From assembly GCA_031265365.1 (NCBI GenBank), contig JAISCS010000030.1, forward strand, positions 1 through 56,282: a stretch of 56,282 nt of DNA, in the 5' to 3' direction. The DNA comes from Verrucomicrobiales bacterium (lineage in GTDB: Bacteria; Verrucomicrobiota; Verrucomicrobiia; Methylacidiphilales; JAAUTS01). Numbering within the stretch: the first letter of the stretch is position 1; each line of letters begins with the position of its first letter. Positions 1 through 56,282 of this stretch are shown one piece after another. The position numbers were made by a program, and so were the translations under genes. The notes under the pieces are model-generated. The model was not told the origin of the DNA, ran no database searches, and worked only from the letters and a program-made list of their open reading frames with translations.

Positions 1-64
1 CTGCTGATGGTGAAAAAAGTGGACGCTAGGACCATTGCCGTTATTTTGTGAGCGCACAAAAATC

Positions 65-241
65 AATTCCCCTTCCGTGAAGGGGTGGCCGCGGAGCGGA
101 CGGGGTAGTTCAGCGTTAACAAGGACCTTGCCCCAAACGCGGAACTACCCCGTCGCTCCGCGCCACCCCTTCACGGAAGGGGAATTATTAAGCACTTACC
201 ACACGCCACCGCAATTCCACTGTTCACGGGATAGAACCAAA
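65..241. repeat. Family-A long hairpin, MITE-like element
   Basis: The left arm aattccccttccgtgaaggggtggccgcggagcggacggggtagttcagcgtt (65-117) has a near-perfect reverse complement at 136-186. A tail ending ctgttcacgggatagaacc follows (to 241). Related copies lie at 30422-30625, 43665-43900, 45764-45937 and 52819-53116. Confidence 0.8.
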
Positions 242-362
242 TCATTTTTGGTGCGCGCCAAAATCCTCATCCCCCCCAAAGCCCGCGCCAAAATCCCCTC
301 TTCCCACAACCGGTTTCCAGCTTAACCCATCGCGCCTTCGGATAGCGCCTCCGTTTGATTTT

Positions 363-443
363 TTAACGCAAAGACGCAAAGACTCATGACTAACCTGGTT
401 AAAAGATTCTTGGCGTCTTTGCCCCTTTGCGTCTTTGCGTTAA
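363..443. terminator. Family-B hairpin repeat overlapping the fumC stop codon; terminator-like stem-loop
   Basis: ttaacgcaaagacgcaaagac pairs with ctttgcgtctttgcgttaa across a ~35-nt loop. It sits immediately 3' of fumC (minus strand). Confidence 0.6.
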
Positions 444-1843
444 TTTCCGAATTCCCCAACCATCTGCTCCGGCTTCACCCACTCGTCGAATTGCTCCGGG
501 GTGACGTAGCCGAGTTGCACCGCCATCTCCTTCAGCGTGACGCCCCCCTGGTGCGCTTTTTGCGCGATTTCGGCGGCCGTGTAATAACCGATAGGCGGGT
601 TGAGCGCGGTGACCAGCATCAGCGAGTGGTCAACGTGCCGCCGGATGTTCGCTTCGATGGGTTCGAGACCGGCGGCGCATTTGTCGTTAAAACTGACGCA
701 GCCCTCGCCGAGGAGCCGGGCGCTGTGCAGGAAATTGTAAATCATCACCGGCTTGAACACGTTCAACTCAAACTGCCCGTTCGCGCCGCTGATGTTGATG
801 GTCACGTCGTTGCCGAGGACTTGCGCGGCGAGCATCGTCAGCGCCTCGCACTGCGTGGGGTTGACCTTGCCGGGCATGATGGACGAGCCGGGTTCGTTGT
901 CGGGGAGGCGCAACTCGCCGATGCCGGCGCGCGGGCCGGAGGCGAGCAGGCGCGTGTCGTTGGCGATTTTGAACAGGCTGACGGCGACGGTTTTCAACGC
1001 GCCGTGCGCCTCGACAATGGCGTCGTGCGCGGCCAGCGCCTCGAATTTGTTCGCGGCGCTGACGAACGGCAGGCCGGTGAGTTCGGCGATTTTCGCGGCG
1101 ACCGCGCCGGCGTAGCCGGGCGGCGTGTTGAGGCCGGTGCCGACGGCGGTGCCGCCCAGCGCCAGCTCGGACAAGTGCGCCAGCGAGTTGTTTATCGCGC
1201 GCAAGCCGTGCGTGAGTTGCGCGGCGTAACCGCCGAGTTCCTGCCCCACCGTCAGCGGCGTGGCGTCCATGCAATGCGTGCGCCCGATTTTGACGACGCG
1301 CATGTATTGCCGCGCCTTCGCCGTCAGCGTGTCGCGCAACCGCGTGATGCCGGGGACGGTCGTCTCGACCAACATCCGGTAAGCGGCAATGTGCATGGCC
1401 GTCGGGAACGTGTCGTTGGACGACTGCGATTTGTTCACATCATCGTTGGGATGCAAAAACTTGTCACGGTCAGCGAGCTTGCCGCCATGCAGGACGTGCC
1501 CGCGATACGCGATGACCTCGTTGACGTTCATGTTGCTCTGCGTCCCGCTGCCCGTCTGCCACACCACCAGCGGGAACTCGGCGTCGAGCTGGCCGGCGAG
1601 GATTTCATCGCACACGCTGGCGATGACCTTGGCCTTGTCGCGCGACAACACGCCGAGGTCGCGGTTCGTCAGCGCGGCGGCTTTTTTCAAAATGGCAAAC
1701 GCGCGGATGATTTCGCGCGGCATTTTGTTGATGTCGCGGGCGATGTTGAAATTGTCAATGCTGCGCTGCGTCTGCGCCCCGTAATAAGCGCCGGCGGGCA
1801 CCCGCACCTCGCCCAGCGTGTCATGTTCAACGCGGTAGTCCAT
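440..1843 (-). CDS. fumC: Class II fumarate hydratase
   Basis: Full-length match by eye to FumC, with the motifs [10 protein letters not shown] and [15 protein letters not shown]. The likely start is MDYRVEHD at 1843 rather than the ORF maximum at 1924. Confidence 0.95.
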
Positions 1844-2089
1844 GCCGCTAGGATAAACCACGAATGAGCGCGAATAAACACGAATTTTTTGGGTCACGGT
1901 CAGCGGGGTAATATTACGCGCCAACCGGCAGTTTGCACTTGTGCGTCATACTGCTAGGCGCCGCCGACCATAAACCCCAGGTTGACCTTGTGGCAACACG
2001 CCGTTGACACGCTGGAAAGCCGCTGGCGATGAAAAAATATTGCCACAAATAACTTGTCTCACTGTCAGCGAGTGGTAAACTGGCGGCGT

Positions 2090-2566
2090 ATGAACCATGG
2101 TTTCTTTCAAATTTTCTCCGATAAAAACATTGCCCCACGAGAACTCACCGATTTGCTGGTCGCCGTCGGTTGGGAGCCGCCACTGGCGGAGCGTGATGAT
2201 ACTGAAACGTTTTTGGCGAAACGTGGCGAGGCGTTGGCGAGGGCGTATTTCATTGCTTACGCCCGCGATGAAAAAGACCGGCTGGTCGGTTTCGTCAGCG
2301 TCGCGCGGGGATTTGCGGAATTTGTCGAATTGCTGTTAGTGCATCCGAAGGTGCAACGTCGCGGCGTCGGCGGGTCACTGTTAGCGGCGGTCGCGCAACA
2401 TTTTCACGGACGCCCGTTTTACGTTACGCCGTTCAAAGACCAGCAAGATTATTTTATCCGGCAAGGGTTCAAAATCGCCCGCCGCCCGATGACGGTTTTG
2501 TTTCATCCCAATGGCATGAAACCTCTCGCGCCGACCCCGGAAACGCAAGAGTCTTTGCCGAGGTAA
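2090..2566 (+). CDS. GNAT family N-acetyltransferase
   Basis: Acetyl-CoA motif A, VQRRGVGGSLL. ATG at 2090 is preferred over the TTG at 2054. Confidence 0.75.
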   Translation: MNHGFFQIFSDKNIAPRELTDLLVAVGWEPPLAERDDTETFLAKRGEALARAYFIAYARDEKDRLVGFVSVARGFAEFVELLLVHPKVQRRGVGGSLLAAVAQHFHGRPFYVTPFKDQQDYFIRQGFKIARRPMTVLFHPNGMKPLAPTPETQESLPR

Positions 2567-2633
2567 GCCGCTGACGGTGACGCATGAATAATTGGCGTGT
2601 ATTCGCGTTCGCTCGTGGTACACTTCCGTTTCT

Positions 2634-2960
2634 ATGTATTGGACGATTTTACTGTTAGCGGGTGTGTTTGAGGTCGGGTTCACGACGTGTTTGAAAATGT
2701 CGGGCGGGTTCACGCGGCTGTGGCCGACGGTGGCGTTTTGTGTGTGCGCGCTGGCGAGCTTCGGGCTGCTGACGCTGTCGCTCAAGGGCATCCCGCTGGG
2801 CACGGCATACGCGGTGTGGACGGGCATCGGCGCGGCGGGCACGCTGCTGATGGGCATCTGGCTGTTCAAGGACCCGACGACGACGCTGCGGCTGGTGCTG
2901 GTGTGCGGCATCATCGGCTGCGTGGTCGGGCTGAAATTCATCGCGCCGGAGAGCCATTGA
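2634..2960 (+). CDS. sugE: SMR-family small multidrug/guanidinium exporter (SugE/Gdx-like)
   Basis: A ~108-aa protein with four TM segments, MYWTILLLAGVFEVGFTTCLK...AYAVWTGIGAAGT, including the conserved membrane Glu. ATG at 2634. Confidence 0.85.
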   Translation: MYWTILLLAGVFEVGFTTCLKMSGGFTRLWPTVAFCVCALASFGLLTLSLKGIPLGTAYAVWTGIGAAGTLLMGIWLFKDPTTTLRLVLVCGIIGCVVGLKFIAPESH

Positions 2961-2985
2961 CGCCGGTGGTTAGGATGTTTTCGAT

Positions 2986-3061
2986 GTTCGCGCGGAGCCG
3001 CTAAGACGCGGAGAATTTATTAGGTTAAAAATATTCCGCGTTTCCGCGTCGCCGCGCGAAC
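2986..3061. terminator. Family-B-like hairpin downstream of sugE
   Basis: gttcgcgcggagccgctaagacgcggag ... ccgcgtttccgcgtcgccgcgcgaac forms an inverted repeat around an AT-rich loop. Confidence 0.55.
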
Positions 3062-3251
3062 ATTGTGGTTTGGAACTGGTAACGGTAGCCCGCTGTCAAA
3101 CCTCACGGTTTGTCGCGCTTGTCGCCGAAGCTGACCGCCGCCGTGCTGGGGTGCGTGAAATCGTGGAAGTGGCTCTTGTAGAGGGGAATTGTTGCCGTTA
3201 TCTTCGGGTGAAATGCTATCGAATGAACCGCCGAATATTTGAGGTGGTTTT

Positions 3252-3683
3252 TTATAGGCAGAGTTCCACTCCCACCGTTTGCGCGGCGGCAGTTAGCGCT
3301 TCGTCCTTGGTCGCCAGCGGCAAGCCGCGCCGGAGGGCGAGTTCGAGGTAGGCGGCGTCGTAGGCGGCGTCGTAGGCGGTGAGTTGGTGGCGGATGGCGA
3401 GGGTGTGGGTTTGCGACCAGGCGTTGGTCATGGTGTCAGGGTCAACGTTAATATCAAAGGCTTGCATTCTGATGAAAAAGTCTTTGGCTTTTTCCATGGT
3501 GGTTCGTTGCCGGCGCACAGCGGTTAGCAAGACATTGCAGATTTCCAGATGCCATAAGGTAGGAACCCACGCGCGCGCGCCATCCGCCAGGCGCTCATGC
3601 AAACGGTCACTTTCTGGAGTGGCCTCGTCCATAAAAATCCACGACAAAGCCGCCGAACTGTCCAATACCAATTCGTTGCTCAT
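3252..3683 (-). CDS. vapC: PIN-domain toxin (VapC family)
   Basis: N-terminal LVLDSSA with the conserved Asp, plus YDAAYLELA and ATKD motifs. A 4-nt ATGA overlap joins it to the upstream antitoxin gene. Confidence 0.85.
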   Translation of the reverse strand: MSNELVLDSSAALSWIFMDEATPESDRLHERLADGARAWVPTLWHLEICNVLLTAVRRQRTTMEKAKDFFIRMQAFDINVDPDTMTNAWSQTHTLAIRHQLTAYDAAYDAAYLELALRRGLPLATKDEALTAAAQTVGVELCL

Positions 3684-3931
3684 GCCCGCCCGTCTTCCCG
3701 CGCGGCGCGCAAGTCAAGCCCTTTGGCAAAACAGTCTTTGCGTAATTCACGCAACTCCATGAGGGCCTGCCAGCGACGTTCTCGAAGTTCATCCTTGCAG
3801 GAAACTATCTCCGCGACGGGATGGTGTTGCTTGAAGATGGTGACGGTCTCGCCGCGGGCGATTTGCCCCAGCAGCCGGTCAATCTTGGCGGCGAAGTCGG
3901 TGTCCTCGATTTCTGCGTATTGCGTGCTCAT
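3680..3931 (-). CDS. Type II antitoxin (Phd/YefM-like) paired with VapC
   Basis: An 83-aa ORF directly upstream of, and overlapping, the PIN toxin gene. It carries GETVTIFKQHHPVAEIV. Start taken at MSTQYAEI (3931). Confidence 0.7.
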   Translation of the reverse strand: MSTQYAEIEDTDFAAKIDRLLGQIARGETVTIFKQHHPVAEIVSCKDELRERRWQALMELRELRKDCFAKGLDLRAAREDGRA

Positions 3932-4039
3932 GGCCTCAAAATAACCGCGACAGGAAATTTTCGCAAGCAAGTTATCCGCTGTTAGCGCGGAAGAACGCGG
4001 GGCGAAAATGACTGACCGTCACAAATTTTTCATCGCCCT

Positions 4040-5116
4040 TTATTCCGCGCCGCCAGCCTTCGCCTTTTTCGCGTCACCGTCAGCGGCGGGGCCGTCGAGC
4101 TTGGCGAGCAGGGCTTTTTCCACGCGGGCGTAGAGGTCGGCGTTGTTCTTCAACTCTTCCTTCGCGGCATCGCGGCCCTGAGCCATTTGCACGCCCTCGA
4201 ACGACAGCCACGCACCGCGTTTCTCGATAACGTTTTGCTCAATTGCGAGGTCGAGCAGCGAGCCGGTCTTGGAGATGCCCTCGTTGTACATGATGTCAAA
4301 CTCCGCCTCGGTGAATGGCGGGGCGACTTTGTTTTTCACCAGCTTGACGCGCGTGCGGTTGCCGGTGACGGTGCCGTCGGCCTGCTTGATGGCGCCGATG
4401 CGGCGGATGTCCACGCGCACGCTGGCGTAGAATTTCAGCGCCTTGCCGCCCGGCGTCGTTTCGGGGTTGCCGAACATCACGCCGATTTTCTCGCGGATTT
4501 GGTTGGTGAAAATGCAAATGGTTTTCGACTTGCTGATGATGGCGGTCAGTTTCCGCATCGCCTGGCTCATCAAGCGCGCTTGCGAACCGACCACCGCGTC
4601 GCCCATCTGCCCCTCCAGCTCGTTCTTCGTGACCAGCGCGGCGACGGAGTCCACCACCAGCACGTCAATCGCGTTGGAGCGAATCAGCGTCTCGGCGATG
4701 GTCAGCGCCTCCTCGCCGGAGTCGGGTTGCGAGACCAGCAACTCGTTCATGTTCACGCCCAGCTTCCGCGCGTAGCCCGGGTCGAGCGCGTGCTCCACGT
4801 CCACGAACGCCGCCGTGCCGCCGCGTTTCTGCGCCTCGGCGACCACGGTCAGCGTCAGCGTGGTTTTGCCGGACGATTCCGGGCCGAAAATCTCGACGAT
4901 GCGCCCGCGCGGGAAGCCGCCCACGCCCAGCGCGCGGTCAATCACGACGCTGCCGGTGGGGATGACCTCGATTTTCAACTTCGCCGCCTCGTCGCCAAGG
5001 CGGAGGATGGAGTTGTCGCCGTACTGCTTGACGATGGACTGGATGGCGAGGTCGAGGTTTTTGCGGTCGCGGCTGTCAGCGGCAGCGGCGGGTTTGTTTT
5101 CGATTCTAGGCGGCAT
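4040..5116 (-). CDS. recA: Recombinase RecA
   Basis: Walker [11 protein letters not shown] and full-length RecA similarity ([30 protein letters not shown]-like). ATG at 5116 (MPPRIENK) is preceded by aagga. Confidence 0.97.
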
Positions 5117-5444
5117 ATATAATCCTTGGTTAAATTTAGGGCAAAGATTTTCCACGCTGACGACAGGATGTCCAGCGCGAATTTGTAAAACTTTGCGTGA
5201 TATTCGTGAACAAACGGCGTGAATGTAAATATTTGTAAAACCGTCTGCATTTACTCTTGTGTCAGCGGGTTAATATTTTGGGGAAAACTCAGGTCATGAA
5301 GAAGTCAAAGCGCGACACGATAGGCGTGGATAATTTAAGGGCTGGATGAGTGGGATGGCCTGTTGTAAAATATCAAATCGCTGAAATTCTCCAGTACTTA
5401 TGGACAAGCCACATAAAACCGAAGAAGAAGAAGGAAAACGCGCA

Positions 5445-5768
5445 ATGAATAATATTAATTTGCCGCACTCAATCCCGTGTATAAAAATTCCCGATGAAAT
5501 ATGGTTTAATATTGTAAGACTAAAACGGTATTCCACAGGTTTTCTAAGTGCAGTAAGACTTATTAACGGCACAATTTTAGAAGACATGATTACCTGTAAT
5601 CGAGGATACATTTTAGGACGTTTTGCGGAAGGACTTGCGGGCGGGCATGGTCATATTGTCAATTCAATGTTGACATTTAAGACGGAAGATATTAGCGCAA
5701 TTAGAGTGCCCGCATTCCATTTTTGGCAATCTCGAAAGTGGATAAAACTGGAAGGAATTACTACTTGA
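5445..5768 (+). CDS. Hypothetical protein in an AT-rich insert between cinA and recA
   Basis: ATG at 5445 is preceded by gaaggaaaa. The GC content is low and I recognise no motif. Its orientation opposes the flanking operon. Confidence 0.4.
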   Translation: MNNINLPHSIPCIKIPDEIWFNIVRLKRYSTGFLSAVRLINGTILEDMITCNRGYILGRFAEGLAGGHGHIVNSMLTFKTEDISAIRVPAFHFWQSRKWIKLEGITT

Positions 5769-5810
5769 ACGAGGACGGTTGTTATTGGTTGTAAAAAATG
5801 AACCGTTGAC

Positions 5811-7049
5811 TCATAACTCCACCAACTTCAATCGCAGCAAATTCAGCGCGAATTGCGCGGCGGTGTGTTTGAAATCGGAGCGGTCGGGGACGAGGAGCTG
5901 ATGGTGTGTCTCAACGCGCGGCTCACCGTCAGCGGCGCGCCACGCGAGGCCAGCGTGCAGCGTGCCGACCGGTTTTCCCACCGTGCCGCCGTCGGGTCCG
6001 GCAATGCCGGTGAGCGCGACCGCCAAGTCGCAGCCGCTGACGGTCAGCGCGCCAAGCGCCATTTCGCGCGCGCACTCGGCGCTGACGGCGCCGTGCTGGC
6101 GCAAGGTTTCGCCGCTGACGTTCAACTCGTCTTGCTTGGACTGGTTGCTGTAGATGACCCAACCACGTTGCAGAACGGCAGACGCGCCGGGCACGTCAGT
6201 CAACCGGCTCGCCACCAGCCCGCCGGTGCAGGATTCGGCAGTGGCGATGGTTTTGTTTTTCGCGCGGGCGCTGGTGATGACGGCTTGCTCCATCGTCGCG
6301 TCACCGTCAGCGTAAACGGCGTCGCCGAGGATGGCGTGGGCGGTGGCGGCGGCTCGATTGACCAACGCACCGTCAGCGGCGATAAAACGCAAATCCACCT
6401 CGCCAAGCCGCGCGCAGTAGCCGATGTCAATGCCATCGCCGAGGTCGCACACGGCTTGCTCGACGCGCTCTTGCACTAACGATTCACCAATGCCGTACAC
6501 CCGCAACGTCCTGACCGTCAGCGGCGGTGTGTCGGCGAATAATTTTCGCAACACCGGCAGCGCGTAATTCTCAAACATCGGCTTCAATTCACACGGCGGT
6601 CCCGGCAGACAAAACACGTGCTTGCCGTCCTTTTGCAACCACAAGCCGGGCGCGCTGCCGTGGTCATTGGGCAACACCGTCGCCCCGCGCGGCACGAACG
6701 CTTGCGCGCGGGTTAACGCGCCCGGCACATGGTGACGCCTGGCGAAGTAGGCGTGAATTTTATCCAAAATTTCCTGATGAAACTCCAGCGGCACGTCGAA
6801 AATCCTAGCGATCAAATCGCGCGTCACATCATCCGAAGTCGGCCCCAAGCCGCCGCTGACCAGCACCACCTCGCTACGGTTCAACGCCTCACGAATAGCG
6901 TCCCCAATCGCCACCCCGTCCGGCACAATCGCCGCCCGCGCCACGCTGACACCCAGCGGCAACAGTTGTTCCGAAAAATAACCGAGGTGCGTGTTCAACA
7001 TCCGCCCCAGCAACAACTCGCTGCCGGTGTTAATGACTTCCAGCTTCAT
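5811..7049 (-). CDS. cinA: CinA-family competence/damage-inducible protein (MoCF-binding domain + PncC-like nicotinamide-nucleotide amidase)
   Basis: MKLEVINTGSELLLG...VVLVSGGLGPTSDDVT at the N-terminus; C-terminal TAESCTGGLVA motif. Confidence 0.93.
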   Translation of the reverse strand: MKLEVINTGSELLLGRMLNTHLGYFSEQLLPLGVSVARAAIVPDGVAIGDAIREALNRSEVVLVSGGLGPTSDDVTRDLIARIFDVPLEFHQEILDKIHAYFARRHHVPGALTRAQAFVPRGATVLPNDHGSAPGLWLQKDGKHVFCLPGPPCELKPMFENYALPVLRKLFADTPPLTVRTLRVYGIGESLVQERVEQAVCDLGDGIDIGYCARLGEVDLRFIAADGALVNRAAATAHAILGDAVYADGDATMEQAVITSARAKNKTIATAESCTGGLVASRLTDVPGASAVLQRGWVIYSNQSKQDELNVSGETLRQHGAVSAECAREMALGALTVSGCDLAVALTGIAGPDGGTVGKPVGTLHAGLAWRAADGEPRVETHHQLLVPDRSDFKHTAAQFALNLLRLKLVEL

Positions 7050-9511
7050 GCAAAGCCCGCCATATCCGCCAAACGAAATTCTTGCTCCGCTACCGGACGG
7101 TTGATTTTACTATCCCATGTCACCGTGAACCAGTGGGTGTCATCGTTTAAATAAAGAATCATCGCCCGCCCATAGACGCGGTGCTCAGCCAGCACTTTAG
7201 GCGCCTCATTCTTATCCGTAAAATCTCGTTTGGTATCCACCAATAATATTTTATCCTCGGTACGCCGACCGTTGATGCCAATGATGAAATCTGGGAAAAA
7301 TCCTTTGCCGTCGGTGCGCAGAACATTCACCGACCAAGGTTCATGCGGTTCATTGCGGTGCCACCACGCCACGATGTTGTTAGGCTCACGGTCTAATTTT
7401 TCAACGAAAAGACGTTCCCAAGTGTTCAAGTTTGGCGGCATGACGCCATAAACATTACGCGGCGACACTGTCAGCGGCCTGTCACTTTGGAGTTCTTTTG
7501 GTAATTCTTCAGTCTCGACAATTTCCATGTGCCGGGCCGTCGCTTCCTTTTGAGCGTTGCGCAATAAGTCAGGATACGCGGCGATGATTACATCCAAAAA
7601 ACTGGCCACTGTTTCCGGTTCACCAGCCTGCGGCATCGCTTCCTCACGCATCACCTCGCGCATTTTTTGCAACAATACACGGCGCAATTCACGGGCGTCG
7701 AACAATTGGTTTTTCAGCAAAAATTTTTGCGCTATTAGCGCCGCGTGTTCTGGTGATACGTCGGCCGCGTATTTGAATTCCTGCTGGACGACACCCGTAA
7801 AAATCTCCAAGGTGCGCTTTTCCACCGACACTTTGTTTTTTAGCGCTTCAAATAACGCGCGGGTGGAGACCTTGAACAGATTGGCGCATTCCTCCTCAAT
7901 GGCCGCATTATCAGTGCCAGCCTCTTGGGATTTGAATTTTCGCGGTACATCCCCGCGCAGTGAACAACAATGGTTCCCATTGTGGTTTTTTGTCCCGCCG
8001 CCCGTTGCGGTCGCTGACGCTGACGGTTTGGGTGCGCCGTCGAAAAATGCGCCGAAGTCAAAACTATCATTTCGTGCGCCGTTGCTGACGGTGGTGGCAA
8101 AGTTATCATGTTCAGCGTTGCCAAATCCCGCGTGTTGCGTTTCCCCTTGCAACACGAAATCAGTCTGCCCGCCATGCTCCACGCCGCTGACGATGGCAGT
8201 ACCGGCGCCAATGTTCATTCTGACCAAGGCGTTGCTGACGGTGGCGTAAGCGGTTTGGATTTGGTTGATGCGTTGCCCGGCCTCGTCAAGCCCGGTCTGC
8301 GTCTTGGGGTCGGCGAGGAATACATAACCATGAGCGAGTTCGTCCGGCAGGGTTTTATTGCGCGCTCTCGCTTGCAACAACCGGTGTGTTCGCAAAATTC
8401 GCCCCACCAACTGCACGCCAAAATCAGCGTCGCGGCTTGCCCGTGTGGAAACCAGCGTGAACGCGCGCGGGGCGTCGAAACCCAGCGCCACCGCCATTTT
8501 AAAAATCAACACCTCGCGCTGCTCGTCGTTCGCCAATGCCAGCAGACCGGCGTCCGGCTCCTCCGCCGTGTGCGTGGCGATTTGTTTCTCGGCGAAGCCC
8601 AACTCCAGCAAACGCTGCCGTAAATTTTCCACCTCACGCGCACCATTGCCCGCCTGTACCAGCAACAGCGGGGTCAACGGGATTTTTAATTCCGCCAACC
8701 GCGCCTTGAGTTGCCGGTGCGCCCGTATCGCGTCACGCAGAGCGGTGCCCGGCAAATCCACCAGCGAACGTTTTGTTTCCTCCACAAAATACGCCATGCA
8801 TTTGACTCCGCGCTTGATAAGTCCGGCGTCAACCGCGTCCGCGCGGCTGACGCTGACGCGATGCAATTCCGCGATGCCAAGCGCTTTTTCAAATTCGCGC
8901 ACGTCGCGGTCATCCGGCGTCGCGGTAACCAAAATGCAATAATCGGGGCGCAAAATTTCGTGAAAAAATTTCGCCGCCTGCGTGTCTTTGCCGAAGCCGT
9001 GATGCGCCTCGTCCACCACCACCCCGAGGCGAAAACCTTGCTCGCGCAGACTCACCGTCAGCGTGTCCACCGACGGATTGCTCTCGCTCTCGCGGCGCAA
9101 ATTGCGCCGGTCAGTCACGCGTGTCGCCACGGTTTGCCATGTGGTTACGAACACATCGCCGGCGCGATTGTTATCCAGCGAGCGGTCATGAGCCAAATCG
9201 CGCAACCGCAATCCGGCACATTGTTCGCGCAAAAAAGCCGCTGTCTGTCCAACCACGCCCTTGAACGGCGCGAACCAAAACCACACGACTTTTTCCTCGC
9301 GGGAAAAATTTTCAATAATATTCCCCGCCATCAGCGTCTTGCCGCTGCCGGTGGGAGCTTCGATGAGCAAATAACCGTTGTGCTTGACCACCGTCGCGCG
9401 CCGCCCCTCATCGTCAGCGGCGATATCCAGTTGTCGCGCTGCTTCCGTGAACAATGCAACACCACTGCCAATGGCTTTTTTCTGAAATTCGACGGGGGTT
9501 TGGAGTTTCAT
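7046..9511 (-). CDS. res: DEAH-box helicase with C-terminal PD-(D/E)xK-like nuclease module (type III restriction Res-like subunit)
   Basis: Helicase motifs EAPTGSGKT, VVDEAHHG and VTATP. The C-terminus carries FFPDFII...ILLVDTKRD. Its stop overlaps the cinA ATG (ATGA). Confidence 0.8.
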   Translation of the reverse strand: MKLQTPVEFQKKAIGSGVALFTEAARQLDIAADDEGRRATVVKHNGYLLIEAPTGSGKTLMAGNIIENFSREEKVVWFWFAPFKGVVGQTAAFLREQCAGLRLRDLAHDRSLDNNRAGDVFVTTWQTVATRVTDRRNLRRESESNPSVDTLTVSLREQGFRLGVVVDEAHHGFGKDTQAAKFFHEILRPDYCILVTATPDDRDVREFEKALGIAELHRVSVSRADAVDAGLIKRGVKCMAYFVEETKRSLVDLPGTALRDAIRAHRQLKARLAELKIPLTPLLLVQAGNGAREVENLRQRLLELGFAEKQIATHTAEEPDAGLLALANDEQREVLIFKMAVALGFDAPRAFTLVSTRASRDADFGVQLVGRILRTHRLLQARARNKTLPDELAHGYVFLADPKTQTGLDEAGQRINQIQTAYATVSNALVRMNIGAGTAIVSGVEHGGQTDFVLQGETQHAGFGNAEHDNFATTVSNGARNDSFDFGAFFDGAPKPSASATATGGGTKNHNGNHCCSLRGDVPRKFKSQEAGTDNAAIEEECANLFKVSTRALFEALKNKVSVEKRTLEIFTGVVQQEFKYAADVSPEHAALIAQKFLLKNQLFDARELRRVLLQKMREVMREEAMPQAGEPETVASFLDVIIAAYPDLLRNAQKEATARHMEIVETEELPKELQSDRPLTVSPRNVYGVMPPNLNTWERLFVEKLDREPNNIVAWWHRNEPHEPWSVNVLRTDGKGFFPDFIIGINGRRTEDKILLVDTKRDFTDKNEAPKVLAEHRVYGRAMILYLNDDTHWFTVTWDSKINRPVAEQEFRLADMAGFA

Positions 9512-9517
9512 GGGAAG

Positions 9518-10216
9518 TTAGTTTAATTGAATCCAAAAGTGGTGAAGTTGAATGGTTGGAGATTTGCAATCAGCCGTATTACGGGGGTGTGAAGAAGTTG
9601 AATATGCTAATCCATTACATTTACTAAATTGGATATTCAATAATTTTTCGCAAGGATTCCACAATACCGGGGCGTCATTTGCCAGTTGGTCAATCCAACC
9701 GTTGATAATAGGATACCAGTCTTTGGGTGTTTGTTCCTGAACATATCCAACGATAATAGCCTTTTCATGTTCTTTGCCATGTTTCCCAAGTTTAAACCGC
9801 TGAATGCCACCAGTTATTTCTCCATTTTCGCCAGTCACATATTCCCGCTCCCTGTCCTTGGTAGGCGCTGGAAGACGCTTTGCTTCTATCAAAAGGATAG
9901 GTTGTGAATAATTATAACTTCTGCCGCTAACCATCACAGTCTCTCGCGGCTTGGCGGCAATATCGACAGAGCGCGAGTTTTCTTCTTCATCCTGTTCGTG
10001 GCGAAAATATATCATGCGATGCGAAATGGTTAAAAAATCACTAAGATTACCATTTAATTTTCTTTCAGGCTTGGTGTGTTTGCCTTTTAGCGCGTCATCA
10101 TTACTCCACGGCAAAAGAGAATTATAAACAAATTCGATAGTTTCTTGGATAAGTGAATCAGGGGGAATTATTTCTTCGCTGGGGCGATTAGAAAATGTGG
10201 GGGGTGGAAGTGCCAT
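9518..10216 (-). CDS. Hypothetical PD-(D/E)xK-fold nuclease candidate
   Basis: SVDIAAKP...(about 24 aa)...ILLIEAKRL fits the D-(x)n-E-x-K pattern. The gene is AT-rich and lies 3 nt downstream of the methyltransferase gene. Confidence 0.5.
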   Translation of the reverse strand: MALPPPTFSNRPSEEIIPPDSLIQETIEFVYNSLLPWSNDDALKGKHTKPERKLNGNLSDFLTISHRMIYFRHEQDEEENSRSVDIAAKPRETVMVSGRSYNYSQPILLIEAKRLPAPTKDREREYVTGENGEITGGIQRFKLGKHGKEHEKAIIVGYVQEQTPKDWYPIINGWIDQLANDAPVLWNPCEKLLNIQFSKCNGLAYSTSSHPRNTADCKSPTIQLHHFWIQLN

Positions 10217-10219
10217 AAG

Positions 10220-13093
10220 TCAAAAACCTTGTTGATACAAATAAGCCAGTGTCTCATCCGCATCCCAAATGGCTGTGGATTTTATCCAATGGCGCAAAAG
10301 ATTTGGTTTGACGATGATTAATTTATCATTTTCAAAATAATGGAAAATTCGACTGGTTTGAAAAACAGAATTATTTTTATGAATAATAGTTTGCAATTTT
10401 TCATCCCAATTTTCCGGCCAGTCTATTTTACTGTTTTTTTCTCCAAAATAAAACGCTTGATAGGCAAGTCCGTTTGAACAATCTGACGGTCCAAGATGCA
10501 AATTGCGATAAACACTGCCCAGCAGCCATACAAACAAGTCCGCATAATCTTTTCTTATTTCACTGTTGGCAGCCTGAGTAAGAACTTTTGAATTTTGGCC
10601 GACTTGAATAAGTTCGGCCATATAATCTAAAATATCATCCAACAAGATTTTTTCCCATCGAGACAAATTCATGAAGCGCATGTCCTCAGTCCATGGAAGT
10701 TCCTCTAAATCGTGTTTCAAGATAGCGGTGGATTTTCCAACCAATACTTGCGAACTTCGCAAATAGCAAAATGCTCTTAGCATTTTTTTATTCTTCTCAA
10801 ATACTCGTGAAAATTTCAAAAGTTTTTCAGTATCAAATGATGGCGCGTTGATTGAAATGATTTTATGTAGGAACGTAAGATACCCGTCATTCTCGCCCCA
10901 AAAAATAGTCGGTAATGTCTCATTCTCCTTGATTAAAACCATTGGCGGGGTAAAACGCTCCTTACAGCGAGGCGCGGTAAATTTTTTCTCGTGAACAATA
11001 TTTATCCATTCCCTATCCAATCCTTTTCCAGTAAATGCATCTGTAGGCAAAAATGGCTTGCCGGTCAACCAGTCAGCGAATTTTCGTTTGTCCGCCTTTC
11101 CGTTTGCAGGCGGATTACCCGCAATAAATCCTTCTCCATGAGTCCAACCCTGTTCATTCCAATACATTTTTAACGTTGGATACTTGGAGATTTCCTTAGA
11201 AATATGAACCAACCGCCCGCCTCCCAAAAGATTAGCTTTCCACACTGAAGGAAATTCTTCCGCCAACCGTTGCGGCACTTGATGCCAGTCATAATGGTCT
11301 AGTTCAAAATTTACTCGTTCATGCAGGCTCTTGGTGCGGCGAAAAGTCAGATGGGAAATTTCATGTTTCTTCTCCGGCTTCCCTTTCTTGGAAAAAATCG
11401 CCACAGCCTTGGCATCCGCGCTTTCAAACAGATTCCGAATGGAGACAAAATCCAAAATTGTATCCACCGTATTCTCAGAAATCCATTTTTTAAGAAATTC
11501 TTGCGTGTTGGAATTGTAAAGAAAACCGGGCGGCTGAATAAGGCACATTTTTCCGTCCAGTGCCAGCAAGGTTGCAGCTTCCTCAATAACGCGATAAGAA
11601 ATTTGATTATCAGGAATGGGCCTCGAATTGTCTTGACGCGTTGCCCGCGCCGCCTGTGTTAATTTGGACTTGAACGGTGGATTGCCCAAAATTGTGGTAA
11701 ATCCATTTTCTGCAAGATTACGAATTTGCTCAAGGTTCGCAAATACATCACCAACGATGATATTTTTACCGACGAGCTTGTCAAACGTCAGTTGTTCCCA
11801 AATAATTCTTGGGTGCAAGGCATCGCACACTGCCAGTGCCAAATTGAACGCCGCCACATGAGCGGCATCTTCATTGAGTTCAGCGCCAAAAATGGAATCC
11901 CTCAGCATTTTTTGCAGCACCGGAACTCCCGGACGTTTTTCCCATCCATTTTGCTTTTTCCAATAATGAACCAGCCGCCGAAACGCGCCGACTAAAAAAA
12001 TTCCGGAACCGCAGGTCGGGTCAAAGATAGTCTCCCGTCCTGTGATTCTTTCATGAGGCAGCGCGTAATCCAGCATTAAATCCACAACCAACGGCGGTGT
12101 AAATACCGCGCCGTCTTTCTTCTGGGCAAAGTGTTGATACAAATGGCTAAGAACTTCGACCGGAATATAATTAAAACTGTATTGTTGCCACAAATACATT
12201 TGTTGTTTTAATGTCCGCGCTTCGATTAATGTGGCAAATTGCTTCAAATCCTCACGGGTGAATGACACCTCAATACCAAAAATATCACCGTTAAATTTAA
12301 GTTTTAATTCGTCCAGCATTTTTTCAACATCTTGGACATTGCCGCTGGCAAGAACCTTTAAAAAGCTGGTTGCGTTGTCGCTGAATTGAGCAAACCAATC
12401 TTGCGCGAACACACCCCTGTCCTCCAGATATTTTGCAAGAATGAACAATAGCAACAGGCGGCGCATCAACGGATTTTTCGCGCCTTTGATTTTTGTGTCC
12501 ACTTCAACAACCGCTTGAATCAGAGATTGGTGAGCAGCCTTGTCCGCGCATGCCCATTTTGCATTTTCAGGCGCGTCCCAAAAAGTTCCGTCACTCAGGC
12601 GATAGGCGGAAAAGCGTTTGGTTTTGGCGGCGTCAAGCTCGCGGGAAACATCTGAAATTATTTCCAGATTTTCCTTCGGATTGTATTGAGGCTGGGAACT
12701 TTTGGCATTCCAGAAATCTGGTTCCGCCGCGCATCTCAAAACATCCACGCGCGTCGGCCACTCGACATAAAACAATGGAACTTTACCATTCAGCCAAATA
12801 CGATGATGCAACTCGGCAATCTGTTTGTCTGTGTAACGATTGTCACTATTGTCAAGGATGTAAGCAACGGCTTGTGAAGAGCGACCGTCGGCAAATCGGC
12901 GAAAAAAAACGTAATCAATGGGAATATTTTTTGTTTTTTTATCCCCCTCCAAAATCCGAGCCTCATATCGAGCGGCTTCTTCCGCAATAGAACAAGGAAG
13001 CAAACGGTCATCTCTCACCGAAACCAAACCGGAAAGCTGTGGTTTGCCTTTGGGCGGCGGTGCAAGATGAAGTTGTGACAATAGCTTGTTCAT
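10220..13093 (-). CDS. Large gamma-class N6-adenine DNA methyltransferase (Eco57I/type IIG-like) with long unknown N- and C-terminal regions
   Basis: Motif I FDPTCGSGIFLVG precedes motif IV ILGNPPF. The protein is 957 aa and AT-rich. I could not recognise a nuclease motif in the N-terminus. Confidence 0.8.
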   Translation of the reverse strand: MNKLLSQLHLAPPPKGKPQLSGLVSVRDDRLLPCSIAEEAARYEARILEGDKKTKNIPIDYVFFRRFADGRSSQAVAYILDNSDNRYTDKQIAELHHRIWLNGKVPLFYVEWPTRVDVLRCAAEPDFWNAKSSQPQYNPKENLEIISDVSRELDAAKTKRFSAYRLSDGTFWDAPENAKWACADKAAHQSLIQAVVEVDTKIKGAKNPLMRRLLLLFILAKYLEDRGVFAQDWFAQFSDNATSFLKVLASGNVQDVEKMLDELKLKFNGDIFGIEVSFTREDLKQFATLIEARTLKQQMYLWQQYSFNYIPVEVLSHLYQHFAQKKDGAVFTPPLVVDLMLDYALPHERITGRETIFDPTCGSGIFLVGAFRRLVHYWKKQNGWEKRPGVPVLQKMLRDSIFGAELNEDAAHVAAFNLALAVCDALHPRIIWEQLTFDKLVGKNIIVGDVFANLEQIRNLAENGFTTILGNPPFKSKLTQAARATRQDNSRPIPDNQISYRVIEEAATLLALDGKMCLIQPPGFLYNSNTQEFLKKWISENTVDTILDFVSIRNLFESADAKAVAIFSKKGKPEKKHEISHLTFRRTKSLHERVNFELDHYDWHQVPQRLAEEFPSVWKANLLGGGRLVHISKEISKYPTLKMYWNEQGWTHGEGFIAGNPPANGKADKRKFADWLTGKPFLPTDAFTGKGLDREWINIVHEKKFTAPRCKERFTPPMVLIKENETLPTIFWGENDGYLTFLHKIISINAPSFDTEKLLKFSRVFEKNKKMLRAFCYLRSSQVLVGKSTAILKHDLEELPWTEDMRFMNLSRWEKILLDDILDYMAELIQVGQNSKVLTQAANSEIRKDYADLFVWLLGSVYRNLHLGPSDCSNGLAYQAFYFGEKNSKIDWPENWDEKLQTIIHKNNSVFQTSRIFHYFENDKLIIVKPNLLRHWIKSTAIWDADETLAYLYQQGF

Positions 13094-13105
13094 GGTGAAA
13101 CGAGT

Positions 13106-14767
13106 TTAAGTTTGCGTTTTTTTGCGAGGTAAGTCAACTGTTCCTGTCAAGCCAAATTTCCGCGCGAGGCTTTCCGGTATCGGTTCATGAGCGGCTTTGC
13201 GGGTACGAATATGGCAGCACAACAAAGCAGTTTGCCATGAATAAATCAACGCGCTGTCGCAGTTTTTCAGCACTTTGCGAAGCGCGGGAAGTATGCGTGT
13301 GGTGAAACGCGGCACATACACCAGCGCCACGCCGCCGATTTGCGCCCATGCTAAACCACCATCAGCGGCGTAGGGCGAAAGTTGGTTGTGATGCATGAAT
13401 TGCAACGAATGCCAAACTTGCGCGTGCTCGATGTTCACCAACCGTCCCGATTTGATGCGACGACAACGCAGGTAAGCAAAGTTGCCGCCAAGTCCGGGCG
13501 TATCGCCATAACCCTCAATGACACGCCGCACACGGCGGGCACACACATCACGGCATAGATTTTTGTCAGGCTCGCTGACGGTGGACTCGGTGTTGGAAAC
13601 CAAAATAAAGCGCCGCTGACCTTGGTTCTCGGCGTTGAGTTTCAAGACCGCGTGTGCCGTGGTGCCGCTGCCGGCGAAGAAGTCCAGCACGAGGTCACCG
13701 CTGACAGTAGCAATGCGGAGAATGCGTTCAATCAACGCCACTGGTTTTGGTGTGGAAAACGAACGCGCATCCTCGGCAAGAATTGTCAGAATTTCTTTTT
13801 TAGCTGTATCATTGTGCCCAACATCATCAAACGTCCACCAAGTTGTTGGCACCACACCGTCAGCGTTGCGGAGCATGTGCTTGTAACGCTTGAATGATGG
13901 CGTTTTACCGTTGCCGTCTTTACCCCAATAAATCAAGCCATTGTCTGCGTTGCGGAAATGTTCTTCCTCTGAATACGCCCAAACACGCGTTTTTTTGGGC
14001 CAAATTCTTTTGCCGGTTTTTGGTTGAATGATTGGATAATAAAGATTAGGGCGTTCTTCCGCACTCTTCGGGCACGTGTAGTCGCTGCATCGAAAAATAC
14101 CTTTTTCGTCATTGAATCGATACATATCGTCCTTGTCAGCGGTGCGGGGTAAAAGATTGCGCCGCCACAAGTCGGACATTTGATAAACCAACACGTATTC
14201 GTGCATCGGTGCGATGGTTTTGTGGTCGTTGGATGATGCGTAACGCTTCTGCCAAATACACGACGCGACAAAATTATTCTCGCCGAACACGCGGTTCATC
14301 AACAACCTCAGCGACGCGACTTCATTGTCATCAATCGAAACAAAAATCACGCCGTCCTGCCGCAACAAATCCTTCGCCAGCGTCAGTCGCTGCCACATAA
14401 ACTCCACCCATGTCGAATGCCGCCACGCATCGTTAGCGTCCACGAAACGGTCATTATACACAAAATCGCGATTGCCGGTGTTATAGGGCGGGTCAATGTA
14501 GATACATTTCACTTGCCCGGCATAAGTCATACGTAGATGCCGTAGCGCATCAAAATTGTCACCCTCAATGATGAGATTGTTCCAAGGTTCACCGCTGACA
14601 CTCAACTCCGGGTCAAGGTCGAGCGCAACGAAATCAGAATTGAGCGCACGGTCACGCTCAATCTCACTGGCTTCCCAAACCAAGCCAAAGCGCGTGGCGT
14701 CGCGCCGGTCGCGCGCCTCAAGCAAGCGTTGTAATTCATTTCTGGACAAATGGTCATATTTTCCCAT
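13106..14767 (-). CDS. mod: Beta-class N6/N4 DNA methyltransferase, type III Mod-like
   Basis: Motif IV IYIDPPYNTGN precedes motif I LDFFAGSGTTAHAV. ATG at 14767 (MGKYDHL) is preferred over the ORF maximum at 14806. Confidence 0.85.
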   Translation of the reverse strand: MGKYDHLSRNELQRLLEARDRRDATRFGLVWEASEIERDRALNSDFVALDLDPELSVSGEPWNNLIIEGDNFDALRHLRMTYAGQVKCIYIDPPYNTGNRDFVYNDRFVDANDAWRHSTWVEFMWQRLTLAKDLLRQDGVIFVSIDDNEVASLRLLMNRVFGENNFVASCIWQKRYASSNDHKTIAPMHEYVLVYQMSDLWRRNLLPRTADKDDMYRFNDEKGIFRCSDYTCPKSAEERPNLYYPIIQPKTGKRIWPKKTRVWAYSEEEHFRNADNGLIYWGKDGNGKTPSFKRYKHMLRNADGVVPTTWWTFDDVGHNDTAKKEILTILAEDARSFSTPKPVALIERILRIATVSGDLVLDFFAGSGTTAHAVLKLNAENQGQRRFILVSNTESTVSEPDKNLCRDVCARRVRRVIEGYGDTPGLGGNFAYLRCRRIKSGRLVNIEHAQVWHSLQFMHHNQLSPYAADGGLAWAQIGGVALVYVPRFTTRILPALRKVLKNCDSALIYSWQTALLCCHIRTRKAAHEPIPESLARKFGLTGTVDLPRKKTQT

Positions 14768-14846
14768 GCGACATTTGAAACTAGCCAGTGAACACTGGCA
14801 CTTCAATTACTTATTACCACTGATTATGACTGGCACATACAAAAAA

Positions 14847-15748
14847 TCATTCGCCGGATTTCCCGCCGGTGGTGAAAGTCTGCCACGCTTTCGCAAAAGC
14901 CTCCTCCGGCAGCCACGTGGTGGTCTTGTTGCTCGCGGCTTGCCCGCTTTTGGCGTAAATCTCATGGTCAGCGAGGTTGCCGAGCCAGGAAATATCGCCG
15001 CCGGTCGCTGATGATGAGCGCCATGCCGTCACGCCGCGCAAAAAGTCACGCCCTAACACCGCCGCTTGCCCGACCTCGTGGCCGCTGTTCGGCTCGAAGG
15101 CAAAGCACCACACCGCGCCGCGCCGCGCCGGCCGGCGGTGTAACGCTCGGTGATAAGTTCCGTGCGCTCGCGGTCGTTCTCGCCGCCAATAAATAACGCG
15201 GGTACTTTCAACATCGCGCTGCGTGGGTCGTTGGTGTTCAGCGCTGACTTGACCAGCACGAAACCCGCCACGCGCTCCGGCTTCCAGTTGGCAAAATTGT
15301 ACGCGAAACCGCCGCCCGCCGAGTGCCCCCACAGCAACAACGGCGCGGTGGCGAGCTCCAGTTTTTGCGTTTGCGCGGCGAAATGTTTCAGCGTGTCGAG
15401 CAGCGCCTTGCCCGACCAATTTTCCACGCGGACATAATGCGGCGCGCTGCCGCCCTTGTTGTTAACCAGCCGGCACGCGAGAATCGCGCACCGCTGCTCG
15501 TCGGCGAGCCGCTGCCACGCGGCCTCATCCGCCATGCCGCGCCCGTCGCCGTTGTAACCGGGCAGCAACACGAGCGTGTAGTTAATCTCACCGTCAGCGG
15601 CGGGCAACCGCAGCCGAAACTCCGCCATATAGGGGTCGGGCGCGTTGTATTTATAATCCAGCGACTCCGCCACCGTCAGCGACGCGGCGAACGCTGACAC
15701 TGTCAGCGACAATAATAATTTCACTTTTTCACACATAATTTTTCTCAC
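14847..15748 (-). pseudogene. Secreted alpha/beta-hydrolase (esterase) interrupted by a frameshift
   Basis: Frame 1 (15053-15748) carries the signal peptide and the nucleophile elbow GHSAGG. Homology continues in a second frame (14847-15419) as ...VWCFAFEPNSGHEVG.... The frame switch falls within the GC repeat at 15109-15140. The true start may be MCEKVK at 15736. Confidence 0.7.
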
Positions 15749-15790
15749 ACGAAGCCATGAAGGGGAAAAATATTCTTGCCTTCGTGTGAG
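15744..15790. repeat. Family-B hairpin between the 882-aa gene and the esterase gene
   Basis: ctcacacgaag...cttcgtgtgag forms an inverted repeat. Confidence 0.6.
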
Positions 15791-15800
15791 CCTTTCTTTT

Positions 15801-18449
15801 TCATGGTTTTAACTGTCTGGCTAAAAATTCGCGGGCATCTTGTTCCAGTTCCAACACCGTCGGCGGTGTCAAATCGGGATAATTTTTCCACTCTACCTGA
15901 ACGTCAGCGGCTTGCAACAACGTAGCGAAATGCACGGCGGTTGCATAACGGTCCATGTGATTGTAACGGCAATCATCATCAAATTCCGAGGCGCTAATAT
16001 GAAACGCCACTTTTTTTAACGCCGAAAAAGGACGCAATCCGGGTTCTGCCAGTCTGGGACAACCAAGATTGCTGGGACGCCCCACCGCCACTGCCGCGAC
16101 CAAATCAGGACGCCAGCGTGCAAAGCGAAGCGGAAATCCACTGCCAGAGGCGTAAGTGTAAAATAATAACTGTTCTTTTTGGATGGCGCATTGCTGGTTG
16201 ATTTGCGCCAGACCATCTAACAACGCTTGTCCCGACCAAACTTGCGCCGCGATATAATAACTGTACGTATCGTTTTTTTGCCAAGCCCATGACGAAGTTT
16301 TGAACTGCGGCATGACTACAACTAGATTGTGCGCGTCGGCAAATTTCGCCCACGCGCTATCTAGCCGGAGGTAGGAAAGATTTTCCGCGTTGGAACCCGC
16401 GCCTAATACTAGCACCCGACGCGGCTGGTCACCGTCAGCGGCGGATGGCACGCGATAAAAAATTCGCAATTCTGGATTGTCCATGTTGGGCGTGGGGACT
16501 GAAATCACGCGCACTTGCTCAGGCAAATTCGCGCGTTGCGGGTCAAAACGCAAATCTTTCAACAATCGGACCGACTGCCGTGCCAAGTCACCGCTGACAC
16601 CTAAATCCATGTCCCCGTTCGTCAATTTTTCATCGTAACGCTTCTTTATCAGGGGAATGGTCTCATTGTTGCTTAATTGCAGGGCAAGTTGGGCTTGTTG
16701 CACGGCTTCAGGAAAACGCCGGTTCATCCGATGAATTTGCGCGCGGCAAAAGGCGGCGTTGGCTTTGACAAGGTTATTAGTGTAACCGCGGTTCAAATCG
16801 GTGACTGGCGCGTGCTGGATTTTTTCAAGCATCGCCTCCGCTTCAAGATAACGACCGCCATGCAACAATGTCAGTGCCTGTTCATATAAAAAGCCGAATT
16901 CCTTGGAATTAAAATCACCGCTATCGAGCTTCTCAAAAGTTTGTGTTTTGAATTTGAGATAAAACTCCGCCAATTCGGACTGGGTAAAAGCTCGGTGCAT
17001 ATCTTCACTACGCAGTAATTTCCACCAATCGGCGGGATTGAATTTCCCAGAATTGGCGTTGGCTTCCGCAATTGTGAGTTGTTGCTCGAAAAAACCACGC
17101 TCAAAAATATAGCGAATAAAATTGAATAATTCGTTGCCATGTTGCCGCTCGGCTTGCTCGCGGGTTAGAGTTTGCCACGGAATATACCGCTGTAGCTGAT
17201 TACTCTGACGCTGACGACCTATCCGCTGTCCGGCTTTTTCCACGCACTCAGCCAATTGTTTCTGCAAGGCGGTGTACTGTTGGTCGGAGACAATTTCAAT
17301 AAACGCGCGTTCAGTTAACGAAAATATGAACTGGCTAACCGAGTTTTCAAGCTGGTTGAGTTGCTGCTCGGAATCCACCCGTTCAAGCCAGAATTTCAAG
17401 CCATTCGCCGTGTAATTGATTTGCCGCTGGTAGGACGCCTGTTCTTCTTTGCCATTGAACGGATATTGAATTGGCAAGCCGAGTGTGGCGTTGTGTTCGT
17501 ACAATGACTGTCCTGCCACCCAAGTGGTCATGGCGATTGAATTGGAGAATTGTGCCAGCCATTCATCGGGTGGCACCGCGCGAAAACTGCCTTTGCTGTT
17601 AAACAGAATGGCGGCCTGGGCTTCCTTGATTTTGTCCTCCGGCGGGACACACGAATAAGACTGCGCTTCATTGAAAAACCAACGGGTAAATTCGTTCAAG
17701 CAAGGAATTTTTTGCTCTTTTTTCCATGTCAGCCGGATTGTGTGCGGATAAGGTTTCCAATCTTGACTGTCAGCGGTCATCTCGTCCCCATAGTCACCCC
17801 GCCAGTGGTCTCCCCAATATTCAGCCGTGGTGTCACCGTCAGCGAGGCGCGCCAGATTTTGCGTGGACTTGGTGTATTTGGCGATTTTGAAAAGGTCGGG
17901 AAAATTGGCGGGATTCGCCTGTTTAATATCTGCCAGCAAACTGGCGCATTGGTGGATAAGTTCCCGGCGGGACATTTTCCCTTGCGTATCGAATAACAAC
18001 GAGTAGTGCGCGACCAATGCCGGCGCGTCTTGGTCATTGTCAGCGATAAAATTTTTAAGCAAGGTGACAAAATCCGATTTTTGACCGGAATAAATTCTGC
18101 CGACATGGTCGCTGCCGATGTAAGTGTAAATTTGCGTTAGTTCCAGCCAGCGTCGCTGTGGATGACCTGCCGACAATTTCGCAATGCAATAATCACGCAA
18201 AGCGTTGCTCAAAAAACCTTCAACACCGGCGCGTTTATTATTGTTTTTTTCAAAACTATATGACGGCAACATGACATTGGCTGGGTCAGTTAAAGCTAGT
18301 TTGAGCAGTGCGACGTTAACATCGCTACCGTTTGCTTGCCGCAAATTATTTTCTAATTCTACGATAGAAGTTTCAGCTTTCGCCGCTGACGCTGCCGGTG
18401 CAACAGTCGAAGATTCATGTGCCATCCCACCCGCGCAAAAATTTTTCAA
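15801..18449 (-). CDS. Large unknown protein: novel N-domain + TPR-like region + degenerate alpha/beta-hydrolase domain (module gene B, copy 1)
   Basis: Paralog of 19937-22654 along its whole length. The C-terminal domain aligns with the esterase at 14847-15748 (WSGQALLDGL vs WSGKALLDTL), but the nucleophile elbow reads YASGSG. Confidence 0.8.
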   Translation of the reverse strand: MKNFCAGGMAHESSTVAPAASAAKAETSIVELENNLRQANGSDVNVALLKLALTDPANVMLPSYSFEKNNNKRAGVEGFLSNALRDYCIAKLSAGHPQRRWLELTQIYTYIGSDHVGRIYSGQKSDFVTLLKNFIADNDQDAPALVAHYSLLFDTQGKMSRRELIHQCASLLADIKQANPANFPDLFKIAKYTKSTQNLARLADGDTTAEYWGDHWRGDYGDEMTADSQDWKPYPHTIRLTWKKEQKIPCLNEFTRWFFNEAQSYSCVPPEDKIKEAQAAILFNSKGSFRAVPPDEWLAQFSNSIAMTTWVAGQSLYEHNATLGLPIQYPFNGKEEQASYQRQINYTANGLKFWLERVDSEQQLNQLENSVSQFIFSLTERAFIEIVSDQQYTALQKQLAECVEKAGQRIGRQRQSNQLQRYIPWQTLTREQAERQHGNELFNFIRYIFERGFFEQQLTIAEANANSGKFNPADWWKLLRSEDMHRAFTQSELAEFYLKFKTQTFEKLDSGDFNSKEFGFLYEQALTLLHGGRYLEAEAMLEKIQHAPVTDLNRGYTNNLVKANAAFCRAQIHRMNRRFPEAVQQAQLALQLSNNETIPLIKKRYDEKLTNGDMDLGVSGDLARQSVRLLKDLRFDPQRANLPEQVRVISVPTPNMDNPELRIFYRVPSAADGDQPRRVLVLGAGSNAENLSYLRLDSAWAKFADAHNLVVVMPQFKTSSWAWQKNDTYSYYIAAQVWSGQALLDGLAQINQQCAIQKEQLLFYTYASGSGFPLRFARWRPDLVAAVAVGRPSNLGCPRLAEPGLRPFSALKKVAFHISASEFDDDCRYNHMDRYATAVHFATLLQAADVQVEWKNYPDLTPPTVLELEQDAREFLARQLKP

Positions 18450-19950
18450 TCTGCCCGCGCCATTCCCCAGGCTTCACCAGCAGCGGCAACTCGGCGCTGG
18501 CGGTCAGCGTGCCGTTCAGCGTGTCGCGCAAAAACCAGCGAACCACCGACCGACCGTCGCTGATGGTGGTGCGATTAAAAAAACTCGGCGCTTGCTCCCA
18601 GCGGGGACCGTCAGCGTCACTGAGTCCCGTGAGCCAGTCGTATTCGCGACAAATTTGCGCGGGATTTTCCGGCAAACAAATTTTTTGTCCGGGCAACGAA
18701 TTCAGAACGTCAGCGGTCAGCACGGACAATCGCGCGCACAACTCTGGCGCGGCGCCGCTGACGCCCAGAAAAGCAACCGCGTCGCTGACCGTGGGCGCAT
18801 CGCTGTTGGTGGACACGGAGTAATCGAAAAACACGCGCGCATAACGGCGCATGGCGTCACCGAGCGGCGTCAGCGCCAGCGCGTCGTAACAACGCGCCTC
18901 CCACTCGTAGGCTTCCCTGAACTGGCGGTCGAGCATATAGGCGCGGCTGAATTCGTTGGTCGCCTCGGCGAATTTGCCCTCGTCATAAAGTTTGAGTCCG
19001 CGATAAAACGGTTGCAATGCCTCGACGCTGACGCTGGGCAAATACGGCTGCACGTTTTTCTCCGGCGTGCCAAACAACGGAAACAGCCACGATTGGATTT
19101 GGTTGACCACCGAAACACTCGCGCCGGAAAAATCTTTCGAGGCGACAAGCTGGCCGTCAGCGGCGTTGACGAGCCGCAGTTCGCAATGGTCACCGTCAGC
19201 GGGCGCGAGTTGCAAAAAATAATCCGCGCCGAGAAACGAGTTGTTAGGTATCGCGTCGCGCATCCCGCGCTCAGCCTCGTTGCGCCCGATGACAATCTCC
19301 TGCGTCAGCGCGCGGTCAAGCACGATGAAGCCGCTGACCGTCAGCGCGTCGCGCAGCCGCGTGGCGAGGATGAAAACTTGGTCATTCGCCAACCCGCCGG
19401 TCGGCTCAATAATCGCGACTCGCGGCGTGTGCCTGGCGAAGGTTTTCCCCGCGATATTTTTGAACAACCCGCGCGTCACCTCCGCCAACCGCGCGGCATC
19501 AGCGAGCCAAACATCTTTAACCTGCCCCGACGCGAGCAACGTCCCACGGTCAGCGGCGACAATTTCCACCAACCAATTACCGACTGAACTTTCTCGAAAA
19601 TGCAAATAATAAGTAATCACCGGCAACGGTGGCAACGGTCGCCCACCATCAGCGTCACCGCGCAATGCCAACTCCTCCCGTTCTCGCAACACCCGCGCAA
19701 ACTCCGCCCGCTCGACAACCTGAAACTCCGCAACCTTGCCCAACTCCGTCGTCAGCACACTCTGCCACCTCTCCCCGTCGCTCCCGCTGACACTGATCGC
19801 CACACGCGGCACCTCCGCGCACCAACCGCTGATGGTGAACCCTAACAACAACAAACTCACACGCAGCCATGGAATCACGAGGATTTTTCCAATCAAACAA
19901 TTCTTCCCTCGGATTCTCGTGCCTTCGTGGGAGACTTTACTTTTTTCCAT
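18415..19950 (-). CDS. Secreted unknown protein with repeated alpha/beta modules and TPR-like helix pairs (module gene A, copy 1)
   Basis: Paralog of 22667-24085. Conserved leader SHEGTRIRGKNCLIGK...WLRVSLLLLGFTISG. PRVAISVSGSDGERWQSVL... resembles CsgG/LpoB-type modules (by eye, low certainty). Confidence 0.75.
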   Translation of the reverse strand: MEKSKVSHEGTRIRGKNCLIGKILVIPWLRVSLLLLGFTISGWCAEVPRVAISVSGSDGERWQSVLTTELGKVAEFQVVERAEFARVLREREELALRGDADGGRPLPPLPVITYYLHFRESSVGNWLVEIVAADRGTLLASGQVKDVWLADAARLAEVTRGLFKNIAGKTFARHTPRVAIIEPTGGLANDQVFILATRLRDALTVSGFIVLDRALTQEIVIGRNEAERGMRDAIPNNSFLGADYFLQLAPADGDHCELRLVNAADGQLVASKDFSGASVSVVNQIQSWLFPLFGTPEKNVQPYLPSVSVEALQPFYRGLKLYDEGKFAEATNEFSRAYMLDRQFREAYEWEARCYDALALTPLGDAMRRYARVFFDYSVSTNSDAPTVSDAVAFLGVSGAAPELCARLSVLTADVLNSLPGQKICLPENPAQICREYDWLTGLSDADGPRWEQAPSFFNRTTISDGRSVVRWFLRDTLNGTLTASAELPLLVKPGEWRGQIEKFLRGWDGT

Positions 19951-22654
19951 AATTATTTTCAGTTAATTGGCTGGCCAAAAATGTCCGCGCGTCATTTTCC
20001 AATTCTGTCACCGGTGGCGATTGCAAACCGGCGTAATTCTTCCATTCCGAGGCAACGTCAGCGGCTTGCAGCAGCGTGACAAAATGCACGGCGGTCTCGT
20101 AACGATTATATAACACGGTCGTCTTGTCGCGGCATTGGTCGTCGTCAATCTCCGCCGCGCCGATGAAAATTTTCACCGCTGACAGTGACTTCAATGGTTG
20201 CAAACCCGGCTCGACAAATCGCGCCAATCCACCCTGACTGGGGCGACACAGCGCGACGGCGGCGACCAAGTCCGGCCGCCAGCGCGCAAACCGGCAGACG
20301 AATCCCGTGCCCGGCGCGTAGCCGTGGAACAGCAAACCGTCTTTTTGCAGCGGGCACCGCTCATTGATTTTATCCAATCCCGCCAAAAACGCCGCGCCCG
20401 ACCAAACCTGCGCGCTGGCATAATGACAAAACACGCTGGACGAATTCCAGTGGTATGTCTGGGCGCGAAACTGTGGCGCGACTAACACTAAATTGTAAGC
20501 GTCAGCGAACCGCGCCCATGCGCCACCCGGTTGCAGGTACGACAAAACCTCCGCGTTGGAGCCGACCGCCAGCGTCAACACGCGACGCGACTTGCCATCA
20601 GTGGCGGCGGGCACGCGGTAAAAAATCCGCAGCTCGGGATTGTCCAAATTCGGCGTCGGCACCGTCACCACGCCGACGCGGTCGGGCAATTCGGCACGTT
20701 CCGGCTGGAACCGCATATCGCTCAAAACCCCCGCCAGTTTCCGCGACAAATCGCCGCTGATGCCGCGCTCGGTCACTTCGTTTTCCCATTTCTCCTCGTA
20801 ACGGCGGATAATTCCTTTGAATGTCCCGCCATCGGCGAGTTGCAAGCCCTCGCGTAATTTTTGCACCGCTTCCGGTACGCGACCGTCAGCGCGGTAAATC
20901 TGCGCCAACCGGTACGCGGTATTGATACGAATCAAGTCGTTGTTGTAGCCGCGGTTCAAATCCGTCACCGGCAGCGCCTGCAATTTCTCCAACAACTCGA
21001 CGGCGGCAGTCCGCTCGCCGCCGTACAACAGTGTCAGCGCTTGCTCAAACAATCGGCTTAATTCCTTGCCCGTCAAATCGCCACTGCCGGCGAGTTTGAA
21101 CGACGCCGTGTGCAACTTGAGATAAAATCGCGCCAGTTCAGGATACGTGAATGTCTCGTCCAGTTTTTTTGTCCGCAGCAAATTCCACCACGCGGCGGGC
21201 TTGAAGTCACCGTCGGCGGTCGCCGCTTGCGCGGCATCCGACAACTTGTTGGTAAACCAATCGCGGTTCAACGGTTCCTCGTCAAAATTGTACAATATGT
21301 GCGCGGTTTGCCCGCCAACTTTTTCGCGCGTCAACTCCGGCCACGACAAATGGCGTCCGGGCTGTTTGCTAGGGTCGTCACGACCGGCGCGTTGGAACGC
21401 TTGCGCCGTTAGCGCTGTCAATTTTTGCCGCAGCGTGACATATTCCTCATCGGTAAAAATTTCCAATAATGGTCGCTCGTTCAACACGCCAAGCAAACGG
21501 TTGACATAATCCGTGTACCGCAGCACGTCCTCGTGGCGTGTGCGCGCCAGCCAGTATTCAACACCGTTGGCGACGTATTCAATCTGCCGCCGATACGACG
21601 CCAGTTCCGCCTTGCCGTCGAAACGGTGCTGAATGGGCAGACCGAGGTCGCGGCAAATTTTGTCCAACGAGGAAACGGCAAACGCGGTCATCGTCAGCGA
21701 ATTGGGATTTTGCGCCAGCCACTCGTCGCGGGCGATTTCCGTAAAACCACCGCGCCCGTAAATCAACAGACAACTCCGCGCCGCCGTGATTTTTTCCACC
21801 GGCGTCATTTTGAAAAATGAAACAATATTGGTGCGCCACGGCACATACGGCTCCAACGTCGGCGTCGGCTTGCCGCGCTGCCACGACAAACGGATGCTGC
21901 GCGGACAAGGCAGTGAGTTGCTCCGGCGCTCATCCTTGTTCATCGGCTCCATGTCGAACTCAATTCCCGTCTCGCCGCTGGCGATGCGCGCGAGGCGGAG
22001 GATGGCTTCGGTGTAATCGGCGACGCGGCCTAATTCCCTGAATTCGCCGCCGTCAGCGGCGCGCAAATCCGCCAGCAATTTCCCGCTCGTCGCGATTAAC
22101 TCCGGCAACGGCATTTGTCCCTGCGTGTCGTACAACAACGAATAACGCGCCAGCAAACCGGGCAAATCCGCGCCGCTGACGGTGATAAAATTTAGCAAAA
22201 GTTTAAGATAATCTTCCTGCTTGCCCGAAATGATTTTCCCGCGCGGGTCGTGGGGCAGATAACTATAAATCCGCATCAGTTGCAACCAACGGCGTTGCGG
22301 ATTATCCACGGGTAATTTTTCCACCAACCAATCGCGAAAGGCGAAGGTTAAAAACTCGCCGACATTGAGCCGTTGCAGATCATCCGCCTTTTCCAAACTG
22401 AACGACGCCAGCAGCGGATTAGTCGGGTCAACCGCCGCGAGATTGAGCAGCGCGACGTTGGCGTCGAGACCGCGAGCGCCGCGTAATTTTTGTTCCAGTT
22501 CTTCTATGAAAGTCCGGCTCGGCGGCGGCGGTTCTTCCACATACACGGAAAAAGGATTAAACACGGGTCGCAAAAAATCTTTGATTTGCGCCGACCAATC
22601 CTGTGGATTGGCGGTTAGCGTCAATTCTTTTTCTTCAAGCCGGTTGTCAAGCAA
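19937..22654 (-). CDS. Large unknown protein: novel N-domain + TPR-like region + degenerate alpha/beta-hydrolase domain (module gene B, copy 2)
   Basis: Colinear with 15801-18449. The elbow position reads GYAPGTG, with no Ser. Confidence 0.8.
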   Translation of the reverse strand: MLDNRLEEKELTLTANPQDWSAQIKDFLRPVFNPFSVYVEEPPPPSRTFIEELEQKLRGARGLDANVALLNLAAVDPTNPLLASFSLEKADDLQRLNVGEFLTFAFRDWLVEKLPVDNPQRRWLQLMRIYSYLPHDPRGKIISGKQEDYLKLLLNFITVSGADLPGLLARYSLLYDTQGQMPLPELIATSGKLLADLRAADGGEFRELGRVADYTEAILRLARIASGETGIEFDMEPMNKDERRSNSLPCPRSIRLSWQRGKPTPTLEPYVPWRTNIVSFFKMTPVEKITAARSCLLIYGRGGFTEIARDEWLAQNPNSLTMTAFAVSSLDKICRDLGLPIQHRFDGKAELASYRRQIEYVANGVEYWLARTRHEDVLRYTDYVNRLLGVLNERPLLEIFTDEEYVTLRQKLTALTAQAFQRAGRDDPSKQPGRHLSWPELTREKVGGQTAHILYNFDEEPLNRDWFTNKLSDAAQAATADGDFKPAAWWNLLRTKKLDETFTYPELARFYLKLHTASFKLAGSGDLTGKELSRLFEQALTLLYGGERTAAVELLEKLQALPVTDLNRGYNNDLIRINTAYRLAQIYRADGRVPEAVQKLREGLQLADGGTFKGIIRRYEEKWENEVTERGISGDLSRKLAGVLSDMRFQPERAELPDRVGVVTVPTPNLDNPELRIFYRVPAATDGKSRRVLTLAVGSNAEVLSYLQPGGAWARFADAYNLVLVAPQFRAQTYHWNSSSVFCHYASAQVWSGAAFLAGLDKINERCPLQKDGLLFHGYAPGTGFVCRFARWRPDLVAAVALCRPSQGGLARFVEPGLQPLKSLSAVKIFIGAAEIDDDQCRDKTTVLYNRYETAVHFVTLLQAADVASEWKNYAGLQSPPVTELENDARTFLASQLTENNYGKK

Positions 22655-22666
22655 ATCATGCCGCTG

Positions 22667-24085
22667 CTAGCGAATCACCGGCTGGTTATCTTTGATGGTT
22701 AGCGTGCCATTGGCAATTTTATGGCATAAGAAACCTCGCGTTTGATTCCAGTGTCGGTTGTTAGTGTCATTCAGTCCGGCCTGCCAATCGTATTCCCTGG
22801 CAACTTGGGCAAGACTGTCGGGAAGAATAATGTCCCGCTCTTGCGCCGCCAGCGCGCTGGCGAATATCGCAGACAATCTAATGGCAAGCTCCCGCGGCTC
22901 GCCGCCAATGCCGAGAAACGCGATGGCATTAACGCCGGGGGACGCAATGGCATTGGTGGAAGCCGCGTAGTCTAGCATGATTTTCTCATAGCGCCGCACG
23001 GCATCGCGGAGTTGCGGGAATCCTAGCAATTCATAACAACTGCTCTCCCATCCGTAAGCCTCGCGAAATTGTCGGTTAATCAAATACGCGCGGGTGAACT
23101 CGCTAGTAGCCTCGGCATGTTTCCGTTCATGCCAAAGTTTCATGCCGCGATAAAACGGCTGCAACGCCTCTATCTCCACGCTCGGCGTGTATGGCGGCAA
23201 TTCCTTGATTGACTTGCCCAGCAGCGGTAACAACCATTGTTGAATATGGTCAATGGACGCGTCGTTGCTGATGGTGAATGTTTTACTATCCGCCAGTTTT
23301 CCGTCGTCGTTGTTGATGAGCGTCAACAAGGCATTCCCGCTGTTGAGCATGTCCACTATCAGTGTATGTGTGACGCCGAGAAATTTTTGATTGGGCACGA
23401 CGTCGCGCATGCCACGCTCACTCTCATTGATGGTGATGGCGAGGTCTTGCGTCAGCGCGCGGTCAAGCACCGCGCAACCGCTGACTGTCAACGCCTCGCG
23501 TAACCGCGCGGCGAAGATGAACGCTTCCTCGCGGGGAATTTCAATCACCGCGATAGTCGGGCGACGGTCAGCATCAGTGGAAACCGGCGCGTTGTCCAAT
23601 AACCTCCGCCCTGCCGCCGCCAGCACTGGCGCGGCATCAAACCCACCACCGTCAGCGACAGCGGAACCTAACAATCTGCCGCTGGCACCGTCAATATTTT
23701 CCACCAACCATTTGCCGCTGGCAATCTCGCGAAAATGCAAATAACGATTAATGCCAAGCAACGACGGCGGCGGCGCGTCACCGGTAGCGACGCGTTGCCA
23801 CGCCAGTTGCCCGCGCTCCCGCCACACCCGTTCCGCCTCCTGCCGTTCGACAATTTGAAGCTCCGACGACTTGCTCAACTCCACCGTCAACACACTCTGC
23901 CACCGCTCCCCGTCACTCCCGCTGACACTGACCGCCACGCGCGGCAACTCAGCGCTCCGGCCGCTGACCGTGAATCCTAGTAACAATAAACTCACACGAA
24001 GCCACGAAGGCACGGGGATTTTTCCAATCAGATAATTCTTCCTTCGTGTCCTCGTGCCCTCGTGCGAGCTTCCATTATTTTTCAT
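22667..24085 (-). CDS. Secreted unknown protein (module gene A, copy 2)
   Basis: Colinear with 18415-19950. Start chosen at MKNNGSSHEGTRTRR (24085), 4 nt after the upstream stop. Confidence 0.75.
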   Translation of the reverse strand: MKNNGSSHEGTRTRRKNYLIGKIPVPSWLRVSLLLLGFTVSGRSAELPRVAVSVSGSDGERWQSVLTVELSKSSELQIVERQEAERVWRERGQLAWQRVATGDAPPPSLLGINRYLHFREIASGKWLVENIDGASGRLLGSAVADGGGFDAAPVLAAAGRRLLDNAPVSTDADRRPTIAVIEIPREEAFIFAARLREALTVSGCAVLDRALTQDLAITINESERGMRDVVPNQKFLGVTHTLIVDMLNSGNALLTLINNDDGKLADSKTFTISNDASIDHIQQWLLPLLGKSIKELPPYTPSVEIEALQPFYRGMKLWHERKHAEATSEFTRAYLINRQFREAYGWESSCYELLGFPQLRDAVRRYEKIMLDYAASTNAIASPGVNAIAFLGIGGEPRELAIRLSAIFASALAAQERDIILPDSLAQVAREYDWQAGLNDTNNRHWNQTRGFLCHKIANGTLTIKDNQPVIR

Positions 24086-24089
24086 AATT

Positions 24090-27000
24090 TTATTCCTCAA
24101 ATTTTGCCAAATCCTCATACGGGATAAACCAAAAACCGTGTTCGTTCGCGGTCAGCACCAAACCGGAATCCGCGGCGTGGAGATGTAAAAATGAGTGGTG
24201 TTTTTCGGGAAACAATGTTTCCTCGGCGTTGCAAAGAAACGGTTTCACGCTGACAATGGGAACGATGATTTTGGCGTCTTCCTCCGGCATGGCAAAAGTC
24301 AGTGATATTTGTACACCAAATCCGGGTTGGTTGGCTTGCCACCAGCGCAGGTAATAATTATCCGCCGAATCGCGCTCGAGGCGAAATAATGAACCTGCAT
24401 GATAAGCGTAATTTTTCATCGCCATGTTCGTGGAGTCGGGACGAAATTTGGCGCGGTTGGGTATTTTCCAGCCAAACACAGTGGGTTGCGGATTAGTTTT
24501 TTTGGAACGGGATTCTTGGATAAGCCACGCAGGTTCATTATACTGACGACCCGTTAGCAATACGTCCCCGCGAGATTCTAACAAGCTCTCATCGCCATAA
24601 TTGGTCGGGGCGGGACGATAGAGTTCGGTAATAATTTCCCAATCACCGCCCAATCGCCGAATTTCGCCGCCGTCATTATTCATCACGAGCAGCGGTTCAT
24701 CATTGAAACCGTGAATGATGCCGGGACATTCGTTAGTCGGTCGCTCATCCAGCGGTGTTTCCGCCGGTTTGCGGCGCGCGCTGAACCAGAGCTTGAAACT
24801 GTCCTCTTGCGGTTGCCATTCCCACAACGCGCCGCCACGCCCGGCACCTTCGTCGGTCATGAAAAACACGCGATTGTTAAACACGAGAGGTCGCCCGGCG
24901 CCGGCAACTTCATGCAAGGTGGCGGTCTTGGTTGCCAAATCATAACAAAGCAGAGATTTGCGAACTTTGTTGTTGTCCGAATTGTACATATAAAACTTAC
25001 CGTCAGCGGGAACCAGCCAGCGCGACGACTCAGGTATGGTATGGATGGTCGTGGTCAACGTTGGCAAATCAATCTGGAAAACATATCGCCGGTACCCTTC
25101 GATACTCGGATACCAAACCGTGTTGCCGCTGACAATGACTTCGTCGGTCAATAAATGTTTAATATTCAATTCCAGCATTTGGTAGGGGCGCCAGAAGCGC
25201 GTGATTTTCAATTCCGGCGCGCCACTTTGGTCTGTCGCGGGCGGATTTAATCCGTTGCGACCCGCTAGGTTAGCCAGATTTTGAATCAGCAACGATTGCT
25301 GTGCCGCAGTTTTTCCGGGGACAGCGAGGCAAACTTGATGATAACGGGCAAATGCGGTATTGGCGCGGTCGCGCAAATCTGCGGGAAATTCAGGGACTTG
25401 TAAATATTCAATCGCAAATTCAAAATCAGGCAAATTTTCTAATAACGAGATTAACAATTCACTGCGCTCGCGGTGGAATAACCGACGGCGCTCATGGCTT
25501 TTATCGTCTGTCTCCAATAAAAATTTCAATTCTCCAGTATTGTACAACTCCACGCAATTTGCCGCCAAATATTGCAGAAACTCGCGATAAGCCGCTTGTT
25601 CCTCCGGCGTTTTCGCATTGCCTGCCCGCACTAACATTACCCGTCCTTTGAGCCTGGCATCATGCTCCCGGCGCTTCAGCATTTCTTGGCAAGCCTGCCG
25701 CGCCGCCTCGTTTTGCGCGAAGCGAAGTCCCAAGATATTTTCACGTGCCATCATTCGCAGTTGGATTCCCAATTTAATTCTCAACTGGATTCTTTGTCGA
25801 GAATTGGGTAATTCCAGCGATGTGGAAATAATTTGCTCAGCGTAAGCAAGCAACTCCTGATAATTCAATGCAAAATCCGCCGGATACTCAGAGTCTTCCG
25901 CAAACGTGCCGTCTTTGGTGCCGAGAAATTCTCGCGTTTGTCGGCGCAAATCATCCAACACATGACTACCGTCGCGGTCATGCGCTTGCAGCAAGTCGTG
26001 GATGTGGGTCAGGATTTGATACCGAACCCGCTCGAAAGAAAAACTATCCATAGAAAAGTAAGGTTGGTTCTTGTGGTAATCGGCGGGGAAATATTTTAAT
26101 TCGCCATCGGTGTGTCGGTAGTTTTGTAAATCCCGCACCGCGTCCTTGAGCAAGTCGGCGCGCCGATTTTTCATAAAGTCGTTATTTTGTTGATTGTCAT
26201 GAATAAACCGGTCAACGGTTTTGGCTCGCACCAAGTAAATATCCGCCGCCTTGCCGCCCAGCGTCTCCGCCGAATTGGGTGCCTCGCGGCAAGTGTGCCA
26301 CTGTTGCGCCCGCCACGCCCATAGTGCTTCCCACATGAATTCATCCGCCTCGCCGCTGATGGTGACACTGCCGGCGGGGAGGTTGAAATCGGCGAGGAGT
26401 TTTTGCAGCGCGGCTTCGGCGATGGATTTGGCGTCGGCGGGGATGGGGCTGACGGTCAGCGTGGTCGTGGTGGCATCACCGTCTGCAGCGCGGCGGAGGC
26501 GGAGTTTTAGCGTTACGGTTTTGCCGTCGTCCGGTTCGATGGAGCCATCTAATAAAATTTGGCTCGCTAACAGTGGCAGTGCATCCGTCGCGTTTAACGT
26601 TTTCTCAAACATCACGTCCGCCAAGGAACGACGTTCTAACAAAATAAATTTTTCCTGTTTGCCCAGGCCGAACTCCAACAACCGCGTCGCCGTTCGTTCC
26701 AGCTCAAGGTCACGCGCCGAGCCGCTGACCGAGCGCAAATTCAACACCGCTACCGCCGCCACCGGCAGCGTCCGGCTCCGCAACGCCGTCGCGCGATTGG
26801 CGACCCACGCCGCCACCACCGCGCTCCACGTCACAAGGCCACCGTCAGCGGGAATTTTTTCCGCGAACAAACACGCCCCGCTGTTGGTGGCAAGCAACTG
26901 CGCCAAGCGAAATTTCTCCCCGTTCTTCACCGTCAGCGTTTCCAGCAACAACCCGTCCGCCCCCGCCAATTCCCCCAACGCCCGAAACTCCCCGCTGACC

Positions 27001-27290
27001 ATCAACGCCCGCAATTTTTGTTCCGCGACAATTTCCCACAACTCCGCTCGCTCCAACACGTTGACCGTCTTCTGTGCCGTCAACGCCGTCACCATCAGCG
27101 CCTCCGCCTGCGAACTTCCATCCTTGTCCAACACCGCAATCTTAACCCCATCACTCGCGGTGGCAAGCACACCGCTGACGGTGAACCCTAACAATAGCAA
27201 GCTCACATGAAGCCACGAAGACACAACAGAAGAATATTTTGAAAAAAATATTCTTCGTGGCTTCGTGCCTTTGTGTGAGTTGTCGTTCAT
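24090..27290 (-). CDS. 1066-aa secreted unknown protein: two N-terminal CsgG/LpoB-like modules, a helical middle, and a beta-rich (propeller-like?) C-terminus
   Basis: Leader ...SSWLHVSLLLLGFTVSGVLA. Modules VKIAVLDKDG...VNVLERAEL and VAVLNLRSVSG...ILLERRSL. ATGA overlap with the upstream gene. Confidence 0.75.
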   Translation of the reverse strand: MNDNSHKGTKPRRIFFSKYSSVVSSWLHVSLLLLGFTVSGVLATASDGVKIAVLDKDGSSQAEALMVTALTAQKTVNVLERAELWEIVAEQKLRALMVSGEFRALGELAGADGLLLETLTVKNGEKFRLAQLLATNSGACLFAEKIPADGGLVTWSAVVAAWVANRATALRSRTLPVAAVAVLNLRSVSGSARDLELERTATRLLEFGLGKQEKFILLERRSLADVMFEKTLNATDALPLLASQILLDGSIEPDDGKTVTLKLRLRRAADGDATTTTLTVSPIPADAKSIAEAALQKLLADFNLPAGSVTISGEADEFMWEALWAWRAQQWHTCREAPNSAETLGGKAADIYLVRAKTVDRFIHDNQQNNDFMKNRRADLLKDAVRDLQNYRHTDGELKYFPADYHKNQPYFSMDSFSFERVRYQILTHIHDLLQAHDRDGSHVLDDLRRQTREFLGTKDGTFAEDSEYPADFALNYQELLAYAEQIISTSLELPNSRQRIQLRIKLGIQLRMMARENILGLRFAQNEAARQACQEMLKRREHDARLKGRVMLVRAGNAKTPEEQAAYREFLQYLAANCVELYNTGELKFLLETDDKSHERRRLFHRERSELLISLLENLPDFEFAIEYLQVPEFPADLRDRANTAFARYHQVCLAVPGKTAAQQSLLIQNLANLAGRNGLNPPATDQSGAPELKITRFWRPYQMLELNIKHLLTDEVIVSGNTVWYPSIEGYRRYVFQIDLPTLTTTIHTIPESSRWLVPADGKFYMYNSDNNKVRKSLLCYDLATKTATLHEVAGAGRPLVFNNRVFFMTDEGAGRGGALWEWQPQEDSFKLWFSARRKPAETPLDERPTNECPGIIHGFNDEPLLVMNNDGGEIRRLGGDWEIITELYRPAPTNYGDESLLESRGDVLLTGRQYNEPAWLIQESRSKKTNPQPTVFGWKIPNRAKFRPDSTNMAMKNYAYHAGSLFRLERDSADNYYLRWWQANQPGFGVQISLTFAMPEEDAKIIVPIVSVKPFLCNAEETLFPEKHHSFLHLHAADSGLVLTANEHGFWFIPYEDLAKFEE

Positions 27291-28249
27291 TTCACCATCA
27301 GCGGGATGATTCTGTCTAACAATTTGCCGACGGCGTTTTCAAGGGCTTGTTTGGCGGCGACGCTTTCGGCCAAGTCGGTGGCGGCGGCGGTTTCGCGGTC
27401 GGTGAGCAGCAGCTTGCCGGTGGCGCGTTCGGTGACGGTGATTTCCACGCGGGCGCGGCAGGCGACGAGGTTGCCGCGCCGCATGGCGAATTCGCTGAAC
27501 GCCTCGCCGTTGACGGCAAGCTCGGCATTTTCAGGATGATAAAACGCGATTCTATTGGTGCCGCTGGTAATGGTAAGCGGACTGTTAAAGCTAACGTTAA
27601 AAACAAGCGCTTGCAGGGTGCAGATGAATTCGGTTTGCGCGGCGGGGTCGGGGACTTGGCGGTTGAGGTGATGTTCGCTGATGTTGACACTGACGGTGGG
27701 CAGCGTTTTTCCGGCAAGGAGCTGTTTCAAACGTTCGAGACGGATGCAGGGGGCGTCGGGTTTCACGGTCAGCGTGGCGGCTTGTTTGTTGATGAGCGCG
27801 GCGATTCGGTCGGCGAGTTCGGCGGCGGCATGGTCGAGGCTGGCGGCGTCCTTGGCGGTGGTCATCTCACCGTACACGCGCGCGGTTTCGGCGCTGATGA
27901 TTTTAGCGACGAGATACAATTTGCCGCCGCTGTCGAAGAGCCGTCCGGTGACGAGCACTTTCGCGCCAAGCAACGCGCCAAGTTTGGCGGCGCTGTCCGG
28001 CGCGACGGTACCGGTCAGTCCGATTTCCTGCTCGCCGAGCACTTTGTCAATTTCCTGCCGCTCGACGAGGATGATGCCCGCCGCCGCTGACAGTCGGGCG
28101 CTGAGCAACACAGCGACTTCCGCGCCGCGTTTGCCGAGTTGCGGGTCGGCGGTTTGGAAGTCGAACACCGCCACGGTCAGCGGTTCGTTGGTGAGCGCCG
28201 CTGACAGTGTGCCGGCGGCGAATAATAATGTTAAGAACAGTTTTTTCAT
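27287..28249 (-). CDS. Secreted protein with CsgG/LpoB-like N-terminal module
   Basis: Signal peptide MKKLFLTLLFAAGTLSA, then VAVFDFQT...ILVERQEIDKVLGEQEIGLTG...LGAKVLVTGRL, the typical pattern of that fold (by eye). Confidence 0.7.
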   Translation of the reverse strand: MKKLFLTLLFAAGTLSAALTNEPLTVAVFDFQTADPQLGKRGAEVAVLLSARLSAAAGIILVERQEIDKVLGEQEIGLTGTVAPDSAAKLGALLGAKVLVTGRLFDSGGKLYLVAKIISAETARVYGEMTTAKDAASLDHAAAELADRIAALINKQAATLTVKPDAPCIRLERLKQLLAGKTLPTVSVNISEHHLNRQVPDPAAQTEFICTLQALVFNVSFNSPLTITSGTNRIAFYHPENAELAVNGEAFSEFAMRRGNLVACRARVEITVTERATGKLLLTDRETAAATDLAESVAAKQALENAVGKLLDRIIPLMVK

Positions 28250-28255
28250 AATAAT

Positions 28256-29110
28256 TTAATTTTCAACAATCATGACGCGACTGAGGTGTTGGTTAATCAG
28301 GTCGAGGAAAATCTCACAGCTGCGCGGGTTCGTTTCGAGGTCGCTAAGGATGGGCAGCGTGACTTTGGTCAATGCGCCGCCGCTGGCGGTCAGCGTGGTG
28401 TAAACGCCGGGCGGCAGGTCGCTGTCGCTGACAAACACAATGACGCGGGCGCGGTCACTGGCGGCAGACGGCAGGTTTTTTAATTCCTTCGCGGTGGTTT
28501 CGACGAGCGTCAGCGTGTCGGGTTGCGAAGCGGTTTCCACCCATGACAGATTGGCTTTCCGGTAGGCAAGAAAATTGGCAACGTGATGACTTTCATGTCC
28601 ATCGCTGACGGTGATGCATGGCATATTATTTTCCAAAAGTTTCTGATTAATAGCGCGACCAGTTACGGCTTTGTCCTCCGGCGGGTAAATAATCATTTGA
28701 ATCATGCCATAGTCAACATCAGCGTTTTTTTGTCGAAATTTTAGAGCAGCAGTCATGCGTTTTTTAACTTTTGGTATTTTGAAGCTGATGGTGTACAACG
28801 TGGTCAACGGATAGGAATGTCTGCTGACAGTCATGTCGGTTTTAAGTTTGGCCGCGATGCCGCCGCCAGTTTGAATGAAATCAATGGACAAGTCGTCAAG
28901 GGGAGACATAGGCGAAGAGACAATTACGGAAAAGTCGTCGCCACCGATGGCGTAGAGTTCAGGCTGAGGGCACCGCTGATAATGACTTAGCTGATTTCGC
29001 GCTACAAACGGTCTGACCATGTATTCGTCGCGGGAAACACCTTTTCCGTGGCAGGGCAAAGTTACGAACAAAGCAAACAAACAACAAAACGTTAGGGTTT
29101 TATTTTTCAT
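28256..29110 (-). CDS. Secreted hypothetical protein
   Basis: Signal peptide MKNKTLTFCCLFALFVTLPCHG. I recognise no motif. Overlaps the upstream gene by 4 nt. Confidence 0.6.
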   Translation of the reverse strand: MKNKTLTFCCLFALFVTLPCHGKGVSRDEYMVRPFVARNQLSHYQRCPQPELYAIGGDDFSVIVSSPMSPLDDLSIDFIQTGGGIAAKLKTDMTVSRHSYPLTTLYTISFKIPKVKKRMTAALKFRQKNADVDYGMIQMIIYPPEDKAVTGRAINQKLLENNMPCITVSDGHESHHVANFLAYRKANLSWVETASQPDTLTLVETTAKELKNLPSAASDRARVIVFVSDSDLPPGVYTTLTASGGALTKVTLPILSDLETNPRSCEIFLDLINQHLSRVMIVEN

Positions 29111-29709
29111 AACTTGACCATCAGCGGCCGGGCTTGGATGTTGTAGCCTAGCAATCGGTTGGAGTTTTCGCGGCTCCAGAGAAAATCGCCGTCGCTGACG
29201 ATGACGTGCCCGCCGGCGGTGAGCAGTGTTTCGAGGGAAATTTCCCTGCCATCCAGATTGAAGCGGACGACGCGCCCACTGAAGCTGAGGATGTTGATTT
29301 TTTCGCCGCGCCGTTCAAGACTCACCAACAGCGGTTGGGTGACGGTCAGCGACGGGTCGGCGCGGTCGGCGAGGATGATGCGCGTGTCGCCATCGCGCTC
29401 GATGACGGCGTTAAGTTGGTCGGGAAAAAGTTGCGCGATTTGGGCGAGCATTTTGCCGGACGGGTTGGTGTGGCGCGGGCTGGTCAAAAACGCCAACACC
29501 ACACCGACGCTGACGATGAGCGCGGCTTTGCCACAAAAACGCAGAATAGTTTTGAAATTTGTGATTTGAAATTTGGAGTTTTCTTGGAGCTTGGAATTTG
29601 GAGTTTGAGACTTAAACGCCATCAGCGCATGATATTTGGCGCGTTCCTTACGGTCAGCGTCCGGCCTCGGCACTGGCAAACCATTCAATATTTTTTCAAA
29701 ATCATTCAT
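29107..29709 (-). CDS. Putative anti-sigma factor (single-pass membrane protein)
   Basis: It lies directly downstream of the ECF sigma gene and overlaps it by 8 nt. It has a short cytoplasmic N-terminus, one TM segment (AALIVSVGVVLAFL) and an extracytoplasmic domain. The assignment rests on position only. Confidence 0.55.
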   Translation of the reverse strand: MNDFEKILNGLPVPRPDADRKERAKYHALMAFKSQTPNSKLQENSKFQITNFKTILRFCGKAALIVSVGVVLAFLTSPRHTNPSGKMLAQIAQLFPDQLNAVIERDGDTRIILADRADPSLTVTQPLLVSLERRGEKINILSFSGRVVRFNLDGREISLETLLTAGGHVIVSDGDFLWSRENSNRLLGYNIQARPLMVKL

Positions 29710-30265
29710 GACGTTTCGCTGCGTGATGCAGCCGTTGTTTGAGTTGACGTTTGGCGCGGAAAATTCTCCATGACACCGTGGCCTCGGCACAGCCTAGGAT
29801 TTGCGTGGCTTCGGCGTGGTTGCGGTTTTCGTAATAAGCCAGCACCAGCGCGTGCCGCCAATCATCGGGCAGCGCGGCAAGGGCGGCGTGCAATGGTGAA
29901 AAATCAGCAATATCACCGTCTCCGCCGGCAACATGGGTTTCCTCAATGCCGGCGGTCAGCGGCAAATTAAAATCGCGCCGCCGCTGACGTTGACGGAATA
30001 AATCCCGCTGCCGGTTGGCGGCGATTTGATAGAGCCAGTTTTTGAACGACGCCTCGCGCCGGAACCCGCCGATGGCACGCGCGGCGCTGACAAAGGTCTC
30101 CTGCGCGATGTCGTCGGCATCGTGGGCGCTGAGTGTCAGGCGGTAAGCAAAGGCGTGTATCATCGCGTAATACCGGTTGAACAAGTCCGCGAAAGCATCC
30201 GCATCGCCGCTGATGGCGGCCCCGACCAATCTCGATTCGTTGGCAAGCTCCTCGGTCTGGTTCAT
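29702..30265 (-). CDS. ECF-type RNA polymerase sigma-70 family factor
   Basis: Region 2 (FADLFNRYYAMIHAFAYRLT...DADDIAQETF) and region 4 (LPDDWRHALVLAYYENRNHAEATQILGCAEATVSWRIFRAKRQL). Confidence 0.9.
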   Translation of the reverse strand: MNQTEELANESRLVGAAISGDADAFADLFNRYYAMIHAFAYRLTLSAHDADDIAQETFVSAARAIGGFRREASFKNWLYQIAANRQRDLFRQRQRRRDFNLPLTAGIEETHVAGGDGDIADFSPLHAALAALPDDWRHALVLAYYENRNHAEATQILGCAEATVSWRIFRAKRQLKQRLHHAAKRHE

Positions 30266-30421
30266 TCTTTACGCTGATTATGACGAAAAAAACGCGCGAA
30301 TCCTTTGATATTTTTCAAAAATCAATGGCGTGCCGGCGGAAGAAATCAAACCGGTTATTATAACAAATGCTTGTTACACCAGCCAGTTTCTGTGAAAACT
30401 ATCGCCGTGACCACAAAAATA

Positions 30422-30625
30422 AGATTCTATCCCGTGAACAGAGGAATTGCGGCGGCGTGTGGTAAGCGCAGCATAATTCCCCTTCACGGCAGGGGAATTA
30501 ACGTTCGCGGAGAGCGGAGGGGCGGAGAGTACGAGCGGGGAATTTGCTTGCACGGAGGGGTATAGAGGTATGGTCAGCGGGATTTGTTTCAATGCTGACG
30601 ATTCCACAGCTCACGGGATAGAACC
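30422..30625. repeat. Family-A MITE-like element with terminal inverted repeats
   Basis: Ends agattctatcccgtgaacag ... ctcacgggatagaacc. The internal segment ataattccccttcacggcaggggaatt is shared with the other A copies. Confidence 0.75.
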
Positions 30626-30675
30626 AAAAAAGAACGTGGATTTTTATCCCGCGACCCGCTAACCTTCATCCCCCC

Positions 30676-31686
30676 ATGATTGAAGATTTGCAACAACTCA
30701 AAGACCAAGCCCTGACCGAGCTTGCCGCCGCCGCTGACGCTGACGCCGTCGAAGCGTGGCGCGTCAAATATCTTTCCCGCCAGGGCCTGCTGCCCGTCTT
30801 CCTCGAAAAAATCAAAACGCTGCCCAAGGAACAACGTCCCGAGGCGGGCAAAGCCGCCAACCTCGCCAAGCTCACCATCAGCGACGCCTACGAGGCGAAA
30901 AAAGAACAATTCTCCACCGTCACCAGCAGCGCCCCCGAAGACCCGACCCTGCCCGGCCGCCCCGTCCCGTGGGCGACGCAACACGTGGTCAACCAGACCA
31001 TTGACCGCGTCGTGCAAATTTTCCGCCGCATGGGTTTCGCCCTCGCCACCGGCCCCGAAATTGACACCGAGTTTTACAACTTCGACGCCCTCAACACCCC
31101 CGCCGACCATCCCGCGCGCAACGAGCAGGACACGTTCTACGTGGACGCCCCCGCTGACCGTGACGGCCACCGCTGGCTGTTGCGCTCGCAAACCAGCACC
31201 GTGCAAATCCGCGCCATGCAAACGCAACCGCCGCCGATTAAAATCGTCGCCCCGGGCCGCTGCTACCGCCGCGATGAAATTGACGCGACGCACGGCGTTT
31301 TCTTCCACCAAATCGAGGGCTTGGTCGTGGACGACGGCATCACCCTCGCCGACCTCAAAGGCACGATGGAATACTTTTTCAAGGAATTTATTGGCGCTGA
31401 CACTCGTGTTAGGTTTCGCCCGCACTTTTTCCCGTTCACCGAGCCGAGTTTTGAAATAGACATGGCGCGCAGCGGCGCGACGATGAAAGGCAAAGAATGG
31501 CTCGAAATCGCCGGCTGCGGCATGGTTGACCCCGCTGTGTTTGACAACGTCAACATTGACAGCCGGCGCTACACCGGCTTCGCCTTCGGCATGGGCGTCG
31601 AGCGCCTCGCCATGCTCCGGCACGGCATCAACGACCTCCGCCTCATCTACGAAAATGACCTCCGCTTTTTGTCACAGTTCAAATAA
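30676..31686 (+). CDS. pheS: Phenylalanine--tRNA ligase alpha subunit
   Basis: Full-length PheS similarity: HPARNEQDTFY, LLRSQTSTVQIR, FRPHFFPFTEPS, GFAFGMGVERLAML. Confidence 0.96.
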   Translation: MIEDLQQLKDQALTELAAAADADAVEAWRVKYLSRQGLLPVFLEKIKTLPKEQRPEAGKAANLAKLTISDAYEAKKEQFSTVTSSAPEDPTLPGRPVPWATQHVVNQTIDRVVQIFRRMGFALATGPEIDTEFYNFDALNTPADHPARNEQDTFYVDAPADRDGHRWLLRSQTSTVQIRAMQTQPPPIKIVAPGRCYRRDEIDATHGVFFHQIEGLVVDDGITLADLKGTMEYFFKEFIGADTRVRFRPHFFPFTEPSFEIDMARSGATMKGKEWLEIAGCGMVDPAVFDNVNIDSRRYTGFAFGMGVERLAMLRHGINDLRLIYENDLRFLSQFK

Positions 31687-31715
31687 GTCTTTGCGAACAT
31701 AAAACCCGCCGACGG

Positions 31716-32549
31716 TCACAACCGCGCCACATACTCCTGCGGATTAAACTCCACCAAATCATCCATCCCCTCGCCGAGGCCCACAAACAGCGGGTCAATG
31801 CCCTCCTCGGCTTTGATGGCGGCGACGGCGCCGCCTTTCGACGAGGTGTCGAGCTTGGTCACGATGATGCCGCTGATGGTGAGAAATTTGTGGAATTGCC
31901 GCGCTTGGTCGAGCGCGTTGCCGCCGTTGGTGCCGTCGAGCACCAGCAGCGTCTCGTGCGGCGCCGACGGGGATTGTTTCTGAATAACGCGCTTCATTTT
32001 TTCCAGCTCGCGCATCAGGTTTTCCTTGTTGTGCAGGCGCCCCGCCGTGTCAATCATCACCAACTCCGCGCCCCGCGCCTTCGCGTCCGCCAAGCCTTGA
32101 AACGCGGCGGCGGCGGGGTCGCCACCCTCGCGCCCGGCGCTGAAGCCGATGTCGAGCCGGTCAGCCCAAATCTTGAGCTGGTCAATGGCCGCGGCGCGAA
32201 ACGTGTCGGCGCCGATGAGATGAACTTTTTTGCCAAGTTTTTGATAACGGTTGGCGAGTTTGGCGATGCTGGTGGTCTTGCCCGTGCCATTGACGCCGAT
32301 GATGAGCCACACGGCGGGGTCGCCGCTGACAATGGGCTTGCGGACGGGTTTTTTCCAAAGTTCAAGAATAGCCTGCGACGCGGCGGCGGTCACTGTCTGG
32401 TCGGACAACGCCTGGCCTTTCAGCTTGTCCAAAATCCGCTCCGTCAGCGCCAGCCCCAAGTCCGACTGGATGAGATGCGCCTCAATTTCATCCCAGTCAA
32501 CCTTGCCCCCCTTGAGTTCCGTGACCCATTTTTTGAAAAAAGAGAACAT
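31716..32549 (-). CDS. ftsY: Signal recognition particle receptor FtsY (short form)
   Basis: GVNGTGKTTSIAKLA, DTAGRLH and TKLD GTPase motifs. Confidence 0.93.
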   Translation of the reverse strand: MFSFFKKWVTELKGGKVDWDEIEAHLIQSDLGLALTERILDKLKGQALSDQTVTAAASQAILELWKKPVRKPIVSGDPAVWLIIGVNGTGKTTSIAKLANRYQKLGKKVHLIGADTFRAAAIDQLKIWADRLDIGFSAGREGGDPAAAAFQGLADAKARGAELVMIDTAGRLHNKENLMRELEKMKRVIQKQSPSAPHETLLVLDGTNGGNALDQARQFHKFLTISGIIVTKLDTSSKGGAVAAIKAEEGIDPLFVGLGEGMDDLVEFNPQEYVARL

Positions 32550-32558
32550 AATGCGTCG

Positions 32559-33389
32559 TTATTTTAGTCGTTTTGTCAAATTACGATTTTCCACCAGTGA
32601 CCGCATTTGCGTAATCGCCACGCGGTTAAGTTGTCGCAGGCGCTCGCTTTGCGGCAAGGCTTGGCGTATCAACAGGGCGTTGATACTTTCCATGTTGGAG
32701 AGCACGACCAGTTGTTCCAAGGCGGCGTGGTCGCGCACATTGCCGTCCGCCGCTGGATTTTGCTCCCGCCACTGCGCCGCTGTTTTGCCGAACAACGCAA
32801 CGTTCAATAAATCGGCTTCATTGGCGTAAATAATCGCGGCTTGCTCCTTGGTGACAACGCGCGGGATGATTTCCTCCTTGATTGCGTCGGTGTGAATCCG
32901 GTAATTGATTTTCGACAACGTGCGTTGCAAGTTCCATTCCAAGGACAAACGGCGCTGTTCATTGCGTTTAAGACGCTTGAACTCCGTGACTAAATAAAGT
33001 TTAAATTCGGAAGAAATCCATGAGGCAAATTCAAAGGCAATATCCTCATGGGCGTACGTCCCGCCATACCTTCCGGATTTTGAAATAAGGCCAATCGCGT
33101 TGGTGGCTTCAATCCATCTCTGTGGCGAGAGCACAAAATAATTGCTGCCCGCCTCCATTTTAAACCTCTCGAATTCGAGAGGTTTAAAATTAGGATTATT
33201 TAATTGCTCCCACAATCCAATAAACTCAATCGTACTGCGACTACGCAGCCAGTTATTGATTATGGAAAATGATTCTACTGGGTTCCGATATTTTGCAATG
33301 TCGGTTATGCAAATATAACTCTCTCCTTTTTGCTTGGACCAAAGGGTTATTTTTGTCCCCTGTACATTGACCGTTTCTTTCTTGCCCAT
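32559..33389 (-). CDS. KilA-N domain-containing protein
   Basis: N-terminal ...YICITDIAKY...NWLRSRSTIEFIGLWEQLNNPNF...GRYGGTYAHEDIAFEFASWIS matches the widespread ~270-aa KilA-N family. GC is lower than in the neighbouring genes. Confidence 0.8.
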   Translation of the reverse strand: MGKKETVNVQGTKITLWSKQKGESYICITDIAKYRNPVESFSIINNWLRSRSTIEFIGLWEQLNNPNFKPLEFERFKMEAGSNYFVLSPQRWIEATNAIGLISKSGRYGGTYAHEDIAFEFASWISSEFKLYLVTEFKRLKRNEQRRLSLEWNLQRTLSKINYRIHTDAIKEEIIPRVVTKEQAAIIYANEADLLNVALFGKTAAQWREQNPAADGNVRDHAALEQLVVLSNMESINALLIRQALPQSERLRQLNRVAITQMRSLVENRNLTKRLK

Positions 33390-33495
33390 ATTTTCTATTT
33401 CTGTTCAACCCCCTCGAATTCGAGGGGTTTGTTCTCTTTCCATGGCCAGCCTAAAAAGTTTTCTAATTATGGCGAATTCGCCGTAATTAAATGGG

Positions 33496-33945
33496 TCACT
33501 TATTTTTCCTCCCACCGTCAGCGTCCCCGCGCGCGGGGCGGTTGAGCGTCTTGATGATTTGGTCGAGGATGCCATTCACAAAACGGCCCGACTCCTCGGT
33601 GCTCAGTTGCTTGGCGATTTCAATGGCTTCGTTGATGGACACCACGGGCGGGATGTCGGGACAGTGCAGCATTTCGTACAACGCCAGGCGCAGGATGTTG
33701 CGGTCCACGGCGGCGATGCGTTTCAACTCCCAGTTATGCGAATACTTGGTGATTTGCGCGTTCAGTTCCTCGTAATTGGCGAGCACGCCGCGAATGGCGG
33801 GTTCGGCGAGTTTTCGCAATGCCGTCGCCGCCTCGGTAGTGTCCCAGAAGTTCAGCAGACTGCGGTCCAAGTCCTGCTTGGCGCCGACTTCCACTTGGTA
33901 TAAAAATTGCACCGCCAACAATCGTGCATCGCGTCGTTTGCCCAT
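33496..33945 (-). CDS. nusB: Transcription antitermination factor NusB
   Basis: RRDARLLAVQFLYQ... and IELAKQLSTEESGRFVNGILD. Confidence 0.92.
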   Translation of the reverse strand: MGKRRDARLLAVQFLYQVEVGAKQDLDRSLLNFWDTTEAATALRKLAEPAIRGVLANYEELNAQITKYSHNWELKRIAAVDRNILRLALYEMLHCPDIPPVVSINEAIEIAKQLSTEESGRFVNGILDQIIKTLNRPARGDADGGRKNK

Positions 33946-33957
33946 AAAGTTTTTTTT

Positions 33958-34365
33958 CTAGGAAAGTTTCATCATCGTCAGCGCCGCCCGCGCGCCCTCG
34001 ACGCCGCGGTTGAGCGCCTTGCCGAAGCAACGCTCCCGCGCCTGTTTTTCGTTGCTGACATCCAGCACTTGATGAATGACCGGCTTGTCAAATTCCAGCG
34101 CCAGCGCCATCAAGTTGTTCGTGACGGCGCTGGCGATGAGGTCGGCGTGCGCGGTCTTGCCCTGCCAGATGACGCCGAACGCAATCGCCACGGCGACATC
34201 CCGGCGCTTCAGCAACCGCTTCACCATCAGCGGGATTTCATACGCGCCGGGCACCCTGACCGTCAGCGCGGGATGCCCGCGCAATTCCCGCTGACAATGG
34301 CGCACCAGCCCGTCCACGTATTCCTTGTTAAACTCGCTGGCGACAATGGCGATTTTTTTCCTCAC
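33958..34365 (-). CDS. ribH: 6,7-dimethyl-8-ribityllumazine synthase
   Basis: IAIVASEFN...VPGAYEIP...GVIWQGKTAHADL pattern. Confidence 0.9.
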   Translation of the reverse strand: MRKKIAIVASEFNKEYVDGLVRHCQRELRGHPALTVRVPGAYEIPLMVKRLLKRRDVAVAIAFGVIWQGKTAHADLIASAVTNNLMALALEFDKPVIHQVLDVSNEKQARERCFGKALNRGVEGARAALTMMKLS

Positions 34366-35612
34366 AAATTATGCCCCATTTTTGTTTTTTTTGTTTCCAA
34401 ATATTTCCGATTGTGCTTGTTCGGCTTCACGCGAATTGGCACTTGCGAGACAATCTCCAAGCCGTACCCGCTGAGGTTCACCACCTTCTTCGGATTATTC
34501 GTCAGCAAGCGCATTTTCCGCACGCCCAAGTCGTATAGAATCTGCGCCCCGATGCCGTACTCGCGCAAGTCGGCGGGGAAGCCGAGCTTGACGTTCGCCT
34601 CCACCGTGTCGTAGCCCTGTTCCTGCAACTTGTACGCGTGAATCTTTGCCCCGATGCCGATGCCGCGCCCCTCCTGCCCGCGCATGTACACCAGCACACC
34701 ACCGTCGGCGGCGATGCGTCGCATGGCTTCGTGCAACTGGCTCCCGCAATCGCAGCGGCGCGAGCCGAAAATGTCGCCCGTCAGACACTCGCTGTGCACG
34801 CGCACCAACAGCGGCTTGTTAGGATTAATCTTGCCCCTGGACAAGGCGAGGTGATGCGCGCCGTCCAACTCCGAGCGGTACAGATGCAAGTCAAACGCGC
34901 CGTAATCCGTCGGCATCGCCACGGTCTCCTCGCGCGCGACCAATTTTTCCGTGCGGCGGCGGTACGCTATCAAATCGCGGATGCTGCCGATTTTCAAGTC
35001 ATGCTCGGCGGCGAATTTCAACAAATCCGGCAGCCGCGCCATCTCGCCGTCGTCGCGCATCACCTCGCAAATCGCGGCGGACGGGTCAAGGCCCGCGAGC
35101 CGCGCCAAGTCCACCGCCGCCTCCGTGTGCCCCGCGCGCTGCAGGACGCCGCCGGGCTTGGCTTGCAACGGGAAAATGTGTCCGGGCTGGATGAGGTCGG
35201 CGGGCGTGGATTTTTTGCCCGACAAAATTTTCACCGCCTTTGCCCGGTCGGCGGCGCTGATGCCCGTGGTCACGCCGCGCGCCGCGTCCACGCTGACGGT
35301 GTAATCCGTGCGGAGCGAGTCGCGATTGTCAGCGACCATGCGCTGCAACCCAAGTTGCCGCGCGCGCTGCTGCGTGACGGGCGCGCACACCAACCCGCGC
35401 GCGTGCCGCACCATGAAATTAATCGCCGCCGGTGTGACCTTCTCCGCCGCGACGATGACATCACCCTCGTTCTCGCGGTCGGGGTCGTCGGTCATGACGA
35501 CCAGCCGTCCCTTCCGCACCTCGGCGATAATCTCCTCAATCGGGCTGAATCCGACGCTGACAGTGGGTGGTGTTTTTTTCATAATAAAATTCATTGTCAG
35601 CGGCATTACCAC
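34362..35612 (-). CDS. ribBA: Bifunctional 3,4-dihydroxy-2-butanone-4-phosphate synthase / GTP cyclohydrolase II
   Basis: DDPDRENEGD and RAGHTEA (RibB half); VRVHSECLTGDIFGSRRCDCG (RibA half). The start may instead be at 35582 (MKKTPP). Confidence 0.93.
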   Translation of the reverse strand: MVMPLTMNFIMKKTPPTVSVGFSPIEEIIAEVRKGRLVVMTDDPDRENEGDVIVAAEKVTPAAINFMVRHARGLVCAPVTQQRARQLGLQRMVADNRDSLRTDYTVSVDAARGVTTGISAADRAKAVKILSGKKSTPADLIQPGHIFPLQAKPGGVLQRAGHTEAAVDLARLAGLDPSAAICEVMRDDGEMARLPDLLKFAAEHDLKIGSIRDLIAYRRRTEKLVAREETVAMPTDYGAFDLHLYRSELDGAHHLALSRGKINPNKPLLVRVHSECLTGDIFGSRRCDCGSQLHEAMRRIAADGGVLVYMRGQEGRGIGIGAKIHAYKLQEQGYDTVEANVKLGFPADLREYGIGAQILYDLGVRKMRLLTNNPKKVVNLSGYGLEIVSQVPIRVKPNKHNRKYLETKKTKMGHNL

Positions 35613-36583
35613 CCCAGCAAATACGCGAACATCAGCGGCGCGACGATGGTGGCGTCGGACTCAATGATGAATTTCGGCGTGTCGATGCCGAGCTTGCCCC
35701 AGGTGATTTTCTCGTTCGGCACCGCGCCGGAGTAGCTGCCGTAGCTCGTCGTGCTGTCGCTGATTTGGCAAAAGTACGCCCACAGCGGCACGTTCGGGCG
35801 TTGCAAATCCTGATGCAACATCGGCACCACGCAAATCGGGAAATCGCCCGCGATGCCGCCGCCGATTTGGAAAAAGCCGAGCGGCGCCTGCACCGTCAGC
35901 GCCGTGTACCACTCCGCCAGCTCGCGCATGTACTCGATGCCCGTGCGGACGGTGTGCACGTTTTTCACGTCGCCGCTGATGACGTGGCCGGTGAACATGT
36001 TGCCGAGCGTCGAGTCCTCCCAGCCGGGCACGAAAATCGGCAGGTCACGCTCGGCGGCGGCGAGCAGCCAACTGTCCCGCGGGTCAATTTGATATTCCGC
36101 CCGCAACTTGCCGCCGAGCAAAATTTGGTACATGAACTGGTGCGGGAAAAAGCGTTGGCCGGCACGGTCGGCGGCGACCCATTCCTCCAGCACCGCCTGC
36201 TCAATGCGCCGCATCGCCTCGCCCTCCGGGATGCACGTGTCGGTCACGCGGTTGAGATGACGGTCTAACAACTCCTGCTCGTCGCGCGGCGTCAGGTCGC
36301 GGTAATGCGGCACGCGCCGGTAATAATCGTGCGCCACCAGGTTGAACACATCCTCCTCCAGGTTCGCGCCCGTGCAGCAAATGCCGTGCACCTTGCCCTG
36401 CCGAATCATCTCCGCCAGCGACAGGCCAAGCTCCGCCGTGCTCATCGCGCCCGCGAGCGTGACGAACATCTTGCCGCCGTCAGCGAGCAATTTTTCATAA
36501 CCTTGCGCCGCGTCCACCAGCGCGGCGGCGTTGAAGTGGCGGTAGTGGCGCGTGATAAATTGGGAAACAGGCCCTTTAATCAT
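35606..36583 (-). CDS. Deoxyhypusine synthase-like (homospermidine-synthase-type) protein
   Basis: HFNAAALVDA...TLAGAMSTAELG...CCTGANLEED...GGGIAGDF family pattern. Start MIKGPV at 36583. Confidence 0.8.
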   Translation of the reverse strand: MIKGPVSQFITRHYRHFNAAALVDAAQGYEKLLADGGKMFVTLAGAMSTAELGLSLAEMIRQGKVHGICCTGANLEEDVFNLVAHDYYRRVPHYRDLTPRDEQELLDRHLNRVTDTCIPEGEAMRRIEQAVLEEWVAADRAGQRFFPHQFMYQILLGGKLRAEYQIDPRDSWLLAAAERDLPIFVPGWEDSTLGNMFTGHVISGDVKNVHTVRTGIEYMRELAEWYTALTVQAPLGFFQIGGGIAGDFPICVVPMLHQDLQRPNVPLWAYFCQISDSTTSYGSYSGAVPNEKITWGKLGIDTPKFIIESDATIVAPLMFAYLLGW

Positions 36584-36616
36584 GCGCCATACGCTACCAG
36601 TGAATGAAAAAATTTC

Positions 36617-36706
36617 AACCACGAATGAACACGAATGGACGCGAATAATTTTGAAATTCATCGTCAGCGGCTGTTTATTCGTGTGAATTCGTGTTCATTC
36701 GTGGTT
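36617..36706. repeat. Family-B hairpin in a divergent intergenic region
   Basis: aaccacgaatgaacacgaatggacgcgaataa pairs with ttattcgtgtgaattcgtgttcattcgtggtt. The loop contains cgtcagcgg. Confidence 0.7.
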
Positions 36707-36716
36707 AAACTCCGTC

Positions 36717-37295
36717 ATGAAAAATCCCGTCGTACTGGTACACGGCTTCAAGGACAGCGGCCAAAAAATGTCGCGCATGGCGGCATGGCTGCGCGCGCGC
36801 GGCTGGGCAACGCACACGCCGACGCTGGCGCCGAGTTGGGGGCAAATCGGCATTGATCAACTGGCGCGGCAACTCGACGACTACATCGCGTCGTCACTGC
36901 CGGCGGCGGGAAAATTCGACCTCATCGGTTTCAGCATGGGCGGCTTAATCACGCGCTACTGGCTGCAAAAACTTGACCGTCAGCGGCGGGTCGAACATTA
37001 CCTCAGCATCGCCGCGCCGCATCACGGCACGCTGACGGCGTACTGTCTGCCGCTCCCCGCCGCGCGCCAAATGCGTTACCGCAGCGAGTTCTTGCGCGAC
37101 CTCGACGCTGACGCTGACATTTTGCCCAACATCAAAACCGCCGTGCTCTGGACGCCGCTGGACTTGATGATAATCCCCGCGACCAGCGCGCGTCTGCCCG
37201 GCGCCCGCGAATATAAAATCCCCGTCCCCGCGCATCAGCTGATGGTGACCTCGGAAAAAGTTTTCCGTGTTGTCGAGCGGGTGCTAATCGAATAG
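36717..37295 (+). CDS. Small alpha/beta-hydrolase, lipase/esterase-like
   Basis: VVLVHGF..., nucleophile elbow GFSMGG, and AAPHHGT. Confidence 0.75.
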   Translation: MKNPVVLVHGFKDSGQKMSRMAAWLRARGWATHTPTLAPSWGQIGIDQLARQLDDYIASSLPAAGKFDLIGFSMGGLITRYWLQKLDRQRRVEHYLSIAAPHHGTLTAYCLPLPAARQMRYRSEFLRDLDADADILPNIKTAVLWTPLDLMIIPATSARLPGAREYKIPVPAHQLMVTSEKVFRVVERVLIE

Positions 37296-37318
37296 AATAT
37301 GTTTGTTGATTCAATCAA

Positions 37319-37679
37319 ATGAATTTTGTAAAAAACACGTTTAAAATCGGAAGCCGTGGATTATCCATAATATTGGGAATGTTGGCATTGCTGGCCTTGG
37401 CAATGCCTCTTATTTACGGCATCACTGGTGCTTATGCAGAAGCGGAAGGTGGCGACGCAATCTTGGGGGTATTTTGGTGGTTTATTATATTTCCTTATAT
37501 TTCCCTTATTTGCCTTGCCGGCTTCGATTTTTAGTTTGATTAACATTGGATTAAACGGATGGAAACGCGCGAGATTCGGATATTATGTGATTGGTATAAT
37601 ATGGTTTTTTCCAATACTTTTTTTGATTATTGTGCTGGTTGCGTGGTTATTAGGAGCGTTGGGAATCTTGCATAAGTAA
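37319..37679 (+). pseudogene. Small multi-pass membrane protein, apparently split by a 1-nt frameshift in a T5 run
   Basis: ORF 37319-37534 ends ...LAGFDF*. Removing one T at 37526-37530 would continue as SLINIGLNGWKRARFGYYVIG..., which is the C-terminal part of ORF 37428-37679. The fused product would be a ~120-aa hydrophobic protein. AT-rich. Confidence 0.4.
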
Positions 37680-37904
37680 ATGCGGTTCCACAGCGATTTT
37701 TTACGTGACCTCAACGCTGCCGCTGACATTTTGCCAAACATCAAAACCACCGTGCTCTGGACGCCGCTGGACTTGATGATAATCCCCGCGATCAGCGCGC
37801 GCCTGCCCGGCGCCCGCGAATACAAAATCCCCGTCCCCGCGCATCCGCTGATGGTGACCGCGAAAAAAGTTTTCCGTGTTGTCGAGCAAGAATTATCGCG
37901 CTGA
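37680..37904 (+). pseudogene. Orphan diverged copy of the 3' end of the lipase gene
   Basis: The 225 bp are colinear with 37071-37295 at about 90% identity by eye (MRFHSDFLRDLNAAADILPNIKTTVLWTPLDLMIIPA... vs MRYRSEFLRDLDADADILPNIKTAVLWTPLDLMIIPA...). Confidence 0.8.
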
Positions 37905-37917
37905 ATTTTTGAAAAAA

Positions 37918-38142
37918 TCAAACCGCCACTGCCATTGCCACCATCGCTTGAGGCCGGGGAATGGCTTGGTGACGTCGGTTCAGTTCCTTGATTTCGTCCG
38001 CGACGAGCGAGCACAACTCGGCGTACACTTTGCGTTTGTCCCTGCCGTGGCAAACGCCGCCGATGAACAGGTCGGGACAGTAACCCACGTAAATTTCGTC
38101 CGCATCGCTCCATTGCACGAATTTCAAATAGTCGGTTTTCAT
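37918..38142 (-). CDS. hicB: HicB-like antitoxin
   Basis: MKTDYLKFVQWSDADEIYVGYCPDL... resembles the HicB N-terminal fold family. It is preceded by a hicA remnant with an ATGA overlap. Confidence 0.6.
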   Translation of the reverse strand: MKTDYLKFVQWSDADEIYVGYCPDLFIGGVCHGRDKRKVYAELCSLVADEIKELNRRHQAIPRPQAMVAMAVAV

Positions 38143-38221
38143 AACTGCACCTCGCGGATTGCCTCTTTCACCAGTTTTTCTTGATAATGAAAAGTGTCAG
38201 TTGCCGCACTTTTCGTGGCAT
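38139..38221 (-). pseudogene. hicA: Decayed hicA toxin remnant
   Basis: The minus strand reads MPRKVRQL... (typical HicA start) and stops after 17 codons. A second frame gives ...QEKLVKEAIREVQL*, whose TGA overlaps the hicB ATG. The 83-nt span is not a multiple of 3, implying an internal deletion. Confidence 0.55.
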
Positions 38222-38314
38222 GGGATCAATCTAAGTCAAAGGTAAAAATTGAGAAGCGGAAATTATGAAATCTTGCGTCTGGCTTTGAAGTTAATCCGCG
38301 GCTAAAATCAACAC

Positions 38315-38731
38315 ATGAAATCCTATCGCCAGGAACTTTGGTTCGACCTCAAGCAACGCCGCGAATTTGTCAATATCACGCCGCAAGTGGAGCGATGCCT
38401 CGCTGACAGTGGCATCAAGGAAGGCTTGTGCCTCGTCAACGCCATGCACATCAGCGCCAGCGTGTTCATCAACGACGACGAATCCGGCTTGCATCACGAC
38501 TTCGAGGTGTGGCTGGAAAAGCTCGCGCCGGAAAAACCGCATAGTCAGTACCAGCACAACGGCTACGAGGACAACGCTGACGCTCACCTCAAGCGCACCG
38601 TCATGGGGCGCGAAGTGGTCGTCGCCGTCAGCGGCGGCAAATTGGATTTCGGCCCGTGGGAGCAGATTTTTTACGGCGAGTTCGACGGCAACCGCAAGAA
38701 GCGCGTACTCGTCAAAATCATCGGCGAGTGA
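38315..38731 (+). CDS. yjbQ: YjbQ/UPF0047 family protein (secondary thiamine-phosphate synthase-like)
   Basis: [36 protein letters not shown]...[13 protein letters not shown]...[13 protein letters not shown]. Confidence 0.85.
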
Positions 38732-38809
38732 ACTCCGGTCACGAAGACGCGAAGGGGCAAAGATATTTTTAATAAAACTTCGTGTCTTTGCGTCTTCGTG
38801 ACCGGAGTT
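38731..38809. terminator. Family-B hairpin between convergent yjbQ and rlmH; probable bidirectional terminator
   Basis: aactccggtcacgaagacgcgaagg pairs with cgtgtctttgcgtcttcgtgaccggagtt around an AT-rich loop. Confidence 0.65.
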
Positions 38810-38810
38810 G

Positions 38811-39254
38811 TTATTCCCGATGATACGGCTCACCACGGCGGATGGTTTGGGCGCGGTAGAGTTGTTCGAGCAACACCGTCAGCGTCAACTCGTGTTGCAA
38901 CGTCAGCGGGCTAAACGACCAGAGCCAGTCGGCGCGCTCGCGCACCGCCGCCGCGTGACCGTCCGCACCGCCAATCAGGAAGGCGACGGTCTTGACGCCG
39001 GCGTGTTGTTCCCACTTTTCAAATCTCACCGCCAGCGTTTTCGACGCGACCAACTCGCCGCGCTCGTCCAGCGCCACGCGCAGACAACCGTCGCTGACCG
39101 TGAGCAACCGCCCGCCCTCCTGTTCCCGCGAGCCTTCCTTGACTTGCTTCCACTCGACGGGCAAATAACGCGCCAACCGCGACAAATACTCCGCCGCGCC
39201 GCGCTTGGCGTAATCGAGCTTGGGTTTGCCGACGCTGACGATGAGCAGTTTCAT
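38811..39254 (-). CDS. rlmH: 23S rRNA (pseudouridine1915-N3)-methyltransferase RlmH
   Basis: SPOUT family: MKLLIVSVGKPK...FLIGGADGH...LSFSPLTLQHEL. Confidence 0.88.
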   Translation of the reverse strand: MKLLIVSVGKPKLDYAKRGAAEYLSRLARYLPVEWKQVKEGSREQEGGRLLTVSDGCLRVALDERGELVASKTLAVRFEKWEQHAGVKTVAFLIGGADGHAAAVRERADWLWSFSPLTLQHELTLTVLLEQLYRAQTIRRGEPYHRE

Positions 39255-39262
39255 TTTATTTT

Positions 39263-39346
39263 AACTCCAGTCACGAAGGCACAAAGACGCGAAGATGTTT
39301 TAATCAAACTAAACTTTGTGTCTTCGCGTCTTTGTGACCTGAGTTT
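39263..39346. repeat. Family-B hairpin
   Basis: aactccagtcacgaaggcacaaagacgcgaag pairs with cttcgcgtctttgtgacctgagtt. It overlaps the last codons of the FMN reductase ORF. Confidence 0.7.
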
Positions 39347-39882
39347 AACCGCGCGGCGAAATCCGTGAAACCCTTGGCTTGCTCGGTCAACCGCTGCACG
39401 AGGTCCGCCGATTTGAGTCGACCGTCAGTGCCGATTTCCTGGAACACGCCGGGGATGAACACACGCGCCGGATAAATGAACGCGTTGCGGTAGCCAAAGA
39501 TTTGCTGCAAATGCTCCACCGGTCGCAGCGCCCCCCAAATGCCCGCTGACACTCCGACGAACGCGACCGGTTTACTCTCGAAACTTTCGGGAAATTTCAG
39601 CATATCAATAAAATATTTCAGCACGCCGGGGATGCCGCCGTTGTACTCCGGCGAGACAATAAGCAATCCGCTCGCGTCCAGCACACGCCCGCTGAGGGTG
39701 GCGAACACCGCCGGTTTCTCCGCATACGCTAACGGTGAAAAAATATCCGGCGGCAACTCCGCGAGGTCGAGGATTTGCGCGGACGTGCCCTGCTGTTTGA
39801 AAATCTCCAAAATTTGCGCCGCGACTTTTTTGCTGTTGCTGCCCGGACGATTGGTGCCGATGATGATTTCTATCATAAACAA
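39304..39882 (-). CDS. NAD(P)H-dependent FMN reductase family oxidoreductase
   Basis: IIIGTNRPGSNS...LLIVSPEYNGGIPGVLK. The C-terminal ~12 aa are encoded by the hairpin repeat, so the true end is uncertain. Confidence 0.8.
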   Translation of the reverse strand: MFMIEIIIGTNRPGSNSKKVAAQILEIFKQQGTSAQILDLAELPPDIFSPLAYAEKPAVFATLSGRVLDASGLLIVSPEYNGGIPGVLKYFIDMLKFPESFESKPVAFVGVSAGIWGALRPVEHLQQIFGYRNAFIYPARVFIPGVFQEIGTDGRLKSADLVQRLTEQAKGFTDFAARLNSGHKDAKTQSLV

Positions 39883-39884
39883 AG

Positions 39885-40109
39885 TTAATTTAGTACGGGA
39901 ACATTTTCGTCCTCGTATTTTTCAATCAAAACGCCGACCACTTCCATCAACGACGCCAATGGATGCTGTTCGTTCTCACCGATTTCATCAACCAGCCCGT
40001 CCAGCAAGTTGACCAGTCGGCGGTATTGCCGCTCCGAATGCGGCACGTATAGCGTATCGGCGACACCCGTCCAAGCGGTTTTGGTTTTTTCAATTTGCAG
40101 CGTAGTCAT
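39885..40109 (-). CDS. HigA-like antitoxin N-terminal fragment (no HTH domain)
   Basis: It lies downstream of higB. SERQYRRLVNLLDGLVDEIGENEQHPLASLMEVVGVLIEKYE parallels the N-terminal half of E. coli HigA (from memory). It ends 2 nt before the next gene. Confidence 0.5.
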   Translation of the reverse strand: MTTLQIEKTKTAWTGVADTLYVPHSERQYRRLVNLLDGLVDEIGENEQHPLASLMEVVGVLIEKYEDENVPVLN

Positions 40110-40112
40110 AAC

Positions 40113-40400
40113 TTACCTTTTCCAATTATCCTTGTCGTATTCCGCGTGGGTCAGTATAGCACGAATGTAAATCCGGCGTCTATGGTAATGAATGGCGGCA
40201 ATCAAACGGTATTTGTTGCCGCTGATGTTGAAGACGGTTTTATGGTCCACCTGGTCGGCATTGGGAAAGAAAATCCTGAGTTCGGCGAAAGAACGAAAAT
40301 CCCGATTTTTCACCAGGGCGTACCATTGCGCCAACGATGAGTGCGCGTCGGGGTGCCGTTCGACAAATTCATTCAATCGTTTGCGGGTAATGATACGCAT
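40113..40400 (-). CDS. higB: HigB-family mRNA interferase toxin
   Basis: MRIITRKRLNEFVERHPDA...VFNISGNKYRLIAAIHY...IYIRAILTHAEYD is colinear with E. coli HigB (from memory). Confidence 0.8.
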   Translation of the reverse strand: MRIITRKRLNEFVERHPDAHSSLAQWYALVKNRDFRSFAELRIFFPNADQVDHKTVFNISGNKYRLIAAIHYHRRRIYIRAILTHAEYDKDNWKR

Positions 40401-40405
40401 AAAAT

Positions 40406-42259
40406 TTACAATAACTCAGACAACTCCCTTACCCTCAGCGCGAATAAGTCCAGCGCGGCTTGCACGGGCGCTGAGGTTGACATGTCCACGCCCGCCAGCT
40501 TCAGCGTGTCGAGCGGGAATTTGCTGCCGCCGGATTTTAGGAAATTCATGTACGGTTCACGGTTGGCGGCAGGATTTTCCAGCACGCCCGCTGACAGTGC
40601 CAGCGCGGCGCTGATGCCGGTCGCGTATTTGTACACGTAAAACGCGCCGTAAAAATGCGGGATGCGGAGGCATTCCAATTCCAGCGCGTCGTCAATCACC
40701 AGCCCCGCGCCGTGGTATTCCTCCAGCAATTTGCGGTACACCGCGCGGAACGACTCCAGCGTCAGCGGCTCGCCCGCCTCGTCCATCTCGTGAATGATTT
40801 TTTCAAACTCCGCGAACATCGTCTGCCGGATGAGCGTCGCGCGAATGTCGTCAATCTGCCGGTTCAAAATGTACGCGCGCATGTCACGGTCAGCGGTCGT
40901 TTGCAACAGGTGATGCGTGAGCAATTCCTCGTTGAATGTCGAGGCGACTTCGGCGAGGAATATCGGATAATTGTAATCCTGAAATTTTTGCGCCCGCTGA
41001 CTGTGCCACGAGTGCATCGAGTGCCCCGCCTCGTGCGTCAGCGTGTAAATGTCGGAAAAAACATCGTCCTGATAATTCATCAAAATATACGGCGGGCTGG
41101 TGTAACTGCCGCTTGAAAACGCGCCGCTACGCTTGCCTTTCGTCTCGTAACGGTCGACCCAGCGGTTTGCGAAACCGTCGCGCAACGTGTTCACATAATC
41201 GTCGCCGAGCGGCGCCAGCGATGACAACACCAGCTCGCGCGCTTGGTCAAACGTCGTGCGGACGCTGACGCTGGCGGCGAGCGGAACATACGTGTCGTAA
41301 AAATGCAAGTCGGTCAACTTCAGCGTCCTTTTCCGCAGCTCGTAATACTCGCGCAACGCGCCGAGATTGTTCTTCACCGTGGCGATGAGATTGTCGTACA
41401 CTGTCAACGGGATGTTGTCGGCGAACAGCGCCGCCTCTCGCGCCGAGGCGTAATTGCGCGCCCGCGCGTTGAACACGCCGCGCTTGACCGCGTGCGCGAG
41501 GGTCGCCGACAGGGTGAACTTGTGCGCGTCAAACTCGGCGTAATATTGGTGAAAAGCATCGCGCCGCAACCTGGCGTCGCGCTTGACCAGGAACGACGAG
41601 AACGCGCCGTGCGACAGCTCAACGGCAGCGCCGCGCTCGTCCTTGATAACGCCGAAATTCATGTCCACGTTGGTGAGTTGCGAAAACGCCTCGCTCGCCC
41701 CGCCCAGCGGCAGCGCCGCCAGCGCCAACAGTCGCTCCTCTTGCGCCGACAAAATATACGGTTTGAACCGGCGCAACCGTTCGAGTTTGCCGTGCCACTC
41801 CGCCAGCAGCGGGTCGGCGAGAAAGTCCCCCCAAGCACCGTCAGCGATGGCTTGAATCTCCGGCGTGAGAAACGCCGCCGTCTCCGCCGCCAGTGTCATC
41901 AAGTACATGAACCGTCCCTCGCGCGCGAGGTTGGTGTTGTCGGAAGAATCCTCCGCCGACCGCAATCCGGCATAATGCCCCAGTTTCTCCGCCAGCAAAT
42001 CCATCTCGCGGTCAAATTCAAGACATGCCTTCAACCGCTCCGCTGACGCTGACAGCGTGCCCTTGAACTCCGCATAGCGCGGATAAAGTTTTTCATACTT
42101 GGCGAAATCCGCCTCCCAACCCGCGTCATCGGCGTACAAGTGGGACAAGTCCCAAGTGTCACCGGCAGCGACCTCTGAACGTTTCGGAATGGTTTTGGCG
42201 GGCGTCACCGTCTCATCGTCAGCGTGGTAGAACATGGGGAAAACATAACCGAAAAACAC
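40406..42259 (-). CDS. pepF: Oligoendopeptidase F (M3B family)
   Basis: Zinc motif HEAGHSMH with full-length family similarity. The start may be at 42235. Confidence 0.9.
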   Translation of the reverse strand: MFFGYVFPMFYHADDETVTPAKTIPKRSEVAAGDTWDLSHLYADDAGWEADFAKYEKLYPRYAEFKGTLSASAERLKACLEFDREMDLLAEKLGHYAGLRSAEDSSDNTNLAREGRFMYLMTLAAETAAFLTPEIQAIADGAWGDFLADPLLAEWHGKLERLRRFKPYILSAQEERLLALAALPLGGASEAFSQLTNVDMNFGVIKDERGAAVELSHGAFSSFLVKRDARLRRDAFHQYYAEFDAHKFTLSATLAHAVKRGVFNARARNYASAREAALFADNIPLTVYDNLIATVKNNLGALREYYELRKRTLKLTDLHFYDTYVPLAASVSVRTTFDQARELVLSSLAPLGDDYVNTLRDGFANRWVDRYETKGKRSGAFSSGSYTSPPYILMNYQDDVFSDIYTLTHEAGHSMHSWHSQRAQKFQDYNYPIFLAEVASTFNEELLTHHLLQTTADRDMRAYILNRQIDDIRATLIRQTMFAEFEKIIHEMDEAGEPLTLESFRAVYRKLLEEYHGAGLVIDDALELECLRIPHFYGAFYVYKYATGISAALALSAGVLENPAANREPYMNFLKSGGSKFPLDTLKLAGVDMSTSAPVQAALDLFALRVRELSELL

Positions 42260-42331
42260 GGTGCAGACAATCTTATCCGTGGGTAGTGCTTCAGTTTGCG
42301 TTAAAATATCAAACCGACGTACTACCTATCC

Positions 42332-42811
42332 GTGGTTAAACTTGCAAAAGCCGTTCAGTTTCGGCATTATAAAAACGTGGGACTCACGCACGCCAACATC
42401 ATTTTGGAAAATCCGAAAAGACCAGAGTTGAAGCCGGTCGAAACGACGGCGTTGGCGGACACTAGGTCATGGTACTTGTGCATCCCTGAGGTTGTCCAGA
42501 TGCAATTGCAACTTGAAGCGACCTCGCGGAAAACCGTCACCACCGCTGACGGCAAAAGAACCATTTGCCCCTACGTCGGCCCGCTGAGGGTGAAGTTTGA
42601 AAACCGCAAATGTTATGTCGGCGCGGTCGTGTTGGGGGATGAAGTGTTGTTAGGCACGGTGCCGATGGAGGATATGGATTTGGTGGTGTCGCCGCCGTTG
42701 CGCCGCGTGATGGTCAATCCGGCGCATCCAAATTTCTGCCATGCAAAAGCGAAAAAAATTCCTGATATTGGTAATTACCTCCACGGTTGCGTGTGCTTTC
42801 GTGCCCTTTAA
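42332..42811 (+). CDS. Retropepsin-like (clan AA) aspartic protease family protein
   Basis: ...ANIILENP...ALADTRSWYLCIPE...LLGTVPMEDMDLVVSP...NP pattern. The start may be the GTG at 42377. The last ~13 codons are encoded by a 39-bp direct repeat. Confidence 0.6.
   Translation: MVKLAKAVQFRHYKNVGLTHANIILENPKRPELKPVETTALADTRSWYLCIPEVVQMQLQLEATSRKTVTTADGKRTICPYVGPLRVKFENRKCYVGAVVLGDEVLLGTVPMEDMDLVVSPPLRRVMVNPAHPNFCHAKAKKIPDIGNYLHGCVCFRAL
42771..42809. repeat. 39-bp direct repeat, copy 1
   Basis: gtaattacctccacggttgcgtgtgctttcgtgcccttt is repeated at 43971-44009 with one mismatch, exactly 1200 bp away. Confidence 0.9.
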
Positions 42812-42829
42812 TGAGCTGGCACCTTTTTT

Positions 42830-43312
42830 ATGAGTGTACAAGATTACGAAAAAGCAAAAGAATTAATTAAAAATGCCGGAGAGGGAGATTTCTTTGGGCC
42901 AATCCCAGCATCTCTAATTCTCAAGGCTGAAACAGCACTTAGTGTCAAGTTCCCGCCGAGTTATCGTCGGTTTTTACTTGAGATGGGCTGCGGTAGCATC
43001 TATGGACTAGAGGTATTTGGATTAATTGATGATAATTTTGAAAAGTCTGCCGTACCCAATGGAATATGGCTGACACTGGATGAGAGGAAATCAATAAGCC
43101 TTAATCCAGCATATATAATTGTTGGTGCAAGTGGATATGGACCTTATTACGCACTTGACGTGAGGAAAATTGATGTTGCGGGTGAAAATCCTGTCATGAT
43201 GTTATCAATAGATGGAAAGCCAGTCGAACAGATAGCTGAAAGTTTCGGTTCTTATCTTCTGACTATAATATCTGAACAGCAATCAATAATCGAAAATGAA
43301 TCGCACCTGTAA
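42830..43312 (+). CDS. SMI1/KNR4 (SUKH-1) family immunity-type protein
   Basis: LSVKFPPSYRRFLLEMGCGSIYGLEVFGL... is the hallmark of the SUKH family. AT-rich. Confidence 0.8.
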   Translation: MSVQDYEKAKELIKNAGEGDFFGPIPASLILKAETALSVKFPPSYRRFLLEMGCGSIYGLEVFGLIDDNFEKSAVPNGIWLTLDERKSISLNPAYIIVGASGYGPYYALDVRKIDVAGENPVMMLSIDGKPVEQIAESFGSYLLTIISEQQSIIENESHL

Positions 43313-43413
43313 AAGACATCAGACCTCATTTGTTGATAAATTCTTTTAGCTTCTGGTTTATTTTTAATCGCATTATTGGGTTTTTGGGTTCTTACCCATT
43401 ATCAGTGAAATAG

Positions 43414-43562
43414 GCCCCGTCATGCTGAGCGAAGTTGCGCAGCAACGCAGTCGAAGCATCGGGTTGAGCGGGCGAAAGGCGCTGACCGTGGCGCTGGTGT
43501 GCGGTGGGACCAACCGATTCCTCGACTGTAACAACTGCGTTGTTACGCTCGGAATGACGGGG
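43414..43562. repeat. Family-C hairpin MITE-like element
   Basis: gccccgtcatgctgagcg ... cgctcggaatgacggggc. Related copies lie at 49691-49841 and 55555-55709 (cgtcatcctgagcg ... cgctcaggatgacgg). Confidence 0.75.
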
Positions 43563-43664
43563 CGTGTTTACTGACGGCATGATTATTCCACCGATAACGG
43601 CGAGGAACCTGATTTAACCAATCTTTGTGCTCTTGGCGTTCTTGGTGCCTTTGCGTTAAAAAAT

Positions 43665-43900
43665 GGTTCTATCCCGTGAACAGTGGAATGGCGGTGGCGT
43701 GTGGTAAGCGCAGCATAATTCCCCTTCCGTGAAGGGGTGGCGCGGCGCGACGGGGTAGTTTAGCGTTGGGACAGGCGCAAGACGAAAGCAGAAAGTTGAA
43801 AACAGAAATAATTTCAGCTTTCTGCTTTCGGCTTTCCCATTTCCTGTAACGCTGAACTACCCCGTCCGCTCCGCGGCCACCCCTTCACGGAAGGGGAATT
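43665..43900. repeat. Family-A MITE-like element with a nested small hairpin in its loop
   Basis: ggttctatcccgtgaacag terminus and long arms aattccccttccgtgaaggggtggcgcgg.../...ccgcggccaccccttcacggaaggggaatt. The centre, gaaagcagaaagttgaaaacagaaataatttcagctttctgctttc, recurs at 52819-52850. Confidence 0.8.
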
Positions 43901-43970
43901 CGCTGACGCAGGCAGCAGGGCCGGTGGGGATGGGCGGCGTCAGCGCTTCCACTGCTAACAGCGAGGAACC

Positions 43971-44009
43971 GTAATCACCTCCACGGTTGCGTGTGCTTTC
44001 GTGCCCTTT
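43971..44009. repeat. 39-bp direct repeat, copy 2
   Basis: gtaatcacctccacggttgcgtgtgctttcgtgcccttt; see 42771-42809. Confidence 0.9.
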
Positions 44010-44088
44010 TATCAGGAAATGGGATTGGTTTTTTACCCGTTAAAATATTCTTGATTGTGTTCTTAAATTTGAGAGCATACAAAAAAAC

Positions 44089-44544
44089 ATGCCGGAGATT
44101 TATCAAGAAAAAATGAAACTTGTTTTTACCCGGCTTAATTCCAACTGGAATGCGGAACCCAATAACCCAAACCCTCAGGCAGTATGGTTGGGGAAAGATT
44201 TAAGACTTCAATTTTATATGAATCCATTTCAATTCCCTCAATTCAAAAAAGGTGATATTGGCATCATCACATTTGCCGACTGTGCAAGATATCGGTTTGG
44301 CGAAATAAACGATGAAGGATGGTATCGCGGACAATGTAGATTTAGCCAGGTCATTCCATGGGGAGAGTTTTACGAAGTTTCAGGAAATCTAAAACTTGAT
44401 GAAATTCCGGATGATTGGATTACCAGAACCAAAGACCAATTCAAACGACGGCATTTTCTGTTTTATTTTCGAGATAATGAATTTGAGTGCGACACTATGG
44501 ATTGGAAGTTGGAAATACAAAAAGGGGTCAGGCTTCATTTTTGA
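44089..44544 (+). CDS. Hypothetical protein (possible orphan immunity-type protein)
   Basis: A clean 151-aa AT-rich ORF following the second direct repeat. I recognise no motif; the immunity call rests on context only. Confidence 0.5.
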   Translation: MPEIYQEKMKLVFTRLNSNWNAEPNNPNPQAVWLGKDLRLQFYMNPFQFPQFKKGDIGIITFADCARYRFGEINDEGWYRGQCRFSQVIPWGEFYEVSGNLKLDEIPDDWITRTKDQFKRRHFLFYFRDNEFECDTMDWKLEIQKGVRLHF

Positions 44545-44628
44545 CCAATTCTTTTTTGAGGTCTTTTCAATCCTGCTCATCTATCAATAAATGAAAAACT
44601 GCTTCCTTTTCCTGCCCCCTTTTTCGCA

Positions 44629-45048
44629 TCAATCCACCTTCTTTTTCAGAATGTAATGCTTTGCCAAATCGCCGGTGATGGGCTTGCCTTCAAGGTCAAG
44701 TTGCATCAATTGGTTCTCGCCGACTTGGTAGTGAGTCGGCGCGCCTTTGCGGTCCAGCATGATGACGCCACCGTCTTGGTCCCATTGAAATTTGCCCGCG
44801 TCGGTGAACACACCTTCTTTGCCGAGGTACTCGTGGGTCACGGTGTAGGTCTCGTCGGCGTTCAAGGTGAGTTGCACCTTGATGCCGGGGACGTCCGCAC
44901 CGGGGATGGTGCCGGTGTAAACCCCCGCCCAGTCGAGGCTGTTTCTGGAGTTGTGAGTGTCAGCCGCTGGCGCGGCAACATTCTGTTTGCAAGCGCTGAT
45001 GGTGACCACCGCGCAGACCGCGGCGAGGGAGAGGATGAATTTTTTCAT
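44629..45048 (-). CDS. NlpE N-terminal-domain (copper resistance/CutF-like) lipoprotein
   Basis: Lipobox VTISAC. NSLDWAGVYTGTIPGADVPGIKVQLTLNADETYT...YQVGENQLMQLD family pattern. Confidence 0.75.
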   Translation of the reverse strand: MKKFILSLAAVCAVVTISACKQNVAAPAADTHNSRNSLDWAGVYTGTIPGADVPGIKVQLTLNADETYTVTHEYLGKEGVFTDAGKFQWDQDGGVIMLDRKGAPTHYQVGENQLMQLDLEGKPITGDLAKHYILKKKVD

Positions 45049-45104
45049 AGGTAATTACAATACCACGGCAGGCGGGTTTTGCAAATTTTTGCACAGAGCC
45101 ATCG

Positions 45105-45599
45105 TCAACGGCTCTCCGGCAAACTCCACGGCGTCGGGCGCGGAATCCAGCGCGGGACGTTTTTCTTGTACAACGCGTAATCGTCGCCGAAACGTCGCCG
45201 CAAGGTTTTTTCCTCGACCAGCGGGAAGTAAATCACGTTGCCGAGCCAGAAGAGCAGGAACAAAACCGCCACCGCCCACGAGTTGAGCAACAGCGCCTCC
45301 GCGAGCAACATCACCAGCACGCTGGTAATCATCGGGTTTCTGACGTGGCGGTACGGACCGCGGACCACCAGCTTTTTCGGCGGGTTCCACGGCGCGGCGG
45401 TGCCTTGGCCGACGCGGTCGAACAGTCGCATCGTCCACGCGGCCAGTGACAAGCCCGCCGCCAGCAGCACGCCGCCGGTGACCGTCAGCGCGAGATGATT
45501 GACGTGAAAACGCCAGCCCGTGAGCCACAGCGTCAACGCGGGGATAATCACCAGCACGTTGAACGGCAACAGCAGGATGGTCTTAATCCAAGCGGACAT
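45105..45599 (-). CDS. Isoprenylcysteine carboxyl methyltransferase (ICMT/PEMT) family membrane protein
   Basis: RGPYRHVRNPMI...EEKTLRRRFGDDYALYKKNVPRWIP. Confidence 0.8.
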   Translation of the reverse strand: MSAWIKTILLLPFNVLVIIPALTLWLTGWRFHVNHLALTVTGGVLLAAGLSLAAWTMRLFDRVGQGTAAPWNPPKKLVVRGPYRHVRNPMITSVLVMLLAEALLLNSWAVAVLFLLFWLGNVIYFPLVEEKTLRRRFGDDYALYKKNVPRWIPRPTPWSLPESR

Positions 45600-45763
45600 G
45601 ATGGTGTTAAGTTAACGGCCCGCCGGTTCAAGTCCAGCGCAATGTGCCACACAGACAGGATGGTCTGTGCCACGTTGATGCTTTCCCTTAAATTTGGTTC
45701 CTCGCTGTTAGCAGTGGAAGCGTTGACGCCCCCCCCTCACCGCCCCGGCCTTCTGCGCCAGCA

Positions 45764-45937
45764 AATTCCCCTTCCGTGAAGGGGTGGCCGCGGAGCGGAC
45801 GGGGTAGTTCAGCGTTTACAGGAACCTCGCCCCAAACGCTGAACTACCCCGTCGCTCCGCGCCACCCCTTCACGGAATGGGAATTATGCTCCGCTTACCT
45901 CACGCCACTGCCATTCCTCTGATAACGGGATAGAACC
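45764..45937. repeat. Family-A MITE-like element
   Basis: Same arms as 65-186 (near identical), with tail ...ctgataacgggatagaacc. Confidence 0.8.
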
Positions 45938-46022
45938 TTGAATTTACGTTGTCACACAACCGGCGACAAGGCTGGACAAACAAAGGATTTTCAAAAAGTC
46001 AACTTCCAGCATCATTGACGGC

Positions 46023-46472
46023 ATGACTACAAAACGATTGCGTTCGCGCGGTTTCACTCTCGTGGAAGTGTTCCTTTCGCTGGGAGTGTTGACGACGGCG
46101 GCGGCGGGTTTGCTGGCGGCGCTGCCGGTGGCCCTCAAGAACGGCGCCGACGCCGCGCGCACCGGCACGGCGGGAATGATTGCCGAGTCCCTGTTGGCGG
46201 ATTTCAGCGCCTTCGGGAAGTTGCGGCTCGCCGCTGACGCTGACACGACCGAATTCCTCGCGCTCGACGACGACGGTAAAATTTTGCGCGCGGTCGGTGC
46301 GGACATTTTCGCCGTCGGTGACGCCACCGCCAGTTTTCTCGCGTCGCTCCGCCGCGAACCGGCGCGGTCCAGCCTGTTCGCGCTGACCGTCACGGTCGAG
46401 TGGCCCGCCGCCGCGCCCGCCAGTCACCGTCAGCGCCGGCATTTCGGCACCCTGCTCCCGCCATGTCCCTGA
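46023..46472 (+). CDS. Pseudopilin with prepilin-type N-terminal cleavage/methylation motif
   Basis: RSRGFTLVEVFLSLGVL (G|FTLxE). Confidence 0.8.
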   Translation: MTTKRLRSRGFTLVEVFLSLGVLTTAAAGLLAALPVALKNGADAARTGTAGMIAESLLADFSAFGKLRLAADADTTEFLALDDDGKILRAVGADIFAVGDATASFLASLRREPARSSLFALTVTVEWPAAAPASHRQRRHFGTLLPPCP

Positions 46473-47131
46473 AACACCCAGCCGCCGCCTTCACGTTGAC
46501 GGAACTACTCGCCAGCTGCGCCATTCTCTCCGTCATGCTGTTGGCCGGCGCCGGCTTGGTGCAATTCACGGCCCGCTCAGCCGCGCGCGCGCGACAACAC
46601 GCCGAGTTTCACCGCCAAGCCCGCGCCGCCATCCGCGTCTTGCGAAACGATTTTCGCCACGTCACCGTCAGCGGTGACACGCCGTTGTATCTCAACCCGC
46701 CGCCGGAGATTGCGGCAATGCCCGACCAAGCGCCCGCCGCCGACGGTGACACGGTGTTCTTTTTCACCAACCAGCCGCGCTTTGGCCGGAGCGAACTTTG
46801 CGCCGCTGGCTATTATCTCGACGCCGCCCGCCGACTGCGCCGTTATTTCAAGGATAGCGACGCGACCTGGCAAAGTGCCGGCACTGACAGCGGTTTCCTG
46901 CCGCACGCGCTCGACCCCGCCAGGCCGTTGTTTCCCATCGTCAGCGGCGCGGCGGAAAACGAGACGTTGCTGGTCAATGTCAGCGCCTTCCGCGTGCGCG
47001 CCCGGCGCACCGACACCTCGGTCATCACCGACTCGCCGCTGACCGAGCGGCCCGCTTTGCTGGAAATAACCTTCAAACCGCTGGAGCGCGACCTGACGCA
47101 TGAATTTACCATTTGCATCCCATGCCAGTAA
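46463..47131 (+). CDS. Pseudopilin (GspJ-like position)
   Basis: AAAFTLTELLASCAILSVMLL. The ATG at 46463 overlaps the upstream stop. Confidence 0.7.
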   Translation: MSLKHPAAAFTLTELLASCAILSVMLLAGAGLVQFTARSAARARQHAEFHRQARAAIRVLRNDFRHVTVSGDTPLYLNPPPEIAAMPDQAPAADGDTVFFFTNQPRFGRSELCAAGYYLDAARRLRRYFKDSDATWQSAGTDSGFLPHALDPARPLFPIVSGAAENETLLVNVSAFRVRARRTDTSVITDSPLTERPALLEITFKPLERDLTHEFTICIPCQ

Positions 47132-49670
47132 ACGAGGCTTTGCCCTTGTCGTCATGCTGGTTGTCATGCTGGCGCTGGGCACACTGGTGGCGCTGGCGCT
47201 CACCGTCGTCCGGTTCGAGGTGAACGACAGCGCCCTGCACGCCGAAAAAATCCGCGCCGACTGGGCCGCGCGCGCCGCGCTGAACGAGGCCGTCGCACGC
47301 CTGCTCGACGCCGTGACTGTCAGCGGCAGCGCCGACCGCATGTTTGTCACCAGCCAGCTTGAGCCGCCGGCGGAGTTCGCCAACCTCTCACCCATTCTCA
47401 CCATCAGCGGCAACGGCCAAATCCATCCGCTCATCTCCACCGAGATTCAACCGTTTGTCGTCGACGATGACGCCGTGCCCACCGCGTTGTTCCAAGAACG
47501 CGACGGCGCTGATCTGAACCGCGACGGCCTCATCGTCAGCGCCACGCCCGCGCCGGATTACACGGTCAAATTGCTGGAACTAAAAAACGACGACGACATC
47601 GTGGCGCGTTACGGTTATCAAGTTTTCGACGAGGAGGCGCGGCTCGACGCGCGGCTGCACCGCGCCGCCGACCGTGACGGTTTCGGCCAGAGCGCGGCGG
47701 AGATTCCGCCGGCCGTGCTCACCGGAACGGAGCAAGAATTATTGCTGACTTTTCCAAAATTACCGGCAAGTCCGCTGGCCTTCGCGCAAGCCGTGGACAG
47801 TGTCCGCCGCCGCGAGGAATTAAAACATTTTTTCGGTCTGCGCGGCGCTGACGGTGAGGAGGTCATTCCGCGCGGGTTGCCGGAGGCGGGCCGGCCCAAG
47901 TATAATATCAACGACCTCGCCGCTGACGCCGAACTCGCGCCCGAACAGCGCGCCGAAAAAATCGCCGCCATCATTGACCGCAACCTGCCCGATTTCAAAA
48001 AACGCGACCCCAGCCTCGCCGGTGAATCCGCCGACGGTCAGCGCCGTTATCTCCAACGCCTCGCCGCGTCCATCGTGGAATACGTTGACCCCGGCGCCAA
48101 CTGCGTGACCGTCGGCGGCGAGCCGGCGGGGCGCGGCCTGTTCCCGCTGGTCGTCGGCGTCGCCGAGCGGTATTTATGGGTCGGCGGCGACAGCGTCAGC
48201 GCCGTCATTGAGACGCGCGCCTTCGCGCAAGTGTGGAACCCATGCACCATGACCGTCAGCGGCCGGGCGCGCCTCCGGCTCGCCAACCGCCAGCGCGTCA
48301 CCTTCGGCGCCGGCATCGTCACGCCGCTCGACGACTACGACGCCGTCGCTGACGATGAGATTATGGTCAGACCGAACGAGTTCAAGGTCATCGCCTTCCC
48401 CGCCGCGCGCCAGACTTTCACCAGTCCGACCGCCAGCGTCAGCGGCCCGCGCTGGGCCGGCTCGCCCGCCGATTCCGCCGACCAAACCACGCACGAGCCG
48501 TTTGAATTTTTCTGGAACGGCGCGCGCGTGGACATGCATCGCCGCGCGCCCGTCGGCCCCGGCACGGCCAGCGCCGGCTTGGTACGCAATGCCAAAACCC
48601 TCGAATTCAACCGAGTTCACTATCAGGTTAATACTATTCCGACCTTCGCCGGCGTGAACGTGGTCGGCGACCCGCGCGCGACATACCTCGGCAATTACGA
48701 CTGGGGTTCCACCATCAGCGGCGACGACACCTACGCGCGCAACACCCACTGGGGCGGGCGCGGCTTGCGCGGCGGTGATTACCGGCAGGATTTCGTCGCC
48801 ACCTGGGTGGCGCGCGATTACATTCGCGCGAATCCGCCGGTGGGCAACCCGCCCGGTAGCGTGAACGTCAGCCCCGACCAAGTGCCGTTGCCTTACGACG
48901 CCGACCGTGACGCCCCGAACGCGCCGTTTTTTATTCGCAAGGACCGGATGAAAAGCATCGGCGAACTCGGCCATATTTTCGACCCCGCGCAGGCCAACGA
49001 CGCGGGCCTCGCGCCGAAGGGCGGCTCGCCGGCGAGCGTCTTTGTCAGCGGCGGTGGGCGGACGCTGCGCGTGGGCCAGCCGGAGTTTGCCTACTGGGAC
49101 CGTGACGGTTGGCGGGCGCTGGAGTTATTGGACATTTTTACCGTGAATCCGGTCGCCGCTGACGGTGATTATCCGCGCATGGCGGGGCGCATCAACATCA
49201 ACACCGCGCCGCGCGAGGTGCTGGCGGCGTTGTTGCACAACATTGAAATCAAGTCCGACGAGGAGGCCAATGCTGGCGGTGACATTGGCAAACTCGACAC
49301 CGCGCGGTTGGCGGAAGTCATTATCAGCGAGCGTCGGAAAGCGCCGTTTGAAAAATTGTCCGACTTGCGCCGCGTGTTGCCCGCGCTCAATCGCGCCGAC
49401 GCTTACCAGCCCAGACTCGGCACGGGCGCTGGTGGCGACCCGCCGCTGGTGATGGACCGCGCGCGCGAGGAGGCGTTTGCCAAGTTCTGCAACCTTGTCA
49501 CCGTGCAATCGTGCAACTACCGCGTGTGCGCCGTCGGCCAGGCGCTGGCCGCTGACGGTCGCGTCGCCGCCGTGACTTTTCTGACCGCCATCGTCAGCGT
49601 CGAGCCGGAAAAAGACGCCGATGGCCGGACCGTTTTCAAACCGAGGGTTATTTATGTTTACCAGCAATAA
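47100..49670 (+). CDS. Large GspK-like pseudopilin
   Basis: KRGFALVVMLVVMLALGTLV has no Glu at +5, as in GspK. The protein is 856 aa and overlaps the upstream gene. Confidence 0.65.
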   Translation: MNLPFASHASKRGFALVVMLVVMLALGTLVALALTVVRFEVNDSALHAEKIRADWAARAALNEAVARLLDAVTVSGSADRMFVTSQLEPPAEFANLSPILTISGNGQIHPLISTEIQPFVVDDDAVPTALFQERDGADLNRDGLIVSATPAPDYTVKLLELKNDDDIVARYGYQVFDEEARLDARLHRAADRDGFGQSAAEIPPAVLTGTEQELLLTFPKLPASPLAFAQAVDSVRRREELKHFFGLRGADGEEVIPRGLPEAGRPKYNINDLAADAELAPEQRAEKIAAIIDRNLPDFKKRDPSLAGESADGQRRYLQRLAASIVEYVDPGANCVTVGGEPAGRGLFPLVVGVAERYLWVGGDSVSAVIETRAFAQVWNPCTMTVSGRARLRLANRQRVTFGAGIVTPLDDYDAVADDEIMVRPNEFKVIAFPAARQTFTSPTASVSGPRWAGSPADSADQTTHEPFEFFWNGARVDMHRRAPVGPGTASAGLVRNAKTLEFNRVHYQVNTIPTFAGVNVVGDPRATYLGNYDWGSTISGDDTYARNTHWGGRGLRGGDYRQDFVATWVARDYIRANPPVGNPPGSVNVSPDQVPLPYDADRDAPNAPFFIRKDRMKSIGELGHIFDPAQANDAGLAPKGGSPASVFVSGGGRTLRVGQPEFAYWDRDGWRALELLDIFTVNPVAADGDYPRMAGRININTAPREVLAALLHNIEIKSDEEANAGGDIGKLDTARLAEVIISERRKAPFEKLSDLRRVLPALNRADAYQPRLGTGAGGDPPLVMDRAREEAFAKFCNLVTVQSCNYRVCAVGQALAADGRVAAVTFLTAIVSVEPEKDADGRTVFKPRVIYVYQQ

Positions 49671-49690
49671 ATATGGCGCTTGCTTGCAGT

Positions 49691-49841
49691 CCCCTGTCAT
49701 CCTGAGTGCGGCCCTGAAAGAGCGCGGTCGAAGGATTGGGCAAGCACTGGCTAACAAGTGTGCCGCAATCAAGCCGCTGACGCTAATCAAGCCGGTACTT
49801 CGACTACGCGCCTTGGGCGCTTCGCTCAGGATGACGGGGGG
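49691..49841. repeat. Family-C hairpin MITE-like element
   Basis: cccctgtcatcctgagtgcgg ... gcttcgctcaggatgacgggggg. Confidence 0.8.
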
Positions 49842-49845
49842 ATGG

Positions 49846-50499
49846 ATGCTTTGTGTGGTTGGCTCGTTAGATGGACTGTCACTGTCAGCGCAGGAAGTTC
49901 GGCTCATCAACGCCACGAGCGTGCCGGAGATTTCCGTCGCCATTGACGGGCGGCCATGCTACCCGCGCTTCTCGCAGGGCGGTTACACCGGCGGCTCGGT
50001 CACCGACAGCGGCGCCGTCGTTTACCAAATCAAGGACCTGCGCGGCGGCAAAGAGCGCGCGCTGACCGTGACCTTCGCTCCCGGCTCGCGGCAGGCGCTG
50101 GTGATTCATGGCGATTTCTCGCCGTCAGCGGATAAAAATTCCAAGCGCAAAAACGCGCCGCCGAACGTCAAATTATTCCCGCTGGATTTCGCGCTGAAAA
50201 AAGACGAGTCGCGCTTGCGTTACCGGCTGGTCAATTTGGTGCCCGGCCAAACTTTGCAACTCCTCGCCAAGCCAGAGCCTATCGAGATTCCCCACGGGGA
50301 AATCCTCACCCTCAGCGGGCAGAAGCCCACTGTCACGCTGACCGTGCGGGTCACCGACCGTTGCATCCCCGTGCTCATTCACCAACAGGGGGTGTTGCGC
50401 GACTGCGTGATAATTTTTTACGAGACCGGCGGCGGCGTTGACTTCATCCGTTTTTTCGAGCCGAACCGCGCCGCTGACGGTAAGGCTGGGGAGGAGTGA
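49846..50499 (+). CDS. Hypothetical secreted protein downstream of the pseudopilin genes
   Basis: The ORF maximum starts at 49621, but residues 1-75 are encoded by the overlap with the upstream gene and by the family-C repeat. MLCVVGSLDGLSLSAQE at 49846 is the first start outside the repeat. Confidence 0.5.
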   Translation: MLCVVGSLDGLSLSAQEVRLINATSVPEISVAIDGRPCYPRFSQGGYTGGSVTDSGAVVYQIKDLRGGKERALTVTFAPGSRQALVIHGDFSPSADKNSKRKNAPPNVKLFPLDFALKKDESRLRYRLVNLVPGQTLQLLAKPEPIEIPHGEILTLSGQKPTVTLTVRVTDRCIPVLIHQQGVLRDCVIIFYETGGGVDFIRFFEPNRAADGKAGEE

Positions 50500-50521
50500 G
50501 AGATTCCCCTCTCGTTGTCAG

Positions 50522-51475
50522 TCACCCATTCACAATATTGCGCGGCGCGCCGGTGAGGAAGGCGGCGATGTTGTCGCGCGTGGCGGTCATGAGGGCGCGG
50601 CGGGCTTGCAGGCCGCTCCAGGCGATGTGCGGGGTGAGGACGCAACGCGGTTCGCTCACCAGCGGATGACCCGGCGGCGGCGGTTCTTGCGCCAGCACGT
50701 CCACGGCGGCGCCGGCGATGACGCCCTCGCGCAACGCGTCGGCCAAGTCGCGCTCGTTCACCAGCGCGCCGCGCCCGGTGTTAATCAAAAACGCCGTGGG
50801 TTTCAGGCCGGCGAGGAACGCCTTGTTGACAAAGCCGGCGTTGTCCGCCGTCAGCGGGCAGTGCAGCGTGATGACATCCGCCTCGCGTTGCAACTCCGCC
50901 AAGTCCACGGCGCGCGCGCCGTCAGCGTCAGCGCCGGCGGCGCGGCGCAGACGGATGATGTTCATGCCAAACGCCCGCCCAAGCTCCGCCACGCGCCGGC
51001 CAATGCGCCCGTAGCCGATGACGGCCAGTGTCTTGCCGCGCAACTCGATTTGCGGCGCGAGCCAGTAACAAAAATCCGCGCTCCGGCTCCAGTCGCCGCG
51101 CTTCACCGATTGGTCGTGCCGGCCAACGCGGTGGCACAACTCCAGCAACAGCGCGAAGACATGCTGCGCCACCGTGTCCGTCCCGTACTCCGGCACGTTC
51201 GCCACCAAGACCCCGCGCTCGCGGGCGGCGGCGGTGTCCACGATGTTATAACCCGTCGCCAGCACGGAGACGAAGCGCAACTTGGGCAAGCGCGCCAGCG
51301 TCGTCGCCGTCAGCGGGGTTTTGTTAGTCAGGATAATCTCACTGCCGGCGGCGCGCGGCACGATTTCATCCGCCGGCGTACGGTCGTGCACCGTCAGCGC
51401 GCCCAGTTTGGCGATGTCGTCCCACGGATTGTCGCCGGGGTTCAGTGTGTGTCCATCCAGTACAGTGATGTTCAT
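50522..51475 (-). CDS. D-isomer-specific 2-hydroxyacid dehydrogenase (glycerate dehydrogenase-like)
   Basis: NAD-binding motif LAVIGYGRIGRRVA. FLINTGRGALV and LTPHIAW motifs. Confidence 0.88.
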   Translation of the reverse strand: MNITVLDGHTLNPGDNPWDDIAKLGALTVHDRTPADEIVPRAAGSEIILTNKTPLTATTLARLPKLRFVSVLATGYNIVDTAAARERGVLVANVPEYGTDTVAQHVFALLLELCHRVGRHDQSVKRGDWSRSADFCYWLAPQIELRGKTLAVIGYGRIGRRVAELGRAFGMNIIRLRRAAGADADGARAVDLAELQREADVITLHCPLTADNAGFVNKAFLAGLKPTAFLINTGRGALVNERDLADALREGVIAGAAVDVLAQEPPPPGHPLVSEPRCVLTPHIAWSGLQARRALMTATRDNIAAFLTGAPRNIVNG

Positions 51476-51587
51476 AAAATAGGTTCCATTATTTTTTACA
51501 AAGAGTTCATGGAGTTATTGGAGAAAGTTTACTTTGACTAAACCGCCCCCCTCCAATTCCTCCATGTTCTCGTTGTAAAAGGTTCAT

Positions 51588-52736
51588 TTAACATTCGCGG
51601 TAATCGCGCGTGCGCGGCCATTGCGGGAGCGGCGCGGCGCCGGCGCGGGGCTGGCCGGGGGTGAGTTCCTTCGCGCGCCGGTAGCCGGCGACCAGGTTTT
51701 CCCACGGCACCTCGACGCCCGTGACGTTGCTGGTGAACAGGAACAGGCCGCGCCCGTTATCCGTGGCGTCGAAGAAATAATCCACCTCGCGGCGCACCTC
51801 GTCGGGCGTGCCGAACGGCAGTGTGCGGGTGACGCTCAGCCCAGCGAAGAACAGCAAATCGCGCCCGCCGGCGGCTTTTTTCCCGCGCAGTTCGGGGATT
51901 TCCAAGCCCAGCTCGTATTGAAATCCTTGCAGCCCGCTGAAGCCCGTCGCGATGAAATCATCCACCACCGGCCGGATGTCGCCGTCGCAATGATGCACCA
52001 CACGCACGCCCGCCGCCACCAGCGGGGCGAGGATGTCCTTGACGACGGGGAAATAATACCGGCGCAGTAATTCGGGGCTGACCATCGGGCCGGAGTTGTT
52101 GCACAAATCCTCGCCGCAGAACAGCAGCGGGACGAGGTCCAGCTCGGCGTAGAGCGGGGCGAGGAGCTTGGCGCGCTCGCGGGCGACGAGGGCGCGGACG
52201 CGCCAGATTTTGCCAACCGCCTCCGGATACAGCGCGCAGGCGGAGAGGAAGGCGATGTAGCCGTACTTTTGATACAACGCGAACGGGCCGCCGAGGTCCC
52301 AGAAATTCGGCAACGGCTCCAAGCCGCCCCAGTCGGCGCGCGCGTGGGCGAAGATGTCGAGGAAGCGCTGGCGTTCCCGCACGCGGTCAAAGTCCTTGAG
52401 CGCCTCGTCCTCGTCGTCGGGCAACTGCTCGGCGACCTCCAGCAACACCTCCGGCTCGATGTCCTGAAAGTCCGATTCCTGCACAGAGCCGGCGCGCAGT
52501 TGCTCAAGTTCCTTGGGATAGACGGGCATGGTGACGATGCCGTCGGTGTCGAGTGCGAGGTTAGCGCGGACCATGCCTTGCTCCGGGTTCTGCAAATATT
52601 CCTCGACCGTGGTGCCGGCGATGGCGGCGAGGTTGCGGGCGCTGAGCATCCAGCCGCCGATGGACGGCACGCGGTCAACTTCGAGGCCGAGGGCTTGGCG
52701 GCGGAGGCGTTCTTTGCGGGAGAGGGCGGCGGGCAT
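51588..52736 (-). CDS. Uroporphyrinogen decarboxylase (URO-D)-like family protein
   Basis: General URO-D/MtaA-like pattern (...VVHHCDGDIRPVVDDFIATGFSGLQGFQ...). Start MPAALSRKERL at 52736. The family call is made by eye. Confidence 0.6.
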   Translation of the reverse strand: MPAALSRKERLRRQALGLEVDRVPSIGGWMLSARNLAAIAGTTVEEYLQNPEQGMVRANLALDTDGIVTMPVYPKELEQLRAGSVQESDFQDIEPEVLLEVAEQLPDDEDEALKDFDRVRERQRFLDIFAHARADWGGLEPLPNFWDLGGPFALYQKYGYIAFLSACALYPEAVGKIWRVRALVARERAKLLAPLYAELDLVPLLFCGEDLCNNSGPMVSPELLRRYYFPVVKDILAPLVAAGVRVVHHCDGDIRPVVDDFIATGFSGLQGFQYELGLEIPELRGKKAAGGRDLLFFAGLSVTRTLPFGTPDEVRREVDYFFDATDNGRGLFLFTSNVTGVEVPWENLVAGYRRAKELTPGQPRAGAAPLPQWPRTRDYREC

Positions 52737-52818
52737 AAAGTGATGAAGGTTAGCGTAAAAGCGGGGGGATGGATATAGAAAATTCACCGCAGAGGCGCGG
52801 GGATGCGGAGTTTGTTGG

Positions 52819-53116
52819 GAAAGCTAAAAACAGAAATAATTTCAGCTTTCGGCTTTCTAATTTCTTTAACGCTGAAACACCCCGTCCGCTTACGCGGCCA
52901 CCCCTCTTCGAGAGGGGAATTTGCTTTGCGAGTGGGGAATTTACTGGCGCGAAGGACATGGCTGGTGAGGGTGGTCTCGGCGGCAGCATAAATAATTCCC
53001 CGCTCGTAGAGGGGTGGCGCGGAGCGACGGGGTGTTTCAGCGTTGGAGCTCTTTTCCCGTTGAATGCTAAAACACCTCGTCCACTGGCGCCGCCACCCCT
53101 CTGCGAGAGGGGAATT
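52819..53116. repeat. Composite family-A' repeats (small hairpin + half element + full hairpin)
   Basis: The right-arm-only copy is aacgctgaaacaccccgtccgc...cctcttcgagaggggaatt (52868-52921). The full hairpin has arms 52994-53044 and 53066-53116 (aattccccgctcgtagaggggtggcgcggagcgacggggtgtttcagcgtt / reverse complement). Confidence 0.75.
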
Positions 53117-53146
53117 TGCTCGTGCGGCGGGCTTGGGCGGTGACGG

Positions 53147-55420
53147 TCAGCGGCGGCGGCGGACGGTGAGTAGCAGCGCCGCGCCGAGGGTCAGCAGGAG
53201 CCATGTCGAGGGTTCGGGGATGGCTTCCAGCGTCAGGCGCAGGTTGTGGTTGTCGAACAGCAGCGTGTATTCCCAATTTGGATGCAGCAGGTCGCTGACG
53301 GTCATGTCGGTGAGGAAACCGTCGGTGTTGGTGGCGCCACTGGAAGTGGTAAAACCGTCGGTCAGCAGCCAAGTCGCGCCGGCGTCGGGAGTGTAGCCGC
53401 CGAGGAAGTTGAGCATCAGCGTGGTCAGCGCGTTTTCCTCTACGTACAATCCGCTGCCGCCGCTACGCGTGGCCCGCACCAGGTCGTTCGCGTCGGCGGA
53501 CAAATCCACCGCGAAAATGCCGCCATCGTCAAAGACCAAATCGGTGACAGTCGCGCCGAGCAACAGCGTGCCGGCTTGATAATTGCCGGAAATGTCGCCC
53601 GGTGCCAGGATGCCGCTGCCGCTGACCACGAGCTGACCGCCCGAGGCGGGGTCGCCTTTGCCGACCACCAACCCGCCGCTGGCGTTCACCGTGCCGACGC
53701 CGGACAGTTTTCGCACCTTGGAACTGGCATTGACGCTAACCACCCCGCCGCGGTCCACACGCAATTCCGTCGTCGCGGGCAGCGCCAAGGCGTTGCTAAT
53801 TGTCAGACCGCCCTGCGCCAAGGTGATGCCGTGGTAGGTGTTGGCGCCGCTGAGCGTCACGCCAGTGCCCACGTTCGCCGCAATCAACCCGACCTCATCG
53901 TCAGCGACGGAGTTGGTGATGCCGGCGCCCACGCCAATAGTGGCGCGGCCCGTGATAATCAGCGGATTGTCGCCGGTGTTCAGGATGCCGCTGCCATTGA
54001 TGTCGACGTAATTGCCGCCCGCCACGATGGCGCCGGAAGTGACCGTCAGCGTCGTGTTAGCGGCGATGGTGTGCGTGATGTTGTTGCTGTCGAGCTTCAG
54101 CGCGTTGACAGTCAAATCTTGGTCAACCGTAACGCCGGTGCCGCCCAGCGACACGTTGTCATAACTTCCGGACGCTAAAAATGTCGTGCTGTCGTCAGCC
54201 GTGTAATACTCGCTGGCGGTCAGGGCGCGGAAACCATCGGCGGCGGTGTACGTGACCAAATTCGCGCCGGACCATGCGCCGTTGTTTTCGGTGCCCAGAA
54301 AGTCGTTGTCATTGCTGTTGTTCGCCGCCGCCCACGGCAGGATTTTCACTTGGTCCCCGCCGCCCACCAAGGCATCAAGCACGGCCTGGCTGCTTTGGGC
54401 GTCGCTAATCTTGACAAAATGGCCGAAGCCCAGCGTGCCGCTGTTGTTTGAACTAAGAATGTTGAGCGTGGCGAAATTCCGGCGCTCCAGCGCGCTGATG
54501 GTCAGGGTTTTGTTCAGGCTGGAAATCACCGCGCGTCCCCCGTACAAATTGACCGCGCCGACCGACTGGTCAACGACATTGCTCCGCCCCATGAACAGCC
54601 CGCCACTGTACAAATTCACCGGTGCGTCGCCCAGCACGTTGGTGTCAGTGACGCTGACATTACTCAACAGCACACCGAGGAGCGAGCCTTGGCCGACCAC
54701 GTTGTACTCGGTCGCGCCAGTGATTTTGCCGAAACCGCTCTGGTCATAGCCCAGCGCCAACTGGCCTGCCAGCACCTCGACTTTGCCGCTGCCACTGCCG
54801 CTGATGGTCACGGTGCGGTTGAGAGACAAATAACCGCCGCCGTTTTTGGTCAGCGAGCCGACGTTGCTCATGGTGGCGTGCATCGCGAAAATATCACGGC
54901 CTTGCGCGTTGCCGATGGCTTGCGACGACGGGGAGATGGTGAACGTCAGCGCGCTATCGGGCTGGAACTGGAGGGAGAAATTCCGGTTGTGCACGCCGAA
55001 GTTCAAGGTTTTGTTCAAGGTAATCCCGCCGATGTCCACGAAAAACACGGGCTGCGTGGAGGCAAAAGTCCAAGTCTGGCCATTGGGATACGACGTCACC
55101 GTGGCCGCGTCCTCCACCTGCCAAGTGAAATTATTTTCCACGGTGTGGTTGGAATTAATGTTAATGGAAAAATTACCGTCTCCCCAGCCGTAGAGTCCGC
55201 TGAAGGTGTCGTTGATTTTGCTGTCAACCCAATTGGTAGGGTCGGTGTACTGAAGGTCTGTGACAGTGCCCGTCCATTGCGCTTGCGCCGGCCCGGCCAG
55301 CGCCACGAACCCTAACAAACTAATAAGATGGACTACCCCCCCCCCCCGCTTATATATTGTATAAATTGAGGTTAGGCGATTGACGTTTTCCCTGACGGTT
55401 TTGAAAAATACGCTTTTCAT
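53147..55420 (-). CDS. PEP-CTERM-anchored surface protein with autotransporter-associated beta-strand repeats
   Basis: The C-terminus IPEPSTWLLLTLGAALLLTVRRRR is a PEP-CTERM sorting signal. Repetitive G/T/N/V-rich beta-strand repeats are present (LTKNGGGYLSL, TISG...). The signal peptide LISLLGFVALAGPAQA follows a homopolymer-encoded GGG. Confidence 0.85.
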   Translation of the reverse strand: MKSVFFKTVRENVNRLTSIYTIYKRGGGVVHLISLLGFVALAGPAQAQWTGTVTDLQYTDPTNWVDSKINDTFSGLYGWGDGNFSININSNHTVENNFTWQVEDAATVTSYPNGQTWTFASTQPVFFVDIGGITLNKTLNFGVHNRNFSLQFQPDSALTFTISPSSQAIGNAQGRDIFAMHATMSNVGSLTKNGGGYLSLNRTVTISGSGSGKVEVLAGQLALGYDQSGFGKITGATEYNVVGQGSLLGVLLSNVSVTDTNVLGDAPVNLYSGGLFMGRSNVVDQSVGAVNLYGGRAVISSLNKTLTISALERRNFATLNILSSNNSGTLGFGHFVKISDAQSSQAVLDALVGGGDQVKILPWAAANNSNDNDFLGTENNGAWSGANLVTYTAADGFRALTASEYYTADDSTTFLASGSYDNVSLGGTGVTVDQDLTVNALKLDSNNITHTIAANTTLTVTSGAIVAGGNYVDINGSGILNTGDNPLIITGRATIGVGAGITNSVADDEVGLIAANVGTGVTLSGANTYHGITLAQGGLTISNALALPATTELRVDRGGVVSVNASSKVRKLSGVGTVNASGGLVVGKGDPASGGQLVVSGSGILAPGDISGNYQAGTLLLGATVTDLVFDDGGIFAVDLSADANDLVRATRSGGSGLYVEENALTTLMLNFLGGYTPDAGATWLLTDGFTTSSGATNTDGFLTDMTVSDLLHPNWEYTLLFDNHNLRLTLEAIPEPSTWLLLTLGAALLLTVRRRR
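55336..55347. repeat. C12 (G12 on the coding strand) homopolymeric tract in the 5' end of the PEP-CTERM gene
   Basis: Twelve consecutive C counted at 55336-55347. The tract lies between the first ATG (55420) and the signal peptide. Confidence 0.9.
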
Positions 55421-55554
55421 ATACAGAAAAAATAATCCTCCGCTATTTGCGCGTCAAGAAAAAATATTATTTTTTTTCGCCGCTGCCGGCACCACCGATG
55501 TCACCATCAGCGCCGGTCTTGTCCATATATGGTAATTCATCATATATTGGCAGA

Positions 55555-55709
55555 GTACTCCGTCATCCTGAGCGTAGCACCGTAGGTGCGAAGTCGAAGG
55601 AGCGGTCGGGTCAGGGTCTGCGGATTAGTTGCTGCCAGCCGGTTAGTCAGTGCTTGGCCGGTCCTTCGACTACGCCCTTTCAGGGCTACGCTCAGGATGA
55701 CGGGGTACT
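55555..55709. repeat. Family-C hairpin MITE-like element
   Basis: gtactccgtcatcctgagcgtagc ... gctacgctcaggatgacggggtac. Confidence 0.8.
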
Positions 55710-55934
55710 CGGCCAATGTTATGATGAATTATCATGGCAGTTTCCCGCCACTCGCAATGGTATCGCTAACGGCGGAATGACCCACACCGACTAAGACAAA
55801 TTCCCTTCTTCGAGCGGGGAATTTACCGGCGCGATTGTTCCGGCATTAGCTATTCCATCAATAACCGCGAGGAACCCTAAACCAAAAAAATCTTTGCGAA
55901 CCTTTGTCCCTTCGCGCCTTTGCGTCAAATTATT

Positions 55935-56282
55935 TCACAACAACGCCTTCGCCGCGCTGACGAAACCGGCGGCGCCGAGGCCGTATTTGTCATACAACTC
56001 ATCCGCGGTGTAGGCGGACTGGCCGAAGACGCCGGGGATGCCGAGACTCCGCCCGCTGATGCTCACGCCCGCGTTGACGAGCGCGTGGAATAATTGCGCG
56101 CCGAAGCCGCTGTTCAACTGGTGGTCCTCGGCGACGACGACGCGGCCCTTGGTCTTGCGCACTGCCGCGCTGATGGTGGGCAGGTCGATGCGGTTGACGA
56201 AGGGGCTGTTGATGACCGTCGCCGACACACCGTCAGCGGCCAGTTGGTCGGCGGCGGCGAGGGCTTTGCCGACTAGCGGGCC
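55935..56282 (-). CDS. Transketolase family protein, C-terminal part (5' end lies outside the window)
   Basis: ...VVVAEDHQLNSGFGAQL...GIPGVFGQSAYTADELYDKYGL...AAKALL* is typical of the transketolase C-terminal domain. The ORF is open to the window edge. Confidence 0.8.
   Translation of the reverse strand, partial: GPLVGKALAAADQLAADGVSATVINSPFVNRIDLPTISAAVRKTKGRVVVAEDHQLNSGFGAQLFHALVNAGVSISGRSLGIPGVFGQSAYTADELYDKYGLGAAGFVSAAKALL

Follow-up and report, generated by a model that had tools for sequence, protein, structure and literature searches.

The 56,282-bp contig analysed here, from the MAG of an uncultured Verrucomicrobiales bacterium (Verrucomicrobiota) and referred to throughout as the window, raises the question of why a single short word with the core GTCAGCG recurs in nearly all of its genes and what keeps it there. 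The original prediction had estimated about 106 copies of the 7-mer in the given orientation and 85 in the reverse, and had read them as a frame-independent signal at the DNA level similar to the DUS of Neisseria and the USS of Pasteurellaceae. Counting gave 109 copies of GTCAGCG and 86 of CGCTGAC on the + strand, that is 195 in 56.3 kb, or 3.46/kb. Markov models predicted 9.3 (order 0), 9.2 (order 1), 20.9 (order 2) and 46 (order 3) copies. Codon-order shuffles contained 27.5 ± 3.7 and synonymous-codon shuffles, in which every protein is preserved, 50.8 ± 5.5 with a maximum of 65, so that codon-aware shuffling (28–51 copies), a check proposed with the prediction, did not reproduce the observed number. 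The 10-mer ACCGTCAGCG was found 46 times, where Markov orders 0–2 predicted 0.16–0.44 copies and the codon-order and synonymous-codon shuffles contained 0.3 and 4.7, respectively. The form ACC[GA]TCAGCG, estimated beforehand at about 42 forward and 23 reverse copies, was counted 43 and 22 times, a density of 1.15/kb versus <0.01/kb expected. The hexamer TCAGCG was present 284 times, and PWM sites of at least 12 bits also numbered 284, versus 28.5 in shuffles. These sites reach a density of ~5/kb and cover ~6% of all bases in the window, and its native DNA holds ~4–5 copies of the word per kb. Loci of similar GC, the other control proposed, had far fewer cores: 109 comparison loci of 50–65% GC (1.64 Mb) showed a pooled density of 0.21/kb and a maximum of 0.78/kb. 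The excess of the word over chance is thereby confirmed.

The top strand-collapsed 7-mer and 8-mer and all leading 9- to 12-mers were fragments of one longer word, TCAcCGTCAGCGgC, which we call the D1 word. It carries ~14 bits over 12–14 bp and consists of two TCA[C/G]CG hexamers in tandem. Since its reverse complement, GCcCGCTGACGgTGA, is not identical to it, the word is asymmetric and not palindromic. The motif combines a hard core with a soft flank, G being present at position +7 in just 45% of copies. Each of the seven core variants that differ by a transition was enriched (2.1–5.3-fold), as expected where drive balances mutational decay, and the spacing of the copies was Poisson-like (CV 1.08) and not unusually even. 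All nine copies given as examples in the original prediction hold the sequence assigned to them, as do its two tandem forms, at 8012 and 30732, to which five more were added. The 6-bp register of these forms makes the two-hexamer build of the word visible. The copies were distributed as follows:

1–56282, both strands: copies of the D1 word TCAcCGTCAGCGgC throughout, occupying every native gene as well as intergenic DNA
4074–4085, + strand: perfect 12-mer TCACCGTCAGCG inside recA, one of 17 perfect copies
5923, 6301, 9052, 15588, 16429, 17833, 19190, 26927, 46424 and 46662, + strand: other perfect 12-mers
2569, 22174, 27173, 28603, 47846 and 49157, − strand: other perfect 12-mers
4848–4860, + strand: overlapping tandem form GTCAGCGTCAGCG in a 6-bp register, in recA
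8012, 30732, 37106, 42041 and 46232 on the − strand and 50921 on the + strand: six further tandem forms

Is the word a property of this contig or of a lineage? Of 166 loci screened, those that stood out belonged to the lineage of the window or its sister clade, apart from a single Opitutales locus. The same word with the same extended consensus was present in loci L084, L167, L169 and L171 at 2.5–5.2 cores/kb, and three sister genomes have the D1 word in common with the window. Loci L082, L168 and L170 carried a dialect, D2, with the consensus TCGyCRTTAGCG where D1 reads TCAcCGTCAGCG; two positions separate them, both changed by a transition from D1 to D2 (A to G, C to T), and TCACCGTCAGCGGC is the D1 form as opposed to the D2 dialect. 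The Opitutales MAG contained an unrelated dispersed word, gCGGGAACGc, at 2.6/kb. The comparison covered 56 kb of this genome and no more than 21 kb per relative. Three genes entered the comparison of orthologues, with cinA used for the phylogeny and for site-conservation tests over D1, D2 and the outgroup:

440–1924, − strand: fumC, 7 cores
4040–5155, − strand: recA, 5 cores
5811–7049, − strand: cinA, 10 cores (8.1/kb)

The CinA tree, built on this single gene and eight sequences, placed D1 and D2 as reciprocally monophyletic sister clades, and the outgroup L086 had neither form. Within D1, 64–73% of the D1 sites were conserved, versus 25–42% of other 6-mers (Fisher P = 5e-5), and the outgroup keeps 1 of 18 sites. 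Exact conversion to the D2 form was seen at 8 of 27 sites in L082. The D2 form often occupied positions orthologous to D1 sites by way of synonymous changes: at four codons of fumC where the window has CGCTGA, the D2 orthologue has CGCTAA through a silent CTG-to-CTA change, and alignment position 316 of recA is CGCTGAC in the window and CGCTAAC in D2. Many other D2 sites were new, at positions where D1 is without the motif. The rare CTA codons of D2 fell inside the motif in 18 of 26 cases and the CTG codons in 7 of 215 (P = 1e-15); the word overrides codon preference. The word is clade-specific, being present in the sister genomes with a dialect in the sister clade, and this was the point that the comparison of sister genomes proposed beforehand was to settle.

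The word was originally described as absent from every AT-rich island. When this one 56-kb window was masked by GC, the AT-rich DNA was indeed depleted (1.5/kb versus 4.05/kb in native DNA), but it was not empty, as four AT-rich intervals held 5 core hits altogether. These intervals and two further genes of interest were:

5160–5800: AT-rich interval, 1 core
9518–13093, − strand: AT-rich inserted block of 43% GC, with an MmeI-like methyltransferase/endonuclease gene and a 232-aa gene; 1 core in 3.6 kb
37296–37679: AT-rich interval, 0 cores
42812–44620: AT-rich interval, 3 cores
51588–52787, − strand: GC-rich gene (65% GC), 0 cores (Poisson ~0.008 at native density)
13106–14806, − strand: type III-like Mod methyltransferase gene, 8 TCAGCG-type hexamers

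The GC-rich gene may be a recent acquisition, marked as foreign by the absent word. The family of the Mod gene is mobile across phyla. None of its eight sites carried the motif in homologues 76% and 73% identical, which come from genomes without the word, and the sites arose mainly through amino-acid replacements at variable positions. This mobile gene, which gained its eight copies in this genome only, is an example of the word accumulating in an acquired gene, a process still under way.

Inverted pairs of the word had been reported at four positions. Three were recovered, and at the fourth (26448–26461) only one arm has the full 7-mer. The copy reported in a hairpin loop was also found.

6035–6049: back-to-back inverted pair CGCTGACGGTCAGCG inside cinA
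15692–15708 and 19332–19346: similar inverted pairs
29955–29988: intergenic inverted pair GTCAGCGGC...GCCGCTGAC, cores 27 bp apart
36663–36669, + strand: hairpin-loop copy of the core (74-nt hairpin at 36630–36703), in a divergent intergenic region

The pairs at 15692–15708 and 19332–19346 lie in coding DNA, like the one at 6035–6049, and are not terminators; the intergenic pair lies between divergently transcribed genes, again not a terminator position. Close inverted pairs were confined to coding DNA and divergent intergenic regions. Terminator-like sites in the window were at the level of shuffles, and none was made from a motif pair. A separate MITE-like element occurs in three copies. REP/MITE-type repeats, which are intergenic, imperfect palindromes of at least 20 bp, were ruled out as the identity of the word, which is 12–14 bp long, 91% coding and non-palindromic.

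To our knowledge, the only other examples of this pattern are the uptake sequences of Neisseria and Haemophilus and the HIP1 of cyanobacteria, so that the word could be a new tag of self DNA that serves gene exchange. DUS (the 12-mer AT-GCCGTCTGAA and its dialects) and USS (a 9-mer core, AAGTGCGGT / ACAAGCGGT, with flanks) are likewise asymmetric words of 9–14 bp in which the core is hard and the flanks are softer, and they are present at ~1 or more copies per kb in both orientations and without replichore polarity. They too are intragenic, in several frames where proteins tolerate the sites, dense in native and sparse in acquired DNA, and surrounded by a halo of one-off variants, and their clade dialects differ at few positions and track phylogeny. 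Dialects of this kind and accumulation in the core genome are hallmarks of DUS (PMC3630211). The likeness drawn in the original prediction held for abundance and orientation and extended to accumulation in native DNA and to dialects, but it failed for placement, since terminators contain about half of the DUS/USS copies, frequently in inverted-repeat form (bioRxiv 10.1101/2025.10.24.684340), and the present word is not enriched in terminators or terminator-forming inverted repeats. It also differs in its sequence, its phylum (Verrucomicrobiota), its two-hexamer direct-repeat build and its several-fold higher density (~5 PWM sites/kb and ~6% of bases, versus up to 1% of the chromosome for DUS/USS; PMC3630211). 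Literature searches agreed with the earlier statement that the sequence matches no described element.

We weighed four other explanations of the word. It could be an artefact of favoured peptides, codon pairs or paralogous families; a paralogous gene cluster does lie at 15.8–29.8 kb, and the 51 copies remaining in synonymous-codon shuffles indicate that part of the signal is encoded in proteins and codon usage. However, 195 copies stand against 51 ± 5.5 with the proteins unchanged. The word occupies all five stop-free frames (57, 51, 48, 14 and 7 copies), the sixth including TGA, and the peptides from the five frames are unrelated (VS, AD, LT, SA and QR; the predicted fumC peptide ATPLTVGQE was found). 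Coding-strand copies numbered 78 and opposite-strand copies 99. Non-coding DNA makes up 8.8% of the window and holds 9.2% of the copies, so that intergenic density equals coding density and ~91% of copies are coding. The word was found in the unrelated housekeeping genes fumC, recA, cinA, ribBA and pepF, and D2 recruited the CTA codon specifically inside the motif. The tests on frames, shuffles and codon context refute an artefact, whose probability is negligible; the word acts at the DNA level and is not a protein or codon effect. The Chi/KOPS alternative raised by the original prediction fared little better. Chi (RecBCD/AddAB) and KOPS are self signals which, like this word, are short, over-represented in the core genome and species-specific. 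A Chi-like signal, read on single-stranded DNA by RecBCD/AddAB and marking self DNA for repair instead of degradation, would fit the excess in native over acquired DNA, the 43:22 orientation of the 10-mer (P = 0.012) and the presence of AGCGG, which we take to be the Chi sequence of Bacillus subtilis, in the 3' part CAGCGG. With G at +7 in fewer than half of the copies, though, selection does not act on AGCGG as such. Chi and KOPS strongly follow the direction of replication and are 5–8 nt long and far sparser, whereas the orientation bias noted for the 10-mer was not significant for the core (109:86, or 56:44, P = 0.11) or the hexamer (152:132, P = 0.26), and PWM sites of at least 16 bits were split 74:54. 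The 56% of the core differs from a Chi-type skew of 75% (P = 7e-9). Along the window no replichore-type polarity or bin-wise switch was detected in 8-kb bins, despite the single replichore indicated by GC skew and gene strand, and neither D2 (24:20) nor the Opitutales word (29:26) was skewed. A 14-bit signal at 5 copies/kb is beyond any Chi known to us, and we regard this explanation as quite improbable.

It is improbable, if slightly less so, that the word is a functionless by-product of a mutation or repair bias such as VSP-type correction or biased gene conversion steered by a motif-specific endonuclease. Such a bias would match the build-up of copies throughout native DNA, with no preference for particular genes, frames or strands, and their gain by a foreign gene now resident there; D1 and D2 also differ by two transitions. 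VSP-type repair, on the other hand, should deplete its own substrate, and no single-substitution neighbour was depleted (GTTAGCG 17 versus ~6, GTCAGTG 8 versus ~4). In addition, 12–14 positions including a degenerate R are not the product of single-mismatch repair, strand asymmetry was absent, and many D2 sites are new at positions without a D1 motif. The remaining alternative starts from HIP1 (GCGATCGC) and the HIP1-like octamers of cyanobacteria: the word would be kept by cis selection on the resident chromosome without uptake bias, for example because a conserved orphan methyltransferase or a nucleoid-organising protein specific to the lineage recognises it, with dialects formed by protein-site co-evolution. 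HIP1 words are likewise hyper-abundant and mostly intragenic, with between-genome conservation above background, enriched one-mismatch variants and lineage variants, and in density and mostly coding location HIP1 fits at least as well as DUS/USS. The variants GGGATCCC, TCGATCGA and CAGGCCTG are reported to exceed one copy per gene, to lie mainly in coding DNA at conserved sites and to take lineage-specific forms (PMC5861425), all of which the word matches, and the lack of a terminator association agrees with this alternative as well. HIPs, however, are 8-bp palindromes with cognate orphan methyltransferases, whereas the word is asymmetric and 12–14 bp long. Along the chromosome, HIPs show a periodicity of 10–90 kb, a scale comparable with the whole 56-kb window. 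A clade-conserved methyltransferase was not found in the window, where the sole methyltransferase with native motif density, Mod, belongs to the cross-phylum family, with no homologue from sister MAGs among its listed relatives. A HIP1-like role is the main rival, unlikely but with a real share of the probability. The function of HIP1, long obscure, has lately been linked to natural transformation (bioRxiv 10.1101/2024.09.10.611283; 10.64898/2026.06.24.733823), so this alternative may merge with the explanation that we favour.

That explanation, which we hold tentatively at somewhat short of an even chance, is that the word is a DUS/USS-like self-DNA tag maintained by molecular drive, probably biased uptake. 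Uptake bias is the drive known to maintain DUS in Neisseria and USS in Pasteurellaceae; the known receptor is the minor pilin ComP in Neisseria, and ComN is predicted in Pasteurellaceae. By analogy, the drive that keeps the word abundant would be uptake bias, and a sequence-specific DNA-binding protein would read the word on double-stranded DNA in either orientation. Fragments bearing the word would be preferentially bound and imported during transformation; RecA-mediated replacement would spread motif-creating alleles through the population where protein function tolerates them; and in the sister clade the receptor specificity would have shifted by two positions (TCGyCRTTAGCG), with old sites converted and new ones added. 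The window itself contains recA, cinA and a pseudopilin cluster:

46023–49670, + strand: cluster of three pilin-like (pseudopilin) genes
46023–46472, + strand: pilin-like gene, N-terminal RGFTLVEV
46400–47131, + strand: pilin-like gene, AAFTLTEL
47100–49670, + strand: pilin-like gene, GspK-like

The three pilin-like proteins had no sequence match among solved structures, ComP included, and under the uptake hypothesis we treat the cluster as a candidate receptor or pilus and as nothing further. Contig L171 (4.8 kb, 22 cores), which shares its JGI sample with L167, encodes a full-length ComEC whose protein accession is near that of the L167 CinA. The original prediction had made the uptake hypothesis depend on competence genes, and one is thus present in a genome of the motif clade; since ComEC is, as far as we know, nearly universal, its presence supports uptake weakly. 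The searchable literature holds no report of natural competence in Verrucomicrobiota, and we know of sequence-guided DNA uptake from only two proteobacterial families. The view of a DUS/USS-like signal independent of reading frame, from which we started, gained from the clade specificity, site conservation, dialect and codon override and from the accumulation in an acquired gene.

It is possible, although we would put it at rather less than an even chance, that the word belongs to a third, independently evolved DNA-uptake-sequence system, the first outside Proteobacteria, with a tandem-hexamer word, two dialects and several-fold the density of DUS/USS. A third, remote case would bear on the debate over whether such systems originate in molecular drive, kin recognition or genome maintenance. 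Here the two dialects are young and belong to sister clades, orthologous sites are seen in mid-conversion and a foreign gene is visibly gaining the word, which makes comparative tests of receptor-motif co-evolution possible, and the power of the drive to reshape proteins and codons could be estimated from the ~6% of bases occupied, the rare codons recruited and the amino acids replaced. In practice, the word can serve as a barcode to bin contigs of the lineage and to flag foreign DNA inside them. Should it not serve uptake, a 14-bit word with 5 copies/kb and clade variants would still imply an abundant sequence-specific DNA-binding or DNA-modifying system in a phylum that has been little studied. 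If the uptake explanation is true, the word, together with that of the Opitutales, would mean that kin-biased, motif-guided transformation is recurrent in uncultured bacteria and detectable by k-mer statistics.

The 7-mer GTCAGCG was found 109 times on the + strand of the window and its complement 86 times, giving 195 copies of this core in 56,282 bp (3.46/kb) at a GC content of 55.8%. Both Markov models and codon-aware shuffles fell short of this count, so the hyper-abundance claimed in the original prediction is real.

Expected number of cores in the window
Markov models of order 0, 1, 2 and 3: 9.3, 9.2, 20.9 and 46
Synonymous-codon shuffles (all proteins preserved): 50.8 ± 5.5
Codon-order shuffles: 27.5 ± 3.7

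The 10-mer ACCGTCAGCG was observed 46 times. Markov orders 0–2 predict 0.16–0.44 copies, codon-order shuffles contained 0.3 and synonymous-codon shuffles 4.7. The strand counts reported earlier for ACC[GA]TCAGCG were borne out (43 forward and 22 reverse). The top strand-collapsed 7-mer and 8-mer of the window, together with all of its leading 9- to 12-mers, were fragments of a single word. In comparison loci of similar GC content (109 loci, 50–65% GC, 1.64 Mb) the core was present at a pooled density of 0.21/kb and at most at 0.78/kb. Every coordinate quoted in the original prediction held the sequence described for it, except that the full 7-mer is present in just one arm of the inverted pair at 26448–26461. 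An assembly artefact was ruled out, since independent Logan and JGI/NCBI assemblies agree; the window was assembled independently by Logan from SRR14710922, and its CinA is identical to NCBI MDR1190398.1.

Alignment of all cores gave the consensus T-C-A-c-C-G-T-C-A-G-C-G-g-C, and the iterated 14-position weight matrix contained 14 bits. At a threshold of 12 bits this matrix detected 284 sites (5.05/kb; 28.5 in codon-order shuffles), and at 16 bits it detected 128 (9.6 in the same shuffles). The word is made up of two TCA[C/G]CG hexamers in direct repeat: the 3' TCAGCG is almost invariant and substitutions are tolerated in the 5' half, TCAyCR. Overlapping tandem forms, GTCAGCGTCAGCG, occurred seven times in the window. 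The seven neighbours that differ from the core by one transition were all enriched, 2.1–5.3-fold over the order-1 expectation, and most transversion neighbours were less enriched than these. A VSP-type depletion test revealed no strongly depleted neighbour of the core in the window. When ACCGTCAGCG (e.g. 4075–4084) was compared with the 10-mer of the Neisseria uptake sequence (DUS), GCCGTCTGAA, CCGTC.G stood in register and 6 of 10 positions matched, which is probably a coincidence.

Within genes the cores occupied all five reading frames that lack an in-frame TGA, encoding VS (57 copies), AD (51), LT (48), SA (14) or QR (7). Of these cores, 78 run in the same sense as the gene and 99 in the opposite sense. 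The remaining 18 (9.2%) were intergenic, and non-coding DNA accounts for 8.8% of the window. The frame independence read from the sequence was thus upheld, and copies were present in the unrelated housekeeping genes fumC, recA, cinA, ribBA and pepF. Even spacing was sought, and the spacing in native DNA was Poisson-like (CV 1.08). Scans of the window for a terminator association showed terminator-like hairpins at shuffle level, and motif pairs built none. All but two of the close inverted pairs lay in coding DNA.

Intergenic inverted pairs
29955/29982: between divergent genes
43901/43939: in the AT-rich island 42812–44620, adjoining the second copy of a palindromic MITE-like element

Copies of the palindromic MITE-like element (about 125–190 bp)
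30–220: first copy
43680–43940: middle copy, with a 62-bp insert
45730–45920: third copy

The arms of this element, AATTCCCCTTCCGTGAAGGGGTGGCCGCGGAGCGGACGGGGTAGTTCAGCGTT and its complement, form long inverted repeats that include the near-motif TTCAGCG. It had no match in Rfam, nor did any other part of the window. A REP or MITE element was considered as the identity of the word and rejected. A 74-nt hairpin at 36630–36703 (−27.9 kcal/mol, z = −2.76), in the divergent intergenic region between a deoxyhypusine-synthase-like gene and the next + strand gene, has one motif copy in its loop. The same inverted motif pair (19304/19332 and 23451/23479) was also seen in a common segment of the paralogues 18415–19950 and 22667–24118.

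Large paralogous genes
15801–29790, − strand: TPR proteins (882 and 905 aa) and CsgG-like lipoproteins (511, 483, 1066 and 320 aa)

Native DNA of the window carried 4.05 cores/kb and AT-rich DNA 1.5/kb. The AT-rich islands, from which the word had been said to be absent, were depleted but not empty, with 5 cores across four intervals. The AT-rich insert between a Mod-type methyltransferase and its ResIII partner contained 1 core in 3.6 kb.

Restriction-modification genes and insert
7046–14806, − strand: Type III-like pair of Mod (13106–14806, PF01555) and ResIII helicase (7046–9511)
9518–13093, − strand: AT-rich insert with an MmeI/Eco57I-like methyltransferase-endonuclease (10220–13093) and a 232-aa gene (9518–10216)

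A small PDDEXK gene alone lies between Mod and Res in a homologous locus (L292). Members of the Mod family at 60–76% identity were found in Lentisphaerae, Luteolibacter, Methylobacter, cyanobacteria and others, and the methyltransferase was rejected as the driver of the word because its gene is widely mobile. In the window copy, 8 hexamers of the TCAGCG type are present. Homologues that are 76% and 73% identical lack the motif at all 8 sites, and most of the sites coincided with amino-acid replacements at variable positions (VSG versus VGA or AGA; TVSGD versus CGTDD or TGPED). The gene at 51588–52787 (− strand, 65% GC), whose product is weakly similar to URO-D/MtaA-family methyltransferases, had no core, although some 4.9 would be expected at the density of native DNA (Poisson P about 0.008). 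The gene may have arrived recently from a GC-rich source, an event that its base composition by itself would not show. A scan of viral contigs with TCACCGTCAGCGGC returned at least 120 contigs, and among the matches listed none had a host-like density (maximum 1.9/kb in contigs >4 kb). Among the denser ones, IMG/VR contig 3300025470_000044 contained a 15-bp tandem repeat, GTGAGGTCAGCGCCC, of about 18 units (3272–3540). This looks like a pentapeptide-repeat gene in which the core arose by chance, unrelated to the dispersed word.

We took the top 7-mer of each of 166 loci by its order-2 Markov z-score, and three groups stood out: the window genome (z = 38) with its close relative L084, the two assemblies L082/L083 (z = 15–18) and an Opitutales locus, L023 (z about 20). 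All other loci had z <13.2. The alternative assemblies L081, L083 and L085 matched the window, L082 and L084, respectively, at 100% identity. Among the scanned loci the word stood out only in the lineage of the window, and a sister clade carried a dialect of it. The closest RecA matches in species-representative genomes were Spartobacteria and Chthoniobacterales MAGs (≤79% identity), and none of the relatives found through RecA in genome and metagenome contigs, all likewise at or below 79%, had the word; these served as negative controls.

Word dialects and CinA identity to the window
D1, the clade with the word of the window (L084, L169, L167): 74–78%; same word and extended consensus, 2.5–5.2 cores/kb
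D2, the sister clade (L082, L168, L170): 73–76%; tTCGyC[G/A]TTAGCG, with TTAGCG at 2.0–2.9/kb
Outgroup L086 (MAG labelled Methylacidiphilales): 61%; neither word

In a neighbour-joining tree of eight CinA sequences, D1 and D2 were reciprocally monophyletic sister clades. Their dialects differ at 2 of 12 positions: D2 has G in place of A in the first hexamer, and T in place of C in the second. TTGGCG was a weaker variant of the D2 word, and the D1 word was scarce in D2 (TCAGCG at 0.9–1.0/kb; core at 0.28/kb in L082).

The TCAGCG hexamers of the window cinA and recA were retained at 64–73% in D1 relatives, compared with 25–42% for the other hexamers of these genes (pooled Fisher P = 5e-5). Retention in D2 was 0–22%, at or under this background, and in the outgroup 1 of 18. 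The exact D2 form was found in L082 at 8 of 27 aligned window sites, for example at alignment positions 595, 667, 1081 and 1387 of fumC, 316 of recA, and 973 and 1018 of cinA. All eight conversions were synonymous (CTG to CTA or GTC to GTT), and some D2 sites occupied positions without the motif in D1. CTA makes up 4.4% of the Leu codons of L082, and 18 of its 26 CTA codons lay within CG-CTA-A, versus 7 of 215 CTG codons within CG-CTG-A (P = 1e-15). The share of CTG codons within CG-CTG-A was 73 of 478 in the window versus 6 of 278 in the outgroup. Site retention, dialect conversion, this override of codon usage, the build-up of copies in the foreign Mod gene and their scarcity in recently acquired DNA are all evidence of an active drive or selection that is specific to the sequence.

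The data require that the force behind the word acts on DNA, not on RNA or protein, reads 12–14 bp including the degenerate R, and is symmetric to replication and transcription. They also require that it is lineage-specific, with a specificity that can shift by two bases between sister clades. Together these properties point to recognition of the word by a putative sequence-specific DNA-binding protein. Biased uptake in transformation is the sole experimentally established mechanism known to give hyper-abundant words that are asymmetric and non-polar and whose dialects follow phylogeny. Because it is the only one known, and because ComEC, recA, cinA and pilin-like genes are weakly consistent with it, we tentatively rank first the reading of the word as a possible self-DNA uptake tag resembling DUS and the Pasteurellaceae uptake sequence (USS). 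DUS and USS arise by biased uptake in natural transformation (PMC3630211; bioRxiv 10.1101/2025.10.24.684340). The competence gene comEC was found, full-length, in a D1 MAG. Its contig is 4.8 kb long, carries 22 cores and originates from the JGI sample that also yielded L167, and the ComEC accession is near that of the L167 CinA. Together with recA, cinA and three pilin-like proteins of the window, ComEC is weakly consistent with uptake.

Pilin-like cluster
46023–49670, + strand: three genes, with prepilin-type N-termini RGFTLVEV and AAFTLTEL and a GspK-like 856-aa protein

Choosing the ORF by length alone gives a wrong, − strand ORF for the first of these genes. PDB sequence searches with two of the pilin-like proteins returned nothing meaningful, and the open literature yielded no report of natural competence in Verrucomicrobiota. 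No terminator association was found, which speaks against an uptake tag, as does a density several-fold higher than that of DUS and USS; the PDB searches pointed to no receptor.

The cyanobacterial word HIP1 is hyper-abundant and conserved, with lineage variants (PMC5861425); in recent studies it was shown to enhance transformation and was put forward as an uptake signal (bioRxiv 10.1101/2024.09.10.611283; 10.64898/2026.06.24.733823). The word of the window resembles HIP1 in density, coding location and conservation but is not palindromic. A HIP1-like role, exerted in cis or tied to methylation, is the main rival, though an unlikely one. Neutral repair bias seems quite improbable, being weakened by the length of the signal and by the finding that no neighbour of the core is depleted. 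The alternative of a Chi- or KOPS-like polarity did not stand: the orientation (109:86, P = 0.11) showed no switch along the window, and a 75% Chi-type skew was rejected (P = 7e-9). In the window 83% of the genes are on the − strand and GC skew is negative, which suggests a single replichore. A Chi-like signal is, on the orientation data, very improbable, and KOPS and other polar architecture words were rejected. We give next to no chance to a codon or peptide artefact.

The word shares abundance, symmetry, native-DNA enrichment, dialects and a mutational halo with DUS and USS, but the terminator feature fails. For this reason, and because the features that define DUS and USS are functional ones, the word was not filed with either. 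In agreement with the original prediction, literature searches on the word, on uptake sequences and competence in Verrucomicrobia and on DUS- or USS-like elements turned up no description of it, and an October 2025 preprint still describes uptake sequences as limited to two proteobacterial families. We rate it as a hyper-abundant lineage-specific genomic word in a new phylum and with a new architecture. The Opitutales locus L023 (Candidatus Spyradosoma sp. MAG, JBJEVQ010000025.1, 1–20966) contains an unrelated dispersed word, gCGGGAACGc, with 55 copies in 21 kb (2.6/kb), an orientation of 29:26, use of all six frames and 9 intergenic copies. The phenomenon may occur more than once in the phylum. 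The z of gCGGGAACGc, 19.7 (order-2 Markov), was second only to the window and its duplicate L081 among the 166 loci, and this may be a hyper-abundant word of independent origin in a different verrucomicrobial order.

Follow-up and report, generated by a model that had tools for sequence, protein, structure and literature searches.

Units of restriction-modification (R-M) insert into the genes of other R-M systems and into operon-like structures, frequently at a start or stop codon, and the targets reported for such insertions include type III M genes (Furuta, Abe and Kobayashi 2010, PMC2853133). TgvAB sits inside a type I R-M (PMC11411939), and a systematic "guilt by embedding" survey has been published (Payne et al. 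2024, preprint, bioRxiv 10.1101/2024.01.29.577857). Here, we describe a locus in a 56,282-nucleotide stretch of contig JAISCS010000030.1 from a Verrucomicrobiales bacterium (assembly GCA_031265365.1; hereafter, the window), in which a methyltransferase gene and a putative nuclease gene lie between the mod and res genes of a type III-like system. We conclude, with a probability of roughly 0.8, that the four genes represent two independent R-M-type systems, with the pair B-C nested between A and D. The features of the locus and their evidence are as follows.

13106-14767, minus strand: A, type III Mod, a beta-class N6-adenine methyltransferase (PF01555, PADLOC MTase_III, solved Mods)
13106-13141, minus strand: left junction, an 11-codon extension of Mod (alignment with relatives)
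9518-13141, minus strand: inserted cargo of about 3.6 kb, comprising 48 nt of upstream sequence, then B, then C (GC, GC3, absence in relatives)
10220-13093, minus strand: B, gamma-class N6-adenine methyltransferase, 957 aa (Pfam, PADLOC, Foldseek)
9518-10216, minus strand: C, putative PD-(D/E)xK endonuclease partner of B, from an unannotated family, 232 aa (motif, AF2 model, linkage to B)
7046-9511, minus strand: D, type III-like Res, an SF2 DEAH helicase with a C-terminal PD...DxK nuclease motif, 821 aa (ResIII, DEAD)
5811-7049, minus strand: cinA, context (Pfam CinA, 2e-49; its ATG overlaps the D stop)
4040-5155, following cinA: recA, context (Pfam RecA, 2e-130)

The four ORFs are co-directional on the minus strand and separated by 12, 3 and 6 nt, which agrees with the initial annotation of four co-directional genes with 3-12-nt spacers. 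The motifs that it had assigned to A, B, C and D were all present when the translations were re-read, and PglZ, BrxC, DUF1998 and PLD genes, which it had reported as missing, are absent from the genes flanking the cluster. Around the cluster lie cinA, recA and an alpha/beta-hydrolase gene; the start codon of cinA shares bases with the stop codon of D (ATGA). Rfam and tRNA scans over the whole window returned no RNA genes. Neither an internal terminator nor a strong promoter was found at the gene junctions of A-B-C-D, and promoter-like matches fall within the AT-rich B gene, with total counts near the shuffled expectation. A, B, C and D probably share one transcript.

The outer pair A and D

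Protein A contains the motif YIDPPYNTG followed by DFFAGSGTT, the order of beta-class methyltransferases. It matches PF01555 (9e-42) and PADLOC MTase_III (6e-109), as well as the solved type III Mods PDB 6K0W (2e-60) and EcoP15I Mod (4e-43). As listed, the ORF spans 13106-14806 and encodes 566 aa from a TTG at 14806; the true start is probably the ATG at 14767, giving 553 aa. Alignment with the mods of uninterrupted relatives showed that A is intact, with a variable central region.

Protein D carries the motifs APTGSGKT, VVVDEAHH and FFPDF...LLVDTKRD and matches the Pfam families ResIII (1e-11) and DEAD (1.5e-7). Walker A, DEAH, TATP, the motif VI arginines, P740-D741 and K761 show no variation across 25 homologues, and at least 90% of these proteins keep D759. 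D thus fits the architecture of a predicted Res, which combines SF2 helicase motifs with a C-terminal PD-(D/E)xK endonuclease motif. Its matches to PADLOC REase_III are weak (5e-6 and 5e-4), a profile search against the PDB did not reach EcoP15I Res, and Pfam gave no PF19778 (RE_endonuc) match. Because similarity to EcoP15I Res is undetectable and the PADLOC matches are weak, the label "type III" is given to D on the basis of its architecture and its conserved linkage to a bona fide Mod.

This linkage is strict: all 66 related loci have a same-strand mod upstream of the D-family res. The gap is below 50 nt in 53 of them, and most relatives have a mod-to-res spacer of 4-10 nt, with the gene order conserved. 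None of the 66 loci contains B-C, B or C. Judged from these sequences, A and D appear to form an autonomous type III R-M of a large, divergent family. From family membership, the outer Mod would methylate one strand of its site, and the outer Res would act as an ATP-dependent helicase-nuclease that cuts unmodified DNA.

The inner pair B and C

B contains DPTCGSGIF followed by GNPPF, the motif order of gamma-class methyltransferases. The protein consists of a conserved, unannotated N-terminal domain (residues ~59-135), a helical linker, a methyltransferase core (~330-610) and a C-terminal DNA-recognition-like region. Pfam matches cover PF02384 (N6_Mtase) over residues 320-605, plus Eco57I and MmeI_Mtase, so that about 320 residues at the N-terminus and about 350 at the C-terminus carry no annotation. 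The PADLOC profile REase_MTase_IIG is matched at 2e-33, but just over its positions 177-557 of 1022. A Foldseek search with the AF2 model of B (pLDDT 82) retrieved CamA (5e-16), BrxX/PglX (2e-13) and BpuSI (3e-12). B therefore resembles type IIG and BREX-PglX methyltransferases. Its N-terminal domain is the best-conserved region (0.60 identity), contains no conserved ExK and leaves the nuclease part of the IIG profile unaligned; homology of this domain to C was rejected (hhalign probability <1%). Pairwise identity is 0.44-0.49 in the C-terminal region versus 0.56-0.60 elsewhere in B, a moderate variability, and a hypervariable recognition domain was not seen. Membership of B in named multi-gene systems was also rejected. 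As a BREX methyltransferase it scores 28-53 bits against NCBIfam cut-offs of 400-900, and the partner genes are absent from the window and from 80 loci carrying C. As MADS mad2 it reaches 44.7 bits against a cut-off of 720 (NF047738) and has no conserved neighbours, and for DISARM the scores are far under the cut-offs and the partner genes absent.

C contains the motif VDI...LLIEAKRL, and 26 diverse homologues all share residues E51, H73, E74, D85, E111 and K113. Its AF2 model (pLDDT 87) has the order helix-strand-strand-strand-helix-strand, with E51, D85, E111 and K113 mapping to helix 51-65, strand 86-90 and strand 108-115. Searches of Pfam, PADLOC, NCBIfam and PDB sequences, including profile searches against PDB and Pfam, gave no match, and Foldseek with the C model against PDB and BFVD returned nothing at E < 0.01 (best E = 0.017). 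The earlier description of C as a small nuclease-fold gene is thus borne out as far as the invariant E/D/ExK motif and a compatible order of secondary structures are concerned, but not by a structural match in Foldseek. The C family comprises 844 cluster representatives at 50% identity, and no phage-borne copies were found.

The two genes travel together. We fetched 80 genome loci via C, 78 of which have DNA upstream of it, and in each of these 78 B lies directly upstream on the same strand (78/80 in total). In 68 of 69 loci, the two genes are -13 to +8 nt apart. Clustering of all neighbouring ORFs showed that B and C alone are conserved, the next cluster being present in 8 loci. No match to D was found near C in the 80 loci, and A was matched once, downstream of C (L013); about 75 of the 78 B-C loci have no mod or res neighbour at all. 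The pair is found in Planctomycetota, Verrucomicrobiota, Acidobacteriota, Nitrospirota, Proteobacteria and on Agrobacterium Ti plasmids, and it occurs in defence islands and on conjugative plasmids, there adjoining SIR2 and TIR genes. B-C is an autonomous, widespread two-gene module that is unannotated as a family. The linkage is that of a type II R-M, in which the putative methyltransferase and endonuclease genes are kept as a unit.

The junction between mod and res

The inner and outer genes differ in composition. GC is 0.43 in B and 0.41 in C versus 0.51 in A and 0.55 in D, and GC3 is 0.42 and 0.36 versus 0.57 and 0.63, with host genes at 0.77-0.84. In relatives, mod ends in ...HEAIPESLARRFG(L/M)KG followed by the stop codon, whereas the window has ...HEPIPESLARKFGLTG and 11 more residues; the native stop after ...FGLxG is lost, and the protein instead ends in the tail TVDLPRKKTQT. 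On the right side, fewer than 7 nt separate the C stop from the res ATG. The composition step and the displaced mod stop codon together point to an insertion of B-C. The cassette would have entered exactly at the mod-res junction, displacing the mod stop and sparing both outer genes. No mobility gene marks the insert, and the best candidate for a flanking direct repeat or target-site duplication, TTAAACT...CCATGA before the starts of B and D, is at chance level (p = 0.24 versus shuffled sequence).

Nesting of this kind recurs. At one locus (L085), B-C is complete, whereas the mod/res shell around it has decayed to about 65 aa of mod with in-frame stops and about 31 N-terminal residues of res; B-C has no need of mod/res there. 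In another (L172), RhuM, a LexA-like gene, B and C lie between the mod and res of a type III family that is unrelated to that of the window. Other cargo is also found at this position: about 7 of the 66 related D-family loci hold PDDEXK_3, ParE/Phd, a GNAT protein, an IS200-like transposase or a Kinase-PolyVal protein at the junction. The mod-res junction behaves like a place where selfish or defence cargo lands repeatedly, in a pattern that resembles the embedding already described at type I R-M, BREX, DISARM and Hma loci.

These data bear on the two readings offered by the initial annotation. The first, insertion of a type II/IIG-like R-M into a type III system, is supported by the autonomy of B-C, the adjacency of A and D elsewhere, the GC3 split and the displaced mod stop. 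The other reading, a single multi-component system, is refuted, as the inner pair occurs alone and the outer pair as an intact mod-res elsewhere. In its explicit form, A, B, C and D would be one integrated defence system, in which Res and the small nuclease C cooperate and two methyltransferases guide them. The co-directional arrangement of the four genes at 3-12 nt and the three independent contexts in which B-C is flanked by a mod and a res would suit it, but ParE/Phd and other cargo are equally tight at the same junction elsewhere, so that tight spacing is no sign of a single system. Together with the separate distribution of the two pairs, the survival of B-C in a decayed shell, the two unrelated type III hosts, the unrelated cargo at the same junction and the GC3 difference between inner and outer genes, this makes integration very improbable. 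The window, L085 and L172 make three nested cases in about 90 B-C loci, however, which exceeds the naive expectation, so some functional synergy of B-C with type III systems is possible. In annotation terms, the four packed genes are two systems and not a new multi-gene defence system.

Possible modes of action and relation to known systems

Under the reading of two nested systems, B would be a type IIG/PglX-like m6A methyltransferase that works as a monomer and carries a recognition region of its own, and C would be its partner endonuclease. Together they would most likely form a type II-like R-M, in which B shields host DNA and C cleaves unmethylated DNA. We give about equal weight to a C that recognizes its own site, as in classical type II systems, and a C that B recruits through its conserved N-terminal domain (a "split type IIG"), each at slightly less than even odds. 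In the split type IIG/IIL arrangement, a non-specific C would dock on B at its N-terminal domain, and B would set the site of methylation and of cleavage alike through its recognition region. This would place the docking domain where MmeI/BpuSI-type enzymes have their fused nuclease, and it is consistent with the alignment of B from IIG profile position 177 on, which implies that the nuclease part is missing, with the Foldseek alignment of B over ~950 columns to BpuSI and BrxX, with the strong conservation of an N-terminal domain devoid of ExK, and with the small size of C and its constant translational coupling to B. Enzymes that share one recognition domain usually diversify far more there, however, and the moderate variability of the C-terminal region of B better fits a separately recognizing REase. 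The top 150 of the 844 family representatives include no fusion of C to a methyltransferase; this constant stand-alone state also argues against the split arrangement and for a classical type II R-M, in which C is an independent homodimeric REase and B a large separate methyltransferase. The size of C, typical of type IIP REases, its invariant E..D..ExK motif and the comparatively conserved recognition region of B across phyla point the same way. Against it, CamA, PglX, MmeI/BpuSI and type ISP enzymes, to which B is related, work as monomers on asymmetric sites, and the conserved ~130-aa N-terminal domain and ~200-aa linker of B would be left without a role.

Both arrangements presuppose that C is a nuclease. 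If it is not, B would be an orphan or regulatory methyltransferase and the pair no restriction system. In favour of this, none of the sequence and structure libraries searched gave a match to C. We consider this reading unlikely, given the invariance of catalytic-type residues, the strict linkage to a DNA methyltransferase and the occurrence of B-C on plasmids, within defence islands and nested in R-M loci. A more far-reaching combination is that B-C forms a new broad R-M class, with the fused nuclease of B swapped for a docking domain that recruits a separate nuclease of a fold family without Foldseek match to solved structures, and that the type III mod-res junction is a dedicated landing pad for defence or selfish cargo. 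Taken jointly, these two propositions are rather doubtful; if the landing pad is indeed dedicated, "guilt by embedding" would extend to type III loci as a means of finding new systems.

Compared with known enzymes, the outer pair shares with the type III R-M systems EcoP15I and EcoP1I a beta-class Mod (DPPY then FxGxG) that matches solved Mods at 4e-43 to 2e-60, and a mod that precedes an SF2 DEAH helicase with a C-terminal PD...DxK. Unlike in these systems, D is shorter and has no detectable sequence similarity to EcoP15I Res, and 3.6 kb of foreign genes part it from A. B corresponds to type IIG/IIL enzymes (MmeI, BpuSI, Eco57I) in its helical linker, gamma-class methyltransferase and C-terminal recognition region, but lacks their D...ExK, and the nuclease-type motif is instead found on the separate, unrelated 232-aa C. 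It is also similar to BREX PglX/BrxX, as shown by the Foldseek alignment over ~900-950 columns and by weak NCBIfam and PADLOC PglX matches, but is about 250 aa shorter, and no PglZ, BrxC, BrxL or BrxA gene lies near B-C. As a widespread yet unannotated pair, B-C is a cheap candidate for cloning and methylome work.

With regard to its position, the insert resembles those described by Furuta et al. 2010 (PMC2853133) in its entry at a start/stop boundary and in leaving the target genes intact, but differs in that the long target duplications seen there are not detectable here. [quoted passage not shown] Unlike the loci of the embedding survey (10.1101/2024.01.29.577857), however, the host is a type III R-M, outside that survey's coverage, and type III gene junctions thus offer untapped ground for new defence genes. 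The cargo, too, differs from known embedded cargo in being a pair of a methyltransferase and a putative nuclease. The embedding itself is of a known kind, and the cargo is a new R-M-like family.

Gene content and flanks of the composite locus

The composite locus lies on a contig from a Verrucomicrobiales MAG and consists of four genes, A to D, with spacers of 12, 3 and 6 nt. All four genes, and every motif quoted in the initial annotation, were found in the ORF translations of the window.

13106–14806, minus strand: A, predicted type III mod (566-aa ORF)
10220–13093, minus strand: B, predicted methyltransferase gene (957-aa ORF)
9518–10216, minus strand: C, putative nuclease gene (232-aa ORF)
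7046–9511, minus strand: D, predicted res (821-aa ORF)
4040–5155: recA, the next gene after cinA

According to an alignment with relatives, A most likely starts at ATG 14767. A perfect 7-bp inverted repeat (GCCAGTG-TT-CACTGGC, 14782–14797), a possible operator or RNA hairpin, precedes this probable start by about 15 nt. The stop codon of D and the start codon of cinA overlap (ATGA, 7046–7049), and therefore the whole acquired island runs directly into cinA–recA. The spacer between cinA and recA (5156–5810) is low in GC (0.47 for the enclosing interval 5001–6000), and its sole ORF, of 105 aa, has no Pfam match and an implausible sequence. A Pfam scan of the flanks identified an alpha/beta-hydrolase gene upstream of the cluster. 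A two-gene unit is duplicated in tandem at 15801–24118, with long similar stretches common to the 882-aa and 905-aa proteins and likewise to the 511-aa and 483-aa proteins; the 882-aa protein, the only member scanned, has no Pfam match.

A matches PF01555 (9e-42), the PADLOC MTase_III profile (6e-109) and solved Mods (6K0W, 2e-60; EcoP15I, 4e-43), and is on these matches a bona fide type III Mod. D is an SF2 DEAH helicase with a ResIII match (1e-11). Across 25 homologues there is no variation in its residues of Walker A, DEAH, TATP and motif VI or in the C-terminal P740-D741...K761, and almost none at D759. Because a sequence search from D did not reach EcoP15I Res and the match to PADLOC REase_III is weak (5e-6), we call D the putative Res of a divergent type III family, on the basis of architecture and linkage. 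Its homologues number more than 2,400, and the 120 listed are 56–63% identical to D.

B is a predicted gamma-class m6A methyltransferase with Pfam matches to N6_Mtase (320–605), Eco57I and MmeI_Mtase. Its match to the PADLOC type IIG profile (2e-33) is limited to profile positions 177–557 of 1022, leaving the nuclease and recognition parts unmatched. An AF2 model (pLDDT 82) matched CamA (5e-16), BrxX/PglX (2e-13, over ~950 columns) and BpuSI (3e-12) in Foldseek, with type ISP and type I methyltransferases also among the structural matches. The best-conserved region of B is its N-terminal domain (~59–135), which lacks an ExK motif. Membership of BREX or MADS was rejected, with model scores far under the cut-offs.

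C had no match in Pfam, PADLOC, NCBIfam or PDB sequence searches. Across 26 diverse homologues, E51, H73, E74, D85, E111 and K113 are invariant, and in a confident model of C (pLDDT 87, pTM 0.85) these residues sit on a helix-strand-strand-strand-helix-strand order, the arrangement that PD-(D/E)xK enzymes would be expected to show. The small nuclease fold initially proposed for C thus retains an invariant motif and a compatible helix-strand order, but the assignment stays putative because Foldseek found no match for the model in PDB or BFVD.

Neighbourhoods of the two pairs and insertion scars

The initial annotation had offered two readings: a type II/IIG-like R-M system inserted into a type III one, or a single multi-component system. 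For the inner pair, 80 genome loci anchored on C were fetched, 78 of which have DNA upstream, and in all 78 B lies immediately upstream of C on the same strand. All-against-all clustering of the neighbours of C (956 ORFs) left B (76 loci) and C (73 loci) as the sole conserved genes, the next cluster occurring in 8 loci; the spacing between B and C is −13 to +8 nt in 68/69 loci. D was not found in any of the 80 loci, and A matched in a single one (L013), downstream of C. The pair is distributed over many phyla; conjugative plasmids of Agrobacterium and Cereibacter carry it too, next to SIR2 and TIR genes. For the outer pair, the D-anchored set comprised four annotated contexts and 80 metagenome loci, 66 with enough DNA. 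Mod lies upstream of the D-family res on the same strand in every one of these (66/66), with a gap below 50 nt in 53, and neither B nor C is present in any. From these neighbourhoods, therefore, the inner pair occurs without mod and res, and the outer pair occurs as adjacent genes without B–C. Each pair is autonomous, and a single four-gene system is ruled out by the 80 C-anchored and 66 D-anchored loci.

Scars in the window likewise support the first reading, an insertion. In uninterrupted relatives, Mod ends in ...HEAIPESLARRFG(L/M)KG and a stop, followed by 4–6 nt to the res start. The window Mod reads ...HEPIPESLARKFGLTG and continues for 11 additional codons into the insert, which puts the left junction near 13141; at the right junction the C stop and the D ATG are just 6 nt apart. 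GC3 is 0.57 in A, 0.42 in B, 0.36 in C and 0.63 in D, and 0.77–0.84 in cinA, recA and fumC. Around the insert no significant flanking repeats were detected, and no mobility gene was found with it.

Several features accompany B–C elsewhere. In the clade nearest the window, a LexA-like repressor gene (LexA_DNA_bind and Peptidase_S24, ~200–290 aa) lies directly upstream of B, as in L001, L003, L004, L005, L007, L026, L027 and L050, often with a 4-nt overlap with the B start and sometimes adjoined by an integrase. Its product may put the module under SOS-responsive control; the gene is absent from the window copy. On the Agrobacterium and Cereibacter plasmids a conserved ~61-aa ORF precedes B, and SIR2 and TIR follow C. 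In L057, L071 and L080, B is either split or disrupted by an insertion, with C still present, and these may be decaying copies.

L087, 1701–2312: LexA-like gene
L171, 5348–6004: LexA-like gene
L172, 5129–6004: LexA-like gene
L088, 3820–4005: ~61-aa ORF preceding B
L089, 3840–4028: ~61-aa ORF preceding B

Cargo at the mod–res junction

Nesting of B–C recurs. The closest relative of B (66% identity) is in L085/L086. In L085, B is directly preceded by what is left of the 3' end of a mod, broken by in-frame stops (...IPEAIPETLARKFGMRG and a stop; 2346–2540), and a res N-terminal remnant (MRVKTLRTFQETAVASGISLF...; 7020–7154) lies downstream of B–C, beyond one additional gene (240 aa, HATPase_c_4 and wHTH). 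L085 is a decayed shell of the window's type III family around an intact B–C, and it shows that B–C needs neither mod nor res. WYL-domain genes lie upstream of this shell. In L172, a complete genome (B 63% identity), the order over 1–12979 is SNF2, DUF4391, Mod (622), RhuM, LexA-like, B, C and Res (1007, ResIII and RE_endonuc); the host here belongs to another type III family, one of those with an additional helicase upstream (PMC8259958). Other close relatives are not nested.

Other cargo occupies the junction in about 7 of the 66 D-family loci. The cargo includes a PDDEXK_3 nuclease (three loci), ParE with a Phd-like antitoxin (two), a GNAT protein together with an ASCH-like one, and an IS200-like transposase with repeats. 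Cargo between mod and res is seen in L093, L095, L158, L134, L145, L100, L150 and L146, the last with a Kinase-PolyVal protein beside a mod that looks truncated. Cargo has thus landed repeatedly at the mod–res junction, where close spacing is uninformative on functional unity. Some D-family Res proteins (P0179, P0184, P0195, P0202, P0204, P0220 and P0224) are ~100 aa longer, with an N-terminal DUF433 (PF04255) or DUF4926 (PF16277); these domains look like small junction genes now fused to res.

Predicted activities and precedents

A–D is predicted to act as a type III R-M system, B to methylate adenine in its own site, and C to cleave unmethylated DNA. How C finds its target admits two tentative models. 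B–C could be a split type IIG enzyme in which the N-terminal domain of B serves as the docking site for C, a possibility at somewhat less than even odds that the architecture of B favours. A classical type II arrangement, in which C recognises DNA by itself, is plausible to a similar degree; in its favour are the merely moderate variability at the C-terminal end of B (identity 0.44–0.49, vs 0.56–0.60 elsewhere in B) and the lack of any C-methyltransferase fusion among the best 150 of 844 representatives.

No characterisation of the B–C family was found in the resources searched, REBASE not being among them. The interest of the locus lies mainly in this widespread, uncharacterised module and in the role of the type III junction as a hotspot for cargo. 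R-M units are known to insert at start and stop codons of other genes, in operon-like structures and in type III M genes (PMC2853133). TgvAB is a defence system embedded in a type I R-M system (PMC11411939), and a survey whose scope does not extend to type III loci documents such embedding across Hma, BREX, DISARM and type I loci (10.1101/2024.01.29.577857). Since R-M insertion and embedded defence systems are already documented, the composite A–B–C–D is a new instance of an established phenomenon.

Follow-up and report, generated by a model that had tools for sequence, protein, structure and literature searches.

A two-gene restriction-modification-like cassette nested in the mod-res junction of a Type III operon from Verrucomicrobiota

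[quoted passage not shown] In a Verrucomicrobiales contig of 56,282 nt (the window, i.e., the whole stretch of DNA analyzed here), the two genes are separated by 3.6 kb of AT-rich DNA encoding a second methyltransferase (MTase) and a small protein, which raises the question of whether this inner pair is a foreign insert and how its age relates to that of mod and res. A preliminary description of the locus had proposed that mod and res are long-resident, or came from a relative sharing an oligomer with this genome, and that the inner pair arrived recently. Our analysis suggests, with a probability of about 0.6, that the pair is an R-M-like cassette nested in the Type III mod-res junction, which recurs elsewhere and is younger here than mod and res, but was not nested de novo.

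The outer genes resemble those of EcoP15I-like Type III R-M systems: mod encodes a beta-class methyltransferase and is located upstream of res, which encodes a helicase-nuclease. Mod matches PADLOC MTase_III (6e-109) and Pfam N6_N4_Mtase (9e-42), retains the DPPY and FxGxG motifs (IYIDPPYNTGN and DFFAGSGTT), and shares 73-75% identity with Mod of locus L182 and 70% with that of L190. Res contains the SF2 helicase motifs TGSGKT and DEAH, as well as a C-terminal PD-(D/E)xK motif (PDF...VDTK); it matches Pfam ResIII (1e-11), the match to PADLOC REase_III being only 4.6e-6, and the best of its 2464 homologs are 62-63% identical. Its stop codon overlaps the start codon of cinA (ATGA). Unlike classical Type III genes, which overlap or lie 4-7 nt apart, mod and res of the window are 3.6 kb apart, and read-through into the insert adds an 11-aa tail to Mod.

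Comparison with the Mod ends of relatives places the left edge of the cassette at about 13141, not at 13093: the relatives stop at ...FG(L/M)KG*, and Mod of the window continues for 11 residues (TVDLPRKKTQT*) into the foreign leader. The right edge lies at 9518-9521, where TAA is followed by CTTCCC and the res ATG. All four genes are on the same strand, with intergenic gaps of 12 and 6 nt at the cassette ends (Table 1), and the catalytic motifs of mod, res, and the MTase gene are all intact. At the nucleotide level, the cassette is similar only to that of L012 (69-70% identity). No recombinase, repeat, or att-like site was found that would account for the precise insertion, nor was a convincing target duplication seen around the cassette of the window; the conservation of the mod and res segments near the junction does not markedly exceed that of the rest of these genes.

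Table 1. Features of the nested locus in coordinates of the window.
Feature	Position	Strand	Basis
Embedded cassette (leader, MTase gene, and 232-aa gene)	9518..13141	-	GC 0.427; GC profile, junctions mapped against relatives with adjacent mod-res
957-aa gamma-class N6-adenine DNA methyltransferase of MmeI/DrdV-like (Type IIG/IIL) architecture	10220..13093	-	Pfam, PADLOC, invariant residues
232-aa obligate partner protein with candidate PD-(D/E)xK core	9518..10216	-	Invariant D85, E111, K113; AF2 model
Cassette leader, also coding for the 11-residue C-terminal extension of Mod	13094..13141	-	Homologous leader in L012 and L183
Type III mod, 566 aa, stop codon 13106-13108	13106..14806	-	PADLOC MTase_III, Pfam N6_N4_Mtase
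Type III res, 821 aa	7046..9511	-	Pfam ResIII, motifs read in translation
6-nt spacer CTTCCC between cassette stop codon and res ATG	9512..9517	-	Like the 4-7-nt spacer between mod and res in un-nested relatives
Sole GTCAGCG copy of the cassette, non-consensus context	11072..11078	+	Motif count
Whole four-gene block	7050..14858	-	Absent in congener G004

The larger inner protein matches Pfam N6_Mtase (8e-22), Eco57I (1e-11), and MmeI_Mtase (3.5e-8), and PADLOC REase_MTase_IIG (2e-33 over residues 210-572); its core motifs, DPTCGSG at 358-364 (motif I) and NPPF at 471-474 (motif IV), are invariant in 32 sequences. In size and domain order (an N-terminal nuclease-like domain, a helical linker, the MTase core, and a C-terminal presumed target-recognition region) it resembles the single-chain Type IIG/IIL enzymes MmeI and DrdV, as it does in the MmeI_Mtase and Eco57I matches and in the top, albeit weak, fold match of its N-terminus to DrdV. 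The preliminary description had found no nuclease motif in this protein, which is true of the canonical lysine but not of the domain. An alpha-beta nuclease-like N-terminal domain is present, with conserved E38, D60, and D81-N82-S83; however, the canonical D...E-x-K motif, carried in the same chain by Type IIG/IIL enzymes, was not found in it. Where the nuclease domain of MmeI has the canonical D...ExK, the MTase has D60...D81-N82-S83. The model of this domain (pLDDT 74) gave weak top fold matches to DrdV, Hjc, BamHI, and RecU (E 0.19-2), and no PDB match was obtained for the N-terminus at the sequence level. The system further differs from Type IIG/IIL enzymes in the separate, obligatory 232-aa D...ExK protein and, in many loci, in a LexA-family repressor. 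Two other identities of the MTase were rejected, BREX PglX (BREX_2 PglX, 53.5 bits against an NCBIfam cut-off of 400) and MADS Mad2 (MADS2, 44.7 bits against 720), with no brx or mad genes nearby.

The 232-aa protein belongs to a family of 842 clusters at 50% identity (exhaustive search), all of them stand-alone proteins of about 220-250 aa. Residues D85, E111, and K113 are invariant in 35 sequences. The AF2 model (pLDDT 87.2) predicts the order H51-65, E69-73, E86-90, E108-115, H138-142, E152-159, with D85 before strand 86-90 and E111-A-K113 in strand 108-115, and both the residues and the predicted secondary structure follow the order of a PD-(D/E)xK core. No match to this protein was found in Pfam, NCBIfam, PADLOC, or PHROGs, or by PDB sequence profile. 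Foldseek retrieved no nuclease fold for the model (best E 0.23 in PDB and 0.022, to an unnamed protein, in BFVD), and alignment to the N-terminus of the MTase by hhalign yielded a probability of 0.2%. The earlier suggestion that this D...EAK protein may be a separately encoded endonuclease partner of the MTase is plausible: the triad is invariant, but structure prediction, confident in itself, brought no fold match in PDB or BFVD.

The linkage was assessed in 165 MTase loci from two collections covering many phyla (the nest loci L180-L183 came from separate look-ups). The 232-aa gene lies directly downstream of the MTase gene and on the same strand in 154 of them, with a median gap of 3 nt, and 10 of the other 11 loci are cut by contig ends. 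Flanking mod and res were found in none of the 165, apart from a partial-contig match in L098. A LexA-family repressor gene precedes the pair in 52 of 150 loci (the protein of L016 scores 122 bits against an NCBIfam lexA cut-off of 111). The partner family is present in Verrucomicrobiota, Planctomycetota, Acidobacteriota, Nitrospirota, Desulfobacterota, and Gammaproteobacteria. The inner pair is thus supported as a genetic unit separate from mod and res, and it defines a widespread, uncharacterized two-gene R-M-like family (about 840 partner clusters at 50% identity) that has cultured carriers.

If the pair is an insert, sites lacking it should exist. In the related operons L017, L018, L019, L189, and L191, mod and res are 4-7 nt apart, hence the empty site does exist; the preliminary description, however, had looked to closely related strains, and no close strain with mod next to res was found. 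In the congener G004, the four-gene block is absent, its place being taken by 655 bp with a small secreted-protein gene. Occupied sites were also identified. Locus L182 contains a complete mod-MTase-232aa-res nest (identity to the window 75% for mod, 67% for res, 62% for MTase, and 52% for the partner), L183, L181, and L180 show the nest as far as their contigs extend, and L012 retains an intact cassette between a pseudogene of the mod C-terminus and a 44-aa N-terminal remnant of res, the relics of a nest. A secondary insert in L012 has a direct repeat of about 20 bp on both sides. The five nest loci fall with the window into one seven-member MTase clade (support 99/97), at MTase identities to the window of only 57-67%, and the leaders at the left junction of the window, L012, and L183 look homologous. 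As the same nesting occurs in other organisms, the pair is a recurring embedded defense cassette rather than a one-off recent insertion. The recurrence also makes an assembly chimera, with an AT-rich segment mis-joined into the contig, scarcely credible: although the genome is a MAG of 213 contigs and 77.6% completeness, the same gene order and junction form occur on independent contigs from other samples, and the joins fall precisely between genes and leave the reading frames intact.

The same mod-res junction also accommodates other cassettes: L188 has a Hachiman-like PDC-M23A/B pair there, and L190 has a GxxExxY gene. Res of the window groups with those of L182, L188, and L189, which represent three different junction states. 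In L183, mod is closest to that of L180 (74%), and the MTase is closest to that of L182 (74%). These loci bear on the idea of a single obligate system of four genes, in which a Type III enzyme would need the second methyltransferase and the small protein. The tight operonic spacing on one strand (the 12-nt and 6-nt gaps) and a gene order kept in at least five loci agree with it, but the inner pair occurs without mod and res in >150 loci, mod-res lacks the pair in most of the 2464 homolog clusters (by the contexts sampled), L012 has kept the pair intact while its outer genes decayed, and the junction hosts other cassettes; we consider an obligate system quite improbable.

The AT-richness of the segment relative to its neighbors, noted in the preliminary description, was confirmed by the GC profile, genome-wide windows, and codon positions. 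The GC content is 0.43 in 9518-13141 against 0.603 in the genome; per 500 nt, it is 0.36-0.47 in 9518-13093, 0.50-0.59 in res, and ~0.51 in mod, and only 0.3% of 3.6-kb windows in the 2.76-Mb genome are this AT-rich. GC3 equals 0.356 in the 232-aa gene and 0.424 in the MTase gene (0.1-0.7th percentile of long ORFs; host mean 0.74), and 0.566 (7th percentile) and 0.625 (19th percentile) in mod and res, respectively. The same four genes do recur in relatives, but never with uniform composition, the inner genes being lower in GC than the outer ones in every nest examined; other junction inserts are lower in GC as well (L188, 0.48 vs. 0.59-0.61). Across hosts of GC 0.38 to 0.60, the GC content of the cassette subclade stays at 0.42-0.47, which is typical of recently moved DNA.

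The second contrast concerns the oligomer GTCAGCG, for which about six copies in mod, about seven in res, and none in the insert had been reported. The flanking genes contain exactly 6 (3.5/kb) and 7 (2.8/kb) copies, comparable to the genomic density of 2.54/kb, as had been claimed. The insert is nearly but not entirely free of the motif: its single copy occurs in the context CCAGTCAGCGAA, while 63% of genomic copies have the form CGTCAGCG. The resulting density of 0.28/kb is far from normal (3.1/kb in mod and res together, 3.68/kb in the rest of the window) and is even below the lineage-specific turnover of the motif (about 1.5/kb). Under a uniform-density null, 9-13 copies are expected in the cassette and P(<=1) is 1e-3 to 6e-5. 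However, since the motif is G+C-rich and the significance varies with the null model, it is not fully independent of GC as a marker. Enrichment over the local Markov-1 expectation is 4.7x in the insert and 19-30x in res, mod, cinA, and orf882, the corrected expectation for the insert being 4-6 copies (p about 0.02-0.08); the ratio of exact to one-mismatch copies, 0.11 in the insert and 0.31 genome-wide, gives 2.8 expected copies (p = 0.23). Overall, the composition-corrected deficit is about 4-5-fold, with p about 0.02-0.23. As regards the oligomer as a residency marker, mod and res contain it at the density of native genes, unlike the inner pair, whose deficit is partly an effect of composition. 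Neither observation that would have refuted the preliminary description was made, since the nests of relatives are not uniform in composition and the inner genes carry the oligomer below its normal density.

These figures also fit acquisition of the four-gene composite as one block, whose GC and motif contrast, inherited or intrinsic, would say nothing about residence time; recombination with local alleles might, for instance, be less frequent in the inner genes, which would shield them from GC-biased conversion and from the spread of the motif, or AT-rich DNA might simply contain the motif less often. The recurrence of the nest, with a GC step of the same sign, at five other loci whose hosts differ in GC, the absence of the entire block from G004, the 2.8-6 copies expected after composition correction against one observed, and the closeness in GC3 of mod and res in the window (0.57-0.63) to those of L182 (0.54-0.59) are consistent with such an event. 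Because the nest is common to such divergent MTase loci and the leader looks homologous, the four genes could have entered the lineage together. Nevertheless, low GC alone does not block the motif, as orf882 (GC 0.49) and mod (GC 0.51) carry it at 22-27x enrichment; moreover, the similarity patterns of inner and outer genes are incongruent, and the cassette subclade keeps its GC content irrespective of the host. On balance, a single-block acquisition is possible but rather unlikely. It carries a caution: because the composite locus takes its GC and oligomer step along with it, such a step inside an operon, however sharp, is not sufficient to date the insertion in the genome concerned.

The favored reading is a nested cassette that is younger than its surroundings. 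The motif is genus-specific and 63% of its copies are conserved between G000 and G004, so its density in mod and res implies long evolution in a motif-bearing gene pool. The cassette appears younger in this genome: it has not gained the genus-specific ACCGTCAGCG motif, which mod and res have. The term resident applies to mod and res only insofar as they evolved in that pool, as no close strain with mod next to res was found and G004 lacks the block. From the initial proposal, the separateness of the pair and the motif contrast hold, but the nest is not a recent novelty, as it recurs in L180-L183 and L012. Some observations speak against a younger cassette: mod and res are themselves low in GC3 (7th-19th percentile), the whole block is missing from G004, and the composition-corrected motif deficit is modest.

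The nest itself is older than this genome. Most likely, it is transferred from one homologous Type III operon to another or forms in them anew; the mod-res junction of this Type III family accepts cassettes repeatedly. The MTase and the 232-aa protein most likely constitute a split Type IIG-like R-M system, in which the large protein would recognize and methylate a specific motif on host DNA, and the small one would supply or complete the cleavage of unmethylated DNA. The LexA-family repressor, frequent before free-living copies, is missing in the nested form, where the mod promoter presumably drives the pair along with res and cinA.

A defense system embedded in another is a kind already known. 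Embedding of defense genes has been described for the multi-gene systems Hma, BREX, DISARM, and Type I R-M, the orientation being the same in 96.7% of cases, and "guilt-by-embedding" candidates, with PDC-M23 among the families, were proposed (Payne et al., 2024; bioRxiv 10.1101/2024.01.29.577857). Like these, the inner pair is nested in a multi-gene system on the same strand with operonic spacing and is a complete defense-type module that occurs un-embedded elsewhere; the L188 insert itself belongs to one such family, PDC-M23. Unlike these, the host system is of Type III, and the embedded unit is a second R-M-like pair. Further cases are PrrC, which is functionally coupled to the Type Ic EcoprrI hsd operon that contains it, and BrxU inside the pEFER BREX. 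Kobayashi and colleagues reportedly described mobile R-M units of Helicobacter and others that lie within operon-like clusters or show long target duplication. The inner pair likewise acts as an insert without a dedicated recombinase, but its junction is reused by unrelated cassettes and shows no convincing target duplication. Our findings extend "guilt-by-embedding" to Type III R-M operons and single out the interval from the mod stop codon to the res start codon as a concrete place to look for unknown defense cassettes.

A more far-reaching and doubtful reading would make the pair, with its LexA-family repressor in loci that have one, an undescribed SOS-wired class of split Type IIG-like systems, and the mod-res junction of one Type III family a dedicated acceptor site. 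The degenerate nuclease domain of the large subunit would then be a docking scaffold and the small D...ExK protein would cut, while cassettes (the inner pair, the Hachiman-like PDC-M23, and GxxExxY) would be swapped between homologous operons by flanking-homology recombination, possibly fed in this genus by natural transformation with ACCGTCAGCG as the uptake signal.

As a by-product, the analysis exposed a genus-specific motif in Verrucomicrobiota that looks like a DNA uptake sequence, being lineage-restricted, strand-symmetric, short, and hyper-abundant. Like the Neisseria DUS and Pasteurellaceae USS, it is present in thousands of copies, equally on both strands, in part of one genus; it is kept between species, lies inside genes in all permissible frames, and is absent from foreign DNA. 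It differs from DUS, whose density is about 1 per kb, in being denser (2.5 heptamers per kb) and in its host phylum; the organism of the window is uncultured and known only as a MAG. To our knowledge, no uptake-type sequence has been described in Verrucomicrobiota. The 10-mer occurs in G000 in 919 forward and 913 reverse copies, in G002-G004 in 1570-2466 copies, in G001 in 44, and in 20 genomes of other genera in <=40, the reversed motif, used as a control, giving <=12 copies.

The four-gene locus (mod, methyltransferase, partner and res; see the table) lies in a 2.76-Mb MAG of 213 contigs with a GC content of 0.603, and all genes within positions 4000-18500 of the window are encoded on the minus strand. 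The intergenic gaps are 12 nt between mod and the methyltransferase (MTase) gene, 3 nt between the latter and the 232-aa gene, and 6 nt between the 232-aa gene and res, whose stop codon overlaps the ATG of cinA. PADLOC clearly identifies Mod as a Type III methyltransferase (6e-109), whereas in Res, helicase motifs of the ResIII/DEAD type are followed by PD...D-x-K at the C-terminus.

Features of the nested locus in order of transcription
Order	Feature	Position in the window	Strand	Product
First	mod	13106-14806	-	566 aa
Second	Methyltransferase gene	10220-13093	-	957 aa
Third	232-aa ORF	9518-10216	-	232 aa
Fourth	res	7046-9511	-	821 aa
Last	cinA, then recA	beyond res	-	

Compared with an un-nested template, Mod of the window has lost its stop codon and reads 11 extra residues into foreign sequence, while the stop codon of the cassette itself (TAA) stands where the mod stop is expected, 6 nt ahead of the res ATG; the insert therefore extends from approximately 9518/9521 to 13141. 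The words TTAAACT...CCATGAA, found on both sides of the cassette, were considered as a direct repeat but are suggestive only and are not claimed as such, because part of them encodes the conserved IQ(L/M)N* end. A search at the cassette for a recombinase, an att-like repeat or especially conserved arms found none of these, the mod and res segments near the junction being not clearly more conserved than neighboring segments. Scanning for promoters and terminators did not point to a transcription unit within the locus: terminator-like sites matched the shuffle expectation, and promoter-like matches that of AT-rich DNA.

The GC content of the insert is 0.43 (0.32-0.51 in 200-nt windows), with a sharp step on the res side at about 9500 and a softer one on the mod side at about 13150. 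The AT-richness relative to the neighboring genes, pointed out in the preliminary description, thus holds on the genome scale as well, as only 0.3% of genome windows of the same size are equally AT-rich. In GC3 and synonymous codon usage, the inner genes fall into the lowest 0.1-2% of long ORFs, and mod and res into the 7th-19th percentile.

The inner genes form an autonomous module. Homologs of the two proteins number in the hundreds and share contigs. In 154 of 165 MTase loci drawn from genomes and metagenomes, a homolog of the 232-aa protein is encoded directly 3' of the MTase gene on the same strand (median gap 3 nt), and contig ends explain 10 of the 11 exceptions. The hosts belong to Verrucomicrobiota, Planctomycetota, Acidobacteriota, Nitrospirota, Desulfobacterota, Chloroflexota, and Gammaproteobacteria; among cultured carriers are Kolteria novifilia Pan216 (L081), Novipirellula rosea JCM 17759 (L091), Pseudohongiella nitratireducens (L014 type), and Coraliomargarita sinensis (P0151). 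All 842 clusters (50% identity) of the partner family are stand-alone; no fusion ("Rosetta stone") with the MTase was found among them, the longest match being 397 aa. Several free-living pairs are located within defense or mobile islands. A LexA-family (S24 peptidase) repressor gene immediately precedes the MTase gene in 52 of 150 judgeable loci (L014, L016, L020-L031, and others), often overlapping its start by 4 nt, and one copy scores above the NCBIfam lexA cut-off. Its position upstream of the free-living copies suggests SOS-linked control of these. It is missing from all nested copies, and the nested pair would presumably be transcribed from the mod promoter. Neither mod nor res was found beside the pair among the 165 loci, save in a partial contig of a Geobacter MAG (L098:7944-13275). 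There, a Type III-like mod gene directly follows the cassette, its product being 38% identical to residues 42-229 of the window Mod; the cassette thus adjoins Type III genes in a second way, distinct from the nest.

MTase motifs I and IV are invariant in the 957-aa protein, which resembles MmeI/DrdV-type single-chain enzymes in size and domain order. Its 310 N-terminal residues were modeled as an alpha/beta domain (pLDDT 74), with conserved E38, D60, and D81-N82-S83 and without a catalytic lysine; the best fold neighbors (DrdV, Hjc, BamHI, and RecU) were all non-significant. The structure of the 232-aa protein was predicted confidently (AF2, pLDDT 87), and its secondary-structure order together with invariant D85 and E111-x-K113 fits a PD-(D/E)xK core. 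The nuclease role suggested earlier was not matched at the level of fold, as the model had no significant neighbor in PDB or BFVD. Profile searches against PDB, PHROGs, PADLOC, and NCBIfam, as well as Pfam scans of all 35 members, likewise revealed no relatives. Homology of this protein to the N-terminal domain of the MTase was rejected (hhalign probability 0.2%). Membership of the MTase in BREX or MADS was rejected too, its scores being far below the cut-offs. The most economical mechanism, inferred from strict linkage and motif conservation, would be a split Type IIG-like restriction-modification (R-M) system, with the small protein contributing the nuclease or completing it.

The window is not the only locus with such a nest. 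In the MTase tree, the window belongs to a clade of seven (support 99/97), and the loci of the other six members were compared; most loci used for comparison throughout are short metagenomic contigs. L182 has the full nest, with identities to the window of 75% (mod), 67% (res), 62% (MTase), and 52% (partner). Its mod seems to be frameshifted near the 3' end (1605-1721), the last ~40 residues matching in another frame, which reflects a sequencing error or else the onset of decay. Up to the ends of three short contigs (L183, L181, and L180), the order is mod, MTase, and partner, L180 also having the first 41 codons of res. In L012, the cassette is intact, but both outer genes are pseudogenized: mod persists as a decayed C-terminal part and res as 44 aa of its N-terminus. 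An additional HATPase_c_4/winged-helix gene is inserted there just past the res start codon (6139-7019), flanked by an imperfect ~20-bp direct repeat CTACCAC..CCATGCGC(A/G)TCA. The remaining cassette, L100, is un-nested and adjoins gyrA; an 18-nt candidate mod relic upstream of it (15/21 matches) was estimated to be at chance level. The mod-to-MTase leaders (35-48 nt) of the window, L012, and L183 look homologous, suggesting that these nests descend from a single ancestral insertion. In every nest, the GC content of the inner pair is below that of the outer genes: 0.42 vs. 0.62 in L180, 0.50 vs. 0.63 in L183, 0.47 vs. 0.52-0.55 in L182, and 0.39-0.42 vs. 0.47 in L181.

Type III operons without the cassette were found as well. 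In loci of close Res homologs (~60-63% identity), mod directly precedes res; the spacer is 4-6 nt long, and Mod ends in ...FG(L/M)KG*. L189 and L191 are arranged likewise. The empty site anticipated for closely related strains thus exists in related operons but not in the congeners G001-G004, where neither this mod nor the MTase is present. The mod-res junction appears to be a hot spot, as judged from its other occupants. In L188, a different two-gene unit (951-5020) lies between mod (76-942) and res (5051-7552); it is a Hachiman-like candidate defense pair (PADLOC PDC-M23A, 1.8e-104; PDC-M23B, E = 0; HamB-like helicase) with a GC content of 0.48 vs. 0.59-0.61 in the flanks. Res of L188 groups with those of the window and L182, and L189, from the same Res group, is empty. 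In L190 (genome G427), where Mod is 70% identical to that of the window, a GxxExxY gene (TIGR04256, 1.5e-40) separates mod and res (6912-7605); repeated AATCCTGT-type words flank this gene.

Embedding of defense genes within defense systems is already established, PrrC and BrxU being examples. A systematic survey of embedding dealt with hosts of the Hma, BREX, DISARM, and Type I R-M kinds, with 96.7% co-orientation (bioRxiv 10.1101/2024.01.29.577857). The present case is a variation on this theme, a Type III operon here being host to a second R-M-like pair from an uncharacterized family.

The second compositional signal is the heptamer GTCAGCG, earlier proposed as a marker of residency. It occurs 6994 times in the genome and 195 times in the window (8.9 expected). 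The flanking counts reported previously, about six in mod and seven in res, are exact; the inner pair is nearly but not strictly devoid of the motif, having one copy (11072). This deficit is highly significant if the density is uniform (9-13 copies expected). However, the enrichment in the insert is still 4.7-fold over the local Markov expectation, vs. 19-30-fold in the neighbors, and one-mismatch neighbors predict 2.8 copies. As the deficit shrinks under these expectations, the motif supplements the GC signal but is not independent of it.

The extended form of the motif is approximately ACCGTCAGCG(G). The 10-mer has ~1800 copies in the genome, equally on both strands, and 1570-2466 copies in three congeners (G002-G004), but only 44 in the fourth (G001) and at most 40 in each of 20 genomes from other genera. 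The motif is present in every stop-free reading frame, and 17 of 27 copies (63%) are conserved between this genome and G004 in orthologous blocks that are only 68-90% identical. In mod and res, its copies often coincide with amino acid replacements relative to the L182 homologs. Examples in the window are at 4848-4860, 6035-6049, and 15692-15708; some copies overlap in tandem, and others form closely spaced inverted pairs. The motif behaves as a DNA-level driven signal, a candidate for the uptake-sequence kind in Verrucomicrobiota; as a marker, it reports evolution in the gene pool of this genus.

Comparison with G004 bears on the age of the locus. This congener has recA-cinA, a small secreted-protein gene, an esterase gene, and orf882, and the entire 7.8-kb four-gene block is absent: window positions 7050-14858 correspond to L184 (G004:C46) 2322-2976, where a ~190-aa secreted-protein gene and cinA's own upstream region are found instead. 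The right edge of the difference coincides exactly with the cinA ATG. Because of this absence, and as neither the Type III system nor the cassette was found in other relatives, mod and res are accessory genes too. That the composite came as one block, its composition and motif contrast being intrinsic, is the less likely alternative. The motif density is 3.1 copies per kb in mod and res vs. 0.28 in the cassette, lineage-specific copies in core genes since the split from G004 amounting to ~1.5 per kb; the similarity patterns of the inner and outer genes disagree; and the GC content of the cassette subclade stays at 0.42-0.47 across hosts of 0.38 to 0.60. Taken together, these observations favor a cassette younger in this genome than its mod/res frame (probability roughly 0.6). 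Its arrival would probably have involved exchange between homologous Type III operons, already nested or empty. The relative order in the original proposal, with the inner pair arriving after mod and res, is thus favored; mod and res are resident only insofar as they evolved within the gene pool bearing the motif.

About 3% of 3.6-kb windows of the genome contain at most one motif copy (contigs C113, C12, C13, C159, C204, C210, and others), many of them at normal GC (0.59-0.65). Possible explanations are GC-rich DNA of foreign origin, rRNA regions or mis-binning of contigs, and binning could be checked with the motif. In another genomic region of low GC and few motif copies (C53:6838-7431) there is a second large N6-MTase-like ORF, a 1094-aa open frame with 37% identity to the 957-aa protein over residues 244-434 of the latter.

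What the first reader, a model, noticed from the sequence alone, without database searches (positions are those of the whole stretch)
14847..30265. 15.4-kb ECF-sigma-headed operon of ten mostly unknown secreted proteins with a tandemly duplicated two-gene module
- **Layout.** All ten genes are on the minus strand, with overlaps or gaps of at most 52 nt (several ATGA overlaps).
- **Gene order.** ECF sigma (29702-30265), a single-pass putative anti-sigma factor, a 284-aa secreted protein, a 320-aa secreted protein, a 1066-aa protein, then [483 aa + 905 aa] and [511 aa + 882 aa], then an esterase.
- **Shared modules.** The 320-, 1066-, 483- and 511-aa proteins share short alpha/beta modules of the pattern (V/I)AV.......(I/V)LERxEL......LxG. 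By eye these resemble the CsgG/LpoB/curli-assembly fold.
- **Larger proteins.** The 905- and 882-aa proteins combine an unknown ~450-aa N-domain, TPR-like helices and a degenerate hydrolase domain.
- **Assessment.** I cannot match this combination to any characterised secretion, pilus, curli or cell-surface-signalling system. It looks like a dedicated envelope-associated apparatus under extracytoplasmic-stress-type control.
Basis: partly seen in the sequence, partly recalled or inferred. Interest (0 to 1): 0.8.

Follow-up and report, generated by a model that had tools for sequence, protein, structure and literature searches.

The report
Verrucomicrobial ECF-sigma envelope operon, partly decayed
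This is a real, uncharacterised gene cluster found across the phylum Verrucomicrobiota: a stress-type sigma factor with its own conserved promoter drives a set of exported scaffold proteins and an esterase. In this genome the main large gene has been duplicated, and both copies, plus the esterase, are broken.

Summary
The ten minus-strand ORFs exist as described, and the duplication is real (48-50% identity).

**Correction to the "two-gene module".** In about 33 other Verrucomicrobiota loci, the [483+905] and [511+882] pairs correspond to one exported ORF of about 1,330 aa ("BIG").
- Copy 1 in the window is cut by a single in-frame TAG that replaces an invariant Trp.
- Copy 2 is cut by a 1-nt frameshift in the same linker.
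- The terminal esterase is also frameshifted.
- The 905- and 882-aa pieces have no signal peptide.

**Conserved core.** The shared order is ECF sigma, single-pass anti-sigma, p284, p320, BIG, esterase. A promoter motif CCAAGGATT-N13-CGTC lies upstream of every sigma gene. It also precedes stand-alone BIG, p320 and p1066-like genes.

**Protein content.**
- p320, p1066 and the BIG N-terminus share two TolB-N/LpoB/CsgG-like modules, shown by Pfam, hhalign and AlphaFold2 (AF2) plus Foldseek.
- They lack CsgG's lipobox, full-length profile match and curli partners.
- The rest of BIG is a roughly 590-aa helical region followed by an α/β-hydrolase domain whose nucleophile Ser is lost family-wide.
- The neighbouring esterase keeps GHSAGG.

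No Pfam family, PDB entry, defence-system model or paper describes the system. The biochemical function remains inferred.

The parts
30282..30306 (-). ECF-type promoter motif CAAAGGATT-N13-CGTC, about 16 nt upstream of the sigma start codon. It lies in the 410-nt spacer shared with the divergent pheS gene.
   Evidence: The same motif sits upstream of the sigma gene in every locus that has one. The strict form occurs 26 times in 623 kb, against 0.42 in shuffles.
29702..30265 (-). ECF (group 4) sigma-70 factor, 187 aa.
   Evidence: Sigma70_r2, r4_2 and TIGR02937 hits. Orthologues are 31-72% identical and sit at the head of the cluster.
29107..29709 (-). Single-pass anti-sigma candidate, 200 aa from the ATG. 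It has a short cytoplasmic helix, one TM segment and a conserved periplasmic domain of about 110 aa.
   Evidence: TM segment. The orthologue alignment shows the conserved C-terminal domain. No Pfam family matches.
28256..29110 (-). p284, an exported protein with no known domain. It is conserved after the anti-sigma gene.
   Evidence: Signal peptide seen. Orthologues occur in at least 7 loci at 19-36% identity. No Pfam or PDB match.
27287..28249 (-). p320, an exported protein made of two TolB-N/LpoB/CsgG-like modules. It is the most conserved member of the cluster.
   Evidence: Pfam CsgG 2.1e-8, partial. More than 1,100 homologues, the listed 120 being 45-74% identical. AF2 pLDDT 88.9. Foldseek hits CsgG pre-pore, FlgT, HpaA, TolB-N, LpoB, GNA1162, PelC and LptE.
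24090..27290 (-). p1066, an accessory exported protein. It has the same double N-terminal module, then a helical region and a beta-rich C-terminus.
   Evidence: Pfam CsgG 1.7e-6. Colinear but very divergent homologues of 1,065-1,135 aa occur in L002, L009 and L016 (TAV5). It has its own ECF motif in L009.
27198..27282 (-). REP-like palindromic element at the 5' end of p1066. It is read through as "SHKGTKPRR...SWLHVS".
   Evidence: RNA hairpin of -39.9 kcal/mol, z -5.1.
19937..24118 (-). BIG copy 1 (ORFs p483 + p905). It forms one frame interrupted only by TAG at 22667-22669.
   Evidence: The stop aligns with a Trp that is invariant in relatives.
23982..24079 (-). REP-like palindromic element at the 5' end of BIG copy 1.
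   Evidence: Hairpin of -43.4 kcal/mol, z -6.3.
15801..19950 (-). BIG copy 2 (ORFs p511 + p882). It is interrupted by a 1-nt frameshift at the TGA of p511 (18415-18417). An ATG at 18425 overlaps that stop.
   Evidence: The AF2 model of the 874-aa C-terminal part has pLDDT 85 and pTM 0.87, with about 590 aa helical plus an α/β-hydrolase. Foldseek matches only the hydrolase domain.
19856..19933 (-). Degenerate copy of the same palindromic element at the 5' end of BIG copy 2.
   Evidence: Alignment. The hairpin is no longer significant, z -0.85.
14847..15748 (-). Exported serine esterase with GHSAGG and a SGHE histidine. It is frameshifted near 15115-15125.
   Evidence: Pfam α/β-hydrolase hits. 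Frame change shown. The gene is a single ORF of about 300 aa after BIG in L006, L008, L011, L015, L016 and others.

Best explanation
The locus is the local version of a six-gene regulon that is restricted to Verrucomicrobiota as far as sampled. The genes are an ECF sigma, a membrane anti-sigma, p284, p320, BIG (about 1,330 aa) and an esterase.

**Shown**
- The sigma gene carries a conserved ECF-type promoter (CCAAGGATT-N13-CGTC), which implies autoregulation.
- The same motif precedes BIG, p320 and p1066-like genes when these sit apart from the sigma gene. They are therefore targets of this sigma factor.
- All non-regulatory products carry Sec signal peptides in relatives.
- p320, p1066 and BIG share two N-terminal TolB-N/LpoB/CsgG-like modules.
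- BIG continues into a TPR-containing helical region and an α/β-hydrolase domain whose nucleophile Ser is lost family-wide.
- The adjacent esterase is an active-looking paralogue of that dead domain.

**Inferred**
- An envelope signal releases the sigma factor from the anti-sigma.
- The induced periplasmic proteins assemble through their shared modules into a scaffold. Those modules form rings or docking platforms in CsgG, PelC, FlgT and LpoB.
- The dead hydrolase domain of the scaffold binds an esterified envelope polymer or lipid, or presents it to the active esterase.

**In this genome**
- BIG was duplicated in tandem, and p1066 lies between p320 and BIG.
- Both BIG copies and the esterase carry one disabling lesion each, so the distal half of the operon is most likely being lost.
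For: - **Fused family.** An exhaustive HMMER search gave 46 representatives at E<1e-30. Nearly all are 1,300-1,450 aa, and the query matches residues of about 460-1,330. Their N-termini are Sec signal peptides.
- **Junction lesions.**
- **BIG is one ORF elsewhere.** It is a single ORF in 10 full-length genome loci and in all 21 full-length metagenome loci.
- **Gene order.**
- **Promoter.** Enrichment is 26 observed against 0.42 expected.
- **Shared modules.** Pfam. hhalign gave probability 96.5%, E 1e-9. Foldseek.
- **Dead nucleophile.** The motif is GYGAGAGF, with His mostly kept.
- **Esterase.** It keeps GHSAGG and shares the WSGxALL motif with the dead domain.
- **Rest of the contig.** Housekeeping genes elsewhere in the window are full length.
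Against: - No experiment or annotation gives a function. The substrate, the signal and any assembly are inferences from folds.
- The −35 element (AAGGATT) differs from the usual ECF GGAAC.
- Both BIG copies are broken within about 35 codons of each other, in the same inter-domain linker. Random decay would produce this only a few percent of the time. A functional split or recoding therefore cannot be dismissed.
- The two assemblies probably come from the same reads, so read-level errors are not excluded.
Confidence: 0.6

Rival explanations
1. It is a curli- or holdfast-type secretion system. The CsgG/HfaB-like proteins would form an outer-membrane channel that exports a fibre or adhesin subunit, for example p284.
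For: - Pfam CsgG hits lie above the gathering score for p320, p1066 and p511.
- NCBI names p320 "CsgG/HfaB family protein".
- The best Foldseek hit is the CsgG pre-pore 4uv2, E 5e-7.
Against: - The Pfam match covers only profile positions of about 29-98 of 210.
- TM-scores are low, 0.26-0.40, with rmsd 7-9 Å. Single-domain relatives (LpoB, GNA1162, PelC, TolB-N) fit a module as well or better.
- A lipobox is present in only 2 of 46 p320 and 2 of 31 BIG homologues.
- The cluster contains no CsgA/B/E/F or HfaA/D-like gene.
- p284 has no amyloid-type repeats.
Confidence: 0.07
2. The two interruptions are functional. One possibility is a true gene fission, with an exported N-terminal module protein and a separately translated C-terminal part. 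The other is programmed recoding that restores the full-length exported protein, through TAG readthrough in copy 1 and a +1 shift at ACA-UGA-A in copy 2.
For: - Both breaks fall in the same poorly conserved linker, about 35 codons apart in a gene of about 1,390 codons.
- Both downstream parts are otherwise intact ORFs of about 880 codons.
- Copy 2 has an ATG overlapping the stop (ATGGCACATGA) and a G-rich stretch just upstream.
- TAG ends none of the other 21 genes checked in the window.
Against: - None of about 33 other full-length loci is split there.
- Without fusion, the C-terminal parts lack a signal peptide, although the family is exported.
- Two different recoding mechanisms at one site in paralogues is unparsimonious.
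- ACA to CAU re-pairing is poor for a +1 slip (my own assessment).
- The esterase is broken too, which fits general decay.
Confidence: 0.15
3. The interruptions are sequencing or consensus errors, and all genes are intact in the organism.
For: - Two of the three lesions are 1-nt indels in G/C-rich or homopolymer-rich stretches.
- The JGI and Logan contigs may derive from the same read set.
Against: - The third lesion is a TGG to TAG substitution.
- Two assemblers give identical sequence over 20.5 kb.
- Ten housekeeping and R-M genes in the same contig show full-length Pfam matches with no frameshift.
Confidence: 0.12

Closest known systems
ECF sigma / single-pass anti-sigma envelope-stress modules (for example RpoE-RseA, SigW-RsiW)
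   Same: - The sigma factor has only the σ2 and σ4 domains.
- A co-transcribed single-pass membrane partner follows it.
- An autoregulatory promoter has a CGTC −10 element.
- The regulon consists of exported proteins.
   Different: - The anti-sigma has no recognisable ASD/zf-HC2 or RseA domain, and its periplasmic domain is unclassified.
- The −35 element is AAGGATT.
- The target genes are a unique Verrucomicrobiota-specific set.
- The ECF group could not be assigned with the tools at hand.
CsgG (curli channel) and HfaB (holdfast anchor secretion)
   Same: The α/β module with the motif xAVxxF...VERxxL...E.xL, and its fold.
   Different: - There is no lipidation signal.
- Only about one third of the profile is matched.
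- There are two tandem modules per protein.
- No substrate or accessory genes are present.
- No barrel hairpins are evident.
LpoB, TolB N-domain, PelC, FlgT, HpaA, LptE and GNA1162 (periplasmic docking or ring-forming proteins of the same fold)
   Same: Single modules superpose as well as on CsgG, with TM up to about 0.6 normalised by the target. These proteins act as periplasmic scaffolds or activators.
   Different: Sequence similarity is not detectable. The partners are different. Here the modules are fused to TPR, helical and pseudo-esterase regions.
PHB-depolymerase/LpqC-type esterases, PahZ1 and other α/β-hydrolases
   Same: - The C-terminal domain of BIG and the stand-alone esterase have the α/β-hydrolase fold.
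- The weak profile hits are to PahZ1 (9o7u, 1.7e-5) and LpqC (3d0k, 3.1e-5).
- JGI annotates p905 as "poly(3-hydroxybutyrate) depolymerase".
   Different: - The BIG domain lacks the nucleophile Ser across the family, and in the window copies it also lacks the His.
- The stand-alone esterase reaches no Pfam gathering score.

Membership tests
ECF (group 4) sigma-70 factors | σ2 and σ4 domains only, about 170-200 aa | tested here: met
   Sigma70_r2 at residues 28-96 and r4_2 at 125-175 in a 187-aa protein. TIGR02937 scores 93.6 bits against a cut-off of 42.9.
ECF (group 4) sigma-70 factors | Co-transcribed cognate anti-sigma factor | tested here: inconclusive
   A single-pass membrane protein overlaps the sigma stop and is conserved in that position. 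No anti-sigma domain is recognisable by Pfam. Binding was not tested.
ECF (group 4) sigma-70 factors | Autoregulatory promoter with a conserved −35 element and a CGT-type −10 element | tested here: met
   CCAAGGATT-N13-CGTC lies upstream of every sigma orthologue and of detached target genes. The transcription start was not measured.
CsgG curli secretion channel (PF03783) | Full-length match to the family profile | tested here: not met
   Only profile positions of about 27-98 of 210 are matched in all four proteins.
CsgG curli secretion channel (PF03783) | N-terminal lipobox Cys (outer-membrane lipoprotein) | tested here: not met
   The p320 signal peptide has no Cys. Lipobox-like strings occur in 2 of 46 p320 and 2 of 31 BIG homologues.
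CsgG curli secretion channel (PF03783) | Genomic partners CsgA/B/E/F (or HfaA/D for HfaB) | tested here: not met
   No such Pfam or NCBIfam hit occurs in the operon. The orthologous clusters hold only families that gave no such hit in the Pfam scans done.
CsgG curli secretion channel (PF03783) | Nonameric ring with a transmembrane β-barrel | not testable with these tools
   Only monomer models were available. The long strands of the p320 second module are charged, not amphipathic.
α/β-hydrolase serine esterases (LpqC / PHB-depolymerase-like) | α/β-hydrolase fold | tested here: met
   In the AF2 model of p882, residues of about 630-874 match DPP4/S9, esterase D and FrmB at E~1e-6. Pfam α/β-hydrolase hits cover the stand-alone esterase.
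α/β-hydrolase serine esterases (LpqC / PHB-depolymerase-like) | Catalytic Ser in GxSxG, plus His | tested here: not met
   For the BIG domain, the nucleophile position is Gly, Ala or Thr in nearly all of 31 homologues. The window copies also lack the His. The feature is met only by the separate esterase gene (GHSAGG, SGHE).
TonB-dependent cell-surface signalling (FecI/FecR/FecA type) | FecR-domain anti-sigma and a TonB-dependent transducer next to the sigma gene | tested here: not met
   No FecR, Plug or TonB_dep_Rec hits occur in any operon protein.
Known anti-phage defence systems (PADLOC) | Any protein matching a defence-system model | tested here: not met
   No hit for any of the ten proteins. 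The adjacent R-M genes are not conserved with the cluster in other genomes.

The most novel reading that the evidence does not exclude
The six-gene cluster would be a previously undescribed periplasmic machine specific to Verrucomicrobiota. In this reading, p320 and the BIG N-terminus oligomerise through CsgG/PelC-like modules into a ring or platform under the outer membrane. The roughly 590-aa helical arm and the dead esterase domain capture an esterified envelope component, and the partner esterase edits it. The whole system is switched on by its own ECF sigma/anti-sigma pair in response to envelope damage. A bolder corollary is that the two differently made breaks at one linker reflect a selected fission or recoding of BIG in this lineage.
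Probability: 0.3. Interest if true: 0.7.

Novelty: new variant of a known kind. Interest (0 to 1): 0.5.

Why it matters
**Why the system is worth study.** Verrucomicrobiota are abundant in soil, water and guts, yet their envelope biology is almost unstudied. This work defines the following:
- a phylum-wide regulon with a precise promoter motif;
- a highly conserved exported protein, p320, whose 120 listed homologues are mostly 50-58% identical to it and come from several families (Opitutaceae, Chthoniobacteraceae, Verrucomicrobiales);
- a giant pseudo-esterase scaffold paired with an active esterase.

None of these has a Pfam family, a solved structure or a published description.

**Testability.** The cluster is present in cultured strains: Opitutaceae TAV1 and TAV5, and Geminisphaera colitermitum TAV2. 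The predicted sigma to promoter to target circuit can therefore be tested directly.

**Lesson for annotation.** The "duplicated two-gene module" here is really a duplicated single gene with one lesion per copy. Judging gene content from one metagenome contig alone can mislead.

Tried and rejected
- **Word-indexed protein search with p905.** It returned only itself, not even the paralogue. The exhaustive HMMER search was needed.
- **PDB sequence searches.** Searches with p320, p1066, p284, the p905/p882 profile and the p320 profile gave nothing meaningful. The only hits were albumin and GCN4 noise. The BIG profile gave only TPR designs and weak PahZ1/LpqC hits.
- **Foldseek of the p882 model.** It matched only the hydrolase domain. 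The roughly 590-aa helical part stays unclassified.
- **Pfam on orthologue sets.** The anti-sigma and p284 sets gave nothing.
- **PADLOC.** Nothing.
- **Rfam and tRNA scans of the window.** Nothing.
- **Terminator scan.** No more sites than in shuffles, so it gives no operon-end information.
- **First metagenome scan.** A scan with the copy-2 junction peptide found no relative.
- **Literature searches.** CsgG with Verrucomicrobia and ECF, Opitutaceae with CsgG, CsgG-like with ECF, and TAV2 with sigma gave nothing relevant.
- **ECF reclassification paper.** It mentions neither Verrucomicrobia nor CsgG in its main text, and no supplements are held.
- **TAG reassignment.** This was considered and rejected as a general feature. 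No other gene in the window needs it.
- **PVC membrane-coat-like proteins.** These (β-propeller followed by α-solenoid; paper listed, not read, so from my own knowledge) were considered for p1066 and BIG. The domain order differs, and the idea was not tested further.
Full report
**1. Observation**

The window is a 56,282-nt JGI metagenome contig. NCBI holds the p320 protein under "MAG: Verrucomicrobiales bacterium". An independently built Logan contig of run SRR14710922 is identical to it over 20.5 kb.

Junctions are overlaps or gaps of at most 52 nt.
- The first gene is an ECF sigma.
- The second has one TM segment.
- p905 and p882 are 48% identical over 860 aa, and p483 and p511 are 50% identical. 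The tandem duplication is therefore real and old.
- Pfam CsgG is hit above the gathering score by p320, p1066 and p511, and weakly by p483. Only profile positions of about 29-98 of 210 are covered.

**2. The "two-gene module" is one gene**

A word-indexed search with p905 found only itself. An exhaustive HMMER search with the p905/p882 profile found 46 representatives at E<1e-30. Nearly all are 1,300-1,450 aa, and the query aligns to residues of about 460-1,330. Their N-terminal 460 aa are homologous to p483/p511 and begin with ordinary Sec signal peptides.

The junctions in the window are as follows.
- **Copy 1.** p483 and p905 are in the same frame. They are separated by one TAG, at a position where all relatives have Trp (PVIRW...). 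This is a TGG to TAG change.
- **Copy 2.** A +1 shift at the TGA of p511 restores a stop-free ORF of 1,382 codons. Its linker (WDGT-ESS) matches WPGES of the closest fused relative.

The 905- and 882-aa pieces have no signal peptide or TM segment.

BIG is one continuous ORF in 10 full-length genome loci and in all 21 full-length metagenome loci. L014 is split, and L007 is broken near its 3' end. Both contigs belong to MAG MFD01213.bin.2.156. That these splits are assembly indel errors is my assumption and was not checked.

The terminal esterase is also frameshifted near 15115-15125. It is a single ORF of about 300 aa elsewhere.

Housekeeping and R-M genes elsewhere on the contig are full length: RecA, CinA, PheS, FtsY, RibBA, PepF and others. 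The three lesions are therefore concentrated in the distal half of this operon.

**3. Conservation**

A scan of species-representative genomes gave 14 loci, 13 of them titled as Verrucomicrobiota (L015 is titled only "uncultured bacterium"). They come from Opitutaceae, Geminisphaera colitermitum TAV2, Chthoniobacter, Methylacidiphilales, "Spartobacteria" and Verrucomicrobiales.
- The order sigma, anti-sigma, p284, p320, BIG, often followed by the esterase, recurs in these loci. It also recurs in 22 metagenome loci, in Opitutaceae TAV5 and in another long contig.
- No other flanking gene is conserved.
- p1066-like proteins are occasional members (L002, L009, L016; a possible one in L040). They are colinear but very divergent.
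- Extra BIG copies are common (L016, L018, L023, L028, L032, L039).

The window's duplication therefore fits a family habit. Its interruptions do not.

**4. Regulation**

Aligning the regions upstream of ten sigma orthologues reveals a motif: an A-rich tract, then CCAAGGATT, N13, then CGTC(T/A). It lies 20-60 nt before the start codon. In the window it is at 30306-30282 on the minus strand.

The same motif lies directly upstream of:
- BIG genes that stand alone or are divergently oriented (L005, L007, L010, L018, L035, L041);
- p320 (L027, L028);
- the p1066-like gene of L009.

A strict form occurs 26 times in 623 kb, against 0.42 in shuffles.

This is computational evidence for an autoregulated ECF promoter, and for BIG, p320 and p1066 being its targets. 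The window has only this one copy in the cluster, which is consistent with a single transcript. Transcription itself is untested, and the terminator scan was uninformative.

**5. Proteins**

*p320*
- The AF2 model has pLDDT 88.9 and shows two α/β modules.
- Foldseek finds the CsgG pre-pore, FlgT, HpaA, the TolB N-domain, LpoB, GNA1162, PelC and LptE. TM-scores are modest.
- The p320 family profile aligns to the first roughly 230 residues of the BIG family (probability 96.5%, E 1e-9). p1066 matches p483/p511 over the N-terminus.
- It is not CsgG proper. There is no lipobox, only a partial profile match, and no curli or holdfast partners.

*BIG C-terminal part*
- The AF2 model has pLDDT 85 and pTM 0.87. 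About 590 residues are helical, including weak TPR hits, and an α/β-hydrolase domain follows.
- Only the hydrolase domain has PDB neighbours.
- Across 31 homologues the nucleophile-elbow motif reads GYGAGAGF, so the Ser is replaced, while the His is mostly kept. The window copies and their nearest relative have lost the His too.

*Other members*
- The stand-alone esterase has GHSAGG and a SGHE histidine. It shares the WSGxALL motif with the dead domain. BIG therefore carries an inactive paralogue of its neighbour.
- The anti-sigma has a short cytoplasmic helix, one TM segment and a conserved periplasmic domain of about 110 aa.
- p284 is an exported protein conserved mainly at its C-terminus.
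- Neither the anti-sigma nor p284 matches any Pfam family.

**6. Mechanism**

*Shown:* an ECF sigma with a conserved promoter; exported targets; shared N-terminal modules; a pseudo-esterase and esterase pair.

*Inferred:* an envelope cue releases the sigma factor. The induced proteins assemble through their CsgG/PelC/LpoB-like modules into a periplasmic scaffold. The helical arm and dead hydrolase domain of that scaffold bind an esterified envelope component, or present it to the active esterase.

In this genome, one lesion in each BIG copy and in the esterase suggests that the distal functions are being lost. The regulatory genes, p284, p320 and p1066 remain intact.

*Unexplained:* both BIG breaks lie about 35 codons apart in the same linker, yet they were made by different mutations. 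Under random decay this would happen only a few percent of the time. Fission or recoding stays open as a rival at about 0.15.

**7. Comparison and novelty**

The regulatory logic is that of a standard ECF sigma/anti-sigma envelope module. The effectors are built from known folds, but in a combination with no described relative. All BIG homologues are named "hypothetical protein" by their sources. No Pfam, NCBIfam, PADLOC or PDB assignment exists, and no paper was found.

I class it as a new variant of a known kind, with moderate interest of 0.5. It is phylum-wide and testable in cultured Opitutaceae, but its function is not yet known.

Noticed in passing
window 27198-27282, 23982-24079, 19856-19933 (minus strand); also 38778-38800 and 39272-39336: A dispersed palindromic element of about 90 nt has arms CACGAAGGCACGAAGACACGAAG and its reverse complement. 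It sits exactly at the 5' ends of p1066, p483 and p511, and is translated in frame as "SHEGTRTRR...SWLRVS" ahead of the signal-peptide core. Two copies fold into hairpins of -40 to -43 kcal/mol (z -5 to -6), and the p511 copy is degenerate. The element is absent from the relatives' loci. It may affect the mRNA stability or translation of these three genes. The real start codons may lie downstream of it.
   Followed up: partly
window 22667-22669 and 18415-18425: Both BIG copies are interrupted in the same inter-domain linker by different lesions. Copy 1 has TGG changed to TAG. Copy 2 has a 1-nt frameshift with an ATG overlapping the stop. TAG is the stop codon of none of the other 21 genes checked.
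   Followed up: partly
window 7046-14806 (minus strand): A block of restriction-modification genes lies directly downstream of the operon. It holds an N6_N4 methyltransferase (13106-14806), a 957-aa MmeI/Eco57I-like enzyme (10220-13093, local GC only 41%), a 232-aa ORF and an 821-aa ResIII helicase (7046-9511). It is probably a horizontally acquired island. It is not conserved next to the cluster in other genomes.
   Followed up: partly
window 9651-9676 (plus strand): A second match to the loose ECF promoter pattern (CAAGGATT-N14-CGTC) lies inside the 232-aa ORF of the R-M block, on the opposite strand. It is probably a chance match.
   Followed up: no
window 32559-33389 and 31716-32549: A KilA-N domain protein lies next to a short (277-aa) FtsY. 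The sigma promoter shares a 410-nt spacer with the divergent pheS gene (30676-31686).
   Followed up: no
window 46000-55500: A high-GC (about 64%) region encodes an 856-aa protein with a faint T2SS-K hit (47100-49670) and a 757-aa PEP-CTERM protein (53147-55420). A separate class-2-lipase-like α/β-hydrolase lies at 36717-37295.
   Followed up: no
L016 (Opitutaceae TAV5, CP007053.1 3183283-3204287) and L018: Cultured TAV5 carries an expanded cluster: sigma, anti-sigma, 330 aa, p320, BIG (1,398 aa), esterase, p1066-like (1,130 aa), a 243-aa protein with a weak ribosomal-L12-C hit, and a second BIG (1,455 aa). L018 has small extra ORFs (240, 260 and 252 aa) around its second BIG copy. These accessory genes were not analysed.
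   Followed up: no
method note: The word-indexed homologue search with p905 returned only the query itself. It missed even the 48%-identical paralogue on the same contig. The exhaustive HMMER search found 199 relatives. A "no homologues" result from the indexed search alone would have been misleading.
   Followed up: yes
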